Assembly (NCBI GenBank): GCA_963575745.1 | Contig: CAUYUJ010000142.1 | Coordinates: forward strand, 1 to 64,000 | DNA: 64,000 bases | Source of the DNA: Prorocentrum cordatum | Lineage: Eukaryota | Reading direction: 5' to 3' | Shown here: one piece after another, positions 1-64,000 of the stretch | Position numbering within the stretch: the first letter of the stretch is position 1 | How the letters are laid out: each line of letters begins with the position of its first letter | Made by a program: the position numbers and the translations under genes | The notes under the pieces: model-generated | Seen by the model: only the letters and a program-made list of their open reading frames with translations | Database searches by the model: none | Told to the model about the DNA's origin: nothing

Positions 1-5
1 ATCAA

Positions 6-49
<44 letters not shown>

Positions 50-96
50 CCAGCATCACCATCATCACCATCATCATCAGCATCATCATCACCACA

Positions 97-136
<40 letters not shown>

Positions 137-752
137 TCATCATTACCACAATCAGCATGATCATCATCATCATCAGCAGCACCATCATCATCATCATCGT
201 CATCATCAGCATCATCATCACCGTAATCCCTCACCATCACCATCACCACCACCACAACCACCACCACCACCGTCACTACCACCATTACCACCACCAGTAC
301 CATCATCATCATTATCATCATCAGCATCATCATCACCAGCATCACCATCATCACCATCATCATCATCAGCATCATCATCACCACAACTACCACCACCACC
401 TTCATCATCACCATCATCATCAGCAGCATCATCAGCATCATCAGCATCATCAGCATGATCAGCATCATCAGCATCATCAGCATCATCAGCATCAACAGCA
501 TCATCAACATCATCAGCATCACCATCAACATCATCAGCATCATCAGCATCATCAGCAGCATCATCAGCGTCATCAGCATCATCAGCATCAGCATCATCAT
601 CATCAGCATCAGCATCAGCATCAACAGCATCATGAACATCATCAGATACATCATCAGCAGCAGCAGCATCTTCAGCATCCTCATCACCATCATCAGCATC
701 AGCATCATCATCACCATCATCATAATCCTCATCATCATCAGCATCATCATCA
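1..752. repeat. Degenerate (CAT/CAG/CAC)n trinucleotide microsatellite
   Basis: Directly visible. It explains the poly-His and poly-Ile ORFs. Confidence 0.97.
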
Positions 753-952
753 TCCCTCCTCCTCCTCCTCCTCCTCCTCCTCCTCCTCCTCCTCCTCCTC
801 CTCCTCCTCTCCTCCTCCTCCTCCTCCTCCTCCTCCTCCTCCTCTCCTCCTCCTCCTCCTCCTCCTCTACCTCCTCCTCCTCCTCCTCCTTATCCTCCTC
901 CTCCTCCTCCTCCCCCCCTCCTCCTCCTCCTTCTCCTCCTCCCCCTCCTCCT
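753..952. repeat. (CCT)n microsatellite
   Basis: Directly visible. Confidence 0.97.
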
Positions 953-1073
953 CAGCCGTTTCGGCGCGAGCAAGGGCGCCCCGCAGCTCGGGGCGCTCGC
1001 GCGTTCGCCGGCGCTCTTCGAAGTACCGCAGCTGGCGAGGGCCACTGGATGGCATGGCGCGGGGCGCAGACGG

Positions 1074-2300
1074 ATGCCGCTCTGGCAAGGGCTCCGTGGC
1101 GCCAGCACGCGAGGGGAGTCGGACACCGCGGTGATCGTCCAGGCGGCTGTCTCGTCAGCGGTGGCGGCGACAGGGCGCGTGCTGCTGGGTGCTCGGGTGC
1201 CGCGGTCGCCAGCCCGCAGGCCATCCGTCAGCGGGCGGCGCGCCTGGCGATGGGCGAGGGGCCAGCAAGGACGCGGCCCACGGCGAAGCCGTCCTCCACG
1301 CCCGCGGCATCGCCGCCGCTGGCGATCCTGGACGGATCCGTGGCGCCGCCATCGCCGCCGCTGGGGGACGTTGGGCCCTGCCAGCAGGCGAGGATGGAAA
1401 AGGCCCGGATCTCTGGTGGAGCGGACAGCGTCGCCAGCCAAGTCCCGGGCGAGGCTGGACTTCGAGCGGGCGTGGCAGGCCCAGGAGGACAGCGTGAACG
1501 TGCGCTCAAAGAGGGCGATGAAAGAGAAGAAGGTAAAGAAGGGAACGAAACACAAAAAAATGCAAGAAGGACAAGGTGTTGGACTGAAGCGGGTCGACTG
1601 GTTCGAGCTCGCGGACACCGAGAGCACCGTGTCCGAGGGGAAGCCCCACGACGAGGCGCTCATGGACCGGTACCTGGAGGTGAAGTTCGCGGCGCTGGGC
1701 GTCGTCGATGCGGGCTCGTGCTTCGAGGAGCTGCAGGTCGAGGCCAGCGAGTTCGGGACGTCGGGGATCGTCGAGGGGGGCTCACGTTGCGACTGCATGC
1801 TGTTCAGGATCGTCGAGTCGGAGGCTGGCGGCATGAGATTGCAGTCTGAGGGGACCCGGGAGGCCGAGCCGCCGTCCAAGGTCGGAGGCCTGCCGAAGGC
1901 CGTGGTCGAGGCCAACCAGCTGTCGTTCCAGAGGGTCTCAGGCGCGCAGGAGAGTCGCCTCGCCCAGTAGAGGCTCGAGCATGACGCGCTCGAGGTGATC
2001 GGCGAGGAGATGAGCAAGCAGTGCGAGTTCGCGCCGTCGGAGGTCGTCGACGGGGGCTCGTGCTACAAGGGGAGACTGGGCAAGGAGAACAAGTTCGGGA
2101 CGTCGGAGGTCGTCGATGCGGGTTCGGTCTACGATGAGAAGCTGGACAAGGTCAACGAGTTCGGGACGTCGGAGGTCGTCGAGGAGTCCTCGCGTGACGG
2201 CGACAAGCAGGTCCGGGTGAACGAGTTCGCGGCGTCGGTGGTCGTTGATGCGGGCTCGTGGAGAAGGAGGTGGATAAGGTGGAGAAGAAGAAGAAGAAGG
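1074..2300 (+). pseudogene. Decayed GC-rich reading frame with ~20-aa repeats (EFGTSEVVDAGS-like); product unknown
   Basis: ORFs 1074-1970 and 1995-2558 are in the same frame, separated by TAG at 1968-1970. The motif recurs at ~60-bp spacing near 1680-1790 and 2020-2260. Confidence 0.35.
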
Positions 2301-2749
2301 AGATTCAGTGCGGGTTCACGTCGGGGGCACCGTCGGGAGCTCCCAGTCCGAGGGGCTCGAGGAGGACGTGGGCCACGTGCTGCACCTGCTGGTCCCGGGG
2401 GCTCGTCGGGCAGGGTCTGGTGTCCGAGGCGGAGTCCCCGCTGGAGCTCCGCCGGGGTCCAGGCCACCGTGCGCAGCGCGCTCGCGGGAGGGCTCGACTC
2501 CCCGAGGGTGCTCGAAGTCGAGACGGTGGCAGGCGTCAAGGGGCTCCCGGGTGGGTGAGGCTGGGACCGGGAGCTCCGAGGGGAGCGGCAGGGGACCGTC
2601 GAGGACGGAGTCCCACCAGCCCTCTGGGCGCAGGTGGTCTAGGGCGTTTCCTCTTCTAACACTTCCTTTTCCTTTCCCGGCTCGGGAAGTTTACCTCCCC
2701 CCCCCCGCCTCCCTGGGTCCGGGCGGGCTCCCCCGCGAGGGGTTAGAGC

Positions 2750-3535
2750 GTCCAAGATGGCCCAAGGTAGCTTCAACAGGGCTTCAGCTAGCCCAAGATG
2801 GCCTCCAAGATCGCTCAAGATGCCTCGAGACGGCTCAAGACAGCCTCAAACACGCATCCAAGAGGCCTCAAGATGGCCCCAAGACGGTTTCAAGTGCCCT
2901 CCGAGCCCTCCAAGGACCCCCCAAGAGGCCAAAATGGGTTCAAAAACTTAGGAAAATAAATGTGTTTTGCCTTTTCGCTTTCTCGCTTCCAATGGGCTCT
3001 TGAGGCGTCAAGATGGCCCCAAGATGGCCCAACAGAGCCCCAAGAGAGGCCCAAGAGAGTCCCAAGACGGTCCCAAGAACGCCCAAAAGCACCCCAAGAG
3101 CGGTCCAAGAGGGCCCCAAGACGCCCCGTTGGGGCCTTCGAGGGGGAGCCGTAAATTTCAGACCCCCCCCCTCTTTCTAAGCGAAGGGGTCCAAGACGAC
3201 CCCAAGAGGCATCCGAGACCCCACAAGAGAGCCCCAAGAGGGCCCCGAGACTCCCCAAAAGAGCCCCAAGAGAGCCTCAAGAGAGCCCCAAGAGGCCCCC
3301 AAGAGAGCCCCAAGAGAGCCCCACGAAGAGCCCAAGAGAGCTCGTAAGATGGCCCCAAGAGTTCCCCAAAAACCTCTCGCAAAAACATGTGCCCAAAGAC
3401 CTCTCGCAAAACAAGAGGCCTCCCAGACCCCGACCCCCCCAAAGAGCCCCAAGAGGGCTCCAAGACCCATCAAAAAAGCCCCAAGAAGGTCTCAAGAAGG
3501 CCCACAGAGGACCCCAAGAGGACCCCCAAACGGCA
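2750..3535. repeat. CCAAGA-core minisatellite (~11-bp unit, GCCCCAAGAGA-like)
   Basis: Many cccaagag/ccaagacg units. A short related patch lies at ~12830-12890. Confidence 0.9.
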
Positions 3536-3582
3536 TTACGAGTCTTCGAAGAACCCCTCACCACGACATATGCCCAAAGCCC

Positions 3583-3790
3583 GACTTCTCGTCCTCCTTG
3601 TCATCGTCCCTTCCTTCCTTGCTTCTTTCCTGCCGCCTCCCTGCTCCTCTCCATCCTCCTCGCGCCGCGTTCCTGCTGCTTCTCCTCCTCATTCCCTTCC
3701 TCCTTTTCTGTTCCTCTTCCTCCTCCTCCTCCTCCTCCTCCTCCTCCTCCTCCTCCTCCTCCTCCTCCTCCTCCTCCTCCTCCTCCTCCT
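3583..3790. repeat. Pyrimidine-rich tract ending in (CCT)n
   Basis: Directly visible. Confidence 0.9.
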
Positions 3791-3974
3791 ACCCCCAAGA
3801 TGGCCCCAGGCATCACCAGCACCAGCAGCACCACTTGCTCCAAGATGGCTCCAAGGGGGGCATCTGGGAGTCCTTGTTCTGTTCGGCACTGGGCCGTCCG
3901 AGGGCAAATACCACTCAAGGCTTCGCAAGCGCGCAGCGCCTGCCTGCAGTGCCCGCACGAGAGGCGAAGGGCCG

Positions 3975-4085
3975 TGTCGGTATAGGTCGGTCGGTCGGTG
4001 TAAGAACTGGTCGGTATAGGTCGGTATAGGTCGGTCGGTCGGTGTAAGAACTGGTCGGCCGGGTCGGTATAGGTCGGTAGGTCGA
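3975..4085. repeat. TCGGTATAGG / (GGTC)n minisatellite
   Basis: Repeated tcggtatagg and ggtcggtgtaagaactggtcgg units. Confidence 0.85.
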
Positions 4086-4892
4086 TTTGCAGCTGGGCAC
4101 AAGCTCTGCAAGAAGGTGGTGCTGGCTTCCAAAATTGCCGGCACCCGACAGAAAAAAGGCGCGGCCGTTGTGAGAGCAGCCCAGGGGACTGAGGCGCGGG
4201 GAAGGCAGATCCTCCTCCCTCAAGACCGACACCTCCACCCCAACCCTGGGACAGCGAGACCTCGGCCCTGCGCCTCCGTCAGCGGAGCGCCTCGGCACTA
4301 TTGGCCGCAATACGCGCGAGCATAGCGATAGTCTTATCAGCACAGGACGAGTGCCCGAGTGCGCCGAACTGCCGGGTCATGATCTGCCTGCTTACCGATT
4401 CCGCCAAGTGGGCATGTATCAACGGCAAGTCGCGCCTCGCGTCACGACCACGCTCGTGCTCCTCCCCTTCCTCTGGGCACCTCTGGCAGGGCGATCCCCT
4501 CATCGTTCACAGGTGCAGATGCTTTCTGCAATTCCACAAAGGTGGATTGCTTCTCCTGTGGGGCGTGAAGAAAAATCCGCCAGCCCCTTGTGGGGCCAAC
4601 AGGCTGTAGGACGAAGTTACTGCTCCCTGCGACAGTTGCAGTTTCAAGTCTCCAATGTGACTGTCCTGCTTTCTGCTTCCTACTATAAATGGTTGAGGTC
4701 CGCGCGAGGGGTGGAGCCCAAAAGGATCCAATTTACCACGCCCGAATGGGAGGGTGGGGGACACGTAAATACATGAGACTTGCGCTCCCGAAGCCATAAT
4801 CCCTCGTAAAATACATATGCGACCACACTTCGTGTGATACGGAGGTTGTGTGTGGGGGGAGAGAGAGAGAGGGGGGGGAACCAACATCTGAC

Positions 4893-6728
4893 TCAATCTA
4901 TCTCACTATCGATCTCACTCAACGGGACACCACGGTACACCACGGGACACTTGTCGATCTCACTATCGATCTCACTCAACGGGACACCACGGGACACCAC
5001 GGGACACCACGGGACACCACGGGACACCACGGGACACCACGGGACACCGCGGGACTCCGCGAGCCACCGCCGGACGGACGGACGGACGGGCGGGCGGGGG
5101 AGAATCAGATGTCTTGACGTCGCGTTAGCAACGGCGGACACCAGGGGACACCACAGGACACCACGGGACACCGCGGGACACCGCGGGACACCGCGAGCCA
5201 CCGCCGGACGGGCGGGCGGGGGAGAATCATTTGTCTTGACTTCGCCCTAGCAACGGCGGACACCACGGGACACCACGGGGCACCGCGGGACACCGCGAGC
5301 CACCGCCGGACGGGCGGTCGGTGGAGAATCATTTATCTTGACTTCACCCTACCAACGGCGGACACCATGGGTCACCACGGTACACTTGTCGATCTCACTA
5401 TCGATCTCACTATCGATCTCACTCAACGGGACACCACGGGACACCACGGAGAACCGCAGGACACCTCTCGATCTCACTATCGGTCTCACTATCGATCTCA
5501 CTATCGATCTCACTCTACGGGACACCGCGGGAAACCACGGGACTCTTGGCGATCTCACTATCGATCTCACTCAACGGGACACCATGGGACACCATGGGCC
5601 ACCACGGGCCACCGCGGGACACCTCTCGATCGCATCATCGATCTCATTCAACGGGACACAACGGTACACCACGGGACACAACGGGATGCCACGGGACACC
5701 ACAGAACACTTGTCGATCTCACTATCGATCTCACTATCGATCTCACTCAACGGGACACCATGGGACACACCGGGCCACCACGGGACACCACGGGACACCG
5801 GGGGACACCTCTCGATCTCACTATCGGTCTAACTATCGGTCTAACTATCGATCTCACTCAACGGGACACCACGGGACACCACGGGAAACCTCGGGACACT
5901 TGTCGATCTCACTATCGATCCTCCTATCGATCTCACTCAACAAAACACCACGGGACACCACGGGCCACCACGGGACACCACGGGACACCGCCGGACACCT
6001 CTCGATTTCATTATCGGTCGCACTATCGATCTCACGATCGGTCTCACTCAACGGGACAGCTTAGGACACCTCGGGACACCACATCGATCTCACTATCGAT
6101 CTCACTATCGATCTCACTCAACGGGACATCACGGGACACCACGGGACACCACGGGACACCACGGGACACCACGGGACACCGCGGGACACCGCGAGCCACC
6201 GCCGGACGGTCGGACGGACGGGCGGGCGGGGGAGAATCAGTTGTCTTGACTTCGCGTTAGCAACGGCGGACACCAGGGGACACCACGGGACACCGCGGGA
6301 CACCGCGGGACACCGCGAGCCACCGCGAGCCACCGCCGGACGGGCGGGCGGGGGAGAATCATTTGTCTTGACTTCGCCCTAGCAACGGCGGACACCACGG
6401 GACACCACGGGACACCAAGGGACACCGCGGGACACCGCGAGCCACCGCCGGACGGGCGGGCGTTGGAGAATAATTTGTCTTGACTTCGCCCTAGCAACGG
6501 CGGACATCACTGGACACCACGAGACGCCGCGGGACACCGCGAGCCACCGCCGGACAGGCGGGCGGGGGGGAATCATTTGTCTTGACTTCGTCCTAGCGAC
6601 GGCGGACACCACGGGACACCACGGGACACCACGGGACACCGCGGGACACCGCGGGACACCGCGGGACACCGCCGAGCGGGCGGGTGGGGGAGAATCATTT
6701 GTCTTGACTTCGCCCTAGCAACGGCGGT
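4893..6728. repeat. Composite minisatellite: 10-bp GGGACACCAC, 12-bp ATCTCACTATCG and a ~45-bp anchor unit
   Basis: The anchor GGAGAATCATTTGTCTTGACTTCGCCCTAGCAACGGCGG occurs 8 times in two clusters (5100-5360 and 6230-6728), separated by variable numbers of the short units. Confidence 0.93.
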
Positions 6729-7559
6729 TCATTCCTCTCGCGCGCCGACGCAGCTTCGCCTCGCCCGCACGCACGACACGAACGAAACGAAACGGTTTCC
6801 TGATTGGGGGTCTCCGTCCCACTGCGATTTCACCCCCCAACCTCCGACGCAATGCTCGCGTCCCCGAGGCAACAAAACCTTAATGAGTTATACAACTCTT
6901 GCGTCCCCGAGGCAACAAACCGTCGTAAATTACGCAACACTCGCGTCCCCTCAGCCATAAAGGTTAGCAAATTAAACCATTTTCGCATTGCCGACACTCC
7001 CAAAGATGGTCCCAAGACGGCCCAAGACGGGCGCTTGGCCTGCACCGTGTGCATTGCTCACGTGCCTGCTGGACACATAACATCTGTCCTTCCGAGGACG
7101 GGGGGGAGGAGGCGGCGGACGGGGAAAAAGAGGAGGACGAGGAAAAGGAGGACGACCCTGAGATCCGACCTGGCGAAAAAATGCAAGATCGCGAAAGATC
7201 GCGACTGGAGCCCGATCCCATCTTCGTGCTGCATTGCTTGAGAGCCAGATCGATACGGGATGGTCCCAAGGCCCGAAACTAGGCGCAAACGACCAGTGAA
7301 AAAATTGGGATGCCAGGATCCCAGGGGAGGCAGAGGACGAGAAGGAGGACGAGGAGCACGAGGAGGAGGACGCGAGGACTAGGACGAGGAGAATGAGGAA
7401 GTATGCTGCTACAACCAACCTGGCACACCTTGCCTCAGCCAGCCGTCAGAGAAAAGAAAGGGCGGGCGGGTACACTGAGGAGGTGCCTAAACGCCCGCTC
7501 TCACCCAGAAGGCGTCTCGCTCACAATGTGAGAGTGAGCGGCACGCCTCACCTAGGGAG

Positions 7560-7745
7560 ACCTTCACGTCATAAGGGTACCTGCATCGGCGCAGGAGCGA
7601 GTGGAGATACTCCGCAGTGGGGTTCGAAGGCAGACCCTCGTACGGCAGGACAAGCCTGCATCCCCTCTCGCTCGAGAACACACCGCACCGATCGCAAAAC
7701 GTGTACTGGCCGCAGCGGTACAAATCGTGGCCTAGCGCCTCACCG
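7560..7745 (-). pseudogene. Relic His/Cys zinc-finger-like segment, possibly the C-terminus of an unrelated decayed retroelement
   Basis: Translation GHDLYRCGQYTFCDRCG...LVLPYEGLP within ORF 7487-8380. Assignment rests on the motif pattern only. Confidence 0.35.
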
Positions 7746-8019
7746 CGCAAGGCCGACGGGATCAGGTGGTCCCCCTCCCCCCGCGGAGGAGGAGGAAGAG
7801 GACGAGAAGGACGAGAAGGAGGACGAGGAGGGCCCCGAAGCGCGGTGCCCCCAATTCCCTTCTCGGCTGCGAGCTGCCCTGCTGGGCTTTTCACAATAGA
7901 GTCCGCCACGGAGTGGCCAAGAGGCTGCTCTTGGGCGGTCTCCTCTTGCCCTGGTACTACTTTCTCGGCCTCCGGCCGAGGACGTCGAGGGCAGAGGCAC
8001 CTGCCGCCGGCAACTACCA

Positions 8020-8720
8020 TTACGAGGACGAGGACGAGGACGAGGACGAAAACAAGGACCAGGACCAGGATGAGGAGGAGCAGAAGGGCGAGGACAAGGA
8101 CGAAGACAAGGACGAGGACGAGGACGAAAACGGAAGAGGACGACGAGGACGAGGACGAGGACGAAAACGGAAGAGGACGACGAGGACGAGGACGAGGAGG
8201 AAGGGGAGGGCGACGAGAACGAGGACGAGGAGGAAACGGGGGATGACGAAGACGAGGACGAGGACGAGGACGAGGAGGACGAGGAGGACGAGGAGGACGA
8301 GGACGAGGACGAGGAGCAGCAGGGCGAGGAGGAGCGGGGCGCGCAACGCGTGGCTGGCGCCTGGAGGGGGCGCGCCGCAAGCGCCCTGGAATGGGCCCAT
8401 ACCGGCACCGGGAAGGGCAGCGGCGGCGAGAGGCGAGGCTCCGACCATGGCTCGGCGGCGGGTTCGGAAGGGGGGGTCCTCCTTCTGCTCCTCCTCCTCC
8501 TCTTCCTCCTCCTCCTCCTCCTCCTCCTCCTCCTCCTCCTCCTCATCCTCCTCCTCCTCAATGTTCCTCCTGGATCCGCGCTCCTCCTCTTCCTCGATCC
8601 TCCTCCAAGAGCCTCCACGGTCCTCCCCGATCCTCCTCGATCCGCGATCCTCGATCCTCCTGCTTCTCCTCCTCGTCCTTCTCCTCCTCCTCCTTCTCCT
8701 CCTCCTCCTCCTCCTCCTCG
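8020..8720. repeat. (GAGGAC)n tract followed by a (CCT)n tract
   Basis: Directly visible at 8020-8320 and 8480-8720. Confidence 0.92.
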
Positions 8721-8769
8721 AACCTTATCCTCCTTGATGCTCCTCCGTCTCGATCCACATCCACACCCT

Positions 8770-9470
<701 letters not shown>

Positions 9471-9559
9471 CAGGCTCCTCAAGATGTTCCGCCTCCTCCG
9501 CCTTGGCCCTCTAAGTGTACACTGCACAGGCATGCATGTACACAGGCGCGAATATTCAC

Positions 9560-9777
9560 TCATATACGTATGTGTATACAAGCATGCACCTATACATATT
9601 TATATATACATACATGTGGATATACGAATATAGTTATGTATGTGTGTGTGCCTAGGTGTATATGTGTGAGCGTGTGTCCCTCTCCCTCCCTCGCTCCACC
9701 CTCCCTCCCTCTGTTTCTGTCTCTGTCTCTGTGTAGCCTTCTCTCGCTCTCTCGCTCCATCCCTCTCTCTCAGTCTC

Positions 9778-9810
<33 letters not shown>
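9560..9810. repeat. TA/TG/CT dinucleotide repeats
   Basis: Directly visible. Confidence 0.85.
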
Positions 9811-10259
9811 TGCATGTGGTGCTGGCTGCCTGATTGGCAGCTGGTGTGAAAGCCGACGTCTGCGAACCCGAGGCGCGCGTCGGGGCTCCAGGCGCCCTCG
9901 GTCGGGCTCGCGACTCTCCTGCGAACAGGAGACAAAAGCCGAACCACTGACTACAACCGAAACGTTGCCCTCGTGTCGTCGATGCCCCCTTCAGGCTTGA
10001 GATAACTCGCACACGGGAAGTTTGGAGGCCGCCTGTAAGCCCTGAGCAGCATCGGCACGGTGCAAGGGCATCAACAAGCACTGCGCGAACTTTATCCCGC
10101 GATACAGAGCACACGAACACCTTGCAAAACTCGTAGAAGATGTTAGCCAGCGTGGACCCCGATGACGTAAGCTATTCCCCAAAACGGTGCTTGCACTCAG
10201 GCTTTTTAATCCGTTCTCAACGAATGGGCTAGATCTGGCGAGAGGTTCGCAACGTTCCT

Positions 10260-11430
10260 GGCCGTTGCCGCCAAATGCCGTCGCGTTGCCGCCCAGGGCC
10301 GCCGGAGTTTGGCGAGGATTCGCCACGTTCCCGCACGTTGCCGCCGCGTTGCCGCCTCGATGCCTGCGCGTTGCCGCCTCGTTGCAGCTTGGGGAGTCCG
10401 GCGAGGACTCGCTGCGTCGCCGCCCGCTGCCGCCCGCTGCCGCCGCGCTGCCGCCTCGCTGCCGCCTCGCTGCCGCCTCGTGCGCTGGGCGGGTGCCCCG
10501 AGGATTCGCCACGCTGCCGTCTCGTTGCCGCCTCGTTGCCGCCTCGATACCGCCTCGTGCGCTGGGCGGGTCCATCGAGGCTCTGCCATTTTGCCGCCGT
10601 TGCCACCTCGTTGCCGCCTCGTGCGCTCCCTCACTCAGTGGAGAGACGCGAGGCGTCAGGAATACGAAAAGCTGGGTCCAAGCTAGTGGGACCCAGCTTT
10701 CTGTCAGCGTTTCTGTGGACGCGAAGCGCTGTAGCCACCACCACATAGCTTCCACACCAGAGTGCGAAAAACTCACTGCGTGGGGCACACGCTGGCAAAC
10801 ATTGCACGTGCAAGCTAGGTGGTGCAAGCAATGTGGCTTACTCTATGTGGTGCCGTGTACGCGGTGCAAGCCAGAGGGGGCGACGAGGCGGCGACGGGCG
10901 GCAGCGCGGCGAAACCTCGACAGACCCACTCCGCGCACGAGACGGCCACGGGCGGCAACGGGCGGCGGAGTGGCGAGACCTCCGGGGACACACCCTGCGC
11001 ACGAGGCGGCGACGAGGCGGGAATGGACAGCAGCGCGGCAGAGCCTCTTGGGGCGCGGAGAGATACGGATACGTGTTGTCCCCGGACCTCTCCCGGGGTG
11101 CGTTCTGACCAGAATTTCAAGGCGAATCCAGCGGTGACAGCGAGGAATCCCCAGGAGGCCCAAGAAAGGCCGAAAACGAAGGGGGACAACACGTATCCGT
11201 ATCTTTCTCTCCCCAGAGCCTCGATGGACCCACCCGGCGCACGAGGCGCCAACGAGGCGGGAATGGGCAGCAGCGCGGCGAGGCCTCGCCGGACCCGCCC
11301 AGCGCACCGAGGCGGCAGCAGGGCGGCAAGGAGGCGGCCACGAGCGGCGCCGCGGCGAAGCCTCGACGGGCCCGCCCAGCGCACGAGGCGGCGACGAGAC
11401 GGCGATGGGCGGCAGCGCGAAAATCCTCGC
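10260..11430. repeat. Fold-back structure: a TTGCCGCCTCG-type array (10260-10625) and its reverse-complement array (10870-11430) around a unique core
   Basis: gcctcgtgcgctgggcggg on the left matches cccgcccagcgcacgaggc on the right. Confidence 0.75.
11049..11215. mobile_element. Small MITE with terminal inverted repeats and a 7-8 bp target duplication
   Basis: Perfect 23-bp inverted repeat at 11061-11083 and 11182-11204. Ends read TGGGG...CCCCA. Flanks are GAGCCTC(T) at 11041-11048 and GAGCCTC(G) at 11216-11223. Confidence 0.8.
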
Positions 11431-11849
11431 TGGACGCAACCAACCCCTCAGGAAGGCAAGTTCAGGGCAGTTGTTTAATACATTGGATTTTAAAACATCT
11501 AGGATTATCAAAGCATGATTGGCTTGTGAATCAATCTATGCACGAACTCATCGTTGCCTTTAATACTAAATCCCTGCAATTTTTATACATGATCCGCACG
11601 CGGAGCATGTACCAAAAACGGCACTGTCAGAACCCCAAAGTGCAAGCAATGGTCGGGGAAAATCCCAGCAGCCCTCCAGGCGTAAGCGGTCGATCGAGCT
11701 CGTCCGTGGCCACGCTTGCTGTTCCGACCTCTTGGAATCTGCGGGGGCCTCTTGGAGCCACCTGGGGGGATCCAGGGACCCCGTTGGAAGCATCCTGGGG
11801 CGTCTTGGGAGTATCCCGCGGCCTCTTGGGCCCAGAGATCCAGCGGTCA

Positions 11850-14055
11850 AATTCTTCCGATGCGTGGAACCCAAGAGGTCTGGACCAGTTCTCTAGGACC
11901 CGCTTTTCATCCTGAGTCGTTTCTGACAGTCCCTGGGCCATCTGAGTAGGGAACCTGGAGGCCGAAAACGGCCAAAAACCGGCCGCTCCAATTTTTGTCA
12001 GAGCATGAGATATCTGGGCTGGCCTCTTCTGCAGGTCTCTGGAGCCTTGCTTCCTCCTGGGTCAAGCTCGATCCCTCCTGAGGGGCCCAGGCCCGGGACC
12101 AGCTTAAGTGTCGTCGTCGTCGGTGTCCACGGTCGAGACACGAAGCCACAAAGAAACACCGTGAGCTAGTAGGGCCCACTTTCGCTACACTCGACCCTCG
12201 GCAAGCCTCTCCTCGGTCCAGGGCCCAGCCCCAAAGCCGACTGGCCCAGTGCCGAAGCCAGACCGACCGGCCTGGCCCGACAGGCCAGAAATTGCCGCCC
12301 CAGACATAACCGCGCTGTGAAAAGATCTGGACGGGCACGTGTTTCGTTACTTTCGGCCCCAGGGGGCCCTCGCCGAGCCCCAGGACCGTCAAAAAACGAC
12401 TCGGGATGAAAAACCGACCCCGAGGAGAAGGTCTGAACTTCCAGGGACGCCGCACTGAAAAAATCATGACGTCGCATGTCCGGGGCAGCCCCCCTCCGTG
12501 AACGCTCTTCAAAAAACGCCCCTCGGGGCGCACCCGGCACGGGACCCGACCAGCCCAGACCAGCGATGCCGACGCTTCGCAGACCGACCGGCCCAGACAG
12601 CGCAGCGCTGGAGACCGGACCAACCAGCCCCGGAAGAGGCTTGCACCCTTCCACGGCCCACGGCGTCCCCAGCCATCCCGCGCTCCAATTTCTGCTGGTG
12701 CGTGGACCCCGGAGGTCTGGACCCCTCCCCCAGAGCCCGCTCTTCGTCCCGAGGCGTTGCTCGACGGTCCCCAAGGGCTCCGTGGAGGGCCCCACGAAGC
12801 CGAAAACACCCCAAAACTGGCCGCCCACGACCGCCAAGAGACCCCCAAGACGTCCCAAGACGCCCAAGAGTTACCCCAAGAGGCCCCGAGAAGCATCCTA
12901 GAGACCTCTGGATCTTTTGCTTGCACTCCTCCCCCTCCTCCTTCCTCCTCCCATCCCTTCTCGTCCTCCTCCTCCCCCTCCGCCTCCTCCCAATGTTCTC
13001 GGAGCCTCCGAACTATGGGACCGCTGGGGACGCTCTGGCCCGGGCCAGTCCAAACCCGGGTCGGCCCGGGCCCTGTCGCAAAGCCCAGCCGACCGCTCAG
13101 CAGCTCCCAAGCCGAGGCCAGGGGAGGGCAGACAGGTGGCTCCCTCCTCCTCCTCCTCCTCCTCCTCCTCCTCCTCATCCTCCTCCTCCTCCTCCTCCTC
13201 ATCCTGCTCCTCCTCCTCCTCTTTCACCTCCTCCTCCTCCTCCTCCTCCTCCTCCTCCTCTTCCTCCTGCTTCTCCTCCTCGTCCTTCTCCTCCTCCACC
13301 TCCTCCTCCTCCACCTCCTCCTCCTCCTCCTCTCCCTGCTCCTCCACCTCCTCCTCCTCCACCTCCTGCTCCTCCTCCTCCTCCTCCTCCCCGGGTCAGC
13401 CGGAGGGGATTACCTGACCCCCGTTTGCACTGACCCCGAGTACGTGAGCTCCGACACTGCGTGACTGCCTCGCGCCAGGCAGTCGAAGCAAGCGGGGGCG
13501 AAGCCTGCGGCTCGCAGCGGGGCATCCCGGGCTTCTTCGGGCGGGAGGGCGGGCCGAGCTGGACACTCGAGCTGAGGCCAGCGTGCAGCAGAACGGGCGC
13601 AGGGCGTGGAGGAATCAGGAAACCCAGAGATCCGAGGATCAGGGAACCCGAGGAAGCCCGAGGATCAGAAATCCTCCCCCTCCTCCTCCTCCTTCTCCTC
13701 CTCCTCCTCCTCCTCCTCCTCCTCCTTCTCCTCCTCCTGCTGGACGAGAGGCGCTTGAGGGGCGAAGATGGGGGGGCACATGCGTGCAAGTGGTTTCGGC
13801 CCCGCCGCCACCAGAAATGCGACGCTCCGAAAAAATTGGAACGCACGATTCTGGCCCCTGTTAGGATATACACCACTCCTGGGCCCAGGATTGCCTAGGC
13901 CCGGGGCAGTGGATACGTGTAGATCTCGTCGCCCTACGTGTTCGGCTTCCGCCAGCCCTCAGCGGGCCCTGGTACCGTCAAAAAAAAACTACTCAGGAAA
14001 AAACATCGGCACTGGCGGAATGGTCCAGACCTCCGAGGTCCACGCGTCAAAAAAG
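11850..14055. repeat. Dispersed ~90-bp repeat in both orientations (possible degenerate TIR elements), with internal (CCT)n tracts
   Basis: gcgtgga..c..gaggtctggacc at ~11861 and ~12700; the reverse complement ggtccagacctccgaggtccacgc at ~14022; a related inverted copy at ~12375-12460. CCT tracts at 13140-13390 and 13670-13740. Confidence 0.6.
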
Positions 14056-15904
14056 GTGAAAGCTGGATGTCTAGGAGGGGGGGCGCGATTCCGAACATTA
14101 CAAAGCCCATGTCGCTCTCTTGCGAAATGAAAGCACAAGTCGGACGTGCCTGTCTACAACCCCCTGGATTAAAGTCAACCCGTATAGTAAGGATGCGCGA
14201 TAAGGATGCAAGGGGCCTTAGACGTCCATTTCGAAGCTTTTCAAGCGGGGCGCGGCCAACGGAAGTGGGCAATAATGAACCGAGGAGACATGGATGCAAG
14301 GGTACCCTTCAGACGGTTGCATGCGGGTTGACTGTAACAAATCCGGACCGCTGAGGTCGAGGAAGAAGCATTGAGCGGTTCCCGTTAAGCCGAAGGGCCC
14401 CAATTCGGTGTTGAAGAGACCTATTTGGCGATCGCCAGGTCCATCCATCCCCTCTTTGAATATGATACTTGCCGAAAGGGGAAAGGACCAGAATGTCGCA
14501 TTTCGGCAAATGCTTCCGCCGAAAAACTGTCCAGTCCCCTTTGCAGGCAACGGGACGATTTCCGATGGAACCCGATTGTGGCAATTTCGCGTAGGACTTC
14601 TTCACAAAAACTACCCGGTCCTTTCTTACGCCAGCAGACAGTGGCGATTTCGCTTGGGACGCCCTCAACACAGTGTTCGGAACCTTCTACATGCCGCCAG
14701 GTGGCGATTTCGCGTGGGACTTCCCCACAACCGTGTGTCTTGCCACCACGTCGTGCTGCCAGAGAATTTACACTTGACGTGAGAACTCTCTCGAGCACGT
14801 TTCTGGCCCCACCTCACGCCGCCAGTGCGCCGATCGGAGAGCGAGGCTGCAGGGCGCCTTGGAGCGCAGATCCGGACGTCTTTAGCCAGGGGGCGGCAGG
14901 GCCGTCTGCACGGGGGCACGCAACCTCTGACTGGAAACTGCCATCCATTCGTCTGGAGTGGTATTGCCCACACGCTAGGGCCGCGGCGCGAGGATGCGAC
15001 GAGCTGTTACACGGAGAGGGGAAACAGATAGTGGGAGTGGGAGCAGGGGAGGGGCAAGTCACGAGGTCGTGAGCCTGTATGGGAACTAGGGAAGGAAAAC
15101 AAGCATAGCCAGGGCGAAGCGAAAGTAAAGCGAGGGGCCTGGGTAACTCAGAAAGATCGCAACTGCAGACGAGGAAGCAAGACCCGAAGCATTATATATC
15201 TTCCGCACAATTTGCCCCGTCTATCCTACACAGCGGGACATTCACGTCGAGAAGCTTGGGTAAACGGCATGATTGCGTAAAGCTCCAACATGTTCCTGAT
15301 CATTGCATCGCATGGTGTTACCCGCGACACCGGCCAATGTCAATCAACAAATTTGGCAGACGGCTCATACTGCATTCCAGTGTTGGTTTTTGCACCACGG
15401 CAACCTGCTTTGTACCGTGTTGCACGCAAACATACCCATGGATGGCTGTGATAATGTTTATTGACTATGCTGCATTGATTCTGCACACCCGACTAAACTT
15501 TCCAACGACTCTATGCGGCATTGCTTCCAAAATGCGTACATCACTAGCTTGCCAGTTGATCAAGAAATCTTTAAAGGCATTTTGACTGAAGACCTACTGC
15601 AACACGGAACCAGAGGAGTCACTATGCCAAGTGTCGCTGCTCCAGGGCACGACAGCCGAGCGCACGGACCTGGTCGAGCTCCCCCTCCCACAGCCCAAAC
15701 GCCCGAAATACCTCCCCCCCCCTCCCAGATCGGCCATGCCCCAGCTGCTGCATGCCGCTTGCACGTTTGCGGTCGCAGGCGGCGGCTCTGGGGCTGGGCG
15801 AAGCGCCGCATGCTCCTCGAGACCAACGCGCCTCCCAGGCAACACACCGCGCGGCAGTGCAGCCGATCACACGGCCGATCAATGGCGAGAAAAATGGCGC
15901 AAAA

Positions 15905-16170
15905 TTACCATGCCAAACTGGCGGCGACCGGATCCAGGGTCGCTCTCTGCGAGCGCACAGGGTAGAACGTCTGAATCGCCCCGGTGGGAATGGACTCGAG
16001 CGCCAGATAGGCTACCCCGTCGAGGTTCTCGCACAGGTCAGGGGCGCCCGTCCCGTCGGCGTCGAGAAACCCGAGCAGCTCCACGAGCTGGCGGGACTCC
16101 ACGACGTCCTGGACCTCGCGCGACATGCTGGCGCTCGCTTGGTGGGCGCCTCCTTCGCCTCCACCCACGC
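15905..16170 (-). pseudogene. Isolated exon or relic with an EF-hand-like loop
   Basis: ELLGFLDADGTGAPDLCENLDGV has DxDGxG spacing with Glu at loop position 12 (16028-16063). No neighbouring exons were identified. Confidence 0.4.
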
Positions 16171-16399
16171 ATCTGTGATATTCAGCTCTTGGAAACACAT
16201 GCGTGCACATTTTTCGCCCGAGTGACGTGCCTCAGCCTCTGCCCGAAGCAATGCGCTCGCACGGTCTCCGCGAGGGCGTTTATCAGAGCATGCCTGCCGG
16301 GCTTTACCGAACCGGGCCCCTGACCAAAACCATTATGCAAATGGGGATCGCCCGTAGCCGCTACGCCCCCGCGTGCTCCTCCGATGCCCGGCGGTCAAA

Positions 16400-16495
16400 C
16401 TGGGCGTCGGGCTGGGCGCACGGCTGGGCGTCGGGCTGGGATTCGGGCTGAGCGTCGGGCTGGGCGTCGGGCTGGGCGTCGGGCTGGGCGCCGGG
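16400..16495. repeat. 12-bp tandem repeat (TGGGCGTCGGGC)n
   Basis: About 8 copies visible. Confidence 0.9.
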
Positions 16496-16559
16496 TTTAC
16501 CTCGAAAAATCTTCAGGAAACTGAATGGCATCAGAACACTACGTCCTAGGATACACTAT

Positions 16560-18500
16560 GTGTAATTATTTGTCCCCTTGTACCTCATCTCGCTTATCTG
16601 CTGCCTTCACATTAATGCATGCGATCATTTCGCATCGATTGGTCCACAAAATGTTATTTGGCAACTGCCTGTAGCGCACACAGTCTTCATAAAACTGACT
16701 TCCATCCGAAAATTACGCCAGATTAAACATACGTTGAATTTGCGAGGCATGTGCAGCCTGATGTCGGGCCTATCCTGCCTCCAGACGGACGCATTTGATC
16801 ATTTCATATCGATTCATCCGCATATTTCCTTGGGCAACGGCTTGCAGCTCACGCAATCTTCCGAAAATTCACGTCCATCAGCAAAAATGCAGTCGCAGTT
16901 GTGGTTGCAGACCGATCTAAGGCGTCTAGATACTGTAGACTAGCGCTCCTGATCATTCCCTGTCGATCGGCGTGCATCTCAGCTCCGTAGCTCGCCTAGA
17001 GCTCGAATACAAAAACAAAAAAAAAACGTATCTCAAAAACTTGCAGAGTGCGAATAGTTGTTCAATCACAGCTCTGGTAACAGACCGATCTTAGACGTCT
17101 CGATACTGTAGACTAACGCTCCTGATCACTTCCTGTGAGAAGATGTGCATCTCAGCACACTAGAGCTTCCTGCCATAGACATATATATATACTTGTATAT
17201 GTATGTATATATACACATATGTATAGCATGCGAGCGTGGCAATCCTGCATTCAGCGTGCGCGAGGATGCGAGGTTTCATGGACATGTGCTTGACAGCTCC
17301 TCAGCTTGCGCACAGCTCGAATTCAGTTGAGACAACCACCCGCGCAAGAAAGCACACGACTCAAGTTGAACAGATGTTCGAAGAAAACCTGCCAATGTTG
17401 AGAAGCTCTCGCCACGTGTAGAGCATGATCAATTCATATCGAATGATGTGTTTGACAGCTTGGTAGCTGTTTGCAGAGTGCAGCAAGTTTTTTCGGTCGC
17501 AGCTCTGGTAGCAGACCGATCTCAGACGTCTCGATACTCCAGACTAGCGCTCCTAATCTTTTCCGTTCGCATGGTGCGCCCCCCAGCTCCGTAGATCGCC
17601 TACAGCTCGAATTTAACAAAGAACACCAAGACCAACTCTCAAAAATTTGAATTGAAAAGTGCAAATAATTTGTCGGTCGCAAATCTGGTAGCAGACCGGT
17701 CTGAGGCGTCTAGATACAGTAGACTAGCGCTCCTGATCATTTCCCGTCGATTGGTGTGAATCTCAGCTCCGTAGCTCGCCCCCAGCTCGAATTAAATAGA
17801 GACAACAAGCACCACCTCTCAAAAAAGTTGCGGAGTGCGAATAATTTTAAAGTCGCAGCTCTGGTAGCAGACCGATCTCAGACGTCTCGACACTGCAGAC
17901 CAACGCTCCTGATCATTTCCTGTCGGGCGGTGTGCATCTCAGCACCGTCGCTAGTTAAGTAGAGGAACCCAACATTGTCATCCAAAAAGTTGCAGAGCGC
18001 GAACAGTCATTCACTCGCAGCCCGGGCAGCAGACTGATTTCAGGCGTCCCCATACTCTGGACTATAGCTCCTGATCATGTCCTGTCAGTTGGTGCGCATT
18101 TCAAGTCTGTGGCTTGCCTACAGCTCCATAAGTAGAGAAAATCGACCTCGCCTCTGAAAAAAAAATACAGAGTGCGAATAGCTTTTCGGTCGCAGTTCTC
18201 GTAGCAGACATATTGCAGGCACCTCGATACTTAAGACTAGAACTCCTGAACACTTCCTGTCGAAAGGTGCGCAGTTCGTCTCTAAGTGGCAGCTCGAGTT
18301 ATCTCCCAAAGGTTATCAGGAGGACCCAAAGATAACAAAAAAACAAATGCCGCCCATCGTTTTTTGTTATAATATCCACCCGATTGACCTGAGATCAAGA
18401 TGGCGAGCGGGAGTAAGATCCGAAATGGGTGCAAAAAACACCAAACTGATTGTTGGAAAATCGGAAAGGAAATTTTCAACCGAGCCCTCCCCAGCAAGAC
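16560..18500 (-). mobile_element. Old, diverged HINE-like element(s) with ~175-bp internal repeats
   Basis: Recurrent gcagaccgatct.agacgtct.gatactgtagactagcgctcctgatca units. The block gagatcaagatggcgagcggga at ~18390 also follows the arrays in younger copies. Confidence 0.7.
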
Positions 18501-18530
18501 TGGAAGTCGGCGGCAAACCGTCCACCTTTG

Positions 18531-19852
18531 TTATTTTCTTTGCGCAGAGCCACGGGCCTGAGTCCAGGCCCGCTCGGGCCACAGCCACGCGCGGAGGGGG
18601 GCAGCGAAGCCTGGGGCTTGAAGCACCGCCAAAACACCCTGGGCCAGGTGCTTTGCAGCTCATAGCCCGGCTTGAGTTATCGGCGGCATCACATCACCAG
18701 TAGGAGGGGGCTTACTGATGAGCATTAGAGGCGAGGAGGTAGAGCAGGTTGCACAAACAAATCAAGTACCAAGCCACCGCCACAACCATCGGAACTGAAG
18801 TCATCGTCAAAGTAAACGCGGATTCCTCTGATGGTCCCGCATGCCGTGGCATAGTGACTCTGGCCCCTGCGGGCCAGCCATGTCGAATCATCAGCTCGTA
18901 CTTCCTTCGCGGTAGAACCATGCAACAAGATCACAACCATGGTATGGGGCCCTCAACTGTACATACTGGATTGCGGCAATCATCGTCGCATGCACATCGG
19001 TCGTACCCTGGAATATACCGTTGGCCCAGTTGCACACAAGAAGTGAGTCCCCGAGAATCTCCAGAAGCATCCCAAGGGCAACATGGTTCCAAGTCGTCTA
19101 GTGGTCGTCGTTATACTGCAATCGCTTTGATACCCTCTCTTTCTTCGCCTCCTTGTTCCGTCTGCTGACCTCCTCAGTCACGTCCTCCTTCTCCTCGCTC
19201 CAAGACCCTTTGGGATCCTTCAAGACAAAGTACTCCAGGAAATGTGTGAACTCCCAGACGCCTGAGACCACCCACGCAAACTGCTCCCAGGCATCCTCAT
19301 CCCACAGCAAGTTACAATACCAGTACGCCACTCCCACCAATTCAAACAGAAGGGTCCACGGTCTGAACCCCACAGAAGATGATTTTGCGGGGTATCATCG
19401 AGGAGCCTATTGGGGCTCTCTCGAGTCGTCGTAGTCTGGACGCGTTGTCCTTTTTTCTGAGCCCGCTCGCGCATCTGCCGGATCAGCTGCGGTTTGATTA
19501 AGCCCGAAGCAGGTGTCGACTGAGACCCACACCCAGGCACATCTGGGTCCGCGCACAAAGAAACATCAGCCTGCACCCATTGGGACTTCAGCCGAAGTAG
19601 AGGCCAATACGTTCTGAGAGCATCGTTGCGTTGCAGTACAGATATCCTTGGCTCAGGACCACTGACAAAACAAGACGAGCCAGGGCAAGGACGGCACGCC
19701 CAACATCTTCAGTGCAGCACGCGCCTGGCGACACACCCGATGCACGAAGGTAGTCCGATCCTCCTCTGGGCCCTTTCGCCCCCGCAGCATCTTCGCTAGA
19801 AGCCCCCCATCGCATCTGCGCAAAGCCCCAAAGCTTCTCTCATCCGCAGTCA
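18531..19852 (-). mobile_element. LINE-D: decayed 3' fragment of the same non-LTR retrotransposon group
   Basis: Broken frames give LRRCDGGLLAKMLRGRK (compare FEGMCLLRMSGRRK), ILGDSLLVCNWANG, FYREG..RADD and FDDDFSSDGCGGG. The 3' end abuts a half hairpin at 18500-18530. The 5' side is cut by a HINE end at 19853. Confidence 0.8.
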
Positions 19853-20813
19853 CTGGAAGCCGGCGGTAAACTGTCAACCTTGGTTAGGAGGAAGAGGAGG
19901 AGCAGGAGGGGGACAAGGAGGGAAAAGATCAAGAAAGGCATCGTCATCTCTGAAAGTAATAGTAGAGTATGAATAATTGTCTGGCTCCAACGCTGGGAGC
20001 GTCACGAGTTCGGGCATCTGGATACTTGAGACTAGCGCGTCTGATCATTTCCTCCCCATTGATGTGCCAAGCAGCTCTGCAGCTCATCTGCAGCTCGAGT
20101 TATCTCAAGCAAGATACCACGATCTCTCAAAAATAGCTCTGGTAGCAGACCGAGTTTGGGCGTCTAGATACTTTGAACTAGTGCTTCTGATTATTGAATT
20201 TCGACCGTTGTGACAAACAGCTCTGCAGCTCATATTCAGCTTCAGTTCAGTCCAGAGAACCATCACAATATGAAGAAAACGATTACGAATAGATGTTCGC
20301 ATCCAGCTTTGGTAGCAGACCGAGTTCAGAAATCTAGATACTGTCGACTAGCGCGCCTGATGATAGTTTGCTGTGCCAAAAAGCTTTGTAGCTCATCTGC
20401 AACACGAATTAAGTCAAGATGCTCATCATTCTCCAAAAAAACAGCAGAGTACGAATAGTTTCGCGGACCCAGCTCTGGTGGCAGACCGAGTTCAGAGATC
20501 TGGATACTTGGGACGAACGCACCTGTTGACTCTAGAAGCTTCAGGTGTGCCTGCCAGCTCTGTAGCTATTCTACAGCTCGAATTAAGTTAAGATACCGAC
20601 AGCACGTTTCAAGATGACACTAAACAGCCGATCCCGCCACAATGCTTTTTCGCAGAAATACGCGCCCGATCGACCAGAGATTGAGATGGCGGCGGATAGC
20701 AAGATCTAATGTGGAAAAAGAAATACTGGAGCTCTAACGAACGTTGAAATTTCGAGAAATCAGATTTAAACCGAACAAGATTATGCAAACTTCCGTCGAG
20801 ATTTCTTTGCCAG
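19853..20813 (-). mobile_element. Diverged HINE-like element with ~176-bp repeats
   Basis: Begins ctggaagccggcggtaaactgtcaacc. The body resembles 26800-27200. Confidence 0.7.
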
Positions 20814-20921
20814 CTGGGAGCCGGCGGTGGACCGTCAACCTTGGTTTTTTTTGCGGTTTGCGGTCCGCCACTAGAATCCGAATCCGAATCGGCGGAGCAG
20901 TGCAACTGAGCCCCCACCTTC

Positions 20922-23900
20922 TTAGGTAGGTCGCAGCAGAGCGCACGCCACCTTAGCAGCAGCTCTCGTCAGGGCAGCGCAGGCAGCTAGTTCACAGCAG
21001 GTTACCGTGCTACCTGGAGGCAAGCTCATCGCCTCCTCGGCCACATCGTGCCAGTGGAAGCTCTGCGAGCTGATGCAGGAGGAAGAGGAGGAGGAGGAGG
21101 AGGAGGAGGAGGAGATGGGAAAATCAACCTGCACGCTGGAACCACTACCTAATACGCCAATCTGAAGCCACCACCCGCCTCCACATCCTTCATTACTGAC
21201 ACCCCCATCGAATGCACCACGGAGAGCAGTCTTACGAGTACTGAGGAACTGATCATATGCAAACCAGCGAGTAATAGTTTGGCCACCTCGGGCCTCCCAC
21301 GACAATCTATCCGCACGCTCACTACCCTCACGAAAGAAATGTTTATACAAATTCTGTCCCGATGCAGGTGAGGTCAGTCCCCATCCAGACAACATCGATA
21401 GAGTATTTTGCAGTACTCCCAGCAGTCGTACATACTGCTTGTTACGAATCTGCCACTCAGCACACATCCAGTTAACGACCGTCTTACTAACTCCCAAGAT
21501 TTTCATCCCAGAACGTTCAATACTCTCCCACCTCCACTCCGTTTCATGCTCATAATTAGCGGCAAGACGTTCGCTAATCCTCTCATTCATCTCTCTCTCC
21601 ACCTCCTCCTCCTCCGCCTTCACATACCTCACACCAGGTGGCCTGGGTAAAACAAATAACTCTAACAAGTGTTGCGTGCCAATCACAGTCAGCAGATGTT
21701 TGCAATATTTCTCGCGGGAGCCAGCGGAGCTGTCGAACGATAGGCACCACTCACAACCAAAGAGATCGCACAAACACCAATCCCATACAGTATGTCCACG
21801 GGCGGGGGCACCCATGTTCATGCGTGTGAGATGCTTCCTATCTTTTGAAGGCAACGCAAGAATACATGTGTCCCGATGTTCCGTCCACCTCCCCCTTCCA
21901 TGTAGCATGGTCAGCCTAGATATCATCCATTCACGTGAGATGTCCGACTCCCCGGGTATGGCAGGCTGATCACCCGTTGTCCGCCGTCGACCCCCACTCG
22001 ACATCTGGGAGATTTGGGATGCTAGAGAAGCCGCCGCCGCCGCCATCGCCCGAGTATTTATCTGACGCCGATTTGGCACCGTCTCCACATCCTCCTCAAC
22101 TGTGTGCGTTGTGTACCGCCTCATACGAATACTTGCAGCGACTGAGACATCCTTGGCCCAATCCCAACAACGAGATATCCATATCTGCACCGCACTTCGA
22201 AATCCAAGCTCAACAAACCTCTGCCGTCCAACTTTGGATCGCCTACGTTGAAACTCAGACCATCCTTCAGTTCTCCGCTTGCGTAGACCTGACATCAACG
22301 CCAGGCATCCCCCCTCAAAGAAGTGAACAGCAGCAATGGTGGAATAGTCGGGCGTTCGGCCCTCACAGTTGAATAATAATGCAGCAATCACTTTAGATTG
22401 ATAACGAGTAAATCTCTCAGCCAAATCAATACCAGAGCAGCGATAATAGGCGATTTCCCCAAAGAATACCTTCTGGGCGTTCTGGAGCATGGCCTCTGAA
22501 TCCGAGTGGTCCTTCCTGGTCTCCTCCAGAGTGGCCCCCAGGATCTCAAACGACTGAACACGCGGCAGGACCACCTCGCGGGCCCCGAGAGCAGGATCGC
22601 AAGACGGTGCAGCACACGAATATCCTGTTCGGGGGACGGCGGGATGCCAGGCGGCGCAACAAAGTAAATATACATCAAGGATTCCGGCTTCCAGGTCATT
22701 CCTGCATTCATCAGCGGGATACTCATGTCACGCACCATCAATTCGAGCTCGGAGCGAGTCTTCGCATACAATAAGAGATTATCTGCCCAGAAACTATGGG
22801 TCATACGCTCACCGTTGAACATGCGCTCATCGTTTTCCAACTTGATACCGTACTGCGTATCCTGCCTCCACCTGTCAACCACATCTCTCCAGAGTACGAT
22901 AGATACTGCTAGGAAAACCATCGGCCCCTCCACTCCTCCCGTTCGAATAGACTTGTCCCAATAGACAGCTGAAGATGCCTCGATGCCCTCGAAGCTGGCC
23001 ACACACTGATTATCAATCATGGGTTCAATCAACGCCACAATGAGATCAACTGGTATGTCAAGAGCACGAAGACAGCGCATGGCGAGGCACGGGGTAACAT
23101 TATCGAATGCTTGTAAAATATCAAGATTGGCAAGCCACAAACTGTCTCCTTTGCCCCAGACAGCGGAGTGCTGGCTGAGCCTTTTGGCAACGCTGGTGAT
23201 TTCCGATGTTTTTCGTCCCGATCTGAATCCGAACAGGCATACATAGTGTCGGTGCTTCTCAATCCTCTTCTCAATCATCATCACAATAAATGTCATGTAC
23301 CATATCATAAGACACGACTGTAGACATAGTACACGTGTATCTGTCAAGTGTTGTATGTCCATTTCCTTAGGCATGAGCGTGGCAGCTAGTTGACGCCAAC
23401 TGTCTGGGCAACATAACCTGCGGGAATACACACCATGGAAGCTCACCAGAACACGTCGGAGAGATGCCCACGAGAGCTGTTTCAACATCATGACAGTGAC
23501 GTTGTCGGGGCCTGGGGCCTTTCCCGTGGACAGCTTCGCCCTCGCCCGCAGCAGGAGCGACATCGAGAACACCTCCGAGGACCCACTTCGCAAACATAGA
23601 CCACGCAGCGACTGTAGCTCACGAAGGGTCACCTCCCTGGCCTCGGGGTCCTCAACCTTAGCCTTCATGTGCCCCAATATCTCGCCCCCCCACTCCTCGC
23701 GGTTCTGAGACTCCATCCCGTTGGCAAGGATCAGCGTATCCGTCTTGGCCCTCCTCCTCCTCCTCGTGTTCATCTCCGTCCTCCAGCCTCCCCCTTTCTC
23801 TCCTAACTATATTTGAGTACCGTTTGGCCTCCTCTCTATCCCCACGACGAAGTGCTTCGCGTTTACTTTCCTGGGCGGCCCAGTGGATCTCGGATTTCTT

Positions 23901-25076
23901 TGGTACATTATTTCTGGGATTGGTATCCTTCTGGGGGGTCTCCTCGGCGGCCTTTATGAGGTCAGGTCCTATCATGTCCAACATCTCCCGTCGATCCTCA
24001 GGGCCAGCATCTCCCTGGCACAATGCACGGTAACGACTGCCCCAATCGTCCATGTTCTTCGCAAACTCGAGCTGCGACACCGGTTGCAAGTAGATGAATT
24101 TTCGAGCAGGCTGGGTCCGTCTCTTCGCAGACGGCGCACAAGACAAGCGAACAACTAGGCAAGCGTGGTCAGACAGCGCACGCTCGCATCTGCTGCATGG
24201 GTGCTCCGTCCAGGCGTGGCCCACTTCCGCAGGCAGCATCCAGCCTACAGTGAGCTCCTGCCTGTGTAAACGACGGCTGACACCAACATAGTCAAGTACC
24301 TTCACCACCCCCGTACTTGATTTGAAAGTAACCCCCCTCTGCCCAAATGTGTTCTCCATCCTTATGCCCCAGAGCCCGCAGAAGTCCAGTAGGGCCCTCC
24401 TCATAGATTGCAGCCTAGACGCCCGTCGGATTTCGAAGCCCGAGACAACCCTATGAGGTCTTGATTTACGTGCACAACGTTTTGTTTGAGTCATATACGG
24501 GTTGCCGTCATCCGATCCTTCCTCCATCCCAGTATCCATGTCCGTAGTACCCCCAGCGATCCCAGACGCCTCCAGAAGCCCTGATCCAGTGACTCTGAAG
24601 CCGTTGACCTCCGAATCTGGCTCGAGTTCGACGTTAGCATCTGTCAAGAAGACCAGGTCCTGCGGCTGCTTCGGGAACTTAGACCTATGAGTGCGAAGCA
24701 CTTGGGATTTATCAAACAATATCTGTTCATACACATCATGTTCATGCTGTTCTTCAGTAAGGGTACGAATACTCGCATGCGGCATATATGCAACAATAAC
24801 CGTAACACTAGAATAACTACAAATCACAAAACCTTTGCCACGATATGTGGCCCTGAGCGAGTCTCTCCGAGACTTAGACCTGATCACCGCAGCCTTCCGA
24901 CAAGTACTCCGAAAAATTGTGTGACCTCGCATGTTGAGATCACGAGCTGAAAGGAACTGGCACTCGCACAACCCCGCGAGTCCCACATCTAAGCGACGTA
25001 GTGAATTAATTATGTCATGGCCGTTCTCTGCACCTGCCCGACGCACACTCCATGACGCAATGGCGTCGTGGCACCT
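20922..25076 (-). pseudogene. LINE-A ORF2 (APE-RT-RNase H), broken by two frameshifts
   Basis: APE motifs: IASWSV, LCEC, AYMP, TDANVEL, LDY, SDH. RT motifs: KAPGPD, LDILQAFDNV, SIRTGG, WADN. RNase H motifs lie in 20922-21500. Frame changes near 23765 and 22580. Confidence 0.9.
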
Positions 25077-26624
25077 CTAGTTCGTACTGGAAATCCTCGC
25101 TCGCAACTCATCAATGTTGATCCCTGGCTCAAGCTGACTCATTGCACGACTAATCCCCCAGCAATTCTGAAGAAAGAACTTGGCCACGATCATCCCTGGA
25201 GGGGGTAGGTGATCACTGGAGCCCCACATGAACGTGATCGGCGGTCCCGTCTCAGCCCTAAGATTTGAATGGTGCTTCTTGAAGCTCTTGAACTTTGCCT
25301 GAAGGATCCCAGCGGCATCCAGATGGGGCTTCTTCCAGGGGGGGGCCTCCACGTGAACCTTGAGGGCCCTGGGAGCATGCTGGAGTTTGTTGTCGGCAAT
25401 CGCGGCGACGAGTCGACGACGGAAATCCCACAGCTGGTCACTGGTAACCCGTTTCTGGAAATAGAGCCGAGCACGCGAATCACCACATGCCTCTCGACCT
25501 GTGTTGAACTTCTTGGATTGGTTCAGGTCAAGAAGCTCCTTGACACCACTGAACCATTCTCCAGCAAGGACCTCATTCAGGAGTGAATTCAACGCCTGCT
25601 GCGATGACATCTCCTCCTGACGCTTCTCTGCATCCCGCCAGTCAGTCACCCATCCCTTGAGCTCGACGAATGACGGAGTGAAATTCTGCATGGACTCACG
25701 AGTCTCCGCCGAGGACGCCGTCGTAGAGGTGCCTGCTCTGGGGGGCCCACCTGCAGGAGCCTGCTGGAGCTGAATAATCTGAAGCCTCTGATCCTCCACC
25801 TTCTTAGTAATGGCATATATGTCCGTCATCGCCTGCTGCACATTTTTCTCGACCGAATCAACACGAGCATTGAGCTGGGCGCCGAGATCCGCGATGCTTC
25901 GATGAGAAGACTGGAACCCCTCAGTCATCTTACCTCCCAGAGATGCTACAAGCCCAGTGATCTTATCCATACCCCTAGTCATGGCCTCCTCGAGGCCCTC
26001 GACAGTCTGAACTTTGACACGTTTCCCCTCTGGGACCTCCTCCTCCTTGGCTCCTGGAACGGGCATATCAGTGGCATCCATGGCGAAAATCTCTGGGACC
26101 ACAGCAGCTGATGAGGCAGCCATCTTACCGTCTGAGATGTTGCGAGGGATATCCCACTTCTCACAGAACGATGGATCTTCTCGAGTGCGCTTTAGATGTG
26201 CACCTAACTGATGAAAGTTGTATGGGGCACCAGGATTATGGGGTAGAGTAGGGGACAGATCAGGTGGTCCAGATGGTATGTCAACTAGAGAATATTTATC
26301 GTCGCGACGTGATACACAAACCTGTCTGGCATGATATTCCCACTTCCCAGTGTCCGAAGTTCGATCCCCAGCGGTCCAGATCAATCGATAAACTCTGGCT
26401 CGTCCCGTTGAGCTCGACGCGGCAAAATGCCGCACGCAATGCACACAAACAAATACAAACAAAGCGCAGGCGGCCTGCTTGCCTCGGACTCGCCGAAGTC
26501 GCCGAAGATGCCGAGCGGCCCGATCGCCACGCGCCCCCGCGCGGCAGGCCAGGCCACGGGCAGGCTGCCTGACCGCACAATGCGGCTCGAGCCGCACGAG
26601 AAAGCCCAGAGTTCCCGGCGGCAA
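25077..26624 (-). CDS. LINE-A ORF1 (coiled-coil plus conserved C-terminal domain; start uncertain, first ATG at 26123)
   Basis: Open 515 codons. The motifs PSFVELKGW, VEAPPWK and ETGPP have counterparts in ORF1 of LINE-B and LINE-C. Confidence 0.85.
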   Translation of the reverse strand: MPPGTLGFLVRLEPHCAVRQPARGLACRAGARGDRAARHLRRLRRVRGKQAACALFVFVCVHCVRHFAASSSTGRARVYRLIWTAGDRTSDTGKWEYHARQVCVSRRDDKYSLVDIPSGPPDLSPTLPHNPGAPYNFHQLGAHLKRTREDPSFCEKWDIPRNISDGKMAASSAAVVPEIFAMDATDMPVPGAKEEEVPEGKRVKVQTVEGLEEAMTRGMDKITGLVASLGGKMTEGFQSSHRSIADLGAQLNARVDSVEKNVQQAMTDIYAITKKVEDQRLQIIQLQQAPAGGPPRAGTSTTASSAETRESMQNFTPSFVELKGWVTDWRDAEKRQEEMSSQQALNSLLNEVLAGEWFSGVKELLDLNQSKKFNTGREACGDSRARLYFQKRVTSDQLWDFRRRLVAAIADNKLQHAPRALKVHVEAPPWKKPHLDAAGILQAKFKSFKKHHSNLRAETGPPITFMWGSSDHLPPPGMIVAKFFLQNCWGISRAMSQLEPGINIDELRARISSTN

Positions 26625-29600
26625 TCTTGGTTACCGCCGGGAACTCGTAGAGCGTCCTCCTGGAATGCCAGCGCGACAATCACGTATTCCAGGCGCGCAA
26701 GGGTATAGTTTCATGAAGGCGGACTGGAAGAGAAGAAGGAGTGAGGAGAAAGGAGATGAAGGAGGATAAGAAAAAGAAGAAAGAGCAGGAGGAGGAGGGG
26801 GAGAAGGAGAGGAATGACGAGAAAGGCATCGTGATCTCTGAAAAAAAGTCGGAATGATTTTCTGGTTCTAACTCTGGAAACGTGACAAGTTCAGGCATCT
26901 GGATACGTAAGACTAACGCGTTTGATGATTTCCTTCCGATTGATGTGCCAAACAGCTCTGTAGCTTGTCTGCTGCTCGAGTTAAGTCAAGACAGATACCC
27001 GCATCTCTATAAACATTAGCAGAGCATGAGAAGTTGATCTGACCCAGCTCTGGTAGCAGACCAAGTTTGGGCATTTAGATTATTTAGACTAGTGTGTTTC
27101 CTTTTCCTCTCGACTGCTGTGACAAACAGCTCTAGAACCATCACCATCTCTAGAAAATTAACAGAGTACGAACAGTTTTTCGAACCCGGCTATGGTAGCC
27201 GATCCAGTTCGATACTTCACTAGCGCGCCTGAAATGGTGATAAATGTGCCAGGCAGAAAGAAGTCAATGCGCGTTTGAAGTGGACATAGGCGAGGGCGAT
27301 ATTTAAGAAAGGGAGGTGCACGGTGGAAGAGATCAAGGCGGCCCGTCAACTGAAGCAGAAAGAGAGCAGCTTGCGCAGAAGACGTTCGACGGAGCGCCAC
27401 TTCCGACCAGAAGTACAACCCAGAACACACAAGGTTCCGGGCGGTAAACTGTCAACCTGGCTACCGCCGGGAACCTCGTAGAGCTCTTTTTTTGCGCGGC
27501 GATCCTCGGAACACATGAAGAAAGCTTCTGAAGCGAGAAACGAAAAACTCGAAAAATCACACTTTCTGTTTTTATCGAACGTCGGTTGCTCCAAGTGTTT
27601 TGATAGCTGTACTGCACCTACGGACCTCAGAATTTTGCTGGCAGACGCGGCATAACCCACTGCAGGTGCGAAAAATCACCTTTTTCAAAATGAATGGTCA
27701 AACTGGCACCGGCGGTGAACATTCAACCTGGTCACCGCCGGGAACCTCGTAGAGCTGTGAGAGTGCTCATAGTCGAAGGAGAGAGCTTCTGGAGGCATTT
27801 CTCAAAAATTGCATTGTTTTCATGTCGACATAAAGTTGGTTCCGCCAAGTGTTTTGATAGTAAAAGTGCGCCTACAGAGCTCATATTAAGACGCAGAGGC
27901 CCTCACAGTCGTCCACAGGTGCGAAGAATCTGGTTTCTCAAAATGAATGGTCAAATATCTTTCAAATCTTAGGAAAACCAACCAAAAGTTGTCACATTGT
28001 CCGTTCTGGCCGGGTCGACCAACTGGCTCCACACCGCCGGAATTCCTCTAGCCCATCGATTTCGAAGAGCTCTACGAGGTATATCTTTCAAATCGTTGGA
28101 AAACTGATCCCAGGTCATCTCATTGTCTCTTAATGTCGGGTAACCCAACTAGCTCCACCCCGCGCCGGAATTCCTCTGGCTCACGAGGTACTAGGGTGTT
28201 ACACTGGCGCCGGCGGTGAACCGTCAACCTGGTCACCTCCGGAAACCTCGTAGAGCTCCTCCACGCGTGAGAGTGCTGATAGTCAAAAGAGAGAGCTTGT
28301 CGAGGCATTTCTCGAAAAATTGAACATTGATTTTTTTCATTTCGAGATGAAGTTAATTCCCCCAAGAGTTTTGATGGTGAATGTGCGCCTAAAGAGCTCA
28401 TACTGGGCGACGGCGGTAAACCGTCAACCTTTCTTACCGCCAGGGGACTCGTAGAGCTTCCTGACCATGCATTATGTCGAGAACGAATAGTTTTAGAGCC
28501 CGGGCTGCCAGCAGACTGATCTCAGGCGTCTAGTGATATCCCATTGCTCTGCTCAACAGTTCTATCTCATCTGCAGCGTCTGGAAAATACCTTAGGAGAA
28601 CTTTCGCCTCATGATTTCCTTCTGATTTTTCGGCCGCTCGAGTTCAGCTAAGCAATTCACCATTATTTGGAAGAACGAATACGAAAAAAAATTATGCAGC
28701 TGCCCTGAAGCTCGAGTAAAGTACAGAAAACCGACAGTCCCTGTAGAGATCACTCGAAGGATACGAATAGTTCTGCGAACCCAGCTCGAGTAGCAGACCG
28801 AGTTGAGACCTCTGCATGCAACAGGCGAACGCCTGATGTATCCGAATCGGTTTCTGTAAATACGAGCCCTGTATTTGCCCTGAAGCCCGAGTTAAGTACA
28901 GATAACCGAGAGTACCTCTTAAGATAACTCGAATAATACGAATAGTTCCACACCTAGCTCGAGCAGCAGACCGAGTTCAGATCTCTGGATCCAACAGACA
29001 AACGCGCCTGATGATCCTAAATTCTTTTCTGTTAATATCAGCTCTGTAGCTCTTCTGTAGCTCGAGTTATGTTTAGAAAACCGTCGCCGCGTGTCAAGAT
29101 GACCCGATACGGCCGATCCCGCCGCAGTGCTTTTTGACAGTAATATCTACCTGATCGACCTGAGACTGAGATGACGAGCGGGAATAAGATCAAATATCAC
29201 GAAAAATAATACTAGAGCTTGAACGAATTTTGAATTTCAAGGACGAAATGTTCAACCGACGAAAAGTTAGCAAAAGGTCCGTCGAGGTTTTTCTTGTCAA
29301 CTAGCTCTCCACCGTCCCAGAATTGCTCTTGAGCGTCGAGCAACTAGCTAAGAGAAGCTGTACAATTCATTCAAACGCAGAGGCTCTCATAGTCGTTTAT
29401 AGGTGCGAAGAATCTGGTTTCTCCAAATAAATAATCAAATATACTGGGAACCGGCGGTAAACCGTCAACCTGGTTACCGCCGGGAACCTCGTAGAGCTCT
29501 TTTCTTGCACGGCGATCGTCGAAACACATGAAGAAAGCTTCTGGAGCGAGAAACGAAAAACTCGAAAAATCACGTTTTTCTGTTTCTATCCAACGTCGGT

Positions 29601-31428
29601 TCCCCCAAGTGTTTTCATAGTAATACTGCACCTATGGGCCTGAAAATTTTACTGGCAGACGCGGCATAACCCACTACAGGTGGGAAAAATCTGCTTTCTC
29701 AAAATAAATTGTCAAATATCTTTCAAATCTTCGGAACACCGACCCAAAGTCACCACGTTGTCCGTTCTGGTCGGGTCGGCCAACTAGCCCCAGCCCGCGC
29801 CGGAATTCCTCTAGCTCATCGATAACGAAGAGCTCTACGAGGGATTTCACATCTTAGCAAAACCACCAAAAAATTGCCACATTGTCCTTTCTGGCCGGGT
29901 TGATGGCAGCGTCCACTTGGCAGCGTCCAAAACTGGGCGCCGGCGGTAAACCGTCAACCTTTCTTACCGCCGGGGGACTCGTAGAGCTTCCTGACAATAT
30001 ATAATGCCGAAAAAATTGCAGAGAACGAATAGTTTTTTCAGTCCCAACGATTTCAGACCTCTCCATGCAACAGCCGAACGCCCCCGATGCTTCTGGATTG
30101 TCTTCTGTGCGATTTCTCTGCTCTCCTACAGCCCGAGTTACGTGCGTAAGTCGACAGCGCCTCTCAAGATAACTCGAACAATACGAATAGTTTGGCAAAC
30201 CTAGCTCGAGTATCAGACCGAGTTCAGACCTCTGAATGCGACAGGCGGACTCGTCTGATGTCTCTGGATCGATTCCTGTGATTACCAGCCCTGCAGCCCC
30301 CCAACAGCCCGAGTTAAGTGCAGAAAACCGACAGCACCTCTCAGGATGACTCGAACAATACGAATAGTTTCGCGGACCTAGTTCAGGCAACAGACCGAGT
30401 TCCGAGCTCTGGATTCGACAGACGACGCGCCTGATGTCTCCAAATCGATTCCTGTGACTACCAGCACTGTAGCCGCCCTACAGCCCGGGTTAAGTACAGA
30501 AAACCGACAGCACCTCTCAAGATGACTCGAACAATACGAACAGTTCTGTGATTCTAGATCGGGCAGCAAACCGAGTTCAGAGCTCTGGATTAAACAGACG
30601 AACGCGACTGATCATTTTGAAACAGTTTCTCTAAGCATCAGCTCTGTAGCTGTCATATAGCTCGAGGTAAGCACAGAAAACCGAGAGCGCCTGTCAAGAT
30701 GACTCGAATAATACGAATAGATTTGCGGACCTAGCTCGGCTAGCAGACCGAGTTCAGACCGCTGGGTGCAACAGACGAACGCGCCTGATCATTCTGAATC
30801 GATGAGGTGTGCTTACCAGCTCTGTAGCTGTTCTCTATCTCGAGTTAAGTCCAATATACCGAGAGCGCGTATCAAGATGACTCGAAACGGCCGATCCCGC
30901 CAGTGTGCTTTTTGGCAGTAAAAGGTACCCGATCGAGCTGAGATCAAGATGGCGAGCGGAAATAAGATCGAATATCACGGGACAAAAATACTAGAGCTCA
31001 AACGAATTGAGGAATTTCGATAACAAAACTGGCGCCGGCGGTAAACCGTCAACCTGGTCACCACCGGGAACCTCGTAGAGCTCTTTCCACGCGTGAGAGA
31101 GCTCAGAGTCGGAAGAGAGAGATTCTTGAGCATTTCTCGAAAAAAAACAATATTGTTTTTTTTTTCATGTCGACATGAAGTTGGTTCCCCCAAGTGTTTT
31201 GATAGTAAATGTGCGCCTACAGAGCTCATATTAAGACGCAGAGGCCCTCATAGTCGTTTACAGGTGGGAAAAATCTGGTTTCTCAAAATGAATTGTCAAA
31301 TATCTTTCAAATCTTAGCAAAACCGACCCGAAGTCACCACTTTGTCTCTTAAGGCCGGGTCGGCCAACTAGCTCCACCCCGCGCCGGAATTCCTCTAGCT
31401 CATCGATGCCGAAGAGCTCTACGAGGCA

Positions 31429-32584
31429 CTGGGCACCGGCGGTAAACCGTCAACCTTTCCTACCGCCGGGGGACTCGTAGAGCTTCCTGACAATATATAA
31501 TGTCGAAAAAAATTGCAGAGAACGAATAGTTTTTAGCGCAAGCGATTTCACACCTCTCGATGCAACAGCCGAACGCCCACGATACTTCTGGATTGTCTTC
31601 TGTACGCGAACAAAACAAATAGTTTGGAAAACCCAGCTTGAGTACCAGACCGAGTTCAGACCTCTGAATCCGACAGGCGGACGCGTCTGATGTCTTCGAG
31701 TCGATTCCTGTGATTACCAGCCCTGCAGCTTCCCTGCAGCCCGAGTTAAGTGCAGAAAACCGAGAGCACCTCTCAGGATGACTCGAACAATACGAATAGT
31801 TTCGCGGACCCAGTTCGGCCAGCAGACCGAGTTCCGAGCTCTCGATTCGACAGACGGACGCGCCTGATATCTCCAAATCGATTCCTGTGATCACCTGCAC
31901 TGTAGCCGCCCTACAGCCCGGGTTAAGTACAGAAAACCGACAGCACCTCTCAAGATGACTCGAACAATACGAATAGTTTCGCGATTCTAGATCGGGCAGC
32001 AGACCGAGTTCAGAGCTCTAGAGTCACCAGACAACCGCGACTGATGATTCTGAATCAGTTTCTGTTAGTATCAGCTCTGTAACTGTACTATAGCTCGAGT
32101 TTAGTACAGAAAATCGAGAGCGCCTGTCAAGATGACTCGAATAATACGAATAGGTTTGCGGACCTAGCTCGGCTACCAGACCGAGTTCAGACTTCTAGAT
32201 GCAACAGACGGACGCGCCTGATCATTCTGAATCGATACAGCGTGCTTGCCAGCTGTGTTGCTGTCCCGTATCTCGAGTTAAGTCCAATAAACTGCTAGCG
32301 CGTGTCAAGATGACTCGAAACGGCCGATCCCGCCGCAGTGCTTTTTGGCAGTGAAAGGTACCCGATCGAGCTGAGATCAAGAAGGCGAGCGGGAATGAGA
32401 TCGAATATCACGGGAAAAAATACTAGAGCTCCAACGAATGGTTGAATTTTGAGAACAAAATTGTCAACCGACCAAAAGTCAGCAAAAGGTCTGTAGAGAT
32501 TTTTCTTGCCAACTAGCTCTCCAGCGCCCCAGAACTACTCTTAAGCTTCCAGCAACAACTTGCTAAAAGAAGCTCTACGAGTTA
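31429..32584 (-). mobile_element. Complete family-A HINE-like element
   Basis: Hairpin and actcgtagagcttc at the left, ~176-bp repeats inside, inverted gaagctctacgagt at the right. Confidence 0.85.
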
Positions 32585-34320
32585 TTTTCAGCCGACCAAA
32601 AGTCACCAAAAGGTCCGTCGGGACTTATCTTGCCAACTAGCTCTCCAGCGCCCCGGAGCTGGCGCCGGCGGTGAACCGTCAACCTGGTCACCGCCGGGAA
32701 CCTCGTAGAGCTCCTTTCACGCGCGAGAGAGCTCAGGGTCGGAAGAGAGAGCTTCTGGTGGCCGGGCCGGCCAACTACCTCCACCCCGCGCCGGAATTCC
32801 TCCAGCTCATCGATGCCGAAGAGCTCTACCAGGTACTGGGATCCGGCGGTAAACCGTCAACCAGGTAACCGCCGGGAGCCTCGTAGATCTCTGTTCTCGC
32901 GAGGCGCTGCTCGGAGCACACGGAAAAAGCTTTCTCAAGCGTGAAAAAAAGCTCGCAAAAAAAATATTTGTTTTATTTTCCATCCTTGCTTCGTGGACCT
33001 AGCTCGAGTGCGAGACCGAGTCTAGACCTCTCGATACGAGAAAAGAACGCGCCGGGTGATACTGGTTCCGATGATATGCGTACCAGTCTGTAGCTCTTCT
33101 AAATCTTTAGTTAAGGGAAACCGACAGCACTCGTCAAAATGTCTCGCATAATACGAATAGTTTCGCAGATCCAGCTCGAGTAGCAGACCGAGTTCAGATC
33201 TCTCGACGGAACAGACAAACGCGCCTGATGATTCTGAATCGGTTTCTGTAAGTATCAGCTCTGTAGCTGCCCTAAATCTCGAGTTAAGTACACAAAACCG
33301 TCAATGCGTGTCAAGATTCGAAACGGCCGACGGTTCCCTCAAGTCTTTTTATAATAATATTGCAGCTACGAACCTGAAATTTCACTGGCAGACGCGGCAT
33401 AACCCACTACAGGTGGGAAAAATACATGTTCTTAAAACGAACATTCGAATTTTACACAAAGATAGAAAAACCAACCCCAAGTCGTCACATTGTCTCTTAA
33501 GGTCGGGTCGGCCAACTAGCTCCACCCTGCGCCCGAATTTCTCTTAGCTCATCTTGCCGAAGAGCTCTACGAGGTACTAGCTCCACCCTGCGCCCGAATT
33601 CCTCTTAGCTTATCTTGCCGAAGAGCTCTACGAGGCATTACTCTCAAGCTTCCAGCAATAACTTGCTAAGGGAAGCTCTACGAATTACAAGCCCCACCCC
33701 GCGCAGGAATTCCTATAGCTCATCGATGCCGAAGAGCTCTACGAGGGACTCTTAAGCTTCCAGCATTAACTTGCTGAGGGAAGCTCCACGAGTCACTAGC
33801 TGCACCCCGCGTCCTCTAGCTTATCGTTGCCGCAGAACGCTGGCCGGTGTGGTGCCCGCCAGCAGTTCATCTCCACCACTCCACGATCCTCGCAGCACCT
33901 CGCCCGAGCCAGCAGCGGGTCCGCAACAATGCAGGATCGCTTCAGAAGGGTTTCACAAAGCTCAACAGGCGCCCCAGGAGGGATTGACAGAGCATTGCAG
34001 GAAGGCTCGCGTCCACGCGTGCCTGCACTCGTGCAGGCACGCATGGGGGCGTGCCTGGCAGTGCTTTCGAAGCGCTTCAGAGGGACCCAGGGAGCTCTCT
34101 GGGAAAGATTTCCCGTCCCGAAGGGTATCCTCGCTCTCCGGATTTTGAACGCTACCAAGTGAACATACCTGGTAGAGCTCTTCGGCATCGATCAGCTAGA
34201 GGGATTCTGGCGCGGGGGCTGCTAGTACCTCGTAGAGCTCTTCGGCATCGATGAGCCAAAGGAATTCCGGCGCGGAGTAGAGCTAGTTGGCCCACCCGGC
34301 GCGGACGAACAATATGTAAA

Positions 34321-35896
34321 CTGGCGCCGGCGGTAAACAGTCAACCTGGTCACCGCCGGAAACCTCGTAGAGCTCTCCAGACTGGTAAGAGTGCTGAGAA
34401 TCGAAGTAGAGTCATAAAACAGAGATTTTTCGAAAATCTTCATTTTCGATTTTTTCGATGTTCATAGTCGCTAGAAAATACATCGGGAGAGCTGAGCTGC
34501 CGTCAGAGAGGAGTTTACATGCCAATGCGACGCGCAAAAATCTGCTTTCTCAAAATAAATGGTTAGATATCTTTCAAATTTTCGCAAAACCGACCAAAAG
34601 TCATAAATTTGTCCGCCCGGGCTGGGTCGACCAACTGGGCGCCGGCGGTAAGCCGTCAACCTTTCTTACCGCCGGGGGACTCGTAGAGCTTCCTGACAAT
34701 ATATAATGTCGAAAAAAAGAATTTTTCAGCCCGAGCGATTTCAGACTCTCAATGCAACAGCCAAACGCCCCCGATGCTTCTGTATTGTCTTCTCTGCGAG
34801 CTCTCTGCTCTCCTACAGCCCGAGTTACGTGCGTAAATCGACAGCACCTCTCAAGATAAGTCGAACAATACGAATAGTTTGGCAAACCTAGCTCGGGTAT
34901 CAAACCGAGTTCAGACCTCTGAATGCGACAGGCGGACTCGTCTGATCTCTCTGGATCGATTCCTGTCATTACCAGCCCTGCAGCTTCCCTACAGCCCGAG
35001 TGAAGAGCAGAAAACCGACAGCATCTCTCAGAATGACTCGAACAATACGAATAGTTTCGCGAACCTAATTCAGGCACCAGACCGATTTCCGAGCTCTCGA
35101 TTCGACAGACGACGCGCCTGATGTCTCCAAATCGATTCCTGTGACTACCAGCACTGTCCCCCTACAGCCCGAGTTAAGTACAGTAAACCGACAGCACTTC
35201 TCAAGATGACTCGAACAATAGGAACAGGTTCACGATTCTAGATCGGCCAGCAGACCGAGTTCACAGCTCTGCTTTCAACAAACGACCGCGACTGATCATT
35301 CTGAATCAGTTTCTCTAAGTATCAGCCCTGTAGCTGTCATATAGCTCGAGTTAAGTACAGAAAACCGAGAGCGTCTGTCAAGATGACTCGAATAATACAA
35401 ATAGGTTTACGGACCTAGCTCGGGCAGCAGACCAAGTTCAGACCTCTGGGTGCAACAGACGAACGCGCCTGATCATTCTGGATCGATGAGGTGCGCATAC
35501 CAGCTCTGTAGCTGTCCTATATCTCGAGTTGAATCCAATATACCGAGAGCGCGTATCAAGATGACTCGAAACGGCCGATCCCGCCAGTGTGCTTTTTGGC
35601 AGTAAAAGCTATCCGATCGAGCTGAGATCGAGATGGCGAGCGGAAATTAGATCTAATATCACGGGAAAAAATACTAGAGCTCAAACGAATTGAGCAATTT
35701 CGATAACAAAATTTTCAATCGACCAAAAGTCACCAAAAGGTCCGTCGAGATTTTACTTGCCAACTAGCTGTCCAGCGCCCCGGAATGACCCTTTAGCTTC
35801 CAGCAATAACTTGCTAAGGGAAGCTCTACGAGTTACTAGCTCCACCCAGAGCCGGAATTCCTCTAGCGCATCTCTGCCGAAGAGCTCTACGAGGTA
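34321..35896 (-). mobile_element. Family-B HINE-like element carrying a nested family-A copy
   Basis: Inverted ends acctcgtagagctct / agagctctacgaggt. Removing 34635-35835 restores the usual family-B sequence gtcgaccaa|ctagctccaccc. Confidence 0.85.
34635..35835 (-). mobile_element. Complete family-A HINE-like element nested in family B
   Basis: ctgggcgccggcgg...ggaagctctacgagtta, with a 15-bp inverted repeat actcgtagagcttcc/ggaagctctacgagt. Confidence 0.88.
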
Positions 35897-37341
35897 ACTG
35901 GGAACCGGCGGTAAACCGTCAACGAGGCTACCGCCGAGACCCTCGTAGAGCTCTTTTCTGACGGCGCTCCTCTGTAAGCATGAAAAAAGCGTCAAGAGCA
36001 AGACCTGAGGAACTCGAAAAATCACGTTTTTCTGTTTTTATCCAACGTCGGTTCCGCCAAGTGTTTTGATAGTAATACTGCAGCTACGGACCTGAAAATT
36101 TCACTGGCAGACGCGCCTGAACCAACTACAGGTGCAAAAAATCTGATTTCTCGAAATGAATTCTCAAATATCTTTGAAATACTTGCAAAACCACCCAAAA
36201 GTTAACACTTTGTCCTGTCTGGCCGGGTCGACCAACTAGCTCCACCCCGCGCCAGAATTCCTCTAGCTCATCGATGCCGAAGAGCTCTACGAGGTACTTG
36301 GTAGCGTCCAAAACCCGGAAAGCGAAGAGACCCCTCGAACCGAGAAACTGGGCGCCGGCGGTAAACCGTCAACCTTCGTTACCGCCGGGAGACTCGTAGA
36401 GCTTCCTGAGAATAACTAATGTGGAAAGGAGACTTCTTGATCAGACCGAGTTGAGACCTCTGGATGCAACAGGCGGACCCGCCTGATGTCTTCAAATCGA
36501 TTCCTGCGATTACTAGCTCTGCAGACCCCTTACAGCCAGATTTAAGCGCAGAAAACCGAGAGCATCTCTGAAGACAACTCGAACAATACGAATAGTTCCG
36601 CGTATCTAGCTTGGGCAGCAGATCGAGTTCAATGCGACAGGCCGACGCGACTGATGTCTCCGAATCGACTCCAGTGATTACCAGCCCCGCAGCCCCCTCA
36701 CAGCTCGAGTTAAGTGCAGAAAAGGGACCGCACCTCTCAAGATGACTCGAAGAACACGAATAGTTTGCAGACCTAGCTCGGGCAGCACACCGAGTTCTGA
36801 GCTCTAGATTTGACAGGCAGGCGTGCATGATGTCTCCGAATCGATTCCTGTGAATACGAGCCCTGTAGCCCCCCTAGAGCCCGAGCTAAGTGCAGAAAAC
36901 TGACAGCACCTCTCAAGATGACTCGAACAATACCAATAGTTTCGCGAACCTAGCTCGGGCAGCAGACCAATGTCAGACCTCTAGATGGAACAGACGAACG
37001 CGCCTGATGATTCGAAATCGATTCCTGTGATAATGAGCTCTGTAGCTGCCCTATAGCTCGAGTTAAGTACAGAATACCGACAACGCGTATCAAGATGACT
37101 CGAAACAGCCGATCCCGCCGCTACGTTTTTTTGGCAGTAAAAGATACCCGATCGAGCTGAGATGAAGAAGGCGAGCGGGAATAAGATCAAATATGGTCAG
37201 AAAAAATACTAGAGCTCAAACGAATTGTTGAATTTTGAGAACAAAATTTTCAACCGACCCAAAATCAGCAAAAGGTCCGTCGAGATTTTTCTTGCCAGCT
37301 AGCTCTCCAGCGCGCCGGAACTGGGCGCCGGCGGTAAACCG

Positions 37342-40300
37342 TCAACCTGGTTTGTTTGTTTGGACTCGCGTTCCCAGCCGAGTGCAGCCGGGCGAGGACC
37401 GGTCCCGCAGAAGCACACGGGCAGCGCTGAGCAGCGCTTCGGCTGCCGACAATTCACATTCTGTGACTGTAGCTCCTTCGAGGAGCCACGCGGCCTCGGC
37501 CACATCCCTCCAAACGAGGGGCACGGCACTAGAAACAGCAAACTCATGCCCAGCAGGGAAGGGGCCCACGGTTCTCGCGGAAGCGATGCCTATCTCACTG
37601 GGATTGCACTGAGTATTGATTAAGCCGATCTGAAGCCAGAAACCACATCCTGATCCTTGCTGGTCAACCCCGCCATCAAAGCCTCCCCTGATAGCGAACG
37701 GTAAGAGATAAGTTTCGAATGGATATAGATAACAATGAGTTCTGTAGAATGTGCGGCCACATCTGGCCTCATGCGTCAATTCATCCGCTCGTGTATTGTC
37801 CTCCCTGAATTCATGTCTCCATATCTCACGTCCCAAGGCAGCAGGCCTCAGATTGAAACACGCAGCGAGCTCAAAGGTACAATCAATCATGGCAGCTGTC
37901 CTCTTGCAGTAGCCACGATTCTCACATCTCCATTTCCCCTGTAGCCAGGAGCAGATAAGTAATGAGTCACCCTTGAACTCAGCAGCAAAACCCTCTGAGG
38001 ATATATCCCACACAGTCGCACGTTCCTGGATCATAGCATAACGTATTGCAAGCTTGGCGGACTCTTTGGGGTCGTACTTGGGGCGCAGAGGGTTGGTCGC
38101 GATGTCGACCGCATCAGTATCGGCCTTCTCTTGAGCCTCAGGGGAGCCTCGAGGTCCATTAGGAGAGCCCTTCCAAGACACCACAAAGTAATCATAGACC
38201 TTAGTTTTGTTGTATTGTGTAAGGAGTTGCTTCCACACCTCCAAGAACTGAACCCAATCGCCCCGTACAGACTCCCACAACTTTTCCCCAAAGAACTGAA
38301 TGTAGGGGAACTGCCAAGACCGACCGCCCACAGACACAGGGCCTCCACGAAGCCGCTTGCCCGAACTAGATAAGGCCCTGTTGCCGTGTTGTCGTAGAAC
38401 CTCTGTTATTGCGTCGCGAGCCGTGACCCAGCCAACATTGTACATCATAAGCGCACGTCGGGAGTCTCGAAAGGCCCTCCTCCCCTTTGAGACGGTAAGT
38501 GGCTCGTCTCTGAGAGTGTGGGCAGCTCCCTCTCCAGAGGGCATCGGCTGTGAGCGGGCAATGGAACAGGCGACCTGCGAGCAAAGATCCTCCAGCCGCC
38601 TCTCCATATCCGTAATCCCCCCCTCCACCTCCATCACAGTCGCTGCAGGTACATCCTCCCCCCGTCCATCCGTAAAGCGAACACGTTTAGCACGTTGAGT
38701 CGTTGATCCCTCCACCTCAACCTCCGTCCTTGCCGTCCTGTCCTCCTCCAAAGATTGTAAATATTGCCTCGTGGAGCGCATCATGCCCCAGCTCTTCCAA
38801 CACAGCATCTGCACAGACGACGTGAAACCCCCATCGCAGAAGATTGTCCTGACTCGTGTCAGCGCAGCTGGCCGCCATACCTCCCACCCCACATCTCCTG
38901 GCTTCCTCCTCCCTGACATTCTCAGAAGACACATACCCTCGAACGCATGGATAACCCTCACACACTCACTGTCAATCGTGATGGCCTCTGCTGCATATAA
39001 AAGACGGCTCTGCACAGTCGATTGATATCGACGAAACTTCTTCACCAGAGGCAGCGCCCTGCACGTAAAATACTGCACCTGCGCAAAGAATGCCCTTCGG
39101 GCCTGCTGGACGCGCTCCTGCACATCCGTGTGGATAGAAGTGAAACTTCTGGGAATCTGATACCCCAGCACATTCAAACTCTCAACATGCTTGAAAGGAA
39201 CAATCCGCGAGCCAATCTGAACCGTGACCGTATCAGTGTACTGAGTACCACACACCATCATCTCTAGACTCTCCTCCTTCCACTCCATCCCCCAATCCCT
39301 GAGAGCAGTAGTGAAGGCAGCGGCCGCTACCTGCGCCTCCGATGCTGACTTGGCGGCCAGAAAAATATTGTCAGCCCAGAGAGCATGATTCCAACGTGCA
39401 TACCGACAATGATCATCATGGCATGGCATCTCGACTCCGACACCGCGCTGATCCAGGCGAGCAATCACATCACGCCACATAGCAATAGTGACAATAGTAA
39501 ACGCGATAGGTGATTCGGTACCCCCAGTACGGAGCGACCTATCCCACTGCACATTGGGGATTGTCACTCCTTCAAACAGCACCGTGCATGAAGTAGATGA
39601 GAGAGGCTCCAATAACGCATACTGTAACCGTGCACTGATCCCAAGGGCCGTCATCGCTCTCGAGACTGTCGGCAACGTCACAGCATCGAACGCCCGCTCG
39701 ATGTCACAGCTGAGGAGCCACGCCGTTTGATCTCGCCCCCATGTGGAAGCATGTTGTGCAATACATTTCATGGCCGATGAAATCTCCCAGCAACGTCGTC
39801 CGCTGGTAAAACCGAAAAACCGCCATTTCACTCATGAAGGGTTCCACACATCGTTCCAGTAAAATCGTCACACACGTGAGATACCACTTGGCCAAGGTAT
39901 TTCCGACAAGCAGGTTCCTTGTTTGTCGCAATGTTTCCAGTTTGCTCGTTTTCGGCATAAGTGTTAGGTATACTGCCTGCCATTCCCTTGGCGTCGGGCG
40001 AAGCCCGTTGGATATATCAGATAAAACCTTACCAATAGAACGCACTGACCTCCACGAAAGAGACTTGAGAAGTTCAACCGAGATGCCGTCGGGCCCACAG
40101 GCCCGTCCTGTTCGGAGCCTGCTCCGCGCCTGCAGAATAGTAGAGTATGTAATCGTAAGTGTGTTGTCCGAAGAGGCTGCTGATTGAGATGCATGGCGAC
40201 GCAGTGTGGACACAAGCTCCCGATTGCGGGCTCTGGAGTCATCACAAGTCATACTCTGCACAGCATATCGCTCCACCTCCTCCGCCCACAGTTCCCTGTC

Positions 40301-41620
40301 CTCCGTCATCAAAGTCGTAGGCCCCATATCCCCTCCCCCAGTGTCCGTCACCCTCAACTCCGTCACACGTGTCCTCCTCCCCTTCCTAGGTGGTAGCGCC
40401 TCCCACTCCACCTTCCGTCGGCGATATTCCCGCGCAAGCGGTCTGATGCGACGTCGAAGGTCCCGAGCCAACGCTCTGTCCTTCCTAGCACGTGCCTCTC
40501 TGAGTTGTACCTCCAGCTCGGCATGCTGAGGAGTCCTACTCGGCGGGAGCCCTCGAGAGTACCTGGGGGCCCTCACCGTGAGGAGCGGTAACGCATGTCC
40601 AGCAATCGTTTCAGCAAGACGTTGTGGGGGCACCGTCGGGATCTGGACGTCCGCCAGGACCTGAAATTGGGCCTCCTCCCGATACGATTGGAACTCTTTG
40701 TGGCTTGTGTGGTGGCTAGGGGGGCCTTGATATTTCGTGACCTGAGGGTTCTGCATATGGAACTCGGCGTAGACACAGGCATGATCCGAGAAGTTGGTAG
40801 TCGGGGTCTCTGGGATCCAATCCGTTCGGCATTCAACCAAGTCACCCTCCCAGGATTGTGGGACCATGAGATAGTCAAGCACTTTTGGCGCAATAGTCTT
40901 CGCCCCAGACTTGCGTCGAGCATTATTCGCACGATGCGCGAAAGTCGGCTGCCGAGAGCACGGCGAGCCAAGAGAATTGACTGCCAGCAAGCGCATCCGA
41001 CACAGCCACTCCTGCAGCTGAGATCGCCACATGTCCTCCTCCCACCGTCTATCCTCCGTATCATTCCCATATCCCCTCCCGTCGAGAATCTGCACAGCAC
41101 CTCCAGTCACCGTGCCTCCTGAACAGGTGATGTCGGGCGCAAGCTCAACATTAAAATCCCCTGCAATCACAAGCTCACATGTGTATCTGCATTCCTCCTT
41201 CCACCTCCGATAAGTTGTTTCGATTGTTTTCAGCATCTCAAAAGCCACCTCCAATGAACGATTCTCCGATCTGTTCGGAAAGTACGCAGAGACAAGAAAG
41301 ATACACGGATGACGCAAGCACACAATAGCAAGACGAGCATGATTACTCCAAGAGCGAACTATGTTGTGACAAGACTTCCCCCTCAAAGCTATGGAAGCCT
41401 TCCTGTCACTTGAATAAACTAGGTGCCAGCCAAGCAGCTGAATTGAATTGGACGGTAAGTGTTCACACTCCTGTAAACAGAACACTTCACAGCCGTGAGA
41501 AAGAAGTGCCCTCATGCAAGCAAATCCCCGATCTGCTGTAGCCCCTTGTTTCATAAGATTCTGGGTGCCTAGCCTATGCTGGGCTGTGGGGCCACCAGCC
41601 CGACTGGCACCTCTGCACCG
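37342..41620 (-). pseudogene. LINE-B ORF2 (APE-RT-RNase H), one frameshift near 39830
   Basis: APE motifs: LGTQNL, CLQE, SAYFP, GDFN, LDY, SDH. RT motifs: ACGPDG, CDIERAFDAV, SLRTGG, WADN. RNase H motifs: GDS, REDNTRAD, FDGG, TECE. Confidence 0.92.
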
Positions 41621-43409
41621 TCACACCCTGCCGGCAAGACTCGTAACAAATGTGTCGTATGTAGTCGTCACACCGCTTCGCATAAGTACCCCCTCCCAGA
41701 TCTCGCGGTCCACTGTCCACCCCGTATTGATACGAAAGGATGCCAGTTCCACGGGTCGATGCTGAGGGTCCTGCGGCTTGGTCCACATTGTGCTCCGTCC
41801 GTTGGGTCCCGATCCTGGCTCCCCCCTGATCTCCATGGCCTCACTGTTGGTACACTCGCGGTATGTCCCATAGAAGCGCCCCACAGCCCCGATATGATCA
41901 CGTTTCCAAGGTGGGGCCTCTATGCGTACGCGGACCCGACTGGGTCGTTGTAACATGCCCTGGAACATGCTGTCATAATCTGGAGGTGACCTCGAAACCT
42001 GAGCCGCATTCCTTTGGGGATTCGGAGTTAAAGCATCATCAAAAGCACGCTTCACGTTGTATAATGTCGAAGAGTCGGTTCCTACAATGAATTTGATTTT
42101 GATCGTACTCAACATCATTCTACTTCCATTCATACGTAATGTGCCCTCGTAGTCGATCCTAGCTTCATCCTCTGCTGCGATGGCCGTCTTCAAATTAGTG
42201 ATGAATTGTGCAGCGTCCGTGTCTCTCATCATACTGGCCGAACGTGCAACCGCTGTCCCATTCCAGTCTGTCCAGCCTGTGAGCTCCACATAGCTGGGAC
42301 TGAAACTGGAGGGTCCTGAGAGTCCTGGTGGGCCCCCTCCGTAGGAAGGTGCCGTAGTCGAGGCTGCACCTGATATCACACTGGGGTTCTTCTTGAGATC
42401 CTGCATCTGTCGTTCCAAGTTGTTCATCCTGATGTCGGAGGCCTCCTGACGATTCGAGATGCTCTGAATATCGGCCCTGATTTCGACGTTTTCTTGTTGC
42501 CTAACTTTGCTCTCAAGCACGTTGAGCTCCGCGAAGGCCTTGAACCAGGATGGGGCCTCGTCCGAGACCACACTGAGTTTCTTTCGCTTCTCCTCGAGTT
42601 CTCCCAAGAGTGCCTCGTGAGGACCGTTGACACGATGTTTGACATTTCGTTGGGCATCGTCGCTAACACCCTGCATACCCTGACGCTCCCCAGCACCTTC
42701 AGGGACAACAGCCGCTTGGGCCGCCGCCTGTTGTGCCTCCGTGGGCATACCTGGGGGTCCCCCTAGAGCACCTTGTGGAGCTGGGCCTCTAGGAACAACA
42801 GGAGCGCCTCCAGATCCTTGACCTCCAGAACTGACCTGACCTACTGGAACCCCTCCCGCACGCCCTCCGTTGGTTGTAGCTCCCGCCACAGCTGCGTTGG
42901 AAGGAGTCTGCATCATATTCATGAGTCCTGTATTCATATTCACAAATGAAGGTGGGACAACACAATGGCTATCACTATCTGGTGTGGAGTCGGCAGTATT
43001 CAATCTCCCGTCCAATGGAAGGTCACGTACAATCTGCTCGGTATCCTGAATTTGCCTCTTCCGAGATGCCCTCTCAACAGCAGAATCTGGTCTCTGTCCG
43101 TAATCCTGTGAGTACTGCAAATATGGTACAGTCAGGGAAATATCCTCCAGCTGGAAACGTCTCGCAAGCACTGAAAAGTCGTACCCGTCCGTCTTTGCAC
43201 ACACGACAAACAAAACAACAATTACAGCACACAAAGCAGGCGGCCTGGCTTGCCTGGAAGATGCCGTACTCGTCGATGGCAGCGATGGCCGCCGCGCCGC
43301 TTCCCCGCGGCGCCGACACCCCCTGAGCTCCTGTGGGATCCAGGAGCCCTAGAGCCGAGATGTCTTGAGCTCTTTTCTTGCCCAGCTCCTAGACCTCGTA
43401 GAGCTCTTT
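37351..43409 (-). mobile_element. LINE-B: full-length non-LTR retrotransposon
   Basis: Splits the hairpin ccggcggtaaaccgtcaaCCTGG | CTTGGctaccgccgg (37346-37350 and 43410-43414). It has a (CAAA)n tail and ORF1 plus APE-RT-RNase H. Confidence 0.93.
41621..43234 (-). CDS. LINE-B ORF1 (start uncertain)
   Basis: Open 537 codons with a coiled-coil-like stretch, then PSYVELTGW and IEAPPWKRDH. Confidence 0.85.
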   Translation of the reverse strand: MCAVIVVLFVVCAKTDGYDFSVLARRFQLEDISLTVPYLQYSQDYGQRPDSAVERASRKRQIQDTEQIVRDLPLDGRLNTADSTPDSDSHCVVPPSFVNMNTGLMNMMQTPSNAAVAGATTNGGRAGGVPVGQVSSGGQGSGGAPVVPRGPAPQGALGGPPGMPTEAQQAAAQAAVVPEGAGERQGMQGVSDDAQRNVKHRVNGPHEALLGELEEKRKKLSVVSDEAPSWFKAFAELNVLESKVRQQENVEIRADIQSISNRQEASDIRMNNLERQMQDLKKNPSVISGAASTTAPSYGGGPPGLSGPSSFSPSYVELTGWTDWNGTAVARSASMMRDTDAAQFITNLKTAIAAEDEARIDYEGTLRMNGSRMMLSTIKIKFIVGTDSSTLYNVKRAFDDALTPNPQRNAAQVSRSPPDYDSMFQGMLQRPSRVRVRIEAPPWKRDHIGAVGRFYGTYRECTNSEAMEIRGEPGSGPNGRSTMWTKPQDPQHRPVELASFRINTGWTVDREIWEGVLMRSGVTTTYDTFVTSLAGRV

Positions 43410-44280
43410 CTTGGCTACCGCCGGGGACCTCGTAGAGCTCTTTTCTTGCCCAGCTCCTCGGAACACGTGAAGCAAGCTTAAGCGAGAGCCAAAAAACTTT
43501 AAAAAAATCGATCGCATACACATAGTTTTGCGGACTTAGCTCGAGAAGCGGACTTTGTTCAGAGCTCTAGATGCTTCAGCCAAACGCCCTTGATGATTCT
43601 GTATCGGTTTCTGTGCGTACCACCTCTGTAGCTGTGCTACAGCTAGAGTTAAGTGCAGAATACCGACAGCGCGTCTAAAGAGAACTTGAGAAATACAACT
43701 AGTGTTGTGGACCTAGCTCGACTAGCAGAACGAGTTCAGGCCTCTCGATGCAACAGACGCAAGCGCCTGGTGATACTGAATCAGTTTATGTGCGCACCAG
43801 CTCTGTAGCTCCTCTGAATCTTGAGTTGAGTACAGAAAACCGGCATCACTGGTGAAGATGACTTTTACGGACCTAGCTCGAGTAGCAGACCGAGTGCAGG
43901 CCTCTGGATGCAACAGTCGAACGCGCCTGATCATTCTGAATCGGTTTCTGTAAGTATCAGCTCTGTAGCTCTCGAAATCTCGAGTTAAGTACAGAAAACC
44001 GTGAACGCGTGTCAAGATGACTCGGAACGCAGTTGGTTCCAGCAAGTCTTTTGATAGTAATATTGCAGCTACGGACCTGAGAATTCAACTGGCAGACGCG
44101 GCATAACCCACTACACGTGAAAAAAATACCGGTTCTCAAAATGAATTGTCAAATATCTTTCAAATCAAAGCAAAACCGACCCAAGGTTATCACATTGTCT
44201 CTTTTGGTCGGGTCGGCCAACTAGCTCCACCCCGCGCCGGAATTCCTCTAGCTCATCGCTGCCGAAGAGCTCTACGAGGT

Positions 44281-45538
44281 TTTTTTGGACTGCCAACGTG
44301 AAGTCGGTCCCTGGCTTCGCTCGGGAGAATTTTTCGACGGAATGAACTAAGAATTTGTGAGGTAACTTCTGTAATGCCAAGCTTCGCTCTGCGCAAATAG
44401 CAGCCCAAACGAATTGTTAGAACTGCAAAATCGGCTGAGCCAGGCCGCGGAAGGTATGATCGCGTCCCTTTTCGACATTTCGCCAACTAGCTCCACCCTG
44501 TCGCCGAATTCCTCTAGCTCTTCTACCATCAGAGCTCTACGAGGCACTAGAAGTGCAAGCAGACGCCTGAGAGAACTAGAAGTGCAAGCAGATAGCTTCT
44601 GATGGCATTTTCTGCAAAACTGGAAATTGCATTTTTGGACTGCCAACGTGAAGTCGGTCCCTGGTTTCGCTCGGGAGAATTTTTCAACGGAATGAACTAA
44701 GAATTTGTGAAGTAATCTCTGTAATGCCAAGCTTCGCTCTGCACAAATAGCAGCCCAAACGAATTGTTAGAACTGCAATATCGGCGGAGCCAGGCCGCGG
44801 AAGGTATGATCGCGTCCCTTTCCGACATTTCGCCAACTAGCTCCACCCTGTCGCCGAATTCCTCTAGCTCTTCTACCATCAGAGCTCTACAAGGCACTAG
44901 AAGTGCAAGCAGACGCCTGAGAGAACTAGAAGTGCAAGGAAATAGCTTCTGATGGCATTTTCTGCAAAACTGGAAAATTGCATTTTTGGACTGCCAACGC
45001 AAAGTCGGTCCCTGGCTTCGCTCGGGAGAATTTGTCGACGGAATGAACTAAGCATTTGTGAGGTAACTTCTGTAATGCCAAGCTTCGCTCTGCGCAAATA
45101 GCAGCCCAAACGAATTGTTAGAACTGCAAAATCGGCTGAGCCAGGCCGCGGAAGGTATGATCGCGTCCCTTTTCGACATTTCGCCAACTAGCTCCACCCT
45201 GTCGCCGAATTCCTCTAGCTCCTTTACCATCAGAGCTCTACGAGGCACTAGAAGTTCAAGCAGACGCCTGAGAGAACTAGAAGTGCAAGCAGATAGCTTC
45301 TGATGGCATTTTCTGCAAAACTGGAAAATTGCATTTTGGGATTGCCAACGTGAAGTCGGTCCCTGGCTTCGCTCGGGAGAATTTTTCGACGGAATGAACT
45401 AAGAATTTGTGAGGTAACTTCTGTAATGCCAAGCTTCGCTCTGCGCGAATAGCAGCCCAAACAACTTGTTAGAACTGATAAATCGGCTGAGCCAGGCCGC
45501 GGAAGGTATGATCGCGTCCCTTTTCGACATTTCGCCAA
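44281..45538. repeat. ~351-bp tandem repeat, ~3.6 copies, each containing a family-B terminus
   Basis: ttttggactgccaacg-like starts at ~44283, 44633, 44984 and 45335. Confidence 0.93.
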
Positions 45539-48500
45539 CTGGCGCCGGCGGTGAACCGTCAACCTGGTCACCGCCGGGAACCTCGTAGAGCTCCTTTCAC
45601 GCGTAAGAGTGCTCAGAGTCGAAAGAGAGAGCTTCTGGAAGCATTTCTCGAAAAAGGGAAAAAATGATTTTTTTCGTGTCGACATGAAGATGGTTCCGCC
45701 AAGTGTTTTGATGGTAAAAGTGCGCCTACAGAGCTCATACTAAGACAGAGAGGCCCTCATAGTCTTTTACAGGTGCGAAAAATCTGCTTTCTCAAAATGA
45801 ATTGTCAAATATCTTTCAAAAAATTGCAAAACCACCCAAACTGGGCGCCGGCGGTAAACCGTCAACCTTGGTTACCGCCGGGAGACTCGTAGAGCTTCCT
45901 AGCTCGACTTAAGTTGAGAAAACCGACAGCACCTACCAACATTCCGACTCATAGTGAATATTGTTTGACCTCTCAATGCGACAGGCGGACGCGTCTGATG
46001 TCTGCGAATCGACTCCTGTCATTACCAGCCCTGCAGCCCCCCTACAGCCCGAGTTAAGTGCAGAAAACCGACAGCACCTCTCAGGATGACTCGAACAATA
46101 CAATAGTTTCGCAGACCTGATTCGGGCAGCAGACCGAGTTCCGAGCTCTGGATTCGACAGGCGGACGCGCCTGATGTCTTGAAATCGATTCCTGTGACCA
46201 CCAGCACTGTAGCCCCCCTCAGCGCGAGTTGAGTGAAGAAAACCGAGAGCACTTCTCAAGATGACTCAACCAATACGAATAGTTTCGCGATTCTAGATCG
46301 GGCAGCAGACCGAGTTCAGAGCTCTCGATTCGACAGACAAACGCAACTGATGATTCTGAATCAGTTTCTGTAAATATCAGCTCTGTAGCTGTCCTACAGC
46401 TCGAGTTAAGTACAGAAAACCGAGAGTACCTGTCAAGATGACTCGAATAATACGAATAGGTTTGCGGACCTAGCTCGGCTAACAGACCGAGTTCAGACCT
46501 CTGGATTCAACAGGCGAACGCGCCTAATCATTCTACATCGATTAGCTGTGCTTACCAGCTCTGTAGCTGTCCTAAAGCTCGAGTTCCTCAGCTCGCTAGC
46601 TTAGTGGAAGATCTCGACGAGTCAAGTTACCAACTTTGTCCTTTCTGGTCGGGTCGAGCCAACTAGCTCCACCCTGCGCCGGAATTCCTCTAGCTCATCG
46701 ACGACGAAGAGCTCTACGAGGTACTAGCTCCACCCTGTCGCCGAATTCCTCTAGCTCTTCTACCATCAGAGCTCTACGAGGCATTACTCTTAAGCTTCCA
46801 GCAACTAGCTAAGGGAAGCTCTACTGGGCGCCGGCGGTAAACCGTCAACCTTGGTTACCGCCGGGAGACTCGTAGAGCTTCCTAGCTCGACTTAAGTTGA
46901 GAAAACCGACAGCACCTACCAACATTCCGACTCATAGTGCATATTTTTTTGCCTATGAATGCGACAGGCGGACGCGTCTGATGTGTGCGAATCAACTCCT
47001 CTCATTACCAGCCACGCAGCCCCCCTACAGCCCGAGTTCAGTGCAGAAAACCGACAGCACCTCTCAGGATGACTCGAACAATACAATAGTTTCGCAGACC
47101 TGATTCGGGCAGCACACCGAGTTCCGAGCTCTGGATTCGACAGGCGGACGCGCCTGCTGAGTTCAAATCGATTCCTGTGACCACCAGCACTGTAGCCCCC
47201 CTCAGCGCGAGTTGGTGAAGAAAACCGAGAGCACTTCTCAAGATGACTCGACCAATACGAATAGTTTCGCGATTCTAGATCGGGCAGCAGACCGAGTTCA
47301 GAGCTCTCGATTCGACAGACAAACGCAACTGATGATTCTGAATCAGTTTCTGTAAGTATCAGCTCTGTAGCTGTCCTACAGCTCGAGTTAAGTACAGAAA
47401 TCCGAGAGTTCCTGTCAAGATGACTCGAATAATACGAATAGGTTTGCGGACCTAGCTCGGCTAACAGACCGAGTTCAGACCTCTGGATTGAACAGGCGAA
47501 CGCGCCTAATCATTCTACATCGATTAGCTGTGCTCACCAGCTCTGTAGCTGTCCTAAAGCTCGAGTTATGTTCAGAAAACCGTCAGCGCGTATCGAGATG
47601 ACTCGAAACGGCCGATCCCGCCACAGTGCTTTTCGATAGTAATATTCACCCGATCGAGCTGAGATCAAGATGGCGAGCGGGAATAAGATCGAATATCACG
47701 GAAAAAACTAGAGCTCAAACGAATTGTTGAATTTCGAGAACAAAATTTTCAACCGACCAAAAGTCAGCAAAAGTTCCGTCGATATTTTTCTTGCCAACTG
47801 GGCGCCGGCGGTAAGCCGTCAACCTTCCTTGCCGCCGGGGGACTCGTAGAGCTTCCTGAGCATATATAACGTCGATAAAAATTGCAGAGAACGAATAGTT
47901 TTTCAGCCTAAACGATTTCAGACCTCTCGATGCAACAGTCTCCGAATCGATTCCAGTGCTTACCAGCCCTGCAGCCCCCTTACAGATCGAGTTGAGTGCA
48001 GAAAACGGACAGCACCTCTCAAGATGACTCGACGAGTACGAATAGTTTTGCGAACTAGCTCGGGCAGCACACCGAGTTCCGAGCTCTGGAATCGGCAGGC
48101 GAACGCGCCTGATGTCTCCGAATCGATATCTGTGAGTACGAGCCCTGTAGCCCCCCTACAGCCCGAGTTAAGTGCAGAAAACTGTCAGCACCTCTCAAGA
48201 TGACTCCAACAACACGAATACTTTCGCGAACCTAGCTCGGGCAGCAGACCGAGTTCAGACCTCTAGATGGAACAGACGAACGCGCTTGATGATTCGCAAT
48301 CGATTTCTGTGAGAATGAGCTCTGTAGCTGCCCTACAGCTCGAGTTAAGTACAAAATACCGACAACGCGTATCAAGATGACTCGAAACAGCCGATCCCGC
48401 CGCGATGCTTTTTTGCAGAAAAATTTACCCGATCGAGCTGAGATTAAGATGGCGAGCGGGAATAAGATCGAATATGGTCAGAGAAAAAATAGAGCTCCAA

Positions 48501-51500
48501 CGAATGGTTGAATTTCGAGAACAAAATTTTCAACCGACCAAAAGTCAGCAAAAGGTCCGTCGAGATTTGTCTTGCCAACTAGCTCTCCAGCGCCCCGGAA
48601 TTACTCTTAAGCTTCCAGAAACAACTTGCTAAGGGAAGCTCTACGAGTTACTAGCTCACCAGCGCGTCCGAACTGGGCGCCGGCGGTAAACCGTCAACCT
48701 TGGTTACCGCCGGGAGACTCCTAGAGCTTCCTTGCCACATACCATCTCCGATTAGTTTTTCAGCCCAAGCGATTTCAGAGCTCTCGATGCAACAGCCGAA
48801 CGCCCCTCATGCTTCTGGATCGTTCTCTGTGCGCACGAGCTCCGTAGCTCCTACAGCCCGAGTTACGTGCGAAAATCGGCAGCACCTCTCAAGATGACTC
48901 GAACAATACAAACAGTTTCGCGAATCTAGCTCAGTATCAGACCGATTTCAGACCTCTGAATGCAAGAGGCGGACGCGTCTGATATCTCCGAATCGATTCC
49001 TGTGATTAACAGCCCTGCAGCCCCCTCACTGCCCGAGTTAAGTGCAGAAAACCGACTGCACCTCTGAAGATGACTCGAACAGTACGAATAGTTTCGCGGA
49101 CCTAGCTCGGGCAGCGGACCGAGTTCAGAGCTCTGAATGCGACAGGGGAACGCGACGGACGTCTCCGAATCGATTCCAGTGATTCGCAGCCCTGCAGCTA
49201 CCCTACAGCTCAAGTTAAGTGCAGAAAACAGACAGCACCTCTCAAGATGACTCGTAGAATACGAATAGTTTGCGGACCCAGCTCGGGCAGCACACCGAAT
49301 TCTGAGCTCTGGATTTGGCAGGCGGACGCGCCTGATGTCTCCGAATCGATTCCTGTGACTGTGAGCCCTGTAGCCCCCTACAGCCCGAGCTAAGTGCAGA
49401 AAACTGACAGCACCTCTCAAGATGATTCGAACAATACGAATAGTTTCGCAAACCTAGCTCGCGCAGCAGACCGAGTTCAGACCTCTAGATGAACAGACGA
49501 ACGCGCCTGATGATTCGCAATCGATTTCTGTGAGAATGAGCTCTCTAGCTGCCCTACAGCTCGAGTTAAGTACATAAAACCGAGAGCGTCTGTCAAGATG
49601 ATTCGAATAATACGAATAGGTTTGCGGACCTAGCTCAGCTAGCAGACCGAGTTCAGCCCTCTAGATTGAATAGGCGAACGCGCCTGATCATTCTGAGTCG
49701 ATTAGCTGTGCTTACCAGCTCTGTAGCTGTCCTAAAGCTCGAGTTATGTTCAGATAACCGTCATCGCGTGTCAAGATGACTCGAAACAGCCGATCCCGCC
49801 GCGACGCTTTTTTTGCAGAAATATTTACCCTATCGAGCTGAGATTAAGAAGGCGAGCGGGAATAAGATCGAACATGGTCAGAAAAAAATGCAAAACCACC
49901 GAAACTGGGCGCCGGCGGTAAACCGTCAACCTTGGTTACCGCCGGGAGACTCGTAGAGCTTCCTAGCTCGACTGAAGTTGAGAAAACCGACAGCACCTAC
50001 CAACATTCCGACTCATAGTGAATATTGTTTGACCTCTCAATGCGACAGGCGGACGCGTCTGATGTCTGCGAATCGACTCCTGTCATTACCAGCGCTGGAG
50101 CCCCCCTACAGCCCGAGTTAAGTGCAGAAAACCGACAGCACCTCTCAGGATGACTCGAACAATACAGTAGTTTCGCAGACCTAATTCGGGCAGCACACCG
50201 AGTTCCGAGCTCTGGATTCGACAGGCGGACGCGCCTGATGTCTTGAAATCGATTCCTGTGACCACCAGCACTGTAGCCCCCCTCAGCGCGAGTTGAGTGA
50301 AGAAAACCGAGAGCACTTCTCAAGATGACTCAACCAATACGAATAGTTTCGCGATTCTAGATCGGGCAGCAGACCGAGTTCAGAGCTCTCGATTCGACAG
50401 ACAAACGCAACTGATGATTCTGAATCAGTTTCTGTAAATATCAGCTCTGTAGCTGTCCTACAGCTCGAGTTAAGTACATAAAACCGAGAGTACCTCTCAA
50501 GATGACTCAATAATACGAATAGGTTTGCGGACCTAGCTCGGCTAACAGACCGAGTTCAGACCTCTGGATTCAACAGGCGAACGCGCCTAATCATTCTACA
50601 TCGATTAGCTGTGCTTACCAGCTCTGTAGCTGTCCTAAAGCTCGAGTTATGCAGAAAACTCAGCGCGTATCAAGATGCGAAACGGCCGATCCCGCCACAA
50701 CTTCCCGCCACAGTGCTTTTCGATAGTAATATTCCCCCGATCGAGCTGAGATCAAGATGGCGAGCGGGAATAAGATCGAATATCACGGGAAAAATACTGG
50801 AGCTCTAACGAATTGTTGAATTTCGAGAACAAAATTTTCAACCGACCAAAAGTCAGCAAAAGGTCCGTCGAGATCTTCTCGCCAACTAGCTCTCCAGCGC
50901 CCCGGAATTACTCTTAAGCTTCCAGCAACAACTTGCTAAGGGAAGCTCTACGAGTTATTACTCTTCAGCTTCCAGCAACTAGCTTAGGGAAGCTCTACGA
51001 GTCACGAGTTATCTTCTCTGGAGAGGGCTGGGGGGCTCCCTGAAGCGCTTCGGAAGCGCTGCCAGGATCGCTTCCACGCGTGTCTGCACGAATGCAGGCA
51101 CGCGTGGACGCGTGCCGGAAGCGCCCCCGGACCCGCTGCGACCCCACACGAACTGCTGCGAGGATTCTGGAGCGGCGGAGATGGGCTGCTGGCGGGCACC
51201 ACCACCGCCCGGCTTCTACTCTAAAACCCTCTAGCTCTCAGAGAGCTCTCCGGGAACTTTGGGCCGGTTGGGCGAGCATTCCCGGGGAGCTCTCTGAGAG
51301 CTGGAGGGTTTTAGATTCGAAGCCGGACGGTGGTGGTGCCCGCCAGCAGCCCGTCTCCGCCGGTCCAGAATCTCGCAGCGGTCCGCCTGGGCCAGCAGCG
51401 GGTTTGGGAGCGCTTCCAGGATGCGTCCACGCGAACCTGCGCGCGCGCGGGCACGCATGAAGGCGTTCCTGGCAGCGCTTCAGAAGCGCTTCTGGGGAGC

Positions 51501-51926
51501 CCCCCGGAGCTCTCCAGGGAAGATGCCCCGTCCCAGAGGTTCTTTGCTCTCCGGGTTTTTCCCGGAGAGCTCTCTGAGAGCTAGAGGGTTTTTCCCAGAT
51601 AGCTCTCTGAGAGCTAGAGGGTTTTGGATTAGAAGCTGGACGGTGGTGTGCCTGCCAGCAGCCCATCTCCGCCGGTCCAGGATCCTCGCAGGGGCTTGTA
51701 AAATCTTGCAGCCCGTCCGGGAGAGCTTCGGGCAAGCGTCCACGCGTGCCTGCACGCGTGCAAGCTTGCGCGGTAGCGTTCCTGGCCGCGCTTCAGAAGC
51801 GCTGCATGGGGAGCTTCCCAGAGCCCCAGAAGAGCTTCACGAGAGCGTCCAAGGGCTCGCCGGGAAAGTTTTCCGATATGCGTTTCTTTTGCTCTCTGGT
51901 CTCTCCGGGTTTTGGACGCTGCCAAG

Positions 51927-52977
51927 TGACTCGTAGAGCTTCCCTAAGCTAGCAGCTGGAAGCTTAAGAGTAATTCGGACGCACTGGCGGGCTAGTTGGG
52001 TCGAAAAATCTCGACGGAACTTTTGCTGACTTTTGCTCAGTTGAAAATTATGTTCTCAAAATTTGAACATTCGTTAGAGGTCTAGTATTTTTTCCCGTGA
52101 TATTCAAACTTATTCCCGCTCGCCATCTTGATCTCAGCTCGATCGGGCACCTTTTACTGCCAAAAAGCACTGTGGCGGGATCGGCCGTTTCGGGTCATCT
52201 TGACACGCGATGACGGTTTTCTGAACATAACTCGACTATAGGACAGCTACAGAGCTCATACTTACAGAAACGGCTTCAGAAACATCAGGCGCGCTTGTCT
52301 GTTGAATCCAGAGCTCTGAACTCGGGCTGCTGCCCGAGCTAGGTTCGCGAAACTATTCGTATTGTTGAGTCATCTTGAGAGGTGCTGTCAGTTTGTTGTA
52401 CTTAACTCGGGCTATAGGGCGGCTACAGGGCTGGTAATTACAGGATTCGATTCAGAGACGCGCCCGCCTGTCCAATCGAGAGCTCGGAACTCGGTCTCCT
52501 GCCCGAGCTAGGTCCGCGAAACTATTCGTGTTGTTCGAGTCATCTTGAGAGATGCTGTCGGTTTTCTGCACTGAACTCGGGCTGTGGGGGGGCTACAAGG
52601 CTGGTAATCGCAGAAATCGATTCGGAGACATCAGGCGCGTCCGCCTGTCGAACCCAGAGCTCGGAACTCGGTCTGCTGCCCGAGCTAGGTCCGCGAAACT
52701 ATTCTTATTGTTCGAGTCATCCTCAGAAACGCTGTCGGTTTGCTGCACTCAACTCGGGCTGTAGGGGGGCTACAGGGCTGGTAATCACAGGAATCGATTT
52801 GAAGACATCAGGCGCGTCCGCCTGTCGCATTCAGAGGTCTGAACTGGGTCTGAGTGAAATCGCTCGGGCTGAAAAACTATTCGTTCTCTGCAGTTTTTTT
52901 CGACATTATATATGGTCAGGAAGCTCTACGAGTCCCCCGGCGGCAACAAAGGTTGACGGTTTACCGCCGGCGCCCAG
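51927..52977 (+). mobile_element. Complete family-A HINE-like element in the opposite orientation
   Basis: tgactcgtagagcttccc ... ggaagctctacgagtc, followed by the hairpin ccggcggcaacaaaggttgacggtttaccgccggcgcccag. Confidence 0.88.
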
Positions 52978-55466
52978 TAGATTAGAAGCCGGCCGGTGGT
53001 GGTGCCCGCCAGAAGCCCGTCTCCGCCGCTCTACGATCCCCGCAGCGAGCTGCCGGTGCCGGCAGCGGGTTCGGGAGCGCTTCCAGCACCCATCCACGGG
53101 GGCCTGCAAACGTGCAGGCACGCGTGGAAGCGTTCCCAGCAGCGCTTCAGCAGCGCTTCGGGGGAGCTCCCCAGGAGCTCTCCAGGGAAAATTTTCCGGT
53201 CCAGAGGTTCTTCGCTCTCCGGGTTTTTACCTCGTAGAGCTCTTCGTCATAGATGAGCTAGGGGAATTCCGGCGCAGCGTGGAGCTACTTGGTCCACCTG
53301 GCCAGAAAAGAAAATGTGTAACTGTGGTCGGTTCTGCTAAGATTTGAAAGATATGACAATTTATTTCAAGAAAGCAAAATTTTCGCACGTGTAGTGGTTA
53401 TGGCGTGTCTGCCACTCAAATTCTCAGGTCCGTAGATGCAGTATAATTATTAAAGCACTTGGGGGGACTGTGTAACTCGTAGAGCTTCCCTTAGCTAGTT
53501 GCTGGAAGCTTAACGGTCGAGCTGTCTCTCCCAATATAATTGGCGCCGGCGGTAAACCGTCAACCTTGTCACCGCCAGGAACCTCGTAGGGCTCCTTTCA
53601 CGCGTGAGAGTGCTCAGAGTCGAAAGAGAGAGCTTCTGGAGGCATTTCTCGAAGAAGACAAGATTGTTTTTTGTCATGTCGATGTGAAGTTCGTTCCGCC
53701 AATTGTTTTGACAGTGAAAATGCGCCTACAGAGCTCATATTGAGACAGAGAGGCGCTAATACTCGTTTACAGGTGCGCGAAATCTGCTTTCTCAAAATAA
53801 ATGGAAAAATATCTTTCAAATATTTGCAAAATCACCCAAACTGGCGCCGGCGGTAAACCGTCAACCTGGTCACCGCCGGAACCTCGTAGAGCTCCTTGCA
53901 CGCGTAAGAGTGCTCAGATTCAAAGCAGACAGCTTCTCAGACCATTTCTAGAAAAACGTCATATTTGGATTTCTCGGTGATGTCGGTTCCTCTAAATGTT
54001 TGGATGGTAAAACTCTCTCGAACGAGCTGACCTGCTCGCAGAAAAGAGTTAAGATACTAATGCTCGGAGTAAAAATCTGCTTTCTTAGAATGAATTGTCA
54101 AATATCCTTAATTTTTCGCAAAGCCACCCAAAAGTTACCACTTTGTCCTTTCTGGCCGGGTCGGCCAACTGGCGCCGGCGGCGAACCGTCAACCTAGTCA
54201 CCGCCGGGAACCTCGTAGAGCTCCTTACACTGGTAAGAGTGCTGAGAATCGAAGTAGAGTCAAAAAAAAAATCGGGAATCTTCATTTTCGATTTTTTGGA
54301 TGTTCATATTCGCTCAGTCCGGGAAAGTCAACTCTCAAGAAAAAGCATCGGCAGAGCTGAGCTGCTGTCAGAGAGGAGTTCATATGCCAATGCTCGGCGT
54401 AAAAATCTGCTTTCTCAAAATGAATGGTCAAATATCTTTCAAATCTGCGCAAACCCGACCCAGGGTCACCACTTTGTCCTTTCTGGTCGGGTCGACCAAC
54501 TAGCTCCACCCCGCGCCGGAATTCCTCTAGCTCATCGATAACGAAGAGCTCCACGAGGTAAGTTACCACTTCGTCCTTTATGGCCGGGTGGTCCAACTAG
54601 CTCCACCCCGCGCCAGAATTCCTCTTGCTCATCGATGCCGAAGAGCTCTACGAGGTACACTGGCGCCGGCGGTGAACCGTCAACCTGGTCACCGCCGGGA
54701 ACCTCGTAGAGCTCCTTGCACGCGTAAGAGTGCTCAGCATCAAAAGAGAAGGCTTCTGGAAGCATTTCTCGAAAAGAGAAAACATGTTTTTTTCTTGTCG
54801 ACATAAAGTTGGTTGCGCCAAGTGTTTTGACAATAAAAATGCATCTAGAGAGCTCATATTAAGACGCTGAGGCCCTCATAGTCGTCTACAGGTGCGAAAA
54901 ATCTGCTTTCTCAAAATAAATGGTCAAATATCTTTCAAATATTCGCAAAACCACCCAAAAGTTGCCACTTTGTCCGTCGGGGCCAGGTCGGCCAACTGGC
55001 GCCGGCGGTGAACCGTCAACCTGGTCATCGCCGGGAACCTCGTAGAGCTCCTTGCACGCGTAAGAGTGCTCAGCATCAAAAGAGAGGGCTTCTGGAAGCA
55101 TTTCTCGAAAAGAGAAAACATGATTTTTTTCAGGTCGACATAAAGTTGGTTTCGCCGAGTGTTTCGATAGTGAAAGTGCACCTAGAGAGCTCATATTAAG
55201 ACACAGAGGCCCTCATAGTCGTCAACAGGTGCGAAAAATCTGCTTTCTCAAAATAAATGGTCAAATATCTTTCACATATTCGCAAAACCACCCAAAAGTT
55301 GCCACGTTGTCCGCCCCAGCCGGGTGGTCCAACTAGCTCCACCCCGCGCCGGAATTCCTCTAGCTCATCGATGCCGAAGAGCTCTACGAGGTACTAGCTC
55401 CACCCCGCGCCCGAATTCCTCTAGCTCATCGATGCCGAAGAGCTCTACGAGGTATTCGTGGCCTCC

Positions 55467-57170
55467 ACTTGGTGGCGCCCAAAACCCGGAGAGCGAAGAG
55501 ACCCTTCGGGAACGGGAGATCTTTCCTGGAGGGCTCTGGGAAGCTCCCCTGCAGCGCTGCTGAAGCGCTACCAGAAACGCTTCCATGCGTGCCTGCACGC
55601 TTGCAGGCACGCGCGGAAGCTTGCCGGAAGCTCTCCCGGACCAGCTGCCGGCTCAAACGAACTCCTGCGAGGATTCTGGAGCGACGGAAAAGAGCTCCTG
55701 GCGGGCACCACCACCGTCCGGCTTCTAATCGTAAACCCTTTAGCTCTCCGCGAGCTCTCCGGGAATTTCCGCGTTACCGTTGCACTGGCGCAGCCCGTGC
55801 CGTCAGACTGACTCCTCCCAGCGCTCTCCATCATAAGTGTTCACGTTTCCAAGTTCGCGGAGAGCTCTCTGAGAGCTAGAGGGTTTTAGATTAGACGCCG
55901 GACGGTGGCGGCGCCGCCGGGGCTTGTAAAACCTCGCAGCCCGTCCGGGGGAGCTTCCGGCAAGCGCCCACGCGCGCCCGCACGCGCGCAGGCACGCGCG
56001 GAAGCGTTCCTGGCAGGGCTTCGGAAGCGCTGCAGGTGAGCCCCCAGAGCTCCAGAAGAGCTTCACGAGAGAGTCCAAAAGCTCGCCAGGAAAGCTTTTC
56101 GGTCTGCGTTGCTTTCGCAATCCAGTCTCTCCGGGTTGTGGACGCTACGAAGTACCACGTAGAGCTCTTCGACATCGACGAGCTAAAAGAATTCGGGCGC
56201 GGGGTGGAGCAAGCTGCTTCCCGGAAAGCTTTCTGATAGCTAGATGGTTTTCGATTAGAAGCTGGACGGTGGTGGTGCCCGCCAGCAGCCCACCTTCGCT
56301 TGTCCACGATCCTCGCAGGGCCTCGCCTGAGCCGGCAGCGCGTCCGGGAGAGCTTCTGGCAAGAGTGCACGCGTGCAGGCACGCGTGCAGGCACGCGTGG
56401 AAGCTTTCCCGGCAGCGCTTCAGAGGCGCTGCAGGGGGGCCCCCAGAGCCCAAGAACACTTCATGAGGGCGTCGGAGGGCTCGAAAGCTTTCCGGCGAGT
56501 GCCCTCTTTTCCCGGGTCTTTCCCGGAGAGCTCTCTGAGACCTAGAGGGTTTTAGATTAGAAGCCGGACGTTGGTGGCGCCCACCAGCAGCCCATCTCCG
56601 CCGCTTAGAATTCTCGCAGCGCCTCGCCCGTCCCGGCAGCGGGTCCGGGTAAGTTTCTGGCAAGCGTCCATGCGTGCCCGCACGCGTGCAGGCACGCGTG
56701 GAGACGTTCCCGGTAGCTTTTCAGGAGCGCGGCAGGCCGGGAAGCGCTTCACAGGAGAGTCCGAGGGCTCGACAGGAAAGTTTTCGAGTGTGTGCTGCGT
56801 GTTCTCTTTGCTCTCTGGGAAACTCGTAGAGCTTCCCTTAGCAAGTTCCCAGAGAGCTCTCTGAGAGCTGGAGGGTTGAAAATTAGAAGCCGGGCGGTGG
56901 TGGTGCCCGCCAGCAGCCCATCTCCGCCGCTCCACGATCCCCGCAGCGACCTGTAAAACGTCGCAGCGGGTCCGGGGGAGTTTCCGGCAAGCGTGAACGC
57001 GTGCCTGCACGCGTGCAGGCACGCGTGGAAGCGTTCCTGGCAGCGCTTCAGAGACGCTGCACCGGAGCCCCCCAGAGCGCCAGAAGCGCTTCACGGGAGC
57101 GTCGGACGGCTCGCCAGGAAAGCTTTCTCGCGTGTGTCCTCTTTGCTCTCCGGGTTTGGACGCTACCAGG
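55467..57170. repeat. Family-C GC-rich interspersed repeat cluster (also at 33830-34160, 51000-51926, 52980-53230 and 63057-63640)
   Basis: Shared blocks gcacgcgtgcaggcacgcgtggaagc, ggtggtggtgcccgccagcagccc and gagagctctctgagagctagaggg, and the end motif ctctccgggttttggacgctaccaag. Confidence 0.85.
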
Positions 57171-57671
57171 TAACTCGTAGAGCTTCCATTAGCAAGTTGT
57201 TGCTGGAATCTTAAGAGTAATAACTCGTAGAGCTTCCCTCGGCAAGTTGTTGCTGGAAGCTTAAGAGTAATAACTCGTAGAGATTCCCTGAGCAAGTTAT
57301 AAGATGTGGAGCTTCCTTAGCTAGTTGCGGGAAGCTTAAGGGAAATTCCGGCGCGCTGGAGAGCTAGTACCTCGTAGAGCTCTTCGGCATCGATGAGGTA
57401 GAGGAATTTCGGCGCGGGGTGCAGCTAGTACCTCGTAGAGCTCTTCGGCATCGATGAGCTAGAGGAATTCCGGCGCGGGGTGCAGCTAGTAACTCGTAGA
57501 GCTTCCCTTAGCAAGTTGTTGCTGGAAGCTTAAGAGTAATACCGGCGCGCTGGAGAGCTAGTTCGCAAGAAAAATCTCGACGGACCCTGCGCTGACTTTT
57601 GGTCGGTTGAAACTTGGTTGGGTGTTGGGGTCGGCTACACAGGGCGCGTGCGCCCTAGCCGTGCAGAGTCC

Positions 57672-60600
57672 CTAGGGTCCCTCACGCCCTCTCAACCTCT
57701 TTGGGGTTGGAGGCCCGATGATCTCAGAGATAATCTGCCGAACACCTTGGAGCAGGCGTTCACAAGCTGTGAGCTCGCTATCTGTAACAGTGGCCCCCAG
57801 AGGGAGTAAAGAAGCCTCCTGGAAAACTCGTCGCCAGTGGTTGTCCCCAAATGAGACCTCCACATAGCAACCTAGAGCAGAGCCTTCAACACTCACGCCA
57901 CCGTCCCATCCTCCACGGATACGTTTGATACAATGTCTCTGTTGTCGCAAATATCTGAAGTCAATCCATCTTCCCGTCCTTCCCCTCCTCGCCTCCCAAG
58001 TCAACTCATCCGCAACACAATTGAACTCTCTGTAGATATGCTTCCACGGATCCGTCCCTACAGTGGCACACCTGATGTCGTAATCCTCAGCAAGTTGATT
58101 CATATCGTTTTGTAGACCATGCACTCTCCTGCGGTACGAACGATCACGGCATTCCCAGATCCCTCGGGCCCAGTTCACCACACACATACTATCACCAGTC
58201 ATTTCAACCAACAATGAGCCCTCCGAGCCCTCCTGCCAGACAGTTTCGTTGTTATATCCGTGGGCAATACTACGAGCGAGCCTGTCGGAGTCCTCAGGGG
58301 AGCCCCACGTATCCACAGGACAAGGAGCACAGGGCGGTTTCCTGAAGATGGGCTCCCATCGAGGCTGTATTTTTGTCACGCACGCAACTACATTCCACCA
58401 GTCCGTCGCATTCCACTTGATGCTGAACCAGCGTAAATTACCACTCGCCGCCAGCATAAGACAATGCCAGCTGTCAGTGCTTGCATGCGCTCTCCCTCCC
58501 ACTCTCCTCGTACCTTCCCTCCTCCTGGCTCCCGTGAACATGGATACAAGTGTGTCCCTCCGTAGTGACCATTCCCCCGCACAGTGTAACATGGCCTGAG
58601 GCGTCTGGCGCCAGGCTCGTGCTCCACGCATGTCCGTGGAGGCGAAGGCCCGATCATGAAACTGGGCCAGCTCCAACGCAAACTCGAAATTGGCTCGGAC
58701 CACCTTCTCTAGGAGACTGCAGTGGCCAGCCTGCAAGAATAGCTCGTAGGACTTCGGTGTGGTCCTGTCCCTGAACTCCTCCCACGTCTCCTCCTCCCTC
58801 TTGTGTAATCCTCGCATACCGTTGAGACACCTCCCCTCCCAGACCTTAATCCTCTCCAGCAGTCGTAGATTGCACGGCCAGCCTATACATCCGTGGCACA
58901 CCACAGACTGCACACGAGCGGCATACCTGCGAAACTTCTCTTTGAGTGAGACCGATCCGGAGCGATAAAACTGGATGTCAGCAAAATAGGCCTTCCTCCC
59001 TTTCTCCAGTCGATGATACAAGCCGTGATAACCTTTGATTTCCGAACTGAGCTTCACTCCTAGTACCTCCACCTCCTCCTTCCTCGGCATTACGACAGTC
59101 GAGCGCAAGTGCTCTGGGAGATCCTCATCTCCAGAAATCGCACAGATGGCTGGCGAGAGCGGGCAGAGCAGCGGCGGATCGCCACATGTGTACGTCTGGC
59201 CAAAAAGTACATACGCCAAAGAATCCTCCTTCCAGTCCATCCCTGCCCGTCTGAGTGTTACCGTCATCATACCGATCATCTGTTGTAGCTGGAGTTGCGA
59301 TGCAGCACAGAGCGTAACATTGTCCGCCCACAAGAAGTGGTGTACAAGAGCACCGTCCGTCCCCTCCCCTTCCAGTCGGACACCGTATCCTAAGGTATCC
59401 CAAGTCTGAATCACAGATCCCCAGATGGCCTCCAAGACAATATTGAAAAGTATAGGTCCCTCCTTACCTCCCGTTCGGACCGATTTATTGTATCTCACCT
59501 CATCGCCGCACACGTTCTGAAACTCAAAGGTAGCAATGTTATCCAGCATGGGCTCCACAATGGCTCTAATGAGGCACACAGGGTACTTAAGGTACAGCAT
59601 GGCCTTGATGATAGTGCGCAGTGTGACATTATCGAATGCTTTGTGTATGTCCAAGACTCCCACGTGCATAGACTCCGCCTTCCCCCACACATTTGCATGT
59701 CTAGTAAGATGTGATAGTGGTGCCGTGACGTTAGTAACCTTCTGATCCTTCTCAAATCCGTATGTGCACAACCGTCGGTTCACAGGAAATGCATCAATAA
59801 ACTGCAACACACATGCCATGTACCATTTACTCATCACACTGATCAGGCAAATCCCTCTGGTGTTGGAGAGTCGTGTAGCATCCCGCATCTTCGGCACAAG
59901 TTGGATACTGAGCTGCCTCCACGTCTCAGGGCTGGAGGCTCCCTGCTCGAAAATCCTCTGGAAAGCACGCCGCACAAACAAGAGGCTCCTCCACGGCAAC
60001 TCACGAATGACCTCAGCAACGACTCCATCGCTACCGGGTGCCGTGCCAGGCTTCAAAGACGCACGAGCCTGCATGAGCATGCCCATCGTGATGACTCTTC
60101 CCTCCACCCCACGGTCGTTGTGTCTGAGTTCCTGAAAGGCCTCCAAAGTCCGTTTTTCCTCCTCCGAGTTCGTGTAAGACGCCGTCGCATACCTAGTGAT
60201 CTCCGTACTCCACCTAGTCCTGTCCATTGTCAGCACACCCTCACACTCCAGCTCCTTGAGGATACACCGTGAGGTCTTACTGGATCCCTTGTGGTCCTGC
60301 AGGAGTTGGTTCCTCCTATGCTGTCTCCTAAGGGTCTTCCTCCTACGCAGCAGTTGTTTACGGGCATTCCCAAGGGCCCCACGCCTGATGGCAGACTCCA
60401 CCTCTATGAGCTCCCTGGGCCTCTGAATAGGTTTGCAGTTGGGGCGCCCCTTGGCGTGGTCCACAAGCTTTGCCGTCTCCAAGAGTACCCGTCCGACCTG
60501 CTGCAGGTCCGCCCCTACCGTGTCCGATGCAAGCCCCTCAATCGACACATCCGCAAGCACACGAAACATGTTCCTCGCCGCGTCATCCGTCGGCTGCCAG

Positions 60601-61455
60601 CCTACCATGGACACAGGGCGGGGCGGCAAACACTGGGCGCCTGATCTCCGTAGTCTTGAGATTTACCCAGACCAGAGCGTGATCACTATAGGCACTGGCT
60701 TTTGCACGTATACCTGGCGTAGCTTTGATGGGTTCCACAAACTGGACCTGGCATCTCATTTCCTGGTGAGCTCTTGCCTCATCCGCGCACCAACGTGTAG
60801 GGATGAGTATATAGTCAAGCACACGCTGCACATGTGTGGAACAGTACGGTATATGTGTGATACGTCGATCTCCATATGTGTTCGCCGCACAGATCCCCCA
60901 AGTACTCATGAACCTCATAAGCATGTCCCTCCTCTCTGCATGGTAGTTCGCCTCCTCCCTCCTCCCGTCCACCTGCATAAGACCTCCTCCCGTCATTCCC
61001 AGCATATCTGGTTCAAGTTCCGTCTGAGCATCCATCCCCACCCATGGTATGACTCCAGCCTGTGTAGTTTGAAACATAGTAACACTGCACTTAGTAAGTA
61101 CATCTAAGTATTCCCCCAAGTGGTCAACATCACGCATCACGCATGGTAGATACACTGATGTAACTAGAGCACCCCTGAATTCGACACACGCAAATCGTAC
61201 CCCACTCCGTCGTGCAATCACATGTGGTGCCCAATCCCTGCACCATGCAACCGCCGCCTTGGAGCAGGAGCTATAGTGAATCTCCCATCCACATCTGTTA
61301 AAAGTATTTGCACTGGTATGCTCACACTCTTGCAGACACACCATTTGAATTGACCTGGCTTCACATGCAGCGACCAGGTTGGGTACTTGACCGTCGGATA
61401 TTTTCTGCACATTCCAGGTTGCGACAACGGTCTCTGTCGCAGCCCTACCGCCCCG
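57672..61455 (-). pseudogene. LINE-C ORF2 (APE-RT-RNase H), one frameshift near 60600-60640
   Basis: APE motifs: VATWNV, CLQE, SVYLP, GMDAQ, LDY, SDH. RT motifs: APGSDG, LDIHKAFDNV, SVRTGG, WADN. RNase H motifs: GDS, REFNCVAD, WDGG, TDSE. Confidence 0.92.
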
Positions 61456-62970
61456 TCAATGATTCGGGCACCGTAGTGTCTGAAGAAACTGCACCTGGTT
61501 AATATCGGGCTCAACGTGTGTCAAATTGTCACCATAGAGGTTCCATCCTTTTGTCGGTCCCCATTCTGCAATCAATGTCTTTTGTGTAGTATCATCAGCA
61601 TTCGGCATATACCACGTATATGTCATTGGCGGACCCGTCTCACCTCGAAGAATAGCCGTCGCATTTCCCTTGATATCAGAAAATAGTGCTTGAAACCTTC
61701 ATACCGCCCGAACATGTTCTATCTTCCATGGCTGGCATTCAACTTGAAATCGCACATTGGGAGGCAATGAAGTGAGTCCCCGCCTGTAATCATTCTCCCA
61801 CACACGTTTCGCTTCCCATAGGATCTCAGAGGATGTACCTGGCTTGAAATAGATCCTACCCCTCGTGCACGGCCAATATCTACCAGTATTCTCCTGAACC
61901 GTCCGATCCAAGTCCAGTGCCACCCTCTGTGTAGCATCAATTTGTTTAGAGTCAATAAGACCATTCATCGCCGTCGTCAGTGCCTCCTGTGAAAGAGCCT
62001 CCCGCTGACGTATCTCACGGTTCCTCCATCCCTCCCTTGAAACCCATCCCTTGAACTCAACATAACGTGGATTCCAAGCAGGATCGTGCCTGTCCGTACC
62101 CGCCTTCGTGGATCCACTTGCTACCGACAACCCGTCCCCCTGCTTGAGCTTCTGAACTTCATTGGTGAGGTCCTGGATCGCCGATTCTGTTTTCGATACC
62201 CTGGAGTCCAGGGATGTTTTCAGACCGTCCATTTCCGTACGAATAGAGTTCCTGAACGATTGCATGTCTGCCGTCATAGTCTGTTGTCCCGTCATGATGG
62301 ATCGAAACATCTGTTCAATGTCAAGGCCAGCTTCCTGGGCAACCTCATTCGCACCCAATGTCTGTCCCGCACCTCCTCCTTCTCCTTTCCCTCCTCCTTT
62401 GACATTACGAGCACGGACAGCTCTAGCAAACGCCCCACCCCCATCATCAATTGTCATGTCCTGGCCCATCGCATGCAAGCCTGGAGCACCTGAAACTGAA
62501 GAACCTGCTGGCATCGCTGGTGCAGCACCTGAAACTGAAGAACCTGCTGCAGCCATCTTCCTTTTGTGACTGCGTAATATATTGAAATCGTAACCTTCAC
62601 CCTGCACGAAGTGGTTACGCAAGAAATTGAAATCGTAACCTTCACCCTGCACAAACGGCACTGTTGGTGTGAGCGATGGCACACAAATAACAGCTCTCCT
62701 GTCACCTCGAGGTGTCCCGACCTGTCTGGCAAGATAGTCCCAGTCCGCGTGACTGAAGTCGGACCCCCAGCACTCCGTCGTTCCAAGAGAGAAGAAAAGA
62801 GACAATTGCAGCAGTAGCAATAACAATAACAAGTGCAGGCGGCCTAGCACACGCAATAACAATAACAAGTGCAGCGGCCTAGCTGACCTCGACCTCGCTG
62901 AACCCGAAGAAGACGAAGAAGGCAGCGATGGCTGCCGCGCCGCCGTCCCGCGGCGGCGCGCCCCCCACAC
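61456..62970 (-). pseudogene. LINE-C ORF1 with an internal TGA at 61699-61701; true stop at 61456-61458
   Basis: PRYVEFKGW and VECQPWKIEH. After the TGA the frame continues RFQ...RGETGPPMT...EPDINQ, matching the C-terminus of LINE-A ORF1. Confidence 0.85.
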
Positions 62971-63056
62971 ACGCTAGACGCCTGTGGGATCCAGACGCCT
63001 TGATCCAGACTTGAGCCAAGAGCGTCCAAAACCCGGAGAGCAAGCCTTGATCCAAA

Positions 63057-64000
63057 CTTGGTAGCGCCCAAAACTCGGAGAGCGAAGAGACCGTCGGGAG
63101 GGGGAAAATATTTCCTCGAGAGCGCTGGGGAGCTCCCCTGCAGCGCTGTCGAAGCGCTGCCAGGAACGCATCCACACGCGCCTGCACGCGTGCAGGCACA
63201 CGTGGACAGCGCCCCCGTACCAGCTGCCGGGTCGCCGGAGTTTCTGCGAGGCCTGTGGACCGCCGTGGAGGAGCTCCTGGCGGGCACCACCACCGTCCGG
63301 CTTCTAATCTTAAACCCTTTAGCTCTCAGCGAGCTCTCCGGGAATTTTTTTTCCCGGAGAGCTCGCTGAGAGCTGAAGGGTAAGATTAGAAGCCGGACGG
63401 TGGTGGTGCCCGCCAGGAGCTCCTTTCCGTCGCTCCAGAATCCTCGCAGGAGTTCGTTTGAGCCGGCAGCTGGTCCGGGAGAGCTTCCGGCAAGCTTCCA
63501 CGCGCGCCTGCAAGCGTGCAGGCACGCATGGAAGCGATTCTGGCAGCGCTTCTACAGCAGATTCTGGAAGCTATTCTGGAAGCTCCCCTTCAGCAGCGCT
63601 GCAGGGGAGCTTCCCAGAGCCCTCCAGGAAAGATCTTCCAAACCGTAGAGCTTCGCTTAGCAAGTTATTGCTGGAAGAGAGTAATACCTCGTAGAGCTCT
63701 TCGGCATCGATGAGCTATAGGAATTCGGGCGCGGGGTGCAGCTAGTACCTCGTAGAGCTCTTCGTCATCGATGAGCTACAGCAATTCCGGCGCGGGGTGG
63801 AGCTAGTTGGTTCCCGGAGAGCTCTCTGAGAGCTAGAGGGTTTAAGATTAGGCGCGTTCAGCTGTTGAACACAGAGGTCTGAACTCGGTCTGCTAGCCGT
63901 GCTAGGTCCGCAAACCTATTCGTTTTATTCGAGTCATCTTGACAGACGCTCTCGGTTTTCTGTACTTAACTCGAGCTACAGGACAGCTACAGAGCACGTA
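63057..64000. mobile_element. Family C, B and A repeat fragments running to the window edge
   Basis: Same blocks as in 43410-57617. Confidence 0.8.

Follow-up and report, generated by a model that had tools for sequence, protein, structure and literature searches.

The LINEs in this DNA raise the question of whether they choose their landing site or have gathered in a region of repeats. The window, i.e., the whole stretch of 64,000 nucleotides analyzed here, carries LINEs of which most end inside a short hairpin that recurs in the same DNA, and a preliminary description made from the letters had interpreted them as a site-specific family that parasitizes another mobile element. Every part of this interpretation that could be tested in the window agreed with it. 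In the best explanation, to which we assign a probability of about three in four, a clade of LINEs with an APE-type endonuclease integrates at one position and in one orientation in the 3′ hairpin of Helitron2/Helentron-like repeats. The LINEs probably form a real target-specific clade. The evidence for targeting comprises four copies in one array-dominated window plus one bridging public contig; because the array dominates the window, regional accumulation is confounded with targeting.

LINE Copies and Their Coding Content

A tBLASTn search of the window with its own LINE ORFs revealed four LINE copies, all on the minus strand, and none other. Copies A (20845–26625) and B (37351–43409) keep the labels of the preliminary description. 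The truncated LINE (18531–19851) is probably the one formerly labeled D, while the LINE at 57618–63053, termed D in our own report, is probably its C and is referred to below as the 57.6-kb copy.

Copy A is full-length, frameshifted, and ends in a poly-A tail. Copy B, also full-length and with a (CAAA)n tail, contains ORF1 (41624–43348), an endonuclease ORF (39707–41620), and an ORF extending from the reverse transcriptase (RT) to an RNase H-like domain (37345–39831), all on the minus strand; a single frame break separates the latter two, and the copy differs from public contigs by ~1%. The full-length 57.6-kb copy has the corresponding minus-strand ORFs at 61702–62973, 60586–61455, and 57675–60662. 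The truncated LINE is 5′-truncated and decayed, with its 3′ end inside the hairpin at 18507–18530, and matches the C-terminal part of copy A with 34–38% identity (tBLASTn). Its depth of only 0–0.13 in public contigs suggests that it is old or unique.

The RT domain (RVT_1) was detected above the Pfam cut-off in copy A (E 3.1e-10), copy B (E 3.1e-12), and the 57.6-kb copy (E 3.2e-13). Matches to Exo_endo_phos were obtained for copy B (E 0.014) and the 57.6-kb copy (E 0.0061), both below the Pfam curated cut-off, and copy A had no Pfam endonuclease match; these results count against the best explanation, as do the frame breaks in ORF2 of all three long copies. The LINE family profile, in comparison, aligned with human L1 ORF2p across both the endonuclease and the RT (E 1.1e-30). 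Family profile A1 matched L1 endonuclease chains (E 2.7e-7 to 9.4e-6) as well as exonuclease III chains, which identifies the endonuclease as APE-type through the family profile, and the RT is of the LINE type. The best solved relative is human L1 ORF2p, which is the only hint toward the L1/Tx1 clade, and among labeled protein fragments the nearest belong to a Pyramimonas data set.

The C-terminal RNase H-like domain was delimited in the 57.6-kb copy (57717–58211, minus strand), where alignment A3 displays the motifs in the order DS, N..AD, DGG, and then a helix with the glutamate (E). The AlphaFold2 model of this domain (mean pLDDT 80.5) has its elements in the same permuted order. The Pfam profile RVT_3 was matched by 8 of 14 members, only over its C-terminal half, and both this match and that of RNase H chain 3u3g (E 2e-4) covered only the first half of the domain. 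The canonical RNase H order (b1-b2-b3-aA-b4-...-b5-aE; catalytic D, E, D, D) was considered and rejected, the motifs being permuted. As modeled, the predicted C-terminal domain behaves as an RNase H fold, yet it is not a canonical RNase H member.

Pairwise protein identity among the four copies is 23–40%, and a self-BLAST of the window gave no nucleotide match of at least 600 bp connecting the LINE bodies. Three of the copies fall into one eight-row clade (SH-aLRT 99), interleaved with five environmental proteins, and path lengths within this clade amount to at least 2 changes per site. Given this low protein identity and the lack of detectable DNA similarity, the insertions are independent of each other, as had been claimed from the clear divergence of the proteins and the shared minus-strand orientation.

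Host Repeats and the Terminal Hairpin

The LINEs reside in a head-to-tail array of hairpin-bearing non-autonomous repeats (18361–57617, minus strand), traced by matches to the left half of the hairpin, the tandem-repeat table, self-BLAST, a motif map, and a listing of the junctions. Three families compose it: a short one (~340–400 bp), a long one (~1–1.2 kb) whose interior contains a satellite of 177 bp, and family C, which is GC-rich and palindromic. Segments at about 51.9–53.2 kb and 57.1–57.6 kb are inverted. In this genome the head-to-tail arrays of these repeats are very large; word depth of the array summed over public contigs reached 1e4–1.8e5, compared with 4–6 for apparently unique pieces.

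With up to 3 mismatches allowed, the window contains 30 matches to the left half of the hairpin, CCGGCGGTAAACCGTCAAC, of which 29 are on the plus strand and 1 is on the minus strand, while 100 shuffles led to an expectation of 0. In 26 of the 30, the complementary arm follows within 4–6 nt, forming an intact hairpin. Three of the exceptions (18507, 20821, and 37328) run from the left half into the 3′ end of a LINE, and the fourth (19860) has a deletion of about 130 nt. The central 4–5 loop bases vary (CTTGG, CTGG, CTTTC, CTTCG, CAGG, and others). As a reference we used the intact terminal module at 45840–45897 (minus strand), which reads on the plus strand ACTGGGCG, the hairpin (45848–45881), GAG, and ACTCGTAGAGCTTCC. 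Its minus strand begins with the 3′ inverted repeat, which 3 nt separate from the hairpin, and closes with the last 8 nt of the unit. This hairpin folds at −13.0 kcal/mol with a 10-bp stem, a bulged A, and 2 further bp. The module of ACTGG(G)CG, hairpin, 3 nt, and inverted repeat is conserved, and the sequence to the left of ACTGG differs between copies.

The hairpin is also present in a second, AT-richer genome, with compensatory changes in its stem (CCGGCGG/CCGCCGG versus CGAGCGG/CCGCTCG; TAA/TTA versus TGA/TCA). Because the arms pair in all 37 hairpin copies of the window and the second genome, the stems covary, and the loop GTCAACC is conserved, the hairpin is, as judged from sequence, functional.

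Read on the minus strand, which is also the orientation of the LINEs, the host repeats match the terminal anatomy of Helitron2 (Bao & Jurka 2013, PMC3627910) and of Helentron/HINE (Thomas et al. 2014, PMC4067079), as far as the available portions of these accounts describe it; the label Helentron-like, given in the preliminary description, fits on these grounds. The units begin 1–3 nt before ACCTCGTAGAGCTC or ACTCGTAGAGCTTCC, within the 0–4 nt of a 5′ inverted repeat of this type; at the other end, as is proper to a 3′ end, an inverted repeat stands 3 nt before the 34-nt hairpin, which stops 8 nt short of the unit end. Helitron2, Helentron, HINE, and DINE-1 have in common with the host repeat the short inverted repeat beside the 5′ end, the partner inverted repeat just upstream of the 3′ hairpin, the central tandem repeats, high-copy non-autonomous families, and compensatory hairpin changes. 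Elements of this type are known in the green alga Chlamydomonas (PMC3627910, PMC4067079, as excerpted). Their insertion is expected between T residues and without target-site duplication; the window offers array junctions for comparison, several of which have the minus-strand sequence ..CCCAGT/(T)ACCTCG (the slash marks the junction).

The host departs from the published descriptions in some respects. Its units follow one another head to tail and lack the T-rich flanks reported for Helitron2/Helentron in the excerpted accounts, and its loop sequence, unlike theirs, is the same in two genomes that differ greatly in base composition. Neither the window nor the four contigs (15 kb in total) of the second genome yielded an ORF for RepHel or another transposase, and the family assignment is therefore drawn from anatomy.

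These departures could mean that the LINEs are site-specific and their host is not Helitron2/Helentron, being instead another HUH-type transposon, an inverted-repeat element in which abutting ends create the palindrome, or a satellite with a conserved hairpin bound by protein. Besides the lack of a RepHel or transposase ORF in the sequence covered, such a host would agree with a hairpin (10 + 2 bp stem, 34 nt) larger than the 5–10 bp palindromes given for HINE (PMC4067079, in the portion available), with 5′ hairpins that were predicted in four of four folded unit starts from two families yet at z of only −0.7 to −1.7 versus shuffles, and with the array junctions, from which ends and target preference are inferred, as no solitary insertion paired with an empty site was seen. 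We nevertheless regard a different host as unlikely, since four features stand in the published Helitron2/HINE order and spacing (a 5′ inverted repeat 1–3 nt from the start, a 3′ inverted repeat before the hairpin, internal tandem repeats, and head-to-tail arrays), the same terminal layout is kept in two families with different inverted-repeat sequences, and Replitrons, other algal HUH transposons, carry direct terminal repeats instead, according to the excerpted sources.

Insertion Junctions

The 3′ junctions of the four LINE copies read on the plus strand ..CCGTCCACCTTTG/TTATTTTC, ..CCGTCAACCTTGG/TTTTTTTTGCGG, ..CCGTCAACCTGG/TTTGTTTGTTTGG, and ..GGTTGAAACTTGG/TTGGGTGTTGGGG. The plus strand is broken directly after ..GTCAACCT(T)GG, where the poly-A or (CAAA)n tail is attached, and the opposite strand is broken 4–8 bp away, resulting in a short duplication. 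The insertion point lies at the 3′ edge of the loop, between the inner GG pair and the TTACC arm, and not in the middle of the loop. Three of the four copies occupy the same base and orientation of the hairpin, and the fourth a homologous CTTGG at a related terminus; all four are co-oriented. The hairpin position that the preliminary description had reported as shared is thus confirmed for three of the four 3′ ends and located at the loop's 3′ edge.

For copy A, the left half of the hairpin is found at 20821–20839 and the right half at 26631–26641, with CTTGG duplicated at 20840–20844 and 26626–26630; the right half including CTTGG (26626–26641) is 5.78 kb from the left half. Copy B is flanked by CTGG (37347–37350) and CTTGG (43410–43414), a 4–5 bp duplication, and its right half with CTTGG (43410–43425) lies 6.06 kb from the left half. 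These values bear out the earlier estimate that in A and B the other half reappears ~6 kb away with a ~5-bp duplication. As the two flanks, with their duplications, rebuild a hairpin, the LINE entered a hairpin that was already there. The duplications are 4–8 bp long except in the truncated copy, which is flanked by a 35-bp direct repeat (18499–18533 and 19852–19886, 85.7% identity).

The 57.6-kb copy has an 8-bp duplication, AAACTTGG, at 57610–57617 and 63054–63061. Its right flank is the end of a family-C repeat and is homologous to an uninterrupted family-C terminus (55455–55495, minus strand) with the same CTTGG followed by TGGCGCCCAAAACCCGGAGAGC; the flank (63060–63347) matches 55471–55768 at 81.6%. 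The use of a family-C CTTGG by this LINE, proposed before, is hence upheld by an uninterrupted counterpart. Its left flank is the interior of an inverted repeat and not a hairpin half, so this target resembles the others on one side only.

Host-like sequence is also present at the 5′ ends. Copy A has at its 5′ end an inverted host copy (26609–26621, minus strand; 13 of 13 bases match the adjoining 26634–26646), which together with the host sequence forms a new hairpin across the junction (−18.6 kcal/mol, z −4.4). Two direct host copies of 24 and 18 nt (43367–43409, minus strand), both 100% identical to the adjoining 43426–43458, lie at the 5′ end of copy B, and a direct copy in the 5′ region of the 57.6-kb copy (63021–63041, minus strand) shares 19 of 21 bases with the adjoining family-C sequence 63063–63083. 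These bases may have been acquired by a template switch to target sequence upstream, or carried in on read-through transcripts.

Probable Specificity for the Target Site

The preliminary description had suggested comparing CTTGG sites with background. Outside the LINE bodies, only 6 of the 110 CTTGG sites in the window are in loops, as are 12 of 505 CTGG sites and 2 of 44 CTTTG sites. With so few in loops, a short motif is insufficient to account for the placement. Thirty hairpins in 45,401 non-LINE bases correspond to a chance of ~3e-4 per insertion event, and under a short-motif preference, the joint chance of three hairpin placements is about 6e-5.

These figures bear on the possibility that the LINEs have no real target but a loose short-motif preference, and survive only in gene-free arrays, i.e., a retention bias. 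All four copies are in the array and none in the 18 kb of the window outside it, and in public runs the array accounts for a very high proportion of repeated DNA, as such a bias would predict. Within the array, however, the position is exact to the base, and given the scarcity of motif sites in loops and the joint chance above, we consider a retention bias very improbable.

The junctions themselves could suggest a site set by structure or damage. In that case cruciform extrusion of the palindrome, or a nick made in it by the rolling-circle transposase, would supply a free 3′ end to any LINE RT. The site is where loop meets stem in a stable hairpin, hairpin binding is common among HUH enzymes according to the excerpted literature, and the 35-bp duplication of the truncated copy stops exactly at the last base of the host unit, which fits a pre-existing break. 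Against this stand the same base and orientation in all copies, the regular 4–8 bp duplications as from two staggered enzyme cuts, the endonuclease domain kept across deeply diverged lineages and environmental relatives, and the 57.6-kb site, which keeps one side of the sequence without a comparable hairpin. A site set by structure or damage seems improbable to us.

Target recognition by the LINEs, the favored reading, has support outside the window from a single public contig. In this contig, X9 record 30 (depth 22), the copy B family is linked at its 3′ end to the whole left hairpin half, and the sequence continues for 29 letters unlike the window, i.e., with a different outer flank; contigs of the interior of this family have depths of 12.6 and 10.2. 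X3 record 23, ending at 37350, and X9 record 25, ending at 20847, stop at or inside tails and are uninformative either way. No LINE was found in the 15 kb of hairpin-bearing contigs from the second genome, which counts against the favored reading.

Proposed Mechanism and Significance

In the mechanism we propose, each LINE would encode ORF1 and an ORF2 with endonuclease, RT, and C-terminal RNase H-like domain, and would integrate by target-primed reverse transcription at one defined hairpin position and in one orientation. The endonuclease, perhaps with other parts of ORF2, likely recognizes the conserved hairpin sequence, mainly the arm plus the CCAAG side, which the family-C terminus has in common. 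The arrays may offer a harmless target in very high abundance, the role that rDNA plays for R1 and R2, and the insertion would split a hairpin needed by the rolling-circle transposase, making the LINE a parasite of another transposon.

More tentatively, an old LINE clade with a circularly permuted RNase H may have co-evolved with Helitron2-like transposons, recognizing a loop and arm of the 3′ hairpin that have persisted in algae with widely differing base composition. It would enter co-oriented, and so be transcribable through the host unit, and disable the unit end, a standing parasite of a parasite with sub-lineages tracking terminus variants (the main families versus family C).

If the favored reading is true, the terminal hairpin of a rolling-circle transposon is a new class of LINE target, one mobile element exploits and disables the replication signal of another, and the LINEs hold a natural endonuclease whose recognition site is long, roughly 20–30 bp, and possibly structure-dependent. 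The conserved hairpin with its covarying stem provides a handle for finding the autonomous partner of very abundant algal repeats.

Comparison with Known Systems

The classic example of a LINE that resides in a DNA transposon is Tx1L in Tx1D. In the literature searched, we found no described LINE that targets the terminal hairpin of a rolling-circle element. Tx1L of Xenopus laevis is likewise an endonuclease-type LINE with a highly specific enzyme that uses one sequence inside another transposon (PMC1950540, as excerpted). Unlike Tx1D, the host studied here has ends of the Helitron2/Helentron type, and its 3′ hairpin serves as the site; the organism resembles a green alga, several lineages at only 23–40% identity use a common site, and the LINEs carry a C-terminal RNase H-like domain with a permuted motif order.

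R1, R2, TRAS/SART, and similar LINEs likewise insert at a fixed position and in a fixed orientation within an abundant conserved repeat that serves as a harmless multicopy landing site (PMC3706591, in the portion available). LINEs with strict target specificity are known mainly from rRNA genes, small RNA genes, telomeric repeats, and microsatellites. Searches of the window for Rfam families and tRNAs gave no match, and unlike those of R1, R2, and TRAS/SART, the target here is the terminal signal of a mobile element. The Zepp and ZeppL LINEs of the L1 type pile up in localized repeat-rich regions of green algae (bioRxiv 10.1101/2022.06.16.496473). Compared by description only, and in the portion of that source available, ZeppL clusters consist mostly of the LINE itself, without a base-exact target in another transposon.

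The Host Repeat and Its Terminal Hairpin

The repeat array occupies approximately 18.4 kb to 57.6 kb of the window and resumes after 63.05 kb, and every repeat in it bears a 34-nt palindrome, for example, CCGGCGGTAAACCGTCAACCTTGGTTACCGCCGG at 45848-45881. The left half of this hairpin occurs at 30 sites in the window at ≤3 mismatches, versus 0 in 100 shuffles, and the complementary arm follows in 26 of them. Folding as single-stranded DNA paired the arms in all 37 hairpins tested (26 of them in the window and 11 in a second genome, G001, discussed below), with energies from −6.3 to −15.2 kcal/mol. The hairpin consists of a 10-bp stem, a bulged A, two further pairs (CC/GG), and the loop GTCAACCT(T). 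Since Rfam and tRNA scans revealed neither an Rfam family nor a tRNA in the window, the repeats are not arrays of known small-RNA genes, and that explanation was dropped.

A listing of the 30 sites disclosed a conserved + strand block in which ACTGG(G)CG precedes the hairpin and three bases lead from the hairpin to (A)CCTCGTAGAGCTC or ACTCGTAGAGCTTCC; what lies left of this block differs between sites. The hairpin thus belongs with its right-hand neighbour. We also considered that the "hairpin" is a mere abutment of two element ends; this was rejected because the whole palindrome moves with the right neighbour and the left one varies.

Read on the minus strand, the host unit starts 1–3 nt ahead of a 13–15-nt inverted repeat and carries tandem repeats in its interior (177 bp in the long family). 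Its far end consists of the partner inverted repeat, followed by 3 nt, the hairpin, and a final 8 nt (CGCCCAGT). The same arrangement is described for Helitron2, in which the 5′ repeat lies 0–2 bp from the end and the 3′ repeat immediately precedes the 3′ hairpin (PMC3627910). It also fits the HINE/DINE-1 Helentron derivatives, characterized by subterminal repeats, a 3′ palindrome, and central repeats (PMC4067079). The preliminary description had called the host Helentron-like, and its minus-strand terminal anatomy agrees with both accounts. An ORF and Pfam search identified no Rep-helicase gene in the window, so the Helitron2/Helentron family label rests on anatomy. A 5′ hairpin involving the 5′ repeat was predicted at all four unit starts folded, no better than in shuffles. 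Replitrons, algal HUH transposons, were rejected as the host family on account of their terminal repeats, which are direct.

Several neighbouring features were recorded. A tandem repeat (44282-45540; period 351 bp, 3.6 copies, 95% identity) separates the host flank of LINE B from the hairpin that comes next, and each of its units is closed by the host inverted-repeat motif. Family C, a related GC-rich repeat (51010-51830, 55471-57100, and 63060-63560), is built of large inverted repeats whose ~250-bp arms face each other, and it often directly adjoins the inverted-repeat motif of other families. The left edge of the array holds eight copies of a 12-bp minisatellite, CTGGGCGTCGGG (16387-16495), which resembles the terminal octamer of the host unit, ACTGGGCG, and is followed by an apparent hairpin-deleted unit start. 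Positions 1-16300 are GC-rich (60–65%). Numerous long ORFs overlap there, on either strand, and the region also repeats itself internally (1-880 versus 8770-9470, ~79%); Pfam assigned no clear family to 17 ORFs of the first 16 kb.

Four Divergent LINE Copies

tBLASTn with the window's own ORFs located four LINE copies and no others, all on the minus strand: a 5′-truncated, decayed copy (18531-19851), LINE A (20845-26625), which is frameshifted and has a poly-A tail, LINE B (37351-43409), which has a (CAAA)n tail, and LINE D (57618-63053), probably the copy first described as LINE-C. These LINEs share their orientation with the host units, a point absent from the preliminary description. A, B, and D each comprise ORF1 and an ORF2 region with an endonuclease, a reverse transcriptase (RT), and a C-terminal RNase H-like domain. 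RVT_1 matched the long copies at E 3e-10 to 3e-13. In single sequences, the AP-type endonuclease was weak (E 0.006 and 0.014, with no match for A), and a PDB search with a single endonuclease ORF returned 0 matches. The domain was clear with the family profile, which aligned with both the endonuclease and the RT of human L1 ORF2p at E 1.1e-30 and, at about E 3e-7, with L1 endonuclease chains on their own.

ORF2 contains at least one frame break in each of the three long copies, and the activity of these elements is only putative. The frame changes once in B (39707-39831, inside the RT start) and once in D (60586-60662, just after the endonuclease); these changes may be mutations, assembly errors, or programmed shifts.

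Protein identity between the copies is 23–40%, with no long nucleotide similarity. A quick maximum-likelihood tree of 36 rows placed A, B, and D within one clade of eight (SH-aLRT 99), interleaved with five environmental proteins and separated by paths of at least two changes per site. Low identity and interleaving together indicate that the three are separate old lineages and not one insertion that was duplicated, in agreement with the earlier reading of independent insertions by divergent LINEs.

An RNase H-Like Domain with Permuted Motif Order

The RNase H-like domain lies at 57717-58211 in D, 37345-38124 in B, and 20925-21704 in A, on the minus strand. Its catalytic motifs appear in circularly permuted order, DS and N..AD preceding DGG and the glutamate helix, and this order is common to the three LINE lineages and 11 environmental relatives. 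A confident AlphaFold2 model (mean pLDDT 80.5, core above 90) orders the elements as b4, helices, b5, and aE, then b1-b2-b3 and aA, matching the permuted motifs. Pfam RVT_3 matched 8 of the 14 members, at profile positions 64-119 of 123 only, and an RNase H chain matched the first half of the domain only. Structure searches with the model gave no clear match in Foldseek. In VIA-align, unrelated folds ranked first (Z up to 5.7), and RNase H chains reached Z 3.7–3.8, over the first half only; scores of 0.85–0.87 in a protein atlas serve as leads only. Such weak sequential fold matches would be expected if the RNase H-like fold is permuted. A literature search on circular permutation in retrotransposon RNase H found nothing on the LINE domain, judged by titles and the start of abstracts.

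LINE Insertions within Host Hairpins

Three LINEs end at a common position in the hairpin, as first noticed from the sequence. On the + strand, ..CCGTCCACCTTTG is joined to TTATTTTC in the truncated LINE (18530/18531), ..CCGTCAACCTTGG to TTTTTTTT in A (20844/20845), and ..CCGTCAACCTGG to TTTGTTTG in B (37350/37351). The right hairpin half, said to reappear ~6 kb away with a CTTGG duplication, does return at 26626 for A, as CTTGG-TTACCGCCGGG, and at 43410 for B, as CTTGG-CTACCGCCGGG. The flanks and the duplication rebuild a complete hairpin, showing that the hairpins were already in place when the LINEs inserted.

LINE D is bounded by the duplication AAACTTGG (57610-57617 and 63054-63061). On its right it abuts the terminus of a GC-rich family C repeat, confirming the proposed use of a family C CTTGG; the same terminus is uninterrupted at 55455-55495, where CTTGG is followed by TGGCGCCCAAAACCCGGAGAGC, a visibly diverged version of CTTGG-TTACCGCCGGGAACCTCGTAGAGC. 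On its left, D borders the inner part of an inverted repeat, and the D target shares only the arm plus CCAAG side with the sites of the other three copies.

A direct repeat of 35 bp (18499-18533 and 19852-19886, 85.7% identity) bounds the truncated LINE, compared with duplications of 4–8 bp in the other copies. This repeat spans from the usual nick position to the final base of the host unit, a pattern that would fit a second-strand break located precisely on the unit boundary. Beyond the second repeat copy, on its right, the other arm of the hairpin and ~130 nt of host are deleted.

To place these positions against chance, we considered 30 hairpins in 45,401 non-LINE bases with both strands possible, for which one exact match has a probability of ~3e-4. 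A loose preference for a short motif could be an alternative explanation. Outside the LINE bodies, however, only 6 of 110 CTTGG, 12 of 505 CTGG, and 2 of 44 CTTTG sites lie in hairpin loops, and the joint chance of three hairpin insertions under such a preference is ~6e-5. This preference thus does not explain the placement.

Hairpins and LINEs outside the Window

The hairpin half matched seven loci in a prokaryote genome collection. Five lie on GC-rich bacterial contigs, with the 20-mer only and without the second arm, and were taken as chance. The two real hairpin loci (L005 and L008) both belong to the metagenome-assembled genome G001, in which contigs L005, L008, L026, and L027 are AT-rich, eukaryote-like repeat arrays with the same hairpin. 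Filed as bacterial, these contigs look like mis-binned eukaryotic contamination. The four (15,260 bp, GC 41–43%) contain 30 hairpin-like sites and 16 exact core matches, versus 0 for a reversed control. Their stems vary by paired changes, for example, CGAGCGG/CCGCTCG and CGCGCGG/CCGTGCG, while the loop GTCAACC is retained, as is the ACTCG.AGAGC that comes after it. This combination indicates that at least two genomes conserve the hairpin as a structure-dependent signal. A LINE profile search of G001, including the hairpin contigs, gave no match, and the hairpin half had 0 matches in viral contigs.

A LINE profile (A2) scan of JGI metagenomes yielded two loci, one with interior only (L001) and one with a poly-A at the contig end without flank (L002), and a word-index protein search gave three matches only. 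Marine environmental data hold many relatives of the LINEs, at ~30% identity (3419 proteins at E ≤ 0.001). Ten fragments with 82–96% identity to the LINEs, obtained in two look-ups, were all labelled as a Pyramimonas sp. data set, which would point to a related green alga as the probable source of the window. Public runs contained the LINE in small shares only (≤0.16), and none of those listed as holding it was an RNA run.

Contigs of four public runs were aligned to 18301-38300, with depth taken as summed word depth. The host array reached 1e4 to 1.8e5 and the LINE A and B bins several hundred to 1500, versus 4–6 for two apparently unique, identical pieces. The host is thus high-copy, as are both LINE families, in a rough sense since depth is not copy number. 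Public contigs differ from the window by ~1% in family B, the youngest lineage, and 6–10% in family A. One contig (X9 record 30; 463 nt, depth 22) spans 37327-37759, covering the 3′ end of B, its tail, and the whole left hairpin half, and runs 29 letters past the hairpin half, unlike the window. Interior B contigs from that run reach only 12.6 and 10.2, and the depth of this junction contig fits a situation in which most B copies share the hairpin junction while their outer flanks differ. Two other public contigs end at or in LINE tails; these, and the portions of 18301-38300 that no contig covers, do not count towards the evidence.

Proposed Integration Mechanism

Break positions, tails, duplications, and fixed orientation are directly seen in the junctions, and we infer the following order of events. 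The LINE endonuclease would nick the window + strand, the bottom strand relative to the LINE, after ..GTCAACCT(T)GG; the freed 3′ end would then prime reverse transcription at the RNA tail; and the other strand would be cut 4–8 bp further on. In LINE sense, the site side common to all four copies is the arm plus CCAAG, which would be the likeliest recognition element.

All three long LINEs carry host-derived bases at their 5′ ends, 13–42 nt that duplicate the host DNA immediately upstream of each insertion. The minus-strand copy in A is inverted, perfect, and 13 nt long (26609-26621), and it creates a new hairpin (−18.6 kcal/mol, z −4.4); B has two direct copies of 24 nt and 18 nt (43367-43409), each matching the neighbouring flank at 100%; and D has a 21-nt direct copy (63021-63041, 90%). 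Read-through transcripts are an alternative source of these bases. The identity of the copies in A and B to their local flank suggests that they may have been made during integration, by template switching onto the upstream target. Each insertion parts the two arms of the host's 3′ hairpin, which in a rolling-circle element should destroy the end signal.

Comparison with Known Systems

The full-text literature searched, outside which lie most subscription journals and Repbase reports, yielded no paper on a LINE targeting a Helitron-type terminus, which is not proof of absence. The principle of an AP-endonuclease LINE with strict target specificity is already known; our finding is of interest to transposon specialists and overturns no principle. 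Tx1L sits inside the DNA transposon Tx1D (PMC1950540), and this pair is the nearest precedent to the LINEs found here.

Follow-up and report, generated by a model that had tools for sequence, protein, structure and literature searches.

The window, by which we mean the whole 64,000-nt stretch of Prorocentrum cordatum contig CAUYUJ010000142.1 that was analysed, carries three retroelement copies, E1 to E3, together with a fourth, E4, in which motifs A to C of the reverse transcriptase (RT) are absent (Table 1). E1 to E3 are APE-type non-LTR retrotransposons (LINEs) outside L1/Tx1, with ORF1 upstream of ORF2, no LTRs and A/C-rich simple 3′ tails. The Pfam family RVT_1 exceeds its cut-off in each of them (E 3e-10 to 3e-13); Exo_endo_phos stays below cut-off in E2 (E 0.014) and E3 (E 0.006) and has no match in E1, and the APE motifs LxE, DY and SDH are visible in each copy. 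The three ORF1s are mutually homologous (21–27% identity, E 2e-10 to 1e-30), and a domain search at E 0.1 detected no methyltransferase family in any of them. In a self-BLAST of the window, the element bodies are unique. An Rfam scan of positions 16000–64000 gave eight matches, all under gathering scores, and no ribozyme, while a 10-nt match at 63019–63010 to the 3′ end of the dinoflagellate spliced leader is too short for use. None of the four copies is intact: E1 has two frameshifts in ORF2 (~23790 and ~22630), E2 a single one (~39815), and E3 combines an ORF2 frameshift at 60631/2, missing from the contigs of three other sequencing runs, with an ORF1 stop codon at 61699–61701.

Table 1. Coordinates of the elements, their active-site motifs and a representative empty target in the window.
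Feature	Positions	Strand	Remarks
Element E1	20847..26625	(-)	ORF1 (frame 25077-26630) and ORF2 APE-RT-permuted RNase H across three frames; A-rich 3′ tail
Element E2	37352..43409	(-)	ORF1 (frame 41621-43348) and ORF2; CAAA-type tail
Element E3	57619..63053	(-)	ORF1 and ORF2, one frameshift in ORF2
Element E4	18535..19852 (approx.)	(-)	Decayed, 5′-truncated; thumb and permuted RNase H only; A-rich tail
E1 motif C WADN	22778..22789	(-)	
E2 motif C WADN	39367..39378	(-)	
E3 motif C WADN	59319..59330	(-)	
E1 motif A Asp and A-2 position (Asn)	23120..23128	(-)	Asp at 23122
E2 motif A Asp and A-2 position (Ser)	39703..39711	(-)	Asp at 39705
E3 motif A Asp and A-2 position (Val)	59649..59657	(-)	Asp at 59651
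E3 motif B (Gln replaced by Thr, Leu by Glu)	59448..59486	(-)	Alike in E1 near 22945, E2 near 39531
E1 permuted RNase H (predicted)	20949-21509	(-)	GDS-motif Asp replaced by Val
E2 permuted RNase H (predicted)	37414-37986	(-)	
E3 permuted RNase H (predicted)	57729..58214	(-)	Four acidic residues present
Empty target example, GC-rich hairpin of host repeat	46820..46885	(-)	

Three of the four insertions (E1, E2 and E4) end at one base of the host hairpin, of which 26 empty copies lie between 27440 and 55035. E1 sits in the hairpin loop and is flanked by a 7-nt target duplication (26632–26626 / 20846–20840); E2 occupies the same hairpin site, with an imperfect duplication of 4–6 nt and upstream target sequence repeated at its 5′ junction; and the tail of E4 ends at the same base, with a possible duplication of ~30 nt. 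E3 lies at another site sharing CCAAG and shows a 9-nt candidate duplication (63062–63054 / 57618–57610). The preliminary description spoke of full-length copies with target duplications: duplications are present, but they are short and partly ambiguous and every copy is broken, which weakens the argument for an active enzyme that was built on them.

The WADN motif C reported there is found in all three copies, on the minus strand in each case, a detail left unstated at the time. Also as described, motif A reads DIxxAFD, the normal form, and motif B reads S(I/L/V)RTGGxE(G/S)P, with RTGG starting at 22945, 39531 and 59477; in an alignment with R2 and L1, these motifs fall at the corresponding RT positions. 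The copies are as divergent as had been claimed, their RT cores being 32–40% identical with pS of 0.73–0.86 vs pN of 0.43–0.51 and synonymous sites saturated, and the presence of WADN in all three is therefore not due to chance. Synonymous codon differences, however, are confined to the Ala and Asp codons, the Asn codon being AAT in E1, E2, E3 and the relative L001 alike.

All ten PDB sequence matches of the RT are to R2 and L1, and a Foldseek search with the predicted RT model likewise has RTs of R2 and L1 in its 14 best rows (E 1e-12 to 7e-10). Relatives were taken as the best 150 of 36,163 matches to a profile built on WADN sequences, so that their proportions are not a census; within this sample, 114 fall into one well-supported clade made up of 86 members whose motif C ends in Asp-Asn (xxDN, hereafter DN) and 28 ending in Asp-Asp (xxDD, hereafter DD). 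The motif-A Asp is kept in all 114 rows and the first motif-C Asp in 113. A branch of 62 rows (SH-aLRT 95), whose families share less than 50% identity, is entirely xxDN, and the D/N state is clustered on the tree (6 changes vs 44.7 in shuffles). This tree is poorly resolved and implies five to six switches between Asp and Asn in all, two of them forced by starred branches. On a quick tree, a 26-row set of the clade (SH-aLRT 100) falls outside a 21-row L1/Tx1-like branch (SH-aLRT 98) that includes a rat L1-like protein and zf-RVT proteins. Atlas clusters of the relatives hold RVT_1, RVT_3/RNase H and unnamed rows only; a scan for their flanks gave two short loci without ends in metagenomes and none in viral sequences.

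RTGG had been described alongside WADN. It is not a partner of WADN across the clade, where most DN rows (66 of 87) keep the usual motif-B Gln and 19 carry Thr. Thr occurs only with Asn (19/19), but the query was biased toward both and we claim no link. The motif-B Glu was considered as a substitute carboxylate and rejected, Glu or Asp being found there in 55/86 DN and 18/28 DD rows. From the alignments, the best co-varying partner of WADN is instead a Lys or Arg at A-2, the residue two before the motif-A Asp, which is present in 26 of 28 DD members vs none of 86 DN members. This association, found post hoc among 201–260 columns, is the strongest of 201 (phi 0.94, Pagel LR 33.9), and simulations of independent evolution on two trees never matched it (0 of 1887–3996). 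DN rows nested among DD groups have Val, Ala or Ser at A-2, and held-out rows show Lys, Arg or Gln with DD and Ala or Ser with DN. In the 121-row set, no row among 87 with DN combines Asn with Lys/Arg, and Lys/Arg is missing from three of 34 D-ending rows, as it is from the held-out row P0189. Since these exceptions, like canonical LINEs with DD and Phe, Ser or Ala at A-2, keep the Asp without Lys/Arg, the Asp is not generally dependent on Lys. Covariation is also seen at A+3, likewise a basic position (phi 0.67, LR 24.7), which indicates strong lineage effects, and the independent contrasts for the A-2 link number one on starred branches and five to six on all, too few for a sign test. What the comparison adds is thus a link, apparent in the aligned sequences, between the third-position Asn and loss of the A-2 Lys/Arg, resting on few independent switches.

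The DN ORF2s appear to be under purifying selection, with pS of 0.69–0.86 vs pN of 0.32–0.51 in all six pairs of DNA copies. Among the 33 listed ORF2 differences between E3 and contigs of other runs, 20 are synonymous and 13 non-synonymous, against an expected synonymous share of 23–30% (P 4e-6 to 3e-4). Intact DN ORF2s are found in P0177 (1216 aa), P0007 (1306) and P0008 (1455), and the intact ORFs with Asn come from independent assemblies. The DN enzymes thus probably still work. The earlier view, in which selection has kept this variant in a working enzyme, is supported in part: the sequence evidence for it comes from this selection, the all-xxDN branch, the intact DN ORF2s and the intact RNase H residues rather than from the weaker argument first offered.

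The C-terminal domain is predicted to be an RNase H (RVT_3/archaeal type, HI) that is circularly permuted. RVT_3 aligns over positions 55–119 of its 123 only, and half-profiles match the canonical P0208 (1195–1246, E 3e-5; 1256–1324, E 8e-8) in the order opposite to that in P0177 (1043–1117, then 1140–1203). The model of the permuted domain has a pLDDT of 93.5; in an order-dependent fold search, it matched RNase HI 3u3g over model residues 12–103, about half of it (Z 3.7, rmsd 4.7, 82 aligned), unrelated rows reaching Z 5.2. Phage and plasmid sequences searched by tblastn for a canonical RNase H yielded nothing usable. The four acidic catalytic residues are intact in 32/33 complete DN domains, E1 being the exception, and in 10/10 complete DD domains; as far as the catalytic residues are concerned, compensation by a damaged RNase H in the manner of Ty1 was accordingly rejected.

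We consider it probable that E1 to E3 belong to an unnamed LINE clade whose Asn-bearing RT polymerises with the motif-A Asp and the first motif-C Asp as sole metal ligands. The A-2 side chain would lie on the palm-sheet face of the third acidic residue, and this corner of the site could be kept charge-neutral in two ways, by an Asp–Lys/Arg ion pair or by Asn with a small neutral residue. In such a neutral corner, Asn would not be crippling, unlike Asn placed alone in Ty1 or Ty3. By analogy with other LINEs, the APE would nick at CCAAG, mostly in the host-repeat hairpin loop, the A/C-rich tail would prime reverse transcription, and the permuted RNase H would clear the RNA. More tentatively, and with slightly less than even confidence, we suggest that an old, large and still-mobile LINE clade has repeatedly made a two-Asp RT site by a two-residue charge switch (Lys/Arg and Asp to a neutral residue and Asn), alongside a circularly permuted RNase H and an endonuclease that targets the hairpin of another transposon. 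Such a switch would be nature's way of coping with the substitution that is fatal to Ty1 and Ty3, with the third Asp serving charge balance and pyrophosphate handling, not metal binding.

Among other explanations, the DN enzymes may be active but slower, with Asn a tolerated or favoured attenuation and the Lys/Arg pattern a by-product of shared ancestry. The birnavirus ADN motif lowers replicase activity (PMC9752661), and Asn at the third position leaves the Ty1 and Ty3 enzymes slow or poorly processive (PMC2148107, PMC5371799); the small number of D/N switches on the tree and the covariation of A+3 also favour attenuation. We nevertheless regard it as rather unlikely, given that Asn and Lys/Arg never occur together in any of the 87 DN rows, that null simulations on the same trees fail to reproduce the association, that the top column belongs to the catalytic sheet according to work on TERT, and that no loss of RNase H catalytic residues points to a Ty1-type rescue.

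It is less credible still that the DN RTs are dead and owe their retention to endonuclease, RNase H or RNA-binding functions, with DD relatives copying RNA in trans. The loss of a canonical carboxylate, the additional loss of the motif-B Gln in the subclade of the window copies, the presence of DD relatives in the same clade and the broken state of all window copies fit such a scheme, but DN rows keep both other Asp residues, the motif-B Gly (86/86) and the fingers Arg (71/71 rows covered), Asn would not persist at a dead site throughout 62 families below 50% identity, and no DD-type element lies within the window beside the WADN copies. Least plausible, to the point of being almost negligible, is post-insertion decay or error: either the junction of the two Asp codons underwent a G-to-A transition, which CpG would favour, or the assembly is wrong. 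The copies are indeed frameshifted, and AAT, one transition from GAT, is used in all four DNA copies, two of them preceded by GAC; the other two have GAT before the Asn codon and hence no CpG there, and decay at CpG was rejected. Intact ORFs from independent assemblies carry Asn, the D/N state is clustered on the tree, and contigs of four runs span the E3 motif C with none of the 40 listed differences (97 more are unlisted) inside it.

What the second Asp of YxDD does has been an open question ever since Ty1 and Ty3 mutants carrying Asn were seen to polymerise but failed to transpose. Within the clade, Asn and Asp enzymes both occur naturally, each kind has intact genes, and there is one candidate compensating residue, which makes the question of the third Asp directly testable, and working DN enzymes would reveal how this residue can be spared. 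The A-2 position is Lys in telomerase, where a patient variant lowers activity. Annotation demanding YxDD would label such elements dead, standard domain and fold searches detect only half of the permuted RNase H, and new RT enzymes might be obtained from a LINE that is site-specific and has so unusual an active site. A search of non-subscription literature found no description of the WADN motif or the clade.

Compared with known systems, the elements resemble those encoding human L1 ORF2p and R2, which give the best sequence and fold matches, in having ORF1 and an APE-RT ORF2, no LTRs, a simple 3′ tail and a 5′-truncated copy. They differ from L1 and R2 in carrying WADN for (Y/F)ADD, RTGGxE(G/S)P for RQG(C/D)PLSP and a C-terminal permuted RNase H, and in lying outside the L1/Tx1-like branch; (Y/F)ADD is the usual motif C of APE-type LINEs and not a definition of the class. 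Insertion at one site of another repeat is known from Tx1L in Tx1D and from other site-specific APE LINEs (Tx1 and R1 clades); unlike Tx1 LINEs, the present elements belong to another RT branch, as judged from the L1/Tx1-like rows compared, and use a hairpin-loop target. SymbioLINE of Symbiodinium is likewise a group of dinoflagellate APE-RT LINEs with target duplications (PMC5890265), whereas the ORF1 of E1 to E3 is without DNMT, and the portion of that paper used for this comparison by description mentions neither WADN nor a permuted RNase H. For the active site itself, the closest parallels are the identical swaps at the third active-site Asp in Ty1 D211N, which cuts kpol 223-fold and abolishes transposition, and Ty3 D214N, which is lethal in vivo, both enzymes retaining in vitro polymerisation (PMC2148107, PMC5371799). 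Those mutants are engineered, slow and non-transposing, with Ty1 partly rescued by RNase H suppressors, whereas in the clade the Asn occurs naturally, has become fixed across dozens of families and is accompanied by intact RNase H residues. Birnavirus VP1 (ADN) and negative-strand RNA viruses (GDN) provide natural xDN motifs C in working polymerases, though these are RNA-dependent RNA polymerases rather than RTs and the birnavirus motif order is C-A-B (PMC9752661). Finally, the DD members of the clade resemble TERT in pairing an A-2 Lys with a DD motif C: K710 in human and K249 in Tribolium occupy this position in the sheet that positions the triad, K710R lowers activity, and the TERT text available reports no Asn form and claims no ion pair with the third Asp, the contact that we infer here (PMC6581908, PMC11760216).

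The window carries reverse transcriptases (RTs) in which motif C ends in Asp-Asn (DN) rather than Asp-Asp (DD), encoded by three minus-strand LINE elements, E1, E2 and E3, with a truncated fourth copy, E4, alongside. The WADN motif C claimed in the preliminary description is present in E1–E3 on the minus strand, each time preceded by the motif B S(I/L/V)RTGGxE(G/S)P and motif A DIxxAFD described with it, and Pfam RVT_1 scores above cut-off around all three motif sets. The synonymous codon differences also claimed for motif C hold for Ala and Asp, whose codons vary by copy, but not for Asn, which is AAT throughout. WADN aligns with YADD of the solved R2 protein and RTGG with RQG(D/C) of solved R2 and L1 proteins, and R2 and L1 RTs make up the 14 best Foldseek rows for an AlphaFold model of the E3 RT-to-end region (mean pLDDT 79.8).

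LINE elements of the window, with their motif C and the 5′ blocks that E1–E3 have in common
Element	Position	Strand	Content	Motif C	GC-rich then GT-rich 5′ block
E1	20847-26625	-	ORF1 + APE-RT-RNase H ORF2; two frameshifts	22778-22789	26450-26570
E2	37352-43409	-	ORF1 + APE-RT-RNase H ORF2; one frameshift	39367-39378	43210-43345
E3	57619-63053	-	ORF1 + APE-RT-RNase H ORF2; one frameshift, plus stop in ORF1	59319-59330	62860-62995
E4	~18535-19852	-	decayed, 5′-truncated, same clade; only thumb + RNase H remain

By way of working and class membership, E1–E3 are APE LINEs. They are surrounded by nested host repeats, their ORF1s are homologous to one another, and APE motifs are visible by eye in ORF2, where Pfam matches stay below cut-off. 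Full-length copies with target duplications had been proposed; three elements do span the full length and duplications are present, but none of the three is intact and the duplications are short or imperfect (7 nt in E1, 9 nt in E3, imperfect in E2). A possible duplication of ~30 nt at E4 far exceeds these lengths. Element edges are uncertain because the A/C-rich tails look like target sequence. At the E2 5′ junction (43360-43455, minus strand), pieces of upstream target sequence recur as tandem repeats; template jumping as reverse transcription ends could account for them. The common 5′ blocks, outside which E1–E3 are unalignable as DNA, match no Rfam family and may possibly be a promoter or an RNA structure. 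Near the E3 5′ end, 63010-63019 (minus strand) matches the dinoflagellate spliced leader at its 3′ end, over 10 nt, too short to count.

On their 3′ side E1, E2 and E4 all stop at a single base of a hairpin loop, and thereby share an insertion site; this GC-rich hairpin has 26 empty copies between 27440 and 55035. The rough chance of such agreement is 0.2-0.4% per further insertion. E3 lies at a different site, likewise CCAAG, and the proposed sequence of events would be a nick at CCAAG followed by target-primed reverse transcription. The empty copies are copies of a ~60-nt motif comprising a short inverted-repeat word, the GC-rich hairpin and a CCAGT end, with varied sequence after the hairpin, and the reverse complement of the word often opens the next repeat unit; this is presumably how the 3′ end of a nested Helentron-like repeat would look. 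Host repeats at 16900-53000 contain short arrays of a 175-177-nt satellite-like subrepeat, and a long inverted repeat, ~78% complementary, lies upstream of E3 (63145-63558) and is the source of sub-threshold Rfam miRNA-family matches. GC-rich arrays with tandem units of 9-12 nt and ~102-122 nt occupy 1-13700, where two ORFs scanned gave no Pfam match.

A profile built from five WADN RTs retrieved 36,163 representatives at E 0.001, of which the best 150 were examined. Motif C in the resulting 172 domain rows (158 proteins) reads WADN in 75, WADD in 29, FADD in 22, YADD in 8, FADN in 5 and YADN in 3, with 10 other variants and 20 rows lacking it, DN/DD proportions that are biased because the query came from WADN proteins. 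After removal of rows that lacked motif A or motif C or fell short of 190 residues, and of two trait columns, a tree of 143 rows unites 114 of them (86 DN, 28 DD) on one branch (SH-aLRT 100), inside which E1–E3 belong to an all-DN branch of 62 rows (SH-aLRT 95). The D/N state changes 6 times on the tree, against 44.7 in shuffles, with two changes forced by starred branches. RTGG is a narrower trait than DN, with Thr in 19/87 DN rows and Gln in 66/87. As for the comparison with known clades that had been called for, a quick tree with further LINEs added places the clade outside the L1/Tx1-like branch, and on this tree E1–E3 would not be L1/Tx1 elements. These trees do not show Asn to be the ancestral state. 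Most of the closest outgroup rows combine Lys/Arg with DD, and in the fitted model Asn is only ever gained, but in one tree two DN rows branch first.

A search of every alignment column over the 114 clade rows gave, as best partner of the D/N state, the residue two places ahead of the motif-A Asp (A-2), which is Lys in 21/28 DD and 0/86 DN rows, and Lys or Arg in 26/28 and 0/86. The pairing recurs within each larger DD group, and three DN rows among those groups have Val, Ala and Ser; the A-2 residue is Asn in E1, Ser in E2 and Val in E3. With 7 near outgroups added (121 rows), A-2 Lys/Arg accompanies 31 Asp-ending and 0 Asn rows, and its absence 3 and 87 (phi 0.94, Pagel LR 33.9, rank 1 of 201 columns); Lys/Arg three after the Asp (A+3) ranks second (phi 0.67, LR 24.7). 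At A+3, E1 has Gln, E2 Arg and E3 Lys. Simulated independent evolution of the Lys trait (two trees, two rate models) reached the observed phi in 0 of 1887-3996 runs. Against the link, column and residue class were picked post hoc, the simulation bound rises to ~0.05-0.1 after correction for ~200 columns, and independent contrasts number one on starred branches and 5-6 overall. Held-out DD rows have Lys (P0188), Arg (P0190) and Gln (P0189), and held-out DN rows have Ala (L001, a metagenome relative) and Ser (L002). In these alignments A-2 Lys/Arg covaries with DD; also against the link, ordinary LINEs have DD without Lys at A-2. From strand geometry and HIV-1 RT numbering, the A-2 side chain would be within reach of the third acidic residue.

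The outgroup RT P0126, with FADN, has Asp at A-2, possibly a separate origin of Asn with the carboxylate shifted to the adjacent strand. A 19-row DN branch (P0002, P0010, P0012, P0055 and relatives) has Ser at A-2 in 19/19, and none of its rows has an RNase H match, several of these rows having long C-termini.

The sequences of E1–E3 and their relatives show purifying selection. The RT cores of E1–E3 are 32-40% identical to one another and that of L001 is 58% identical to E2, with pS of 0.69-0.86 and pN of 0.32-0.51 in all six pairs among these four. E3 is covered by contigs of four runs from four studies; its extra base at 60631/2 is missing from three (X5, X6, X7), the fourth (X1) having no depth there. 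Among the 40 E3-versus-contig differences listed (97 further), the long ORF2 frame holds 33, of which 20 are synonymous and 13 non-synonymous, against a synonymous expectation of 23-30% (P 4e-6 to 3e-4). Intact DN ORF2s occur in P0177 (1216 aa, ~50% identity to E3), P0007 (1306 aa) and P0008 (1455 aa, YADN), on contigs mostly of 4-6 kb; the runs with the best matches represent metagenomes from sea and fresh water as well as coded organisms. Judged from sequence, the DN enzyme is very probably active. Catalysis would proceed by two aspartates, the third active-site position being held charge-neutral by either an Asp-Lys/Arg pair or Asn; that this Lys/Asn switch is why the DN enzyme works has roughly even chances.

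The C-terminal domain appears, by sequence comparison, to be a circularly permuted RNase H, the two RNase HI halves having changed places: half-profiles match the canonical RVT_3 domain of P0208 in reverse order, and Pfam RVT_3 matches by its second half only. Order-dependent fold searches with its model (pLDDT 93.5) recovered RNase HI weakly, over half the domain. Its four acidic residues are intact in 32/33 complete DN and 10/10 complete DD domains, and the permutation is therefore independent of Asn.

Laboratory mutants with the third Asp changed to Asn retain polymerase activity at a cost: Ty1 D211N has a 223-fold lower kpol, prefers Mn and loses transposition, with RNase H suppressors restoring 5-10% (PMC2148107), and Ty3 D214N, which is lethal in vivo, has reduced processivity (PMC5371799). 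Compensation of the Ty1 type is not visible in the 33 complete DN RNase H domains, given their acidic residues. A published clade with this motif was sought, and the literature covered, which excludes subscription journals and Repbase, yielded no description of WADN or of the clade; the portions seen of the SymbioLINE description mention no WADN-type motif (PMC5890265), and motif variants in the part seen of a bacterial RT survey are all DD (PMC4244168). Natural xDN motifs are reported in birnaviruses (ADN) and other viruses (GDN) (PMC9752661); those enzymes are RNA polymerases, whereas the WADN proteins of E1–E3 are reverse transcriptases. Telomerase resembles the DD members of the clade in having Lys two before the motif-A Asp (K710/D712 and K249/D251; PMC6581908), and there K710 lies within the sheet that positions the catalytic triad, K710R reducing activity and processivity (PMC11760216).

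Follow-up and report, generated by a model that had tools for sequence, protein, structure and literature searches.

A putative circularly permuted archaeal-type RNase H domain at the ORF2 C-terminus of LINE elements in Prorocentrum cordatum

The C-terminal portion of ORF2, approximately 200 residues, in a group of LINEs encoding a reverse transcriptase (RT) and a probable APE is likely to be a circularly permuted archaeal-type (RVT_3-like) RNase HI. The chain of a canonical RNase H runs in the order β1-β2-β3-αA-β4-αB..β5-αE. In the LINE domain, the chain would begin at β4 with the Asp of GDS and continue through αB, αD and β5 to αE, which carries the Asp of HxxRExNxxAD. A linker of about 20 residues would then join the old termini and lead into β1 (Asp of FDGG), β2, β3 and αA (Glu of TVTxxE). 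Both halves are expected to assemble into a single RNase H fold of the usual five-stranded kind, its DEDD site being intact. A broader reading, to which we lean by a small measure, is that a large lineage of LINEs in marine protists has maintained an active permuted RNase H as its standard C-terminal domain, that the domain arose via duplication and truncation of an archaeal-type RNase H, that it is tethered to the RT through β4 and not β1, and that it is the first of its kind in any retroelement.

Domain layout of the LINE copies in the window

All coordinates refer to a window of 64,000 nucleotides of P. cordatum DNA (contig CAUYUJ010000142.1, positions 1 to 64,000), in which four LINE copies, LINE-A to LINE-D, carry the domain or remnants of it on the minus strand. 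The distal piece of the LINE-B ORF2 (37342..39831, minus strand) is an open frame of 829 aa with its stop codon at 37342-37344. It contains the RT (Pfam RVT_1 at residues 6-226, E=3.3e-12) followed by the putative permuted RNase H at the C-terminus. The proximal piece (39704..41620, minus strand), comprising a probable apurinic-type endonuclease and the start of the RT, lies in another frame than the distal piece, which places a frameshift near 39.8 kb. Its Exo_endo_phos match (E=0.014, 15.6 bits) is under the curated Pfam cutoff of 24.5. An ORF1-like frame (41621..43348, minus strand) matched no Pfam family; one in-frame stop is all that divides it from the next frame.

At the C-terminal end of the LINE-B ORF2, the minus-strand motifs follow in the order GDS, HEFREDNTRADEL, FDGG, TVTECE. 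GDS is located at aa 621 (with nt 37971 as the first base of its codon), HEFRE at aa 673, ADEL at aa 682, FDGG at aa 718 and TVTECE at aa 788 (nt 37470-37453). All mapped motifs thus fall within 37440-37990, the interval given for them in the preliminary description. The half encoded first (37762..37989, minus strand) is the counterpart of the RNase H C-terminal half. It comprises β4, αB, αD, β5 and αE and includes Asp622 (GDS, β4; codon 37966-37968) and Asp683 (HEFREDNTRADEL, αE; codon 37783-37785). The linker (37708..37761, minus strand) connects the old C-terminus at the end of αE with the old N-terminus at the start of β1 and includes a short strand (E118-121 of model B, between H103-113 and E132-146). 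The half encoded second (37396..37707, minus strand), the counterpart of the N-terminal half, contains β1, β2, β3 and αA with Asp719 (FDGG, β1; codon 37675-37677) and Glu793 (TVTECE, αA; codon 37453-37455). A loop insertion of low confidence (37516-37614) lies between β2 and β3, and the ORF ends about 28 residues past the catalytic Glu. β4 is directly preceded by a conserved helix (PKESAKLAIRYAM...; 38023..38070, minus strand), which spans residues 11-26 of model B in a block with a pLDDT of 91-94. A KLAKR-like pattern is conserved in this helix, and the helix may be a relic of αA.

The same swapped order is found in LINE-C, whose frame 57672-60662 reads GDSMC, HIYREFNCVADEL, GWDGG, TVTDSE. 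Here, the domain covers 57717..58298 on the minus strand (aa 789-982 of a 996-aa frame), and the catalytic codons are those of Asp824 (58191-58193), Asp885 (58008-58010), Asp920 (57903-57905) and Glu963 (57774-57776). The LINE-A frame (20922-22727) reads GVS, HFFREGSERADRL, AFDGG, TVTCCE, and its domain lies at 20925..21590 (minus strand), the start being approximate. As Val replaces the Asp of GDS, LINE-A misses one carboxylate. An RT is present in both copies (RVT_1 with E=3.3e-13 in LINE-C and E=3.2e-10 in LINE-A). LINE-D retains a remnant of the domain at about 18752-19322 (minus strand) that extends across two or more frames and reads GDSLL, YREG, RADD and then FDDD; TVTxxE was looked for in this remnant and not seen.

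Translation bears out the swapped motif order that had been described for LINE-A, LINE-B and LINE-C, and mapping of the motif positions confirms that LINE-B and LINE-C keep all four acidic residues. The claim that the domain is conserved in all four elements holds for these three copies but not for LINE-D, which is a degraded, frameshifted remnant. LINE-A, LINE-B and LINE-C are only 30-36% identical, so their common order does not stem from recent copying. Their domains sit in frameshifted ORF2s, and all four window copies are decayed, by frameshifts and, in LINE-A, additionally by the loss of the Asp.

Relationship to archaeal-type RNase HI and conservation in the family

A profile of the three window copies found 394 proteins at E<=1e-3 (counted as cluster representatives), 33 of them at E<=1e-30. 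The family alignment comprises 154 domains from independent assemblies; 71 of these span both halves and are colinear with the permuted profile. Judged by these alignments, the swapped order is far beyond chance. Full-length relatives are 1279-1491 aa long and contain an RT (RVT_1 matches), and three of the five that were scanned have at least a weak APE match (for instance, Exo_endo_phos with E=0.001 in P0160 and E=0.05 in P0018). In P0010, P0018 and P0061 the permuted domain is located at the C-terminus. The closest named source of the family is a prasinophyte alga.

The preliminary description had predicted that an HMM search would return two half-hits in swapped order, and this was obtained in two ways. 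A profile of 62 family sequences matched Halobacterium RNase H1 (4e19_A) in the PDB with a whole-sequence E of 3.2e-7. The matching stretches are swapped, profile positions 149-216 aligning to residues 69-128 of the chain and positions 54-129 to residues 133-197. The second stretch is weak (i-Evalue 9.5 over 177,635 sequences, about 5e-5 per sequence) and lies on the part of 4e19 that complements the first stretch. Further matches were 3aly, 2ehg, 3u3g, 4h8k and 3hst (E=2.8e-5 to 2.5e-3), and all six significant PDB matches are RNase HI-type proteins. Comparison by hhalign with 25 canonical bacterial RVT_3/RNase_H proteins, alternative alignments being allowed, paired the C-half (Q72-148) with T142-208 (probability 97%, E=1e-10) and the β1-β2 part (Q164-189) with T69-96 (probability 85%, E=6.5e-6), again in swapped order. 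The carboxylates of the family align to the catalytic residues of the canonical proteins, the Glu only in an extension of low confidence.

Pfam captures the domain in part. RVT_3 (PF13456), the only Pfam family matched, was found in 18 of the 62 family members (best E=4.6e-7), and those matches that have coordinates cover profile positions 61-123 only, that is, the second half of the profile. At E<=0.01, Pfam assigns no RNase H to the other 44 members, any match among ten further scanned proteins was confined to the latter half of RVT_3, and none of the 20 listed family proteins has a precomputed Pfam domain. The window copies stay under the RVT_3 cutoff of 21.6 bits. The best score, 15.2 bits (E=0.02, profile positions 63-119 of 123), was reached by the first half of LINE-C; the other separate window halves gave no RNase H score in Pfam, and the whole LINE-B C-terminus gave no match. 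Because the Pfam model is colinear, it is unable to score a permuted domain over both of its halves.

Searches with single sequences or with the second half were weak or negative. With a window copy, phmmer found no RNase H in the PDB (sole match DNMT1, E=1.2) and a word-index protein search gave 0 matches; two Ensifer matches from tblastn against plasmids (E=6-8) are irrelevant. The full-length relative P0010 had no phmmer match in the PDB at E<=0.01. A 15-sequence profile of the second half alone retrieved no RNase H from the PDB at E<=10 (best match YiiS, E=0.1), and hhalign gave the second-half profile a probability of 9% against one canonical protein and of 28% (E=6.3e-4) against the canonical alignment. 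Six fragments consisting of the second half only had no Pfam match, and the three window second halves matched no RNase H profile of Pfam over its N-terminal half.

Conservation was counted on representatives clustered at 50% identity. The Asp of GDS is kept in 110/116 aligned members, the Asp of AD in 132/136, the Asp of DGG in 126/127 and the Glu of TVTxxE in 98/98, so that each of the four carboxylates is present in 95-100% of the aligned family. In the HxxRExNxxAD motif, His is conserved in 119/137, Arg in 132/136, Glu in 127/136 and Asn in 132/136. In a mutual-information analysis of the 154 aligned domains (Neff ~143), a small number of variable columns in the linker and helices dominated the top pairs.

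It is this conservation that points to a function of the RNase H domain. In intact members, the domain would degrade the RNA of the RNA:DNA hybrid arising from target-primed reverse transcription. Alternatively, the permuted RNase H-like fold might not cleave such hybrids and might bind nucleic acids or act as a scaffold, in the manner of the retroviral connection domain, or it might be a nuclease of other specificity. The shift of the RT tether from β1 to β4 could indeed alter the geometry, LINE-A is short of one carboxylate, and the window copies score under the Pfam cutoff. Yet the near-complete retention of the four carboxylates, together with the His, Arg-Glu and Asn of HxxRExNxxAD, is not expected of a non-catalytic scaffold, and the nearest sequence relatives are bona fide RNase HI enzymes. 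We regard a fold that does not cleave as unlikely, although it is the strongest of the competing explanations.

Predicted structure and number of domains

AlphaFold2 models of the LINE-B domain (model B, pLDDT 87.3, pTM 0.84) and the LINE-C domain (model C, pLDDT 86.6, pTM 0.81) both place the secondary structure elements in the order β4-αB-αD-β5-αE-linker-β1-β2-β3-αA, with a pLDDT of ~96-98 across both halves. The acidic residues are positioned at the end of β4, at the N-terminus of αE, within β1 and at the N-terminus of αA, which are their canonical places. The models indicate that each of the two domains would be one rigid unit. Sequential structure aligners match one half only, and the aligned half is 18-27% identical to solved RNase HI; Foldseek, run on a predicted model, returned no PDB match at E<=1e-3. 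When the halves were modelled as separate chains, the scores had a median of 0.24, the mark being 0.34, in runs without an alignment and with controls not folded.

These models also bear on the possibility that the ORF2 C-terminus holds two tandem, partly degenerate RNase H domains of normal order that fold separately, the first with an unrecognisable N-half and the second with a lost or diverged C-half. Retroviruses and some LTR elements are reported to carry two RNase H domains, of which one is degenerate (PMC4408406, PMC10508981). Moreover, the conserved helix before β4 could be a remnant of a lost half, as could a strand-like 'h-x-h-x-x-D-G' that follows αA in some divergent members. However, the 142 residues upstream of β4 in 19 long members resemble neither canonical RNase H (E=0.78) nor the N-half of the family itself (E=0.52), and in model C the part upstream of β4 has a pLDDT of 44-55 and no β meander. 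On the other side of the domain, the tail past the catalytic Glu has at most 48 residues in 90 of 98 members (median about 28), too short for a C-half, as β4 through αE takes up ~76 residues. Three tails of at least 77 aa (P0016, P0139, P0150) contain no GDS...RExNxxAD series. Finally, the pTM and pLDDT values are those of a single rigid unit, and half an RNase H fold would not be expected to be stable alone. With no N-half upstream of GDS and tails too short for a C-half, the initial judgement that tandem domains are improbable stands, and we consider them very unlikely.

A chance likeness of motifs in an unrelated C-terminal domain, or an assembly artefact, would fit the failure of single-sequence searches with the window copies to match RNase H but is extremely improbable given the profile E values (3.2e-7 in the PDB, 1e-10 for the canonical family), the colinearity of domains from independent assemblies and the order common to three divergent window copies. 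The swapped half-hits, the lack of flanking halves and the single-unit models support the original proposal of a naturally permuted RNase H.

Related systems, origin and implications

The RNase H fold has been studied extensively and serves retroelements as a core module. Among its solved archaeal-type representatives are the enzymes of Halobacterium (4e19) and Sulfolobus tokodaii (2ehg/3aly), LC11-RNase H1 (3u3g/4h8k) and M. tuberculosis Rv2228c (3hst). The LINE domain resembles these in its FDG(G), (A)E, GDS and RExNxxAD motifs, its four carboxylates and the lack of a long basic protrusion. It differs in the swapped halves with a linker of ~20 residues between the old termini, in the extra conserved helix before β4 and in a variable insertion between β2 and β3. 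A close sequence parallel is provided by Bacillales proteins annotated as 'reverse transcriptase-like / ribonuclease H family' (P0203 and relatives; Pfam PF13456 and PF00075), which share FDGG, NNEAEY, GDSxxVxNxxxGxW and RKxNxEADxLA with the LINE domain. Unlike the latter, they are stand-alone proteins of 220 aa outside retroelements, with canonical order and an extra N-terminal domain.

Like the L1 LINEs of plants and oomycetes that end in archaea-like RNase H (aRNH) domains (PMC5348765 and others), the Prorocentrum elements combine an RT, a probable APE ahead of it and, at the ORF2 C-terminus, an archaeal-type RNase H, whose presumed role is likewise to remove the RNA template after first-strand synthesis. 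The plant and oomycete domains are described as canonical in order, whereas the Prorocentrum domain is permuted. In retroviruses and Tat/Ty3 LTR elements, too, RNase H modules have been rearranged, by duplication or acquisition; dual RNase H is reported to consist of two whole tandem domains, one degenerate, while the LINE domain consists of the elements of one domain in permuted order. The permutation of the LINE domain would most likely have arisen when an RNase H was duplicated and the outer halves were then lost.

A natural circular permutation in the RNase H-like fold has also been discovered computationally by CIRPIN, which lists a circular-permutation pair of 'ribonuclease H-like domains' (PNAS 2026, PMC13552848; 10.1101/2025.11.18.689110). 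The passages considered neither name the proteins nor mention retrotransposons; the pair may or may not belong to the LINE family. The words 'permut' and 'circular' do not occur in a 2014 census of the RNase H-like superfamily (PMC3985635). Our phrase searches of the literature found no paper on permuted RNase H in retroelements.

Engineered permutants of RNase H are used in folding work, and the LINE family provides a natural counterpart to them. It also exposes a blind spot in annotation, since colinear HMMs detect at most half of a permuted domain, and surveys in which LINE clades count as 'RNase H-less' may overlook permuted domains. Furthermore, a nuclease tethered to the RT via a different strand amounts to a test of the limits that RT-RNase H geometry sets on target-primed reverse transcription. 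If the reading is true, the β4 tether would alter the spacing of the polymerase and nuclease sites on the hybrid.

Minus-strand LINEs and their ORF2 C-termini

All four LINE-like elements in the window lie on the minus strand. LINE-B comprises an open ORF1-like frame (41621-43348), an endonuclease frame (39704-41620) with a weak apurinic-endonuclease match (Pfam Exo_endo_phos, E=0.014) and a frame (37342-39831) that starts with the reverse transcriptase (RT; Pfam RVT_1, E=3.3e-12). The endonuclease and RT frames overlap but differ in phase, so the element is frameshifted. The ORF1-like and endonuclease frames share one phase and are separated by a single stop codon at 41620/41621 (minus strand), an arrangement that points to readthrough or to termination-reinitiation at this junction and not to a frameshift.

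The C-terminus of LINE-B contains, in order, GDS (aa 621), HEFREDNTRADEL (673-685), FDGG (718) and TVTECE (788), running from nt 37971 down to 37453 on the minus strand. The same order is found in LINE-C (57672-60662) and in LINE-A (20922-22727), where GVS replaces GDS. Hence, the swapped order that the preliminary description called conserved in all four elements stands for three of them, while LINE-D (about 18752-19322), a frameshifted remnant, is too degraded for that term. Pairwise identity of the three readable copies is only 30-36%, and the window copies of the domain are decayed.

The LINEs sit among arrays of ~177-nt repeats (about 17000-20600, 26850-37200 and 43450-44300; spacings of 175-177 nt recur), families of which reach 26 copies with 60-93% identity to the reference copy. 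A 23-nt motif, CCAGGTTGACGGTTTACCGCCGG, occurs with up to three mismatches at 29 sites in the window vs 0 expected, 28 of them on the minus strand. One copy (37328-37350, minus strand) overlaps the stop codon of LINE-B ORF2, and the 28 others lie between 19860 and 55024. The motif looks like a 3′-end element common to these LINEs and to many short or 5′-truncated copies and may be the RT recognition site. Positions 1-14000 have a G+C content of 0.53-0.65, compared with about 0.50 elsewhere, and many long overlapping open frames on both strands; Pfam returned nothing convincing for the five frames scanned.

Swapped halves of RNase HI

In canonical RNase H, the β1-αA half precedes the β4-αE half. 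Here, the β4-αE half (GDS, RExNxxAD) is encoded first and the β1-αA half (FDGG, TVTxxE) second. As a single sequence, the whole C-terminus matched no RNase H family in Pfam, and single window sequences gave no significant match in the PDB (phmmer) and none in a word-index protein search. Scanned alone, the first half of LINE-C aligned to positions 63-119 of 123 of Pfam RVT_3 (E=0.02), i.e. the C-terminal half of this RNase H-like model. When the three window copies were combined into a profile and compared with 1.84 billion cluster representatives, a family of 394 proteins emerged (E≤1e-3), of which 137 reach E≤1e-10 and 33 reach E≤1e-30. Its members include complete ORF2 proteins, about 1300-1455 aa in length, that have an RT by Pfam and end with the permuted domain; one of these, P0018, has a weak APE match (Pfam). 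Of the 154 family domains aligned, 71 cover both halves and are colinear with the permuted profile. RVT_3 was the sole Pfam family matched by members (18/62), and a protein-language-model look-up, a lead only, pointed to RVT_3 and RNase_H clusters (scores 0.88-0.90).

Two half-matches in swapped order, as anticipated for an HMM search, were indeed seen in two comparisons. A search of all PDB sequences with a profile built from the 62-sequence family alignment (A2) gave six significant matches, all of RNase HI type (4e19, 3aly, 2ehg, 3u3g, 4h8k and 3hst). The best, Halobacterium RNase H1 (4e19, E=3.2e-7), aligned in two stretches of swapped order, profile 149-216 to chain 69-128 (FDG..AE) and profile 54-129 to chain 133-197 (GDS..NerAD). 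The order was again swapped in hhalign runs with alternative alignments against 25 canonical bacterial RVT_3/RNase_H proteins: family positions 72-148 aligned to canonical positions 142-208 (probability 97%, E=1e-10) and 164-189 to 69-96 (probability 85%, E=6.5e-6). Forced extension placed the Glu of TVTxxE on the catalytic Glu of NNEAEY with low confidence. We consider a permuted order of homologous halves very likely.

The nearest described context we are aware of is the archaea-like RNase H of plant and oomycete L1 elements. Literature searches for a permuted RNase H turned up no paper, and those combining circular permutation and RNase H with retrotransposon or non-LTR found nothing relevant. 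By term search, 'permut' and 'circular' are absent from the main text of a 2014 census of the RNase H-like superfamily (PMC3985635). [quoted passage not shown]

One permuted domain or two tandem domains

AlphaFold2, run on family alignments, modelled the domain as a confident single unit in both LINE-C (pLDDT 86.6, pTM 0.81) and LINE-B (pLDDT 87.3, pTM 0.84). The order of elements is identical: a helix, a strand with GDS at its end, two helices, a short strand pair, a helix with N..AD at its start, a linker containing a short strand, a three-strand meander with the DGG Asp on its first strand, and a long helix beginning just upstream of the Glu. The models contain the complete set of RNase H elements, starting at β4 and running round to αA, and the four acidic residues occupy canonical positions on their predicted elements. 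The LINE-B model contains a 33-residue low-confidence insertion between β2 and β3. Foldseek, a sequential aligner, found no match at E≤1e-3, and VIA-align matched RNase HI chains over the first encoded half only.

That the region represents two broken tandem RNase H domains instead is highly improbable, in line with the preliminary description. In 19 long members, the 142 residues upstream of β4, where an N-half would be expected, resemble neither canonical RNase H (E=0.78) nor the family's own β1-αA half (E=0.52) but form a conserved module unrelated to RNase H. In the 98 proteins covering the invariant Glu, the tail downstream of it has a median length of about 28 residues; in 90 of them, it does not exceed 48. 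As β4 through αE takes about 76 residues here, there is no room for a C-half, and the three tails of at least 77 residues carry no GDS...RExNxxAD series. The module between RT and RNase H, located at about 38100-38330 (minus strand) in LINE-B and in the equivalent region of relatives, follows the pattern G.R.W......FG..WW.......Y..F...Y.YF and is no confident part of the structure models.

Proposed origin, spread and likely function of the permuted domain

Circular permutations usually arise when a domain is duplicated and the outer halves are then lost, and the permuted RNase H probably originated in this way. A conserved helix lies directly upstream of β4, the position of αA in a canonical chain. 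Just after αA, at the canonical place of β4, several divergent members have a short strand-like segment of the type 'h-x-h-x-x-D-G-x-h' or 'GDS' (Asp-Gly in P0040, P0061, P0075, P0087, P0094, P0104 and P0114; GDS in P0016). Both features fit the duplication-loss route, neither being significant on its own, and the latter may be a relic of the duplicated ancestor.

Among relatives with a named source, the closest are fragments 82-94% identical to LINE-C from Pyramimonas sp. CCMP1952 (EukProt set); 15 other members looked up derive from ENA, JGI, Logan and NCBI assemblies. The four carboxylates hardly vary across the aligned family representatives, which were clustered at 50% identity (DGG Asp 126/127, αA Glu 98/98, GDS Asp 110/116, AD Asp 132/136). 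Within HxxRExN, His is kept in 119/137, Arg in 132/136, Glu in 127/136 and Asn in 132/136.

The LINE ORF2 thus ends in an archaeal-type RNase H with circular permutation, a feature that is real, not a product of chance, and common to a large family. The full reading, one fold with an intact site and activity in intact members, is likely; taken alone, RNase H activity of intact members appears reasonably probable from the conserved residues. Such an active enzyme would remove the template RNA in the course of target-primed reverse transcription.

Follow-up and report, generated by a model that had tools for sequence, protein, structure and literature searches.

The three LINE retrotransposons in a 64,000-nt stretch of DNA (the window) probably produce an ORF1-ORF2 fusion protein by programmed stop-codon readthrough. 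In LINE-A, LINE-B and LINE-C, which all lie on the minus strand (Table 1), ORF1, a single stop codon and ORF2 share one reading frame. The evidence that discriminates best between readthrough and other explanations is the combination of a frame that is kept over spacers of unequal length, an arginine codon directly after the stop and a predicted stem at the position +12 known from viruses.

Table 1. Features of the three LINEs and of their ORF1/ORF2 junctions (positions in the window).
Element	Feature	Position	Strand	Remarks
LINE-A	Whole element	20847..26625	-	flanked by 7-nt duplication AACCAAG (26632-26626, 20846-20840)
LINE-A	ORF1, from first ATG	25080..26123	-	frame open from 26630
LINE-A	Junction stop TAG	25077..25079	-	context AAC TAG AGG TGC
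LINE-A	Local hairpin, weak (predicted)	25050..25071	-	longer alternative spans 25068-25039
LINE-A	GUGCAGA heptamer	25027..25033	-	+44 after stop
LINE-A	ORF2 (endonuclease, RT, RNase H-like)	20922..25076	-	two frameshifts
LINE-A	UUGCAC, heptamer complement with one G-U pair	20900..20905	-	59 nt from 3' end
LINE-B	Whole element, ~6.0 kb	37353..43409	-	imperfect 7-nt duplications AGCCAAG (43416-43410), AACCAGG (37352-37346)
LINE-B	ORF1, from first ATG	41624..42937	-	frame open from 43348; no Pfam family
LINE-B	Junction stop TGA	41621..41623	-	context GTG TGA CGG TGC; unchanged in three other runs
LINE-B	GUGCAGA heptamer	41612..41618	-	+3 to +9 after stop
LINE-B	5' arm of predicted 15-bp extended stem	41598..41612	-	begins 8 nt past stop
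LINE-B	3' arm of predicted 15-bp extended stem	41421..41435	-	encodes part of endonuclease QLLGWHL
LINE-B	Local hairpin of the original prediction	41564..41611	-	alternative fold using same 5' arm
LINE-B	Endonuclease motif I (TQN)	41558..41566	-	first in-frame ATG next, 41554-41552
LINE-B	ORF2 (APE endonuclease, RT with WADN, C-terminal RNase H-like)	37342..41620	-	one frameshift near 39820
LINE-B	CUGCAC, complement of heptamer core	37382..37387	-	35 nt from 3' end
LINE-C	ORF1, from first ATG	61459..62556	-	interrupted by in-frame TGA 61701-61699
LINE-C	Junction stop TGA	61456..61458	-	context CAT TGA CGG GGC; motif I TWN
LINE-C	Local hairpin, 8-bp stem (predicted)	61420..61441	-	14 nt after stop
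LINE-C	GUGCAGA heptamer	61404..61410	-	+46 after stop
LINE-C	ORF2 (endonuclease, RT, RNase H-like)	57672..61455	-	one frameshift near 60640
LINE-C	UCUGCAC, exact heptamer complement	57661..57667	-	directly past ORF2 stop

All three elements are non-LTR retrotransposons of the APE type. A model of the endonuclease domain of L001, a fourth lineage described below, reached a pLDDT of 85 and retrieved R1Bm (E 5e-11) and TRAS1 (E 4e-10) as top Foldseek matches. The endonuclease profile matches ExoIII, motif I being aligned to the ExoIII residues SWNV and located on strand beta-1 of the APE fold (strand 9-15 of the model); in LINE-A it reads SWS, the Asn of the motif being replaced by Ser. The Pfam family RVT_1 scored above its cut-off in all three elements, with WADN as the catalytic motif. 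The halves of the C-terminal RNase H-like domain are apparently swapped (permuted); in a wide fold search the best Z score was at most 5.7, and archaeal RNase HI chains matched one half only (Z 3.5-3.9). For ORF1 no family was found in Pfam and no useful match in the ESM Atlas, and ORF1 proteins of relatives gave weak matches of coiled-coil type. LINE-A ends in an A-run and has an exact 7-nt target duplication, LINE-B ends in (CAAA)n with an imperfect one, whereas the 3' end and target duplication of LINE-C were not resolved. The insertion site of LINE-B is a satellite palindrome. The elements, originally counted as three full ones, are full-length but not intact: ORF2 is frameshifted in every copy (twice in LINE-A, once each in LINE-B and LINE-C), and ORF1 of LINE-C contains a second TGA at a glycine that is conserved in relatives.

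The one-frame arrangement with a single stop was borne out as predicted, including the frames and the contexts TAG AGG TGC (LINE-A), TGA CGG TGC (LINE-B) and TGA CGG GGC (LINE-C). An independent lineage came from a metagenome scan, in which 215 pattern matches led to one locus. This metagenome contig, L001, contains a single frame of over 4 kb that is broken only by the junction stop (UGA CGA), followed by an 8-nt spacer and a predicted 8-bp stem. Protein identities among the four lineages are as low as 21-33% for ORF1 and endonuclease and 29-40% for RT, and an alignment of the four junctions at the DNA level gave no alignable consensus. They occupy separate parts of an endonuclease tree, which was a quick tree with long branches and poor resolution; an RT tree of eight rows had no supported inner branch. 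The downstream ORF is in frame in all four lineages, over stop-free stretches of 7 (LINE-A), 18 (LINE-B), 12 (LINE-C) and 12 (L001) codons between the stop and motif I, and the codon after the stop invariably encodes Arg (MGR: CGG, CGA or AGG). If frames were free, in-frame junctions would be expected with a probability of (1/3)^3 = 0.04 for the window and of (1/3)^4 = 0.012 with L001 included.

Protein relatives extend these observations. The last ORF1 motif is present in 76 of 150 listed relatives, and 66 of these 76 end 22-34 residues past it, a count that is partly circular because the ORF1-end profile was built from hand-picked sequences. Three relatives continue in frame into motif I, namely P0037 with Trp at the stop position, P0094 with Arg, and P0092, and thus provide frame evidence from further lineages; in P0037 and P0094 the stop position is again followed by Arg. 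One protein of the LINE-A family, P0013, skips the junction in frame. Prorocentrum cordatum is among the organisms in which relatives occur. Word-based protein searches returned nothing for ORF1 of LINE-B and a single protein for the RT region; no fused ORF1-ORF2 protein with a length of 1,100-3,140 residues was found in this way, which is weak evidence. Searches of viral contigs and prokaryote genomes yielded no loci.

For LINE-B the junction could be followed in other sequencing runs. A long contig bridges the stop in three of four runs, with 15, 9 and 6 differences, none of them at the stop or its context. Among 40 listed substitutions 30 are synonymous in the assigned frame (24 of 30 in ORF1 and 6 of 10 in ORF2), and both frames are under selection. 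One low-depth contig of run X3 has a sense Arg codon (CGA) at the stop position, immediately followed by what looks like a deletion of 16 nt.

Initiation at ORF2 was considered next to readthrough. As originally claimed, LINE-A, LINE-B and LINE-C have no ATG between the stop and motif I, and ATG is missing in every frame over the stretch that runs from 31 nt upstream to 25 nt downstream of the stop; in frame, ATG first appears 3' of motif I, at +147 (LINE-A), +69 (LINE-B) and +114 nt (LINE-C) from the stop. Since motif I forms part of strand beta-1, a start at this AUG would lose motif I. The junctions show no AUG that overlaps or adjoins the ORF1 stop as in SART1, and near-cognate codons before motif I are limited to AGG in LINE-B and LINE-C and to AGG and ATT in LINE-A. 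AUG is absent before motif I in three of four lineages. L001 carries in-frame TTG, GTG and ATG codons there, the GTG four and the ATG two codons upstream of motif I, and its AUG falls inside strand beta-1. Of 32 endonuclease-side matches, 13 have an annotated start that lies either upstream of beta-1 or within it; these include the lineages nearest to LINE-B (P0025, P0058, P0142, P0181) and also P0129 with a 55-residue leader, so that the lineages of some relatives may possess an ORF2 start of their own.

Termination and reinitiation close by, at an AUG if there is one and otherwise at a non-AUG codon, would yield a separate ORF2 protein, with the downstream structure and the heptamer described below positioning the ribosome. 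We consider this unlikely for the elements studied here. Human and mouse L1 and SART1 of Bombyx resemble them in combining ORF1 with an ORF2 that carries an N-terminal APE endonuclease and an RT; ORF2 production depends on ORF1 translation in both, SART1 has a downstream structure, and in human L1 the two ORFs are likewise in one frame. They differ in that termination-reinitiation yields two separate proteins and ORF2 begins with an AUG, behind a 63-nt spacer in human L1 and within a UAAUG overlap in SART1, whereas LINE-A, LINE-B and LINE-C are without AUG before motif I, have WADN in place of YADD and a seemingly permuted RNase H-like domain. A stable hairpin in the L1 spacer reportedly lowers ORF2 translation, which counts against reinitiation. 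In its favour, both LINEs that have been studied are reported to use reinitiation, and several relatives, like L001, are called with a possible start shortly before motif I (a Met in the relatives). Moreover, ORF2 translation of L1 is reported to be AUG-independent (PMC4091050, PMC5009743) and SART1 reinitiation is reported to require downstream structure too (PMC5972666, PMC10275272); for these reasons the missing ATG argues for readthrough less strongly than was originally stated. What reinitiation leaves unexplained is the common frame with stop-free spacers of unequal length in four of four lineages and three run-on proteins, as well as the Arg codon after the stop; it would further have to rely on AGG as the sole near-cognate codon in LINE-B and LINE-C and on AGG or ATT in LINE-A, at junctions that have no stop-start overlap of the SART1 type.

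Readthrough in viruses is associated with defined stop contexts and downstream structures. The type II hexamer (UGA CGG or UGA CUA) was found in LINE-B and LINE-C, as originally pointed out, but LINE-A with UAG AGG falls outside the three viral context classes and L001 has UGA CGA; in contexts of type II, UAG reportedly works inefficiently (PMC13517186). The two deviating contexts and the weak hairpins of LINE-A, LINE-C and L001 are among the points that speak against readthrough. The hairpins named in the original prediction do fold 5 (LINE-A), 9 (LINE-B) and 14 nt (LINE-C) after the stop, but are weak individually, with z scores of -1.6, -0.8 and -1.3 against dinucleotide shuffles. For the local hairpins of four lineages taken together, in a region chosen post hoc, p was 0.005 when positions were compared and 0.04 when synonymous shuffles served as the reference. 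An extended stem about 8 nt past the stop is predicted clearly for LINE-B (15 bp), with 8 bp for L001 and weakly for LINE-A and LINE-C. The LINE-B helix, which starts at +12 in viral numbering, exceeds all 483 control positions (p 0.002; z -3.0), the same test giving p 0.38 (LINE-A), 0.28 (LINE-C) and 0.13 (L001), while synonymous shuffles over 204 nt resulted in z scores of -1.75 for LINE-B, -0.7 for both LINE-A and LINE-C and +0.1 for L001. Only the predicted structure of LINE-B is strong. The 203 nt spanned by its helix contain none of the 32 variable sites listed for the main contigs (p 0.0007 if sites are uniform, 0.036 with ORF2 sites only). A search of the window and L001 against Rfam gave no match.

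In these respects the junctions resemble the nsP3-nsP4 junction of alphaviruses (VEEV, Sindbis) and segment 9 of Colorado tick fever virus (CTFV), as far as these are described in the sources cited: UGA CGG is shared by LINE-B and LINE-C, with a polymerase downstream in frame, and LINE-B alone adds the predicted extended stem from +12 and reduced variation after the stop. Its UGA CGG UGC is close to UGA CGG UGU of CTFV, where a stem starts from +12 as well (PMC13517186), and alphaviruses have a conserved zone 3' of the stop (PMC3159437). Here, in contrast, the element is a nuclear non-LTR retrotransposon, the structures differ between lineages, readthrough is predicted, and no protease that would cleave the fusion was found.

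A further common element is the heptamer GUGCAGA, which occurs less than 60 nt from the stop in all four lineages and in three codon phases. This recurrence was reached in 0 of 20,000 random draws and at 0 of 112 matched offsets. The complement of the heptamer is found near the 3' end of all three window elements. Duplexes anchored on the motif ranked 7 of 77 (LINE-A), 1 of 81 (LINE-B) and 1 of 73 (LINE-C) blocks when paired with the last 70 nt (Fisher p 0.001), control 22-mers ranking first in 3 of 142 cases. An unanchored search for the best helix between the post-stop region and the 3' end was negative (p 0.11, 0.35), and the motif windows of LINE-A and LINE-B also pair well with the tails of other elements. 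With one test for and one against it, long-range pairing as in tombusviruses is a possible, predicted feature. In p33/p92 of the tombusvirus CIRV a stop with a 3'-proximal stem is likewise combined with a partner at the RNA 3' end, for which the candidate in our elements is about 4 kb off (PMC3234231, as far as described there). The pairing predicted here differs in being short (core of 6-8 bp) and in not being confined to the bulge of a large stem, and the heptamer of LINE-B is no more than 9 nt away from the stop. That a widespread LINE clade makes an uncleaved ORF1-ORF2 fusion by programmed readthrough licensed by this pairing over some 4 kb is a tentative and rather doubtful proposal.

Readthrough, proposed originally as the source of a fusion protein, has the best support of all readings and held up in an out-of-sample test (L001), a population test and a family-wide test of ORF1 ends; we infer it from sequence. 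Translation of the element RNA would begin at ORF1, and most ribosomes would release the ORF1 protein at the junction. A small share would decode the stop by a near-cognate tRNA and continue in frame through the short linker, giving an uncleaved fusion with endonuclease, RT and RNase H-like domains. As in alphaviruses and coltiviruses, the extent of this leak would depend on the Arg codon (CGG, CGA or AGG) and on RNA structure that starts some 8 nt past the stop; pairing of GUGCAGA with the 3' end of the element might aid it further. One mRNA would thereby supply much ORF1 protein and little polymerase. Gag-pol readthrough of gammaretroviruses (MoMLV) also involves one frame, one stop and a structure at +12, together with a pseudoknot and a protease, and SIRE1 uses readthrough for an env-like ORF. 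The likeness lies in a structural ORF and a pol ORF in one frame with one stop, and in much structural protein with little polymerase; those elements are however of the LTR type, whereas ours encode an APE endonuclease and have LINE-type target duplications.

It is very unlikely that the stop is altered in the RNA, by A-to-I or similar stem-guided editing to UGG, or that UGA specifies selenocysteine. A single A-to-G change would turn either of the observed stops into UGG, and in P0037 this position is occupied by Trp, but edited RNAs would return as fused elements, and 66 of the 76 ORF1 proteins among the relatives listed end at the stop. Selenocysteine is proposed for the Penelope-like Naiad elements (PMC8557442), which are described as retroelements without LTRs with recoded in-frame stops; there UGA replaces a conserved Cys and a SECIS is present, while here a single stop, which can be UAG as in LINE-A, marks the ORF1/ORF2 border in a variable linker, and the window and L001 gave no Rfam match.

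Still less likely is the expression of ORF2 from a separate RNA, generated by a second trans-splicing event or by an intron that removes the stop or frees ORF2. L001 starts with 8 nt that correspond to the 3' end of the spliced leader of dinoflagellates, and the skip in P0013 would fit splicing as well; the full leader was not found in the window, and a match near the start of LINE-C (12 nt, one mismatch, 5' end) is within chance. A spliced leader, however, brings no AUG, and LINE-A, LINE-B and LINE-C have none upstream of motif I; the RNA copied back would be the spliced one, yet the element copies retain the stop, and no joint across the LINE-B junction was seen among the listed contigs, which are of DNA type. 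Least probable is an unprogrammed stop, due to decay of a fused ORF (e.g., CGA to TGA), assembly error or reassignment by the host as in Amoebophrya sp. ex Karlodinium, a dinoflagellate relative reported to have all three stops reassigned (PMC6394959): the window copies do carry other lesions and the X3 copy has CGA, but dozens of families among the relatives listed end ORF1 at this point of the protein, and the stop is present in high-depth contigs of other runs. Reassignment of the Amoebophrya type should replace Trp and Gln codons by stops in large numbers, whereas the 2,720 element codons around the four junctions comprise 62 TGG, 126 CAR and one other in-frame stop. This explanation is largely refuted.

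A search of the literature outside Repbase, subscription journals and supplements returned no description of ORF1-ORF2 readthrough in a LINE. New are the predicted 15-bp stem of LINE-B over a substitution-free stretch and the heptamer in four lineages with a 3' complement in three. For the production of ORF2 from a two-gene LINE mRNA both worked-out cases use reinitiation; if our reading is true, readthrough in the style of gag-pol would be a third solution for LINEs, one that evolved separately from that of viruses, and would directly exemplify programmed recoding in an organism that is probably a dinoflagellate. The signal takes up little space, roughly 200 nt and a further 70 nt or so at the 3' end, and such elements would be mis-annotated as broken. 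A fusion protein of this kind might become part of the ORF1 coat around the RNA that encodes it. If the 3'-end pairing is true as well, polymerase would be made only from full-length RNAs that bear the end needed for reverse transcription, and the pairing might, as it does in tombusviruses, decide whether the RNA is translated or copied.

LINE-A, LINE-B and LINE-C (hereafter A, B and C) are APE-type LINEs. All three share the same layout, an ORF1 followed by an ORF2 with endonuclease, reverse transcriptase (RT) and C-terminal RNase H-like domain; Pfam RVT_1 scored above its cut-off in each of them and A is flanked by an exact target duplication of 7 nt. Pairwise identities amount to 21-33% for ORF1 and endonuclease and to 29-40% for the RT. 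None of the three copies is intact, as ORF2 is frameshifted in A, B and C, and ORF1 of C carries an additional in-frame TGA.

Features of the elements and of their surroundings
Feature	Position	Strand	Remark
LINE-A	20847-26625	minus	whole retroelement, satellite DNA around
LINE-B	37353-43409	minus	whole retroelement, satellite DNA around
LINE-C	about 57600-63010	minus	whole retroelement, satellite DNA around
Decayed 3' remnant	18533-19250	minus	from a fourth related element; keeps the RNase H-like part alone
RNase H-like domains	37460-38050, 20990-21600, 57780-58250	minus	C-terminal in ORF2
Palindrome sites	26640-26626, 20846-20821, 43424-43410, 37352-37328, 18532-18500		CCGGCGGT...ACCGCCGG
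5' motif CTGGATCCCACAGG	43343 (B), 62994 (C)	minus
5' motif of 22 nt	26342 (A), 62742 (C)	minus
5' motif GGCCGCCTGC	26475 (A), 43245 (B), 62844 (C)	minus	adjoins TTGT-rich tracts
Leader-like 5' end of C	63010-63019		10-nt match
Leader-like 5' end of L001	L001:1-8		8-nt match
Downstream arm of B helix	41435-41421
5' arm of L001 stem	L001:1426-1433
UCUGCGC of remnant	18548-18542	minus	about 16 nt before target junction

A, B and the remnant share an insertion site, the loop of a palindrome of which the surrounding satellite holds more than 20 copies; C is inserted elsewhere. The 5' DNA motifs are kept among elements whose proteins are less than 30% identical. ORF1 frames are open far upstream of the first ATG, so that this ATG may not be the true start of ORF1. 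The first nucleotides of L001, a fourth lineage from a metagenome contig, and the 5' end of C match the dinoflagellate spliced leader (in L001 its last 8 nt), which hints that the elements were copied from RNA that had been trans-spliced. In the RT, the catalytic motif YADD is replaced by WADN in A, B, C and L001 and by YADN in the related protein P0058. Within the RNase H-like domain the GDS...HxxRExNxxAD half precedes the FDGG...ELxA half; the former has weak matches to archaeal-type RNase HI (residues 72-134; E 0.038) and to the second half of Pfam RVT_3. From its sequence the domain looks circularly permuted, and our literature search returned no report of a permuted RNase H-like domain of this sort.

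Re-reading of the sequence confirmed the stops, their contexts and the common frame of ORF1 and ORF2 in the original prediction, as well as its statement that no ATG stands between the stop and the first endonuclease motif (motif I; SWS, TQN and TWN in A, B and C): the first in-frame ATG lies past this motif in all three elements. Motif I, aligned with SWNV of ExoIII, forms the end of strand beta-1, and its Asn is an established active-site residue of the family. Between junction stop and motif I there are 7 (A), 18 (B) and 12 (C) stop-free codons. An Arg codon follows the stop in each of the four lineages (AGG in A, CGG in B and C, CGA in L001), and Arg also comes next after the stop position in two ORF1 relatives which continue in frame into motif I.

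The B junction was compared with contigs of four public runs, one of which is possibly the source of the window itself. A long contig bridges the stop in three runs and the fourth gave only short, indel-rich contigs there. The bridging contigs differ from B at 15, 9 and 6 positions, all of them listed and none in TGA CGG TGC. In the frame common to ORF1 and ORF2, 30 of the 40 substitutions listed are synonymous; 49 further rows lie outside the listing. The three junctions, read through, were turned into a profile, which matched 174 proteins among 50%-identity representatives. The last ORF1 motif, defined by a profile of hand-picked sequences, was present in 76 of the 150 matches listed; among these carriers ORF1 ends 22-34 residues past the motif in 66, four end short, two enter unrelated sequence, one is a gene model fused to later parts and three continue in frame into motif I. 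Each of these three (P0037, P0094, P0092) is known from one record; two come from the same dataset and the third is a partial gene model. They show a shared frame, not activity of fused elements. In sisters of A and C, ORF1 ends, to the residue, where it does in the window copies. Near sisters of both families (P0013, P0041, P0061, P0075, P0037, P0094) carry the EukProt label 'Pyramimonas sp.'; gene models of Prorocentrum cordatum make up other relatives. The host is probably a dinoflagellate, which the P. cordatum relatives and the leader-like 5' ends favour and the 'Pyramimonas sp.' label contradicts. Long fused ORF1-ORF2 proteins were not found by protein search, a weak negative.

A metagenome scan yielded one locus, L001, and here the expectation that further copies keep frame and stop was borne out: ORF1, endonuclease and RT lie in one open frame with the junction TGA as sole break. 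The modelled endonuclease (pLDDT 85) has the LINE endonucleases of R1Bm and TRAS1 as top structural matches. In three more proteins of the L001 cluster the end falls at the same residue as that of L001 ORF1. The junction reads CAG TGA CGA TCC, with a spacer of 8 nt before a stem of 8 bp, whose 5' arm could pair at +21 to +28 or, perfectly, at +73 to +80 (in nt after the stop); either partner overlaps a GUGCAGA copy. The junction feature is real and conserved across deep divergence; that the stop reflects decay is unlikely.

The hairpins originally proposed behind each stop all fold, but none is significant singly. In B, 15 nt from 8 nt past the stop are predicted to pair unbroken with a segment about 175 nt downstream, a strength unmatched at 483 control positions within the element (0/483). 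The 204-nt region has a z of -3.0 against dinucleotide and -1.75 against synonymous shuffles. None of the 32 main-contig variable sites listed falls in the stem span (p 0.0007 to 0.036 by null), omitting eight listed rows (low-depth or diverged contigs, or a repeated site), of which three lie inside the span and none in the arms. A, C and L001 show only short stems not above background. In context, stem position and low variation past the stop the B junction resembles type II viral signals: CTFV has UGA CGG UGU with a 17-bp stem from +12 (viral numbering) and VEEV UGA CGG with a stem from +12 (PMC13517186), and in alphaviruses conservation is raised for ~150 nt past the stop (PMC3159437).

From these sequence comparisons, ORF2 is probably made by programmed stop-codon readthrough, which would explain the Arg codon, where the stem lies, why the frame is kept over unequal spacers and interrupted by one stop alone, and why no usable start is present. 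L1-type reinitiation, its chief rival, appears rather improbable. In favour of this rival, L1 ORF2 is translated without need of its AUG (PMC4091050, PMC5009743, PMC13705589) and SART1 likewise uses downstream structure (PMC5972666, PMC10275272, PMC2881922). It gains further from 13 of 32 endonuclease-side matches, B's nearest lineages among them, whose annotated start is placed at beta-1 or ahead of it. The other 19 start past motif I, and gene callers write GTG and TTG starts as Met. The L001 spacer carries in-frame TTG, GTG and ATG, the latter mid beta-1, and these count against a simple readthrough reading. RNA editing or selenocysteine at the stop (PMC8557442), a host code change at stops (PMC6394959) and separate RNAs for ORF2 are each unlikely.

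All four lineages also carry GUGCAGA, a feature absent from the original prediction, no more than 60 nt past the stop (at +44 in A, +3 in B, +46 in C and +25 in L001); its three codon phases indicate a nucleotide motif. It was first spotted by eye and tested afterwards: a shared 7-mer in 60-nt windows appeared in 0/20,000 random sets and 0/112 matched offsets, and with wider windows in 1/108 to 5/100 matched offsets. The complement YUGCAC lies 59 (A), 35 (B) and 68 (C) nt from the 3' end. UCUGCGC of the remnant could pair with GUGCAGA via one G-U; 7-mers able to pair like it occur three times in the 17,208 nt of A, B and C together. As partner of a 22-mer centred on the motif, the last 70 nt come first in B and C and 7/77 in A; an unanchored test of post-stop region against 3' end was negative. 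In A and B the motif window pairs well with other elements' tails too, the best B duplex uses adjacent UUCUGC, not CUGCAC, and the B heptamer would lie inside the ribosome during stop decoding. A precedent is tombusvirus readthrough, which requires pairing with a 3' end 3.5 kb away (PMC3234231). In these LINEs such long-range pairing is predicted, a lead and not a result.

The open literature, searched exclusive of Repbase, subscription journals and supplements, gave no description of a LINE that reads through from ORF1 into ORF2, though one may have been mentioned before. Human L1 has ORF1 and ORF2 in frame, a hairpin in its spacer reportedly inhibits ORF2, and SIRE1 uses readthrough. The LINE readthrough described in PMC4176336 concerns engineered premature stops. 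The junction of these LINEs is not of the SART1 type; its mode of working would be that of viral type II or gag-pol readthrough, in an element which is a LINE and not a virus.
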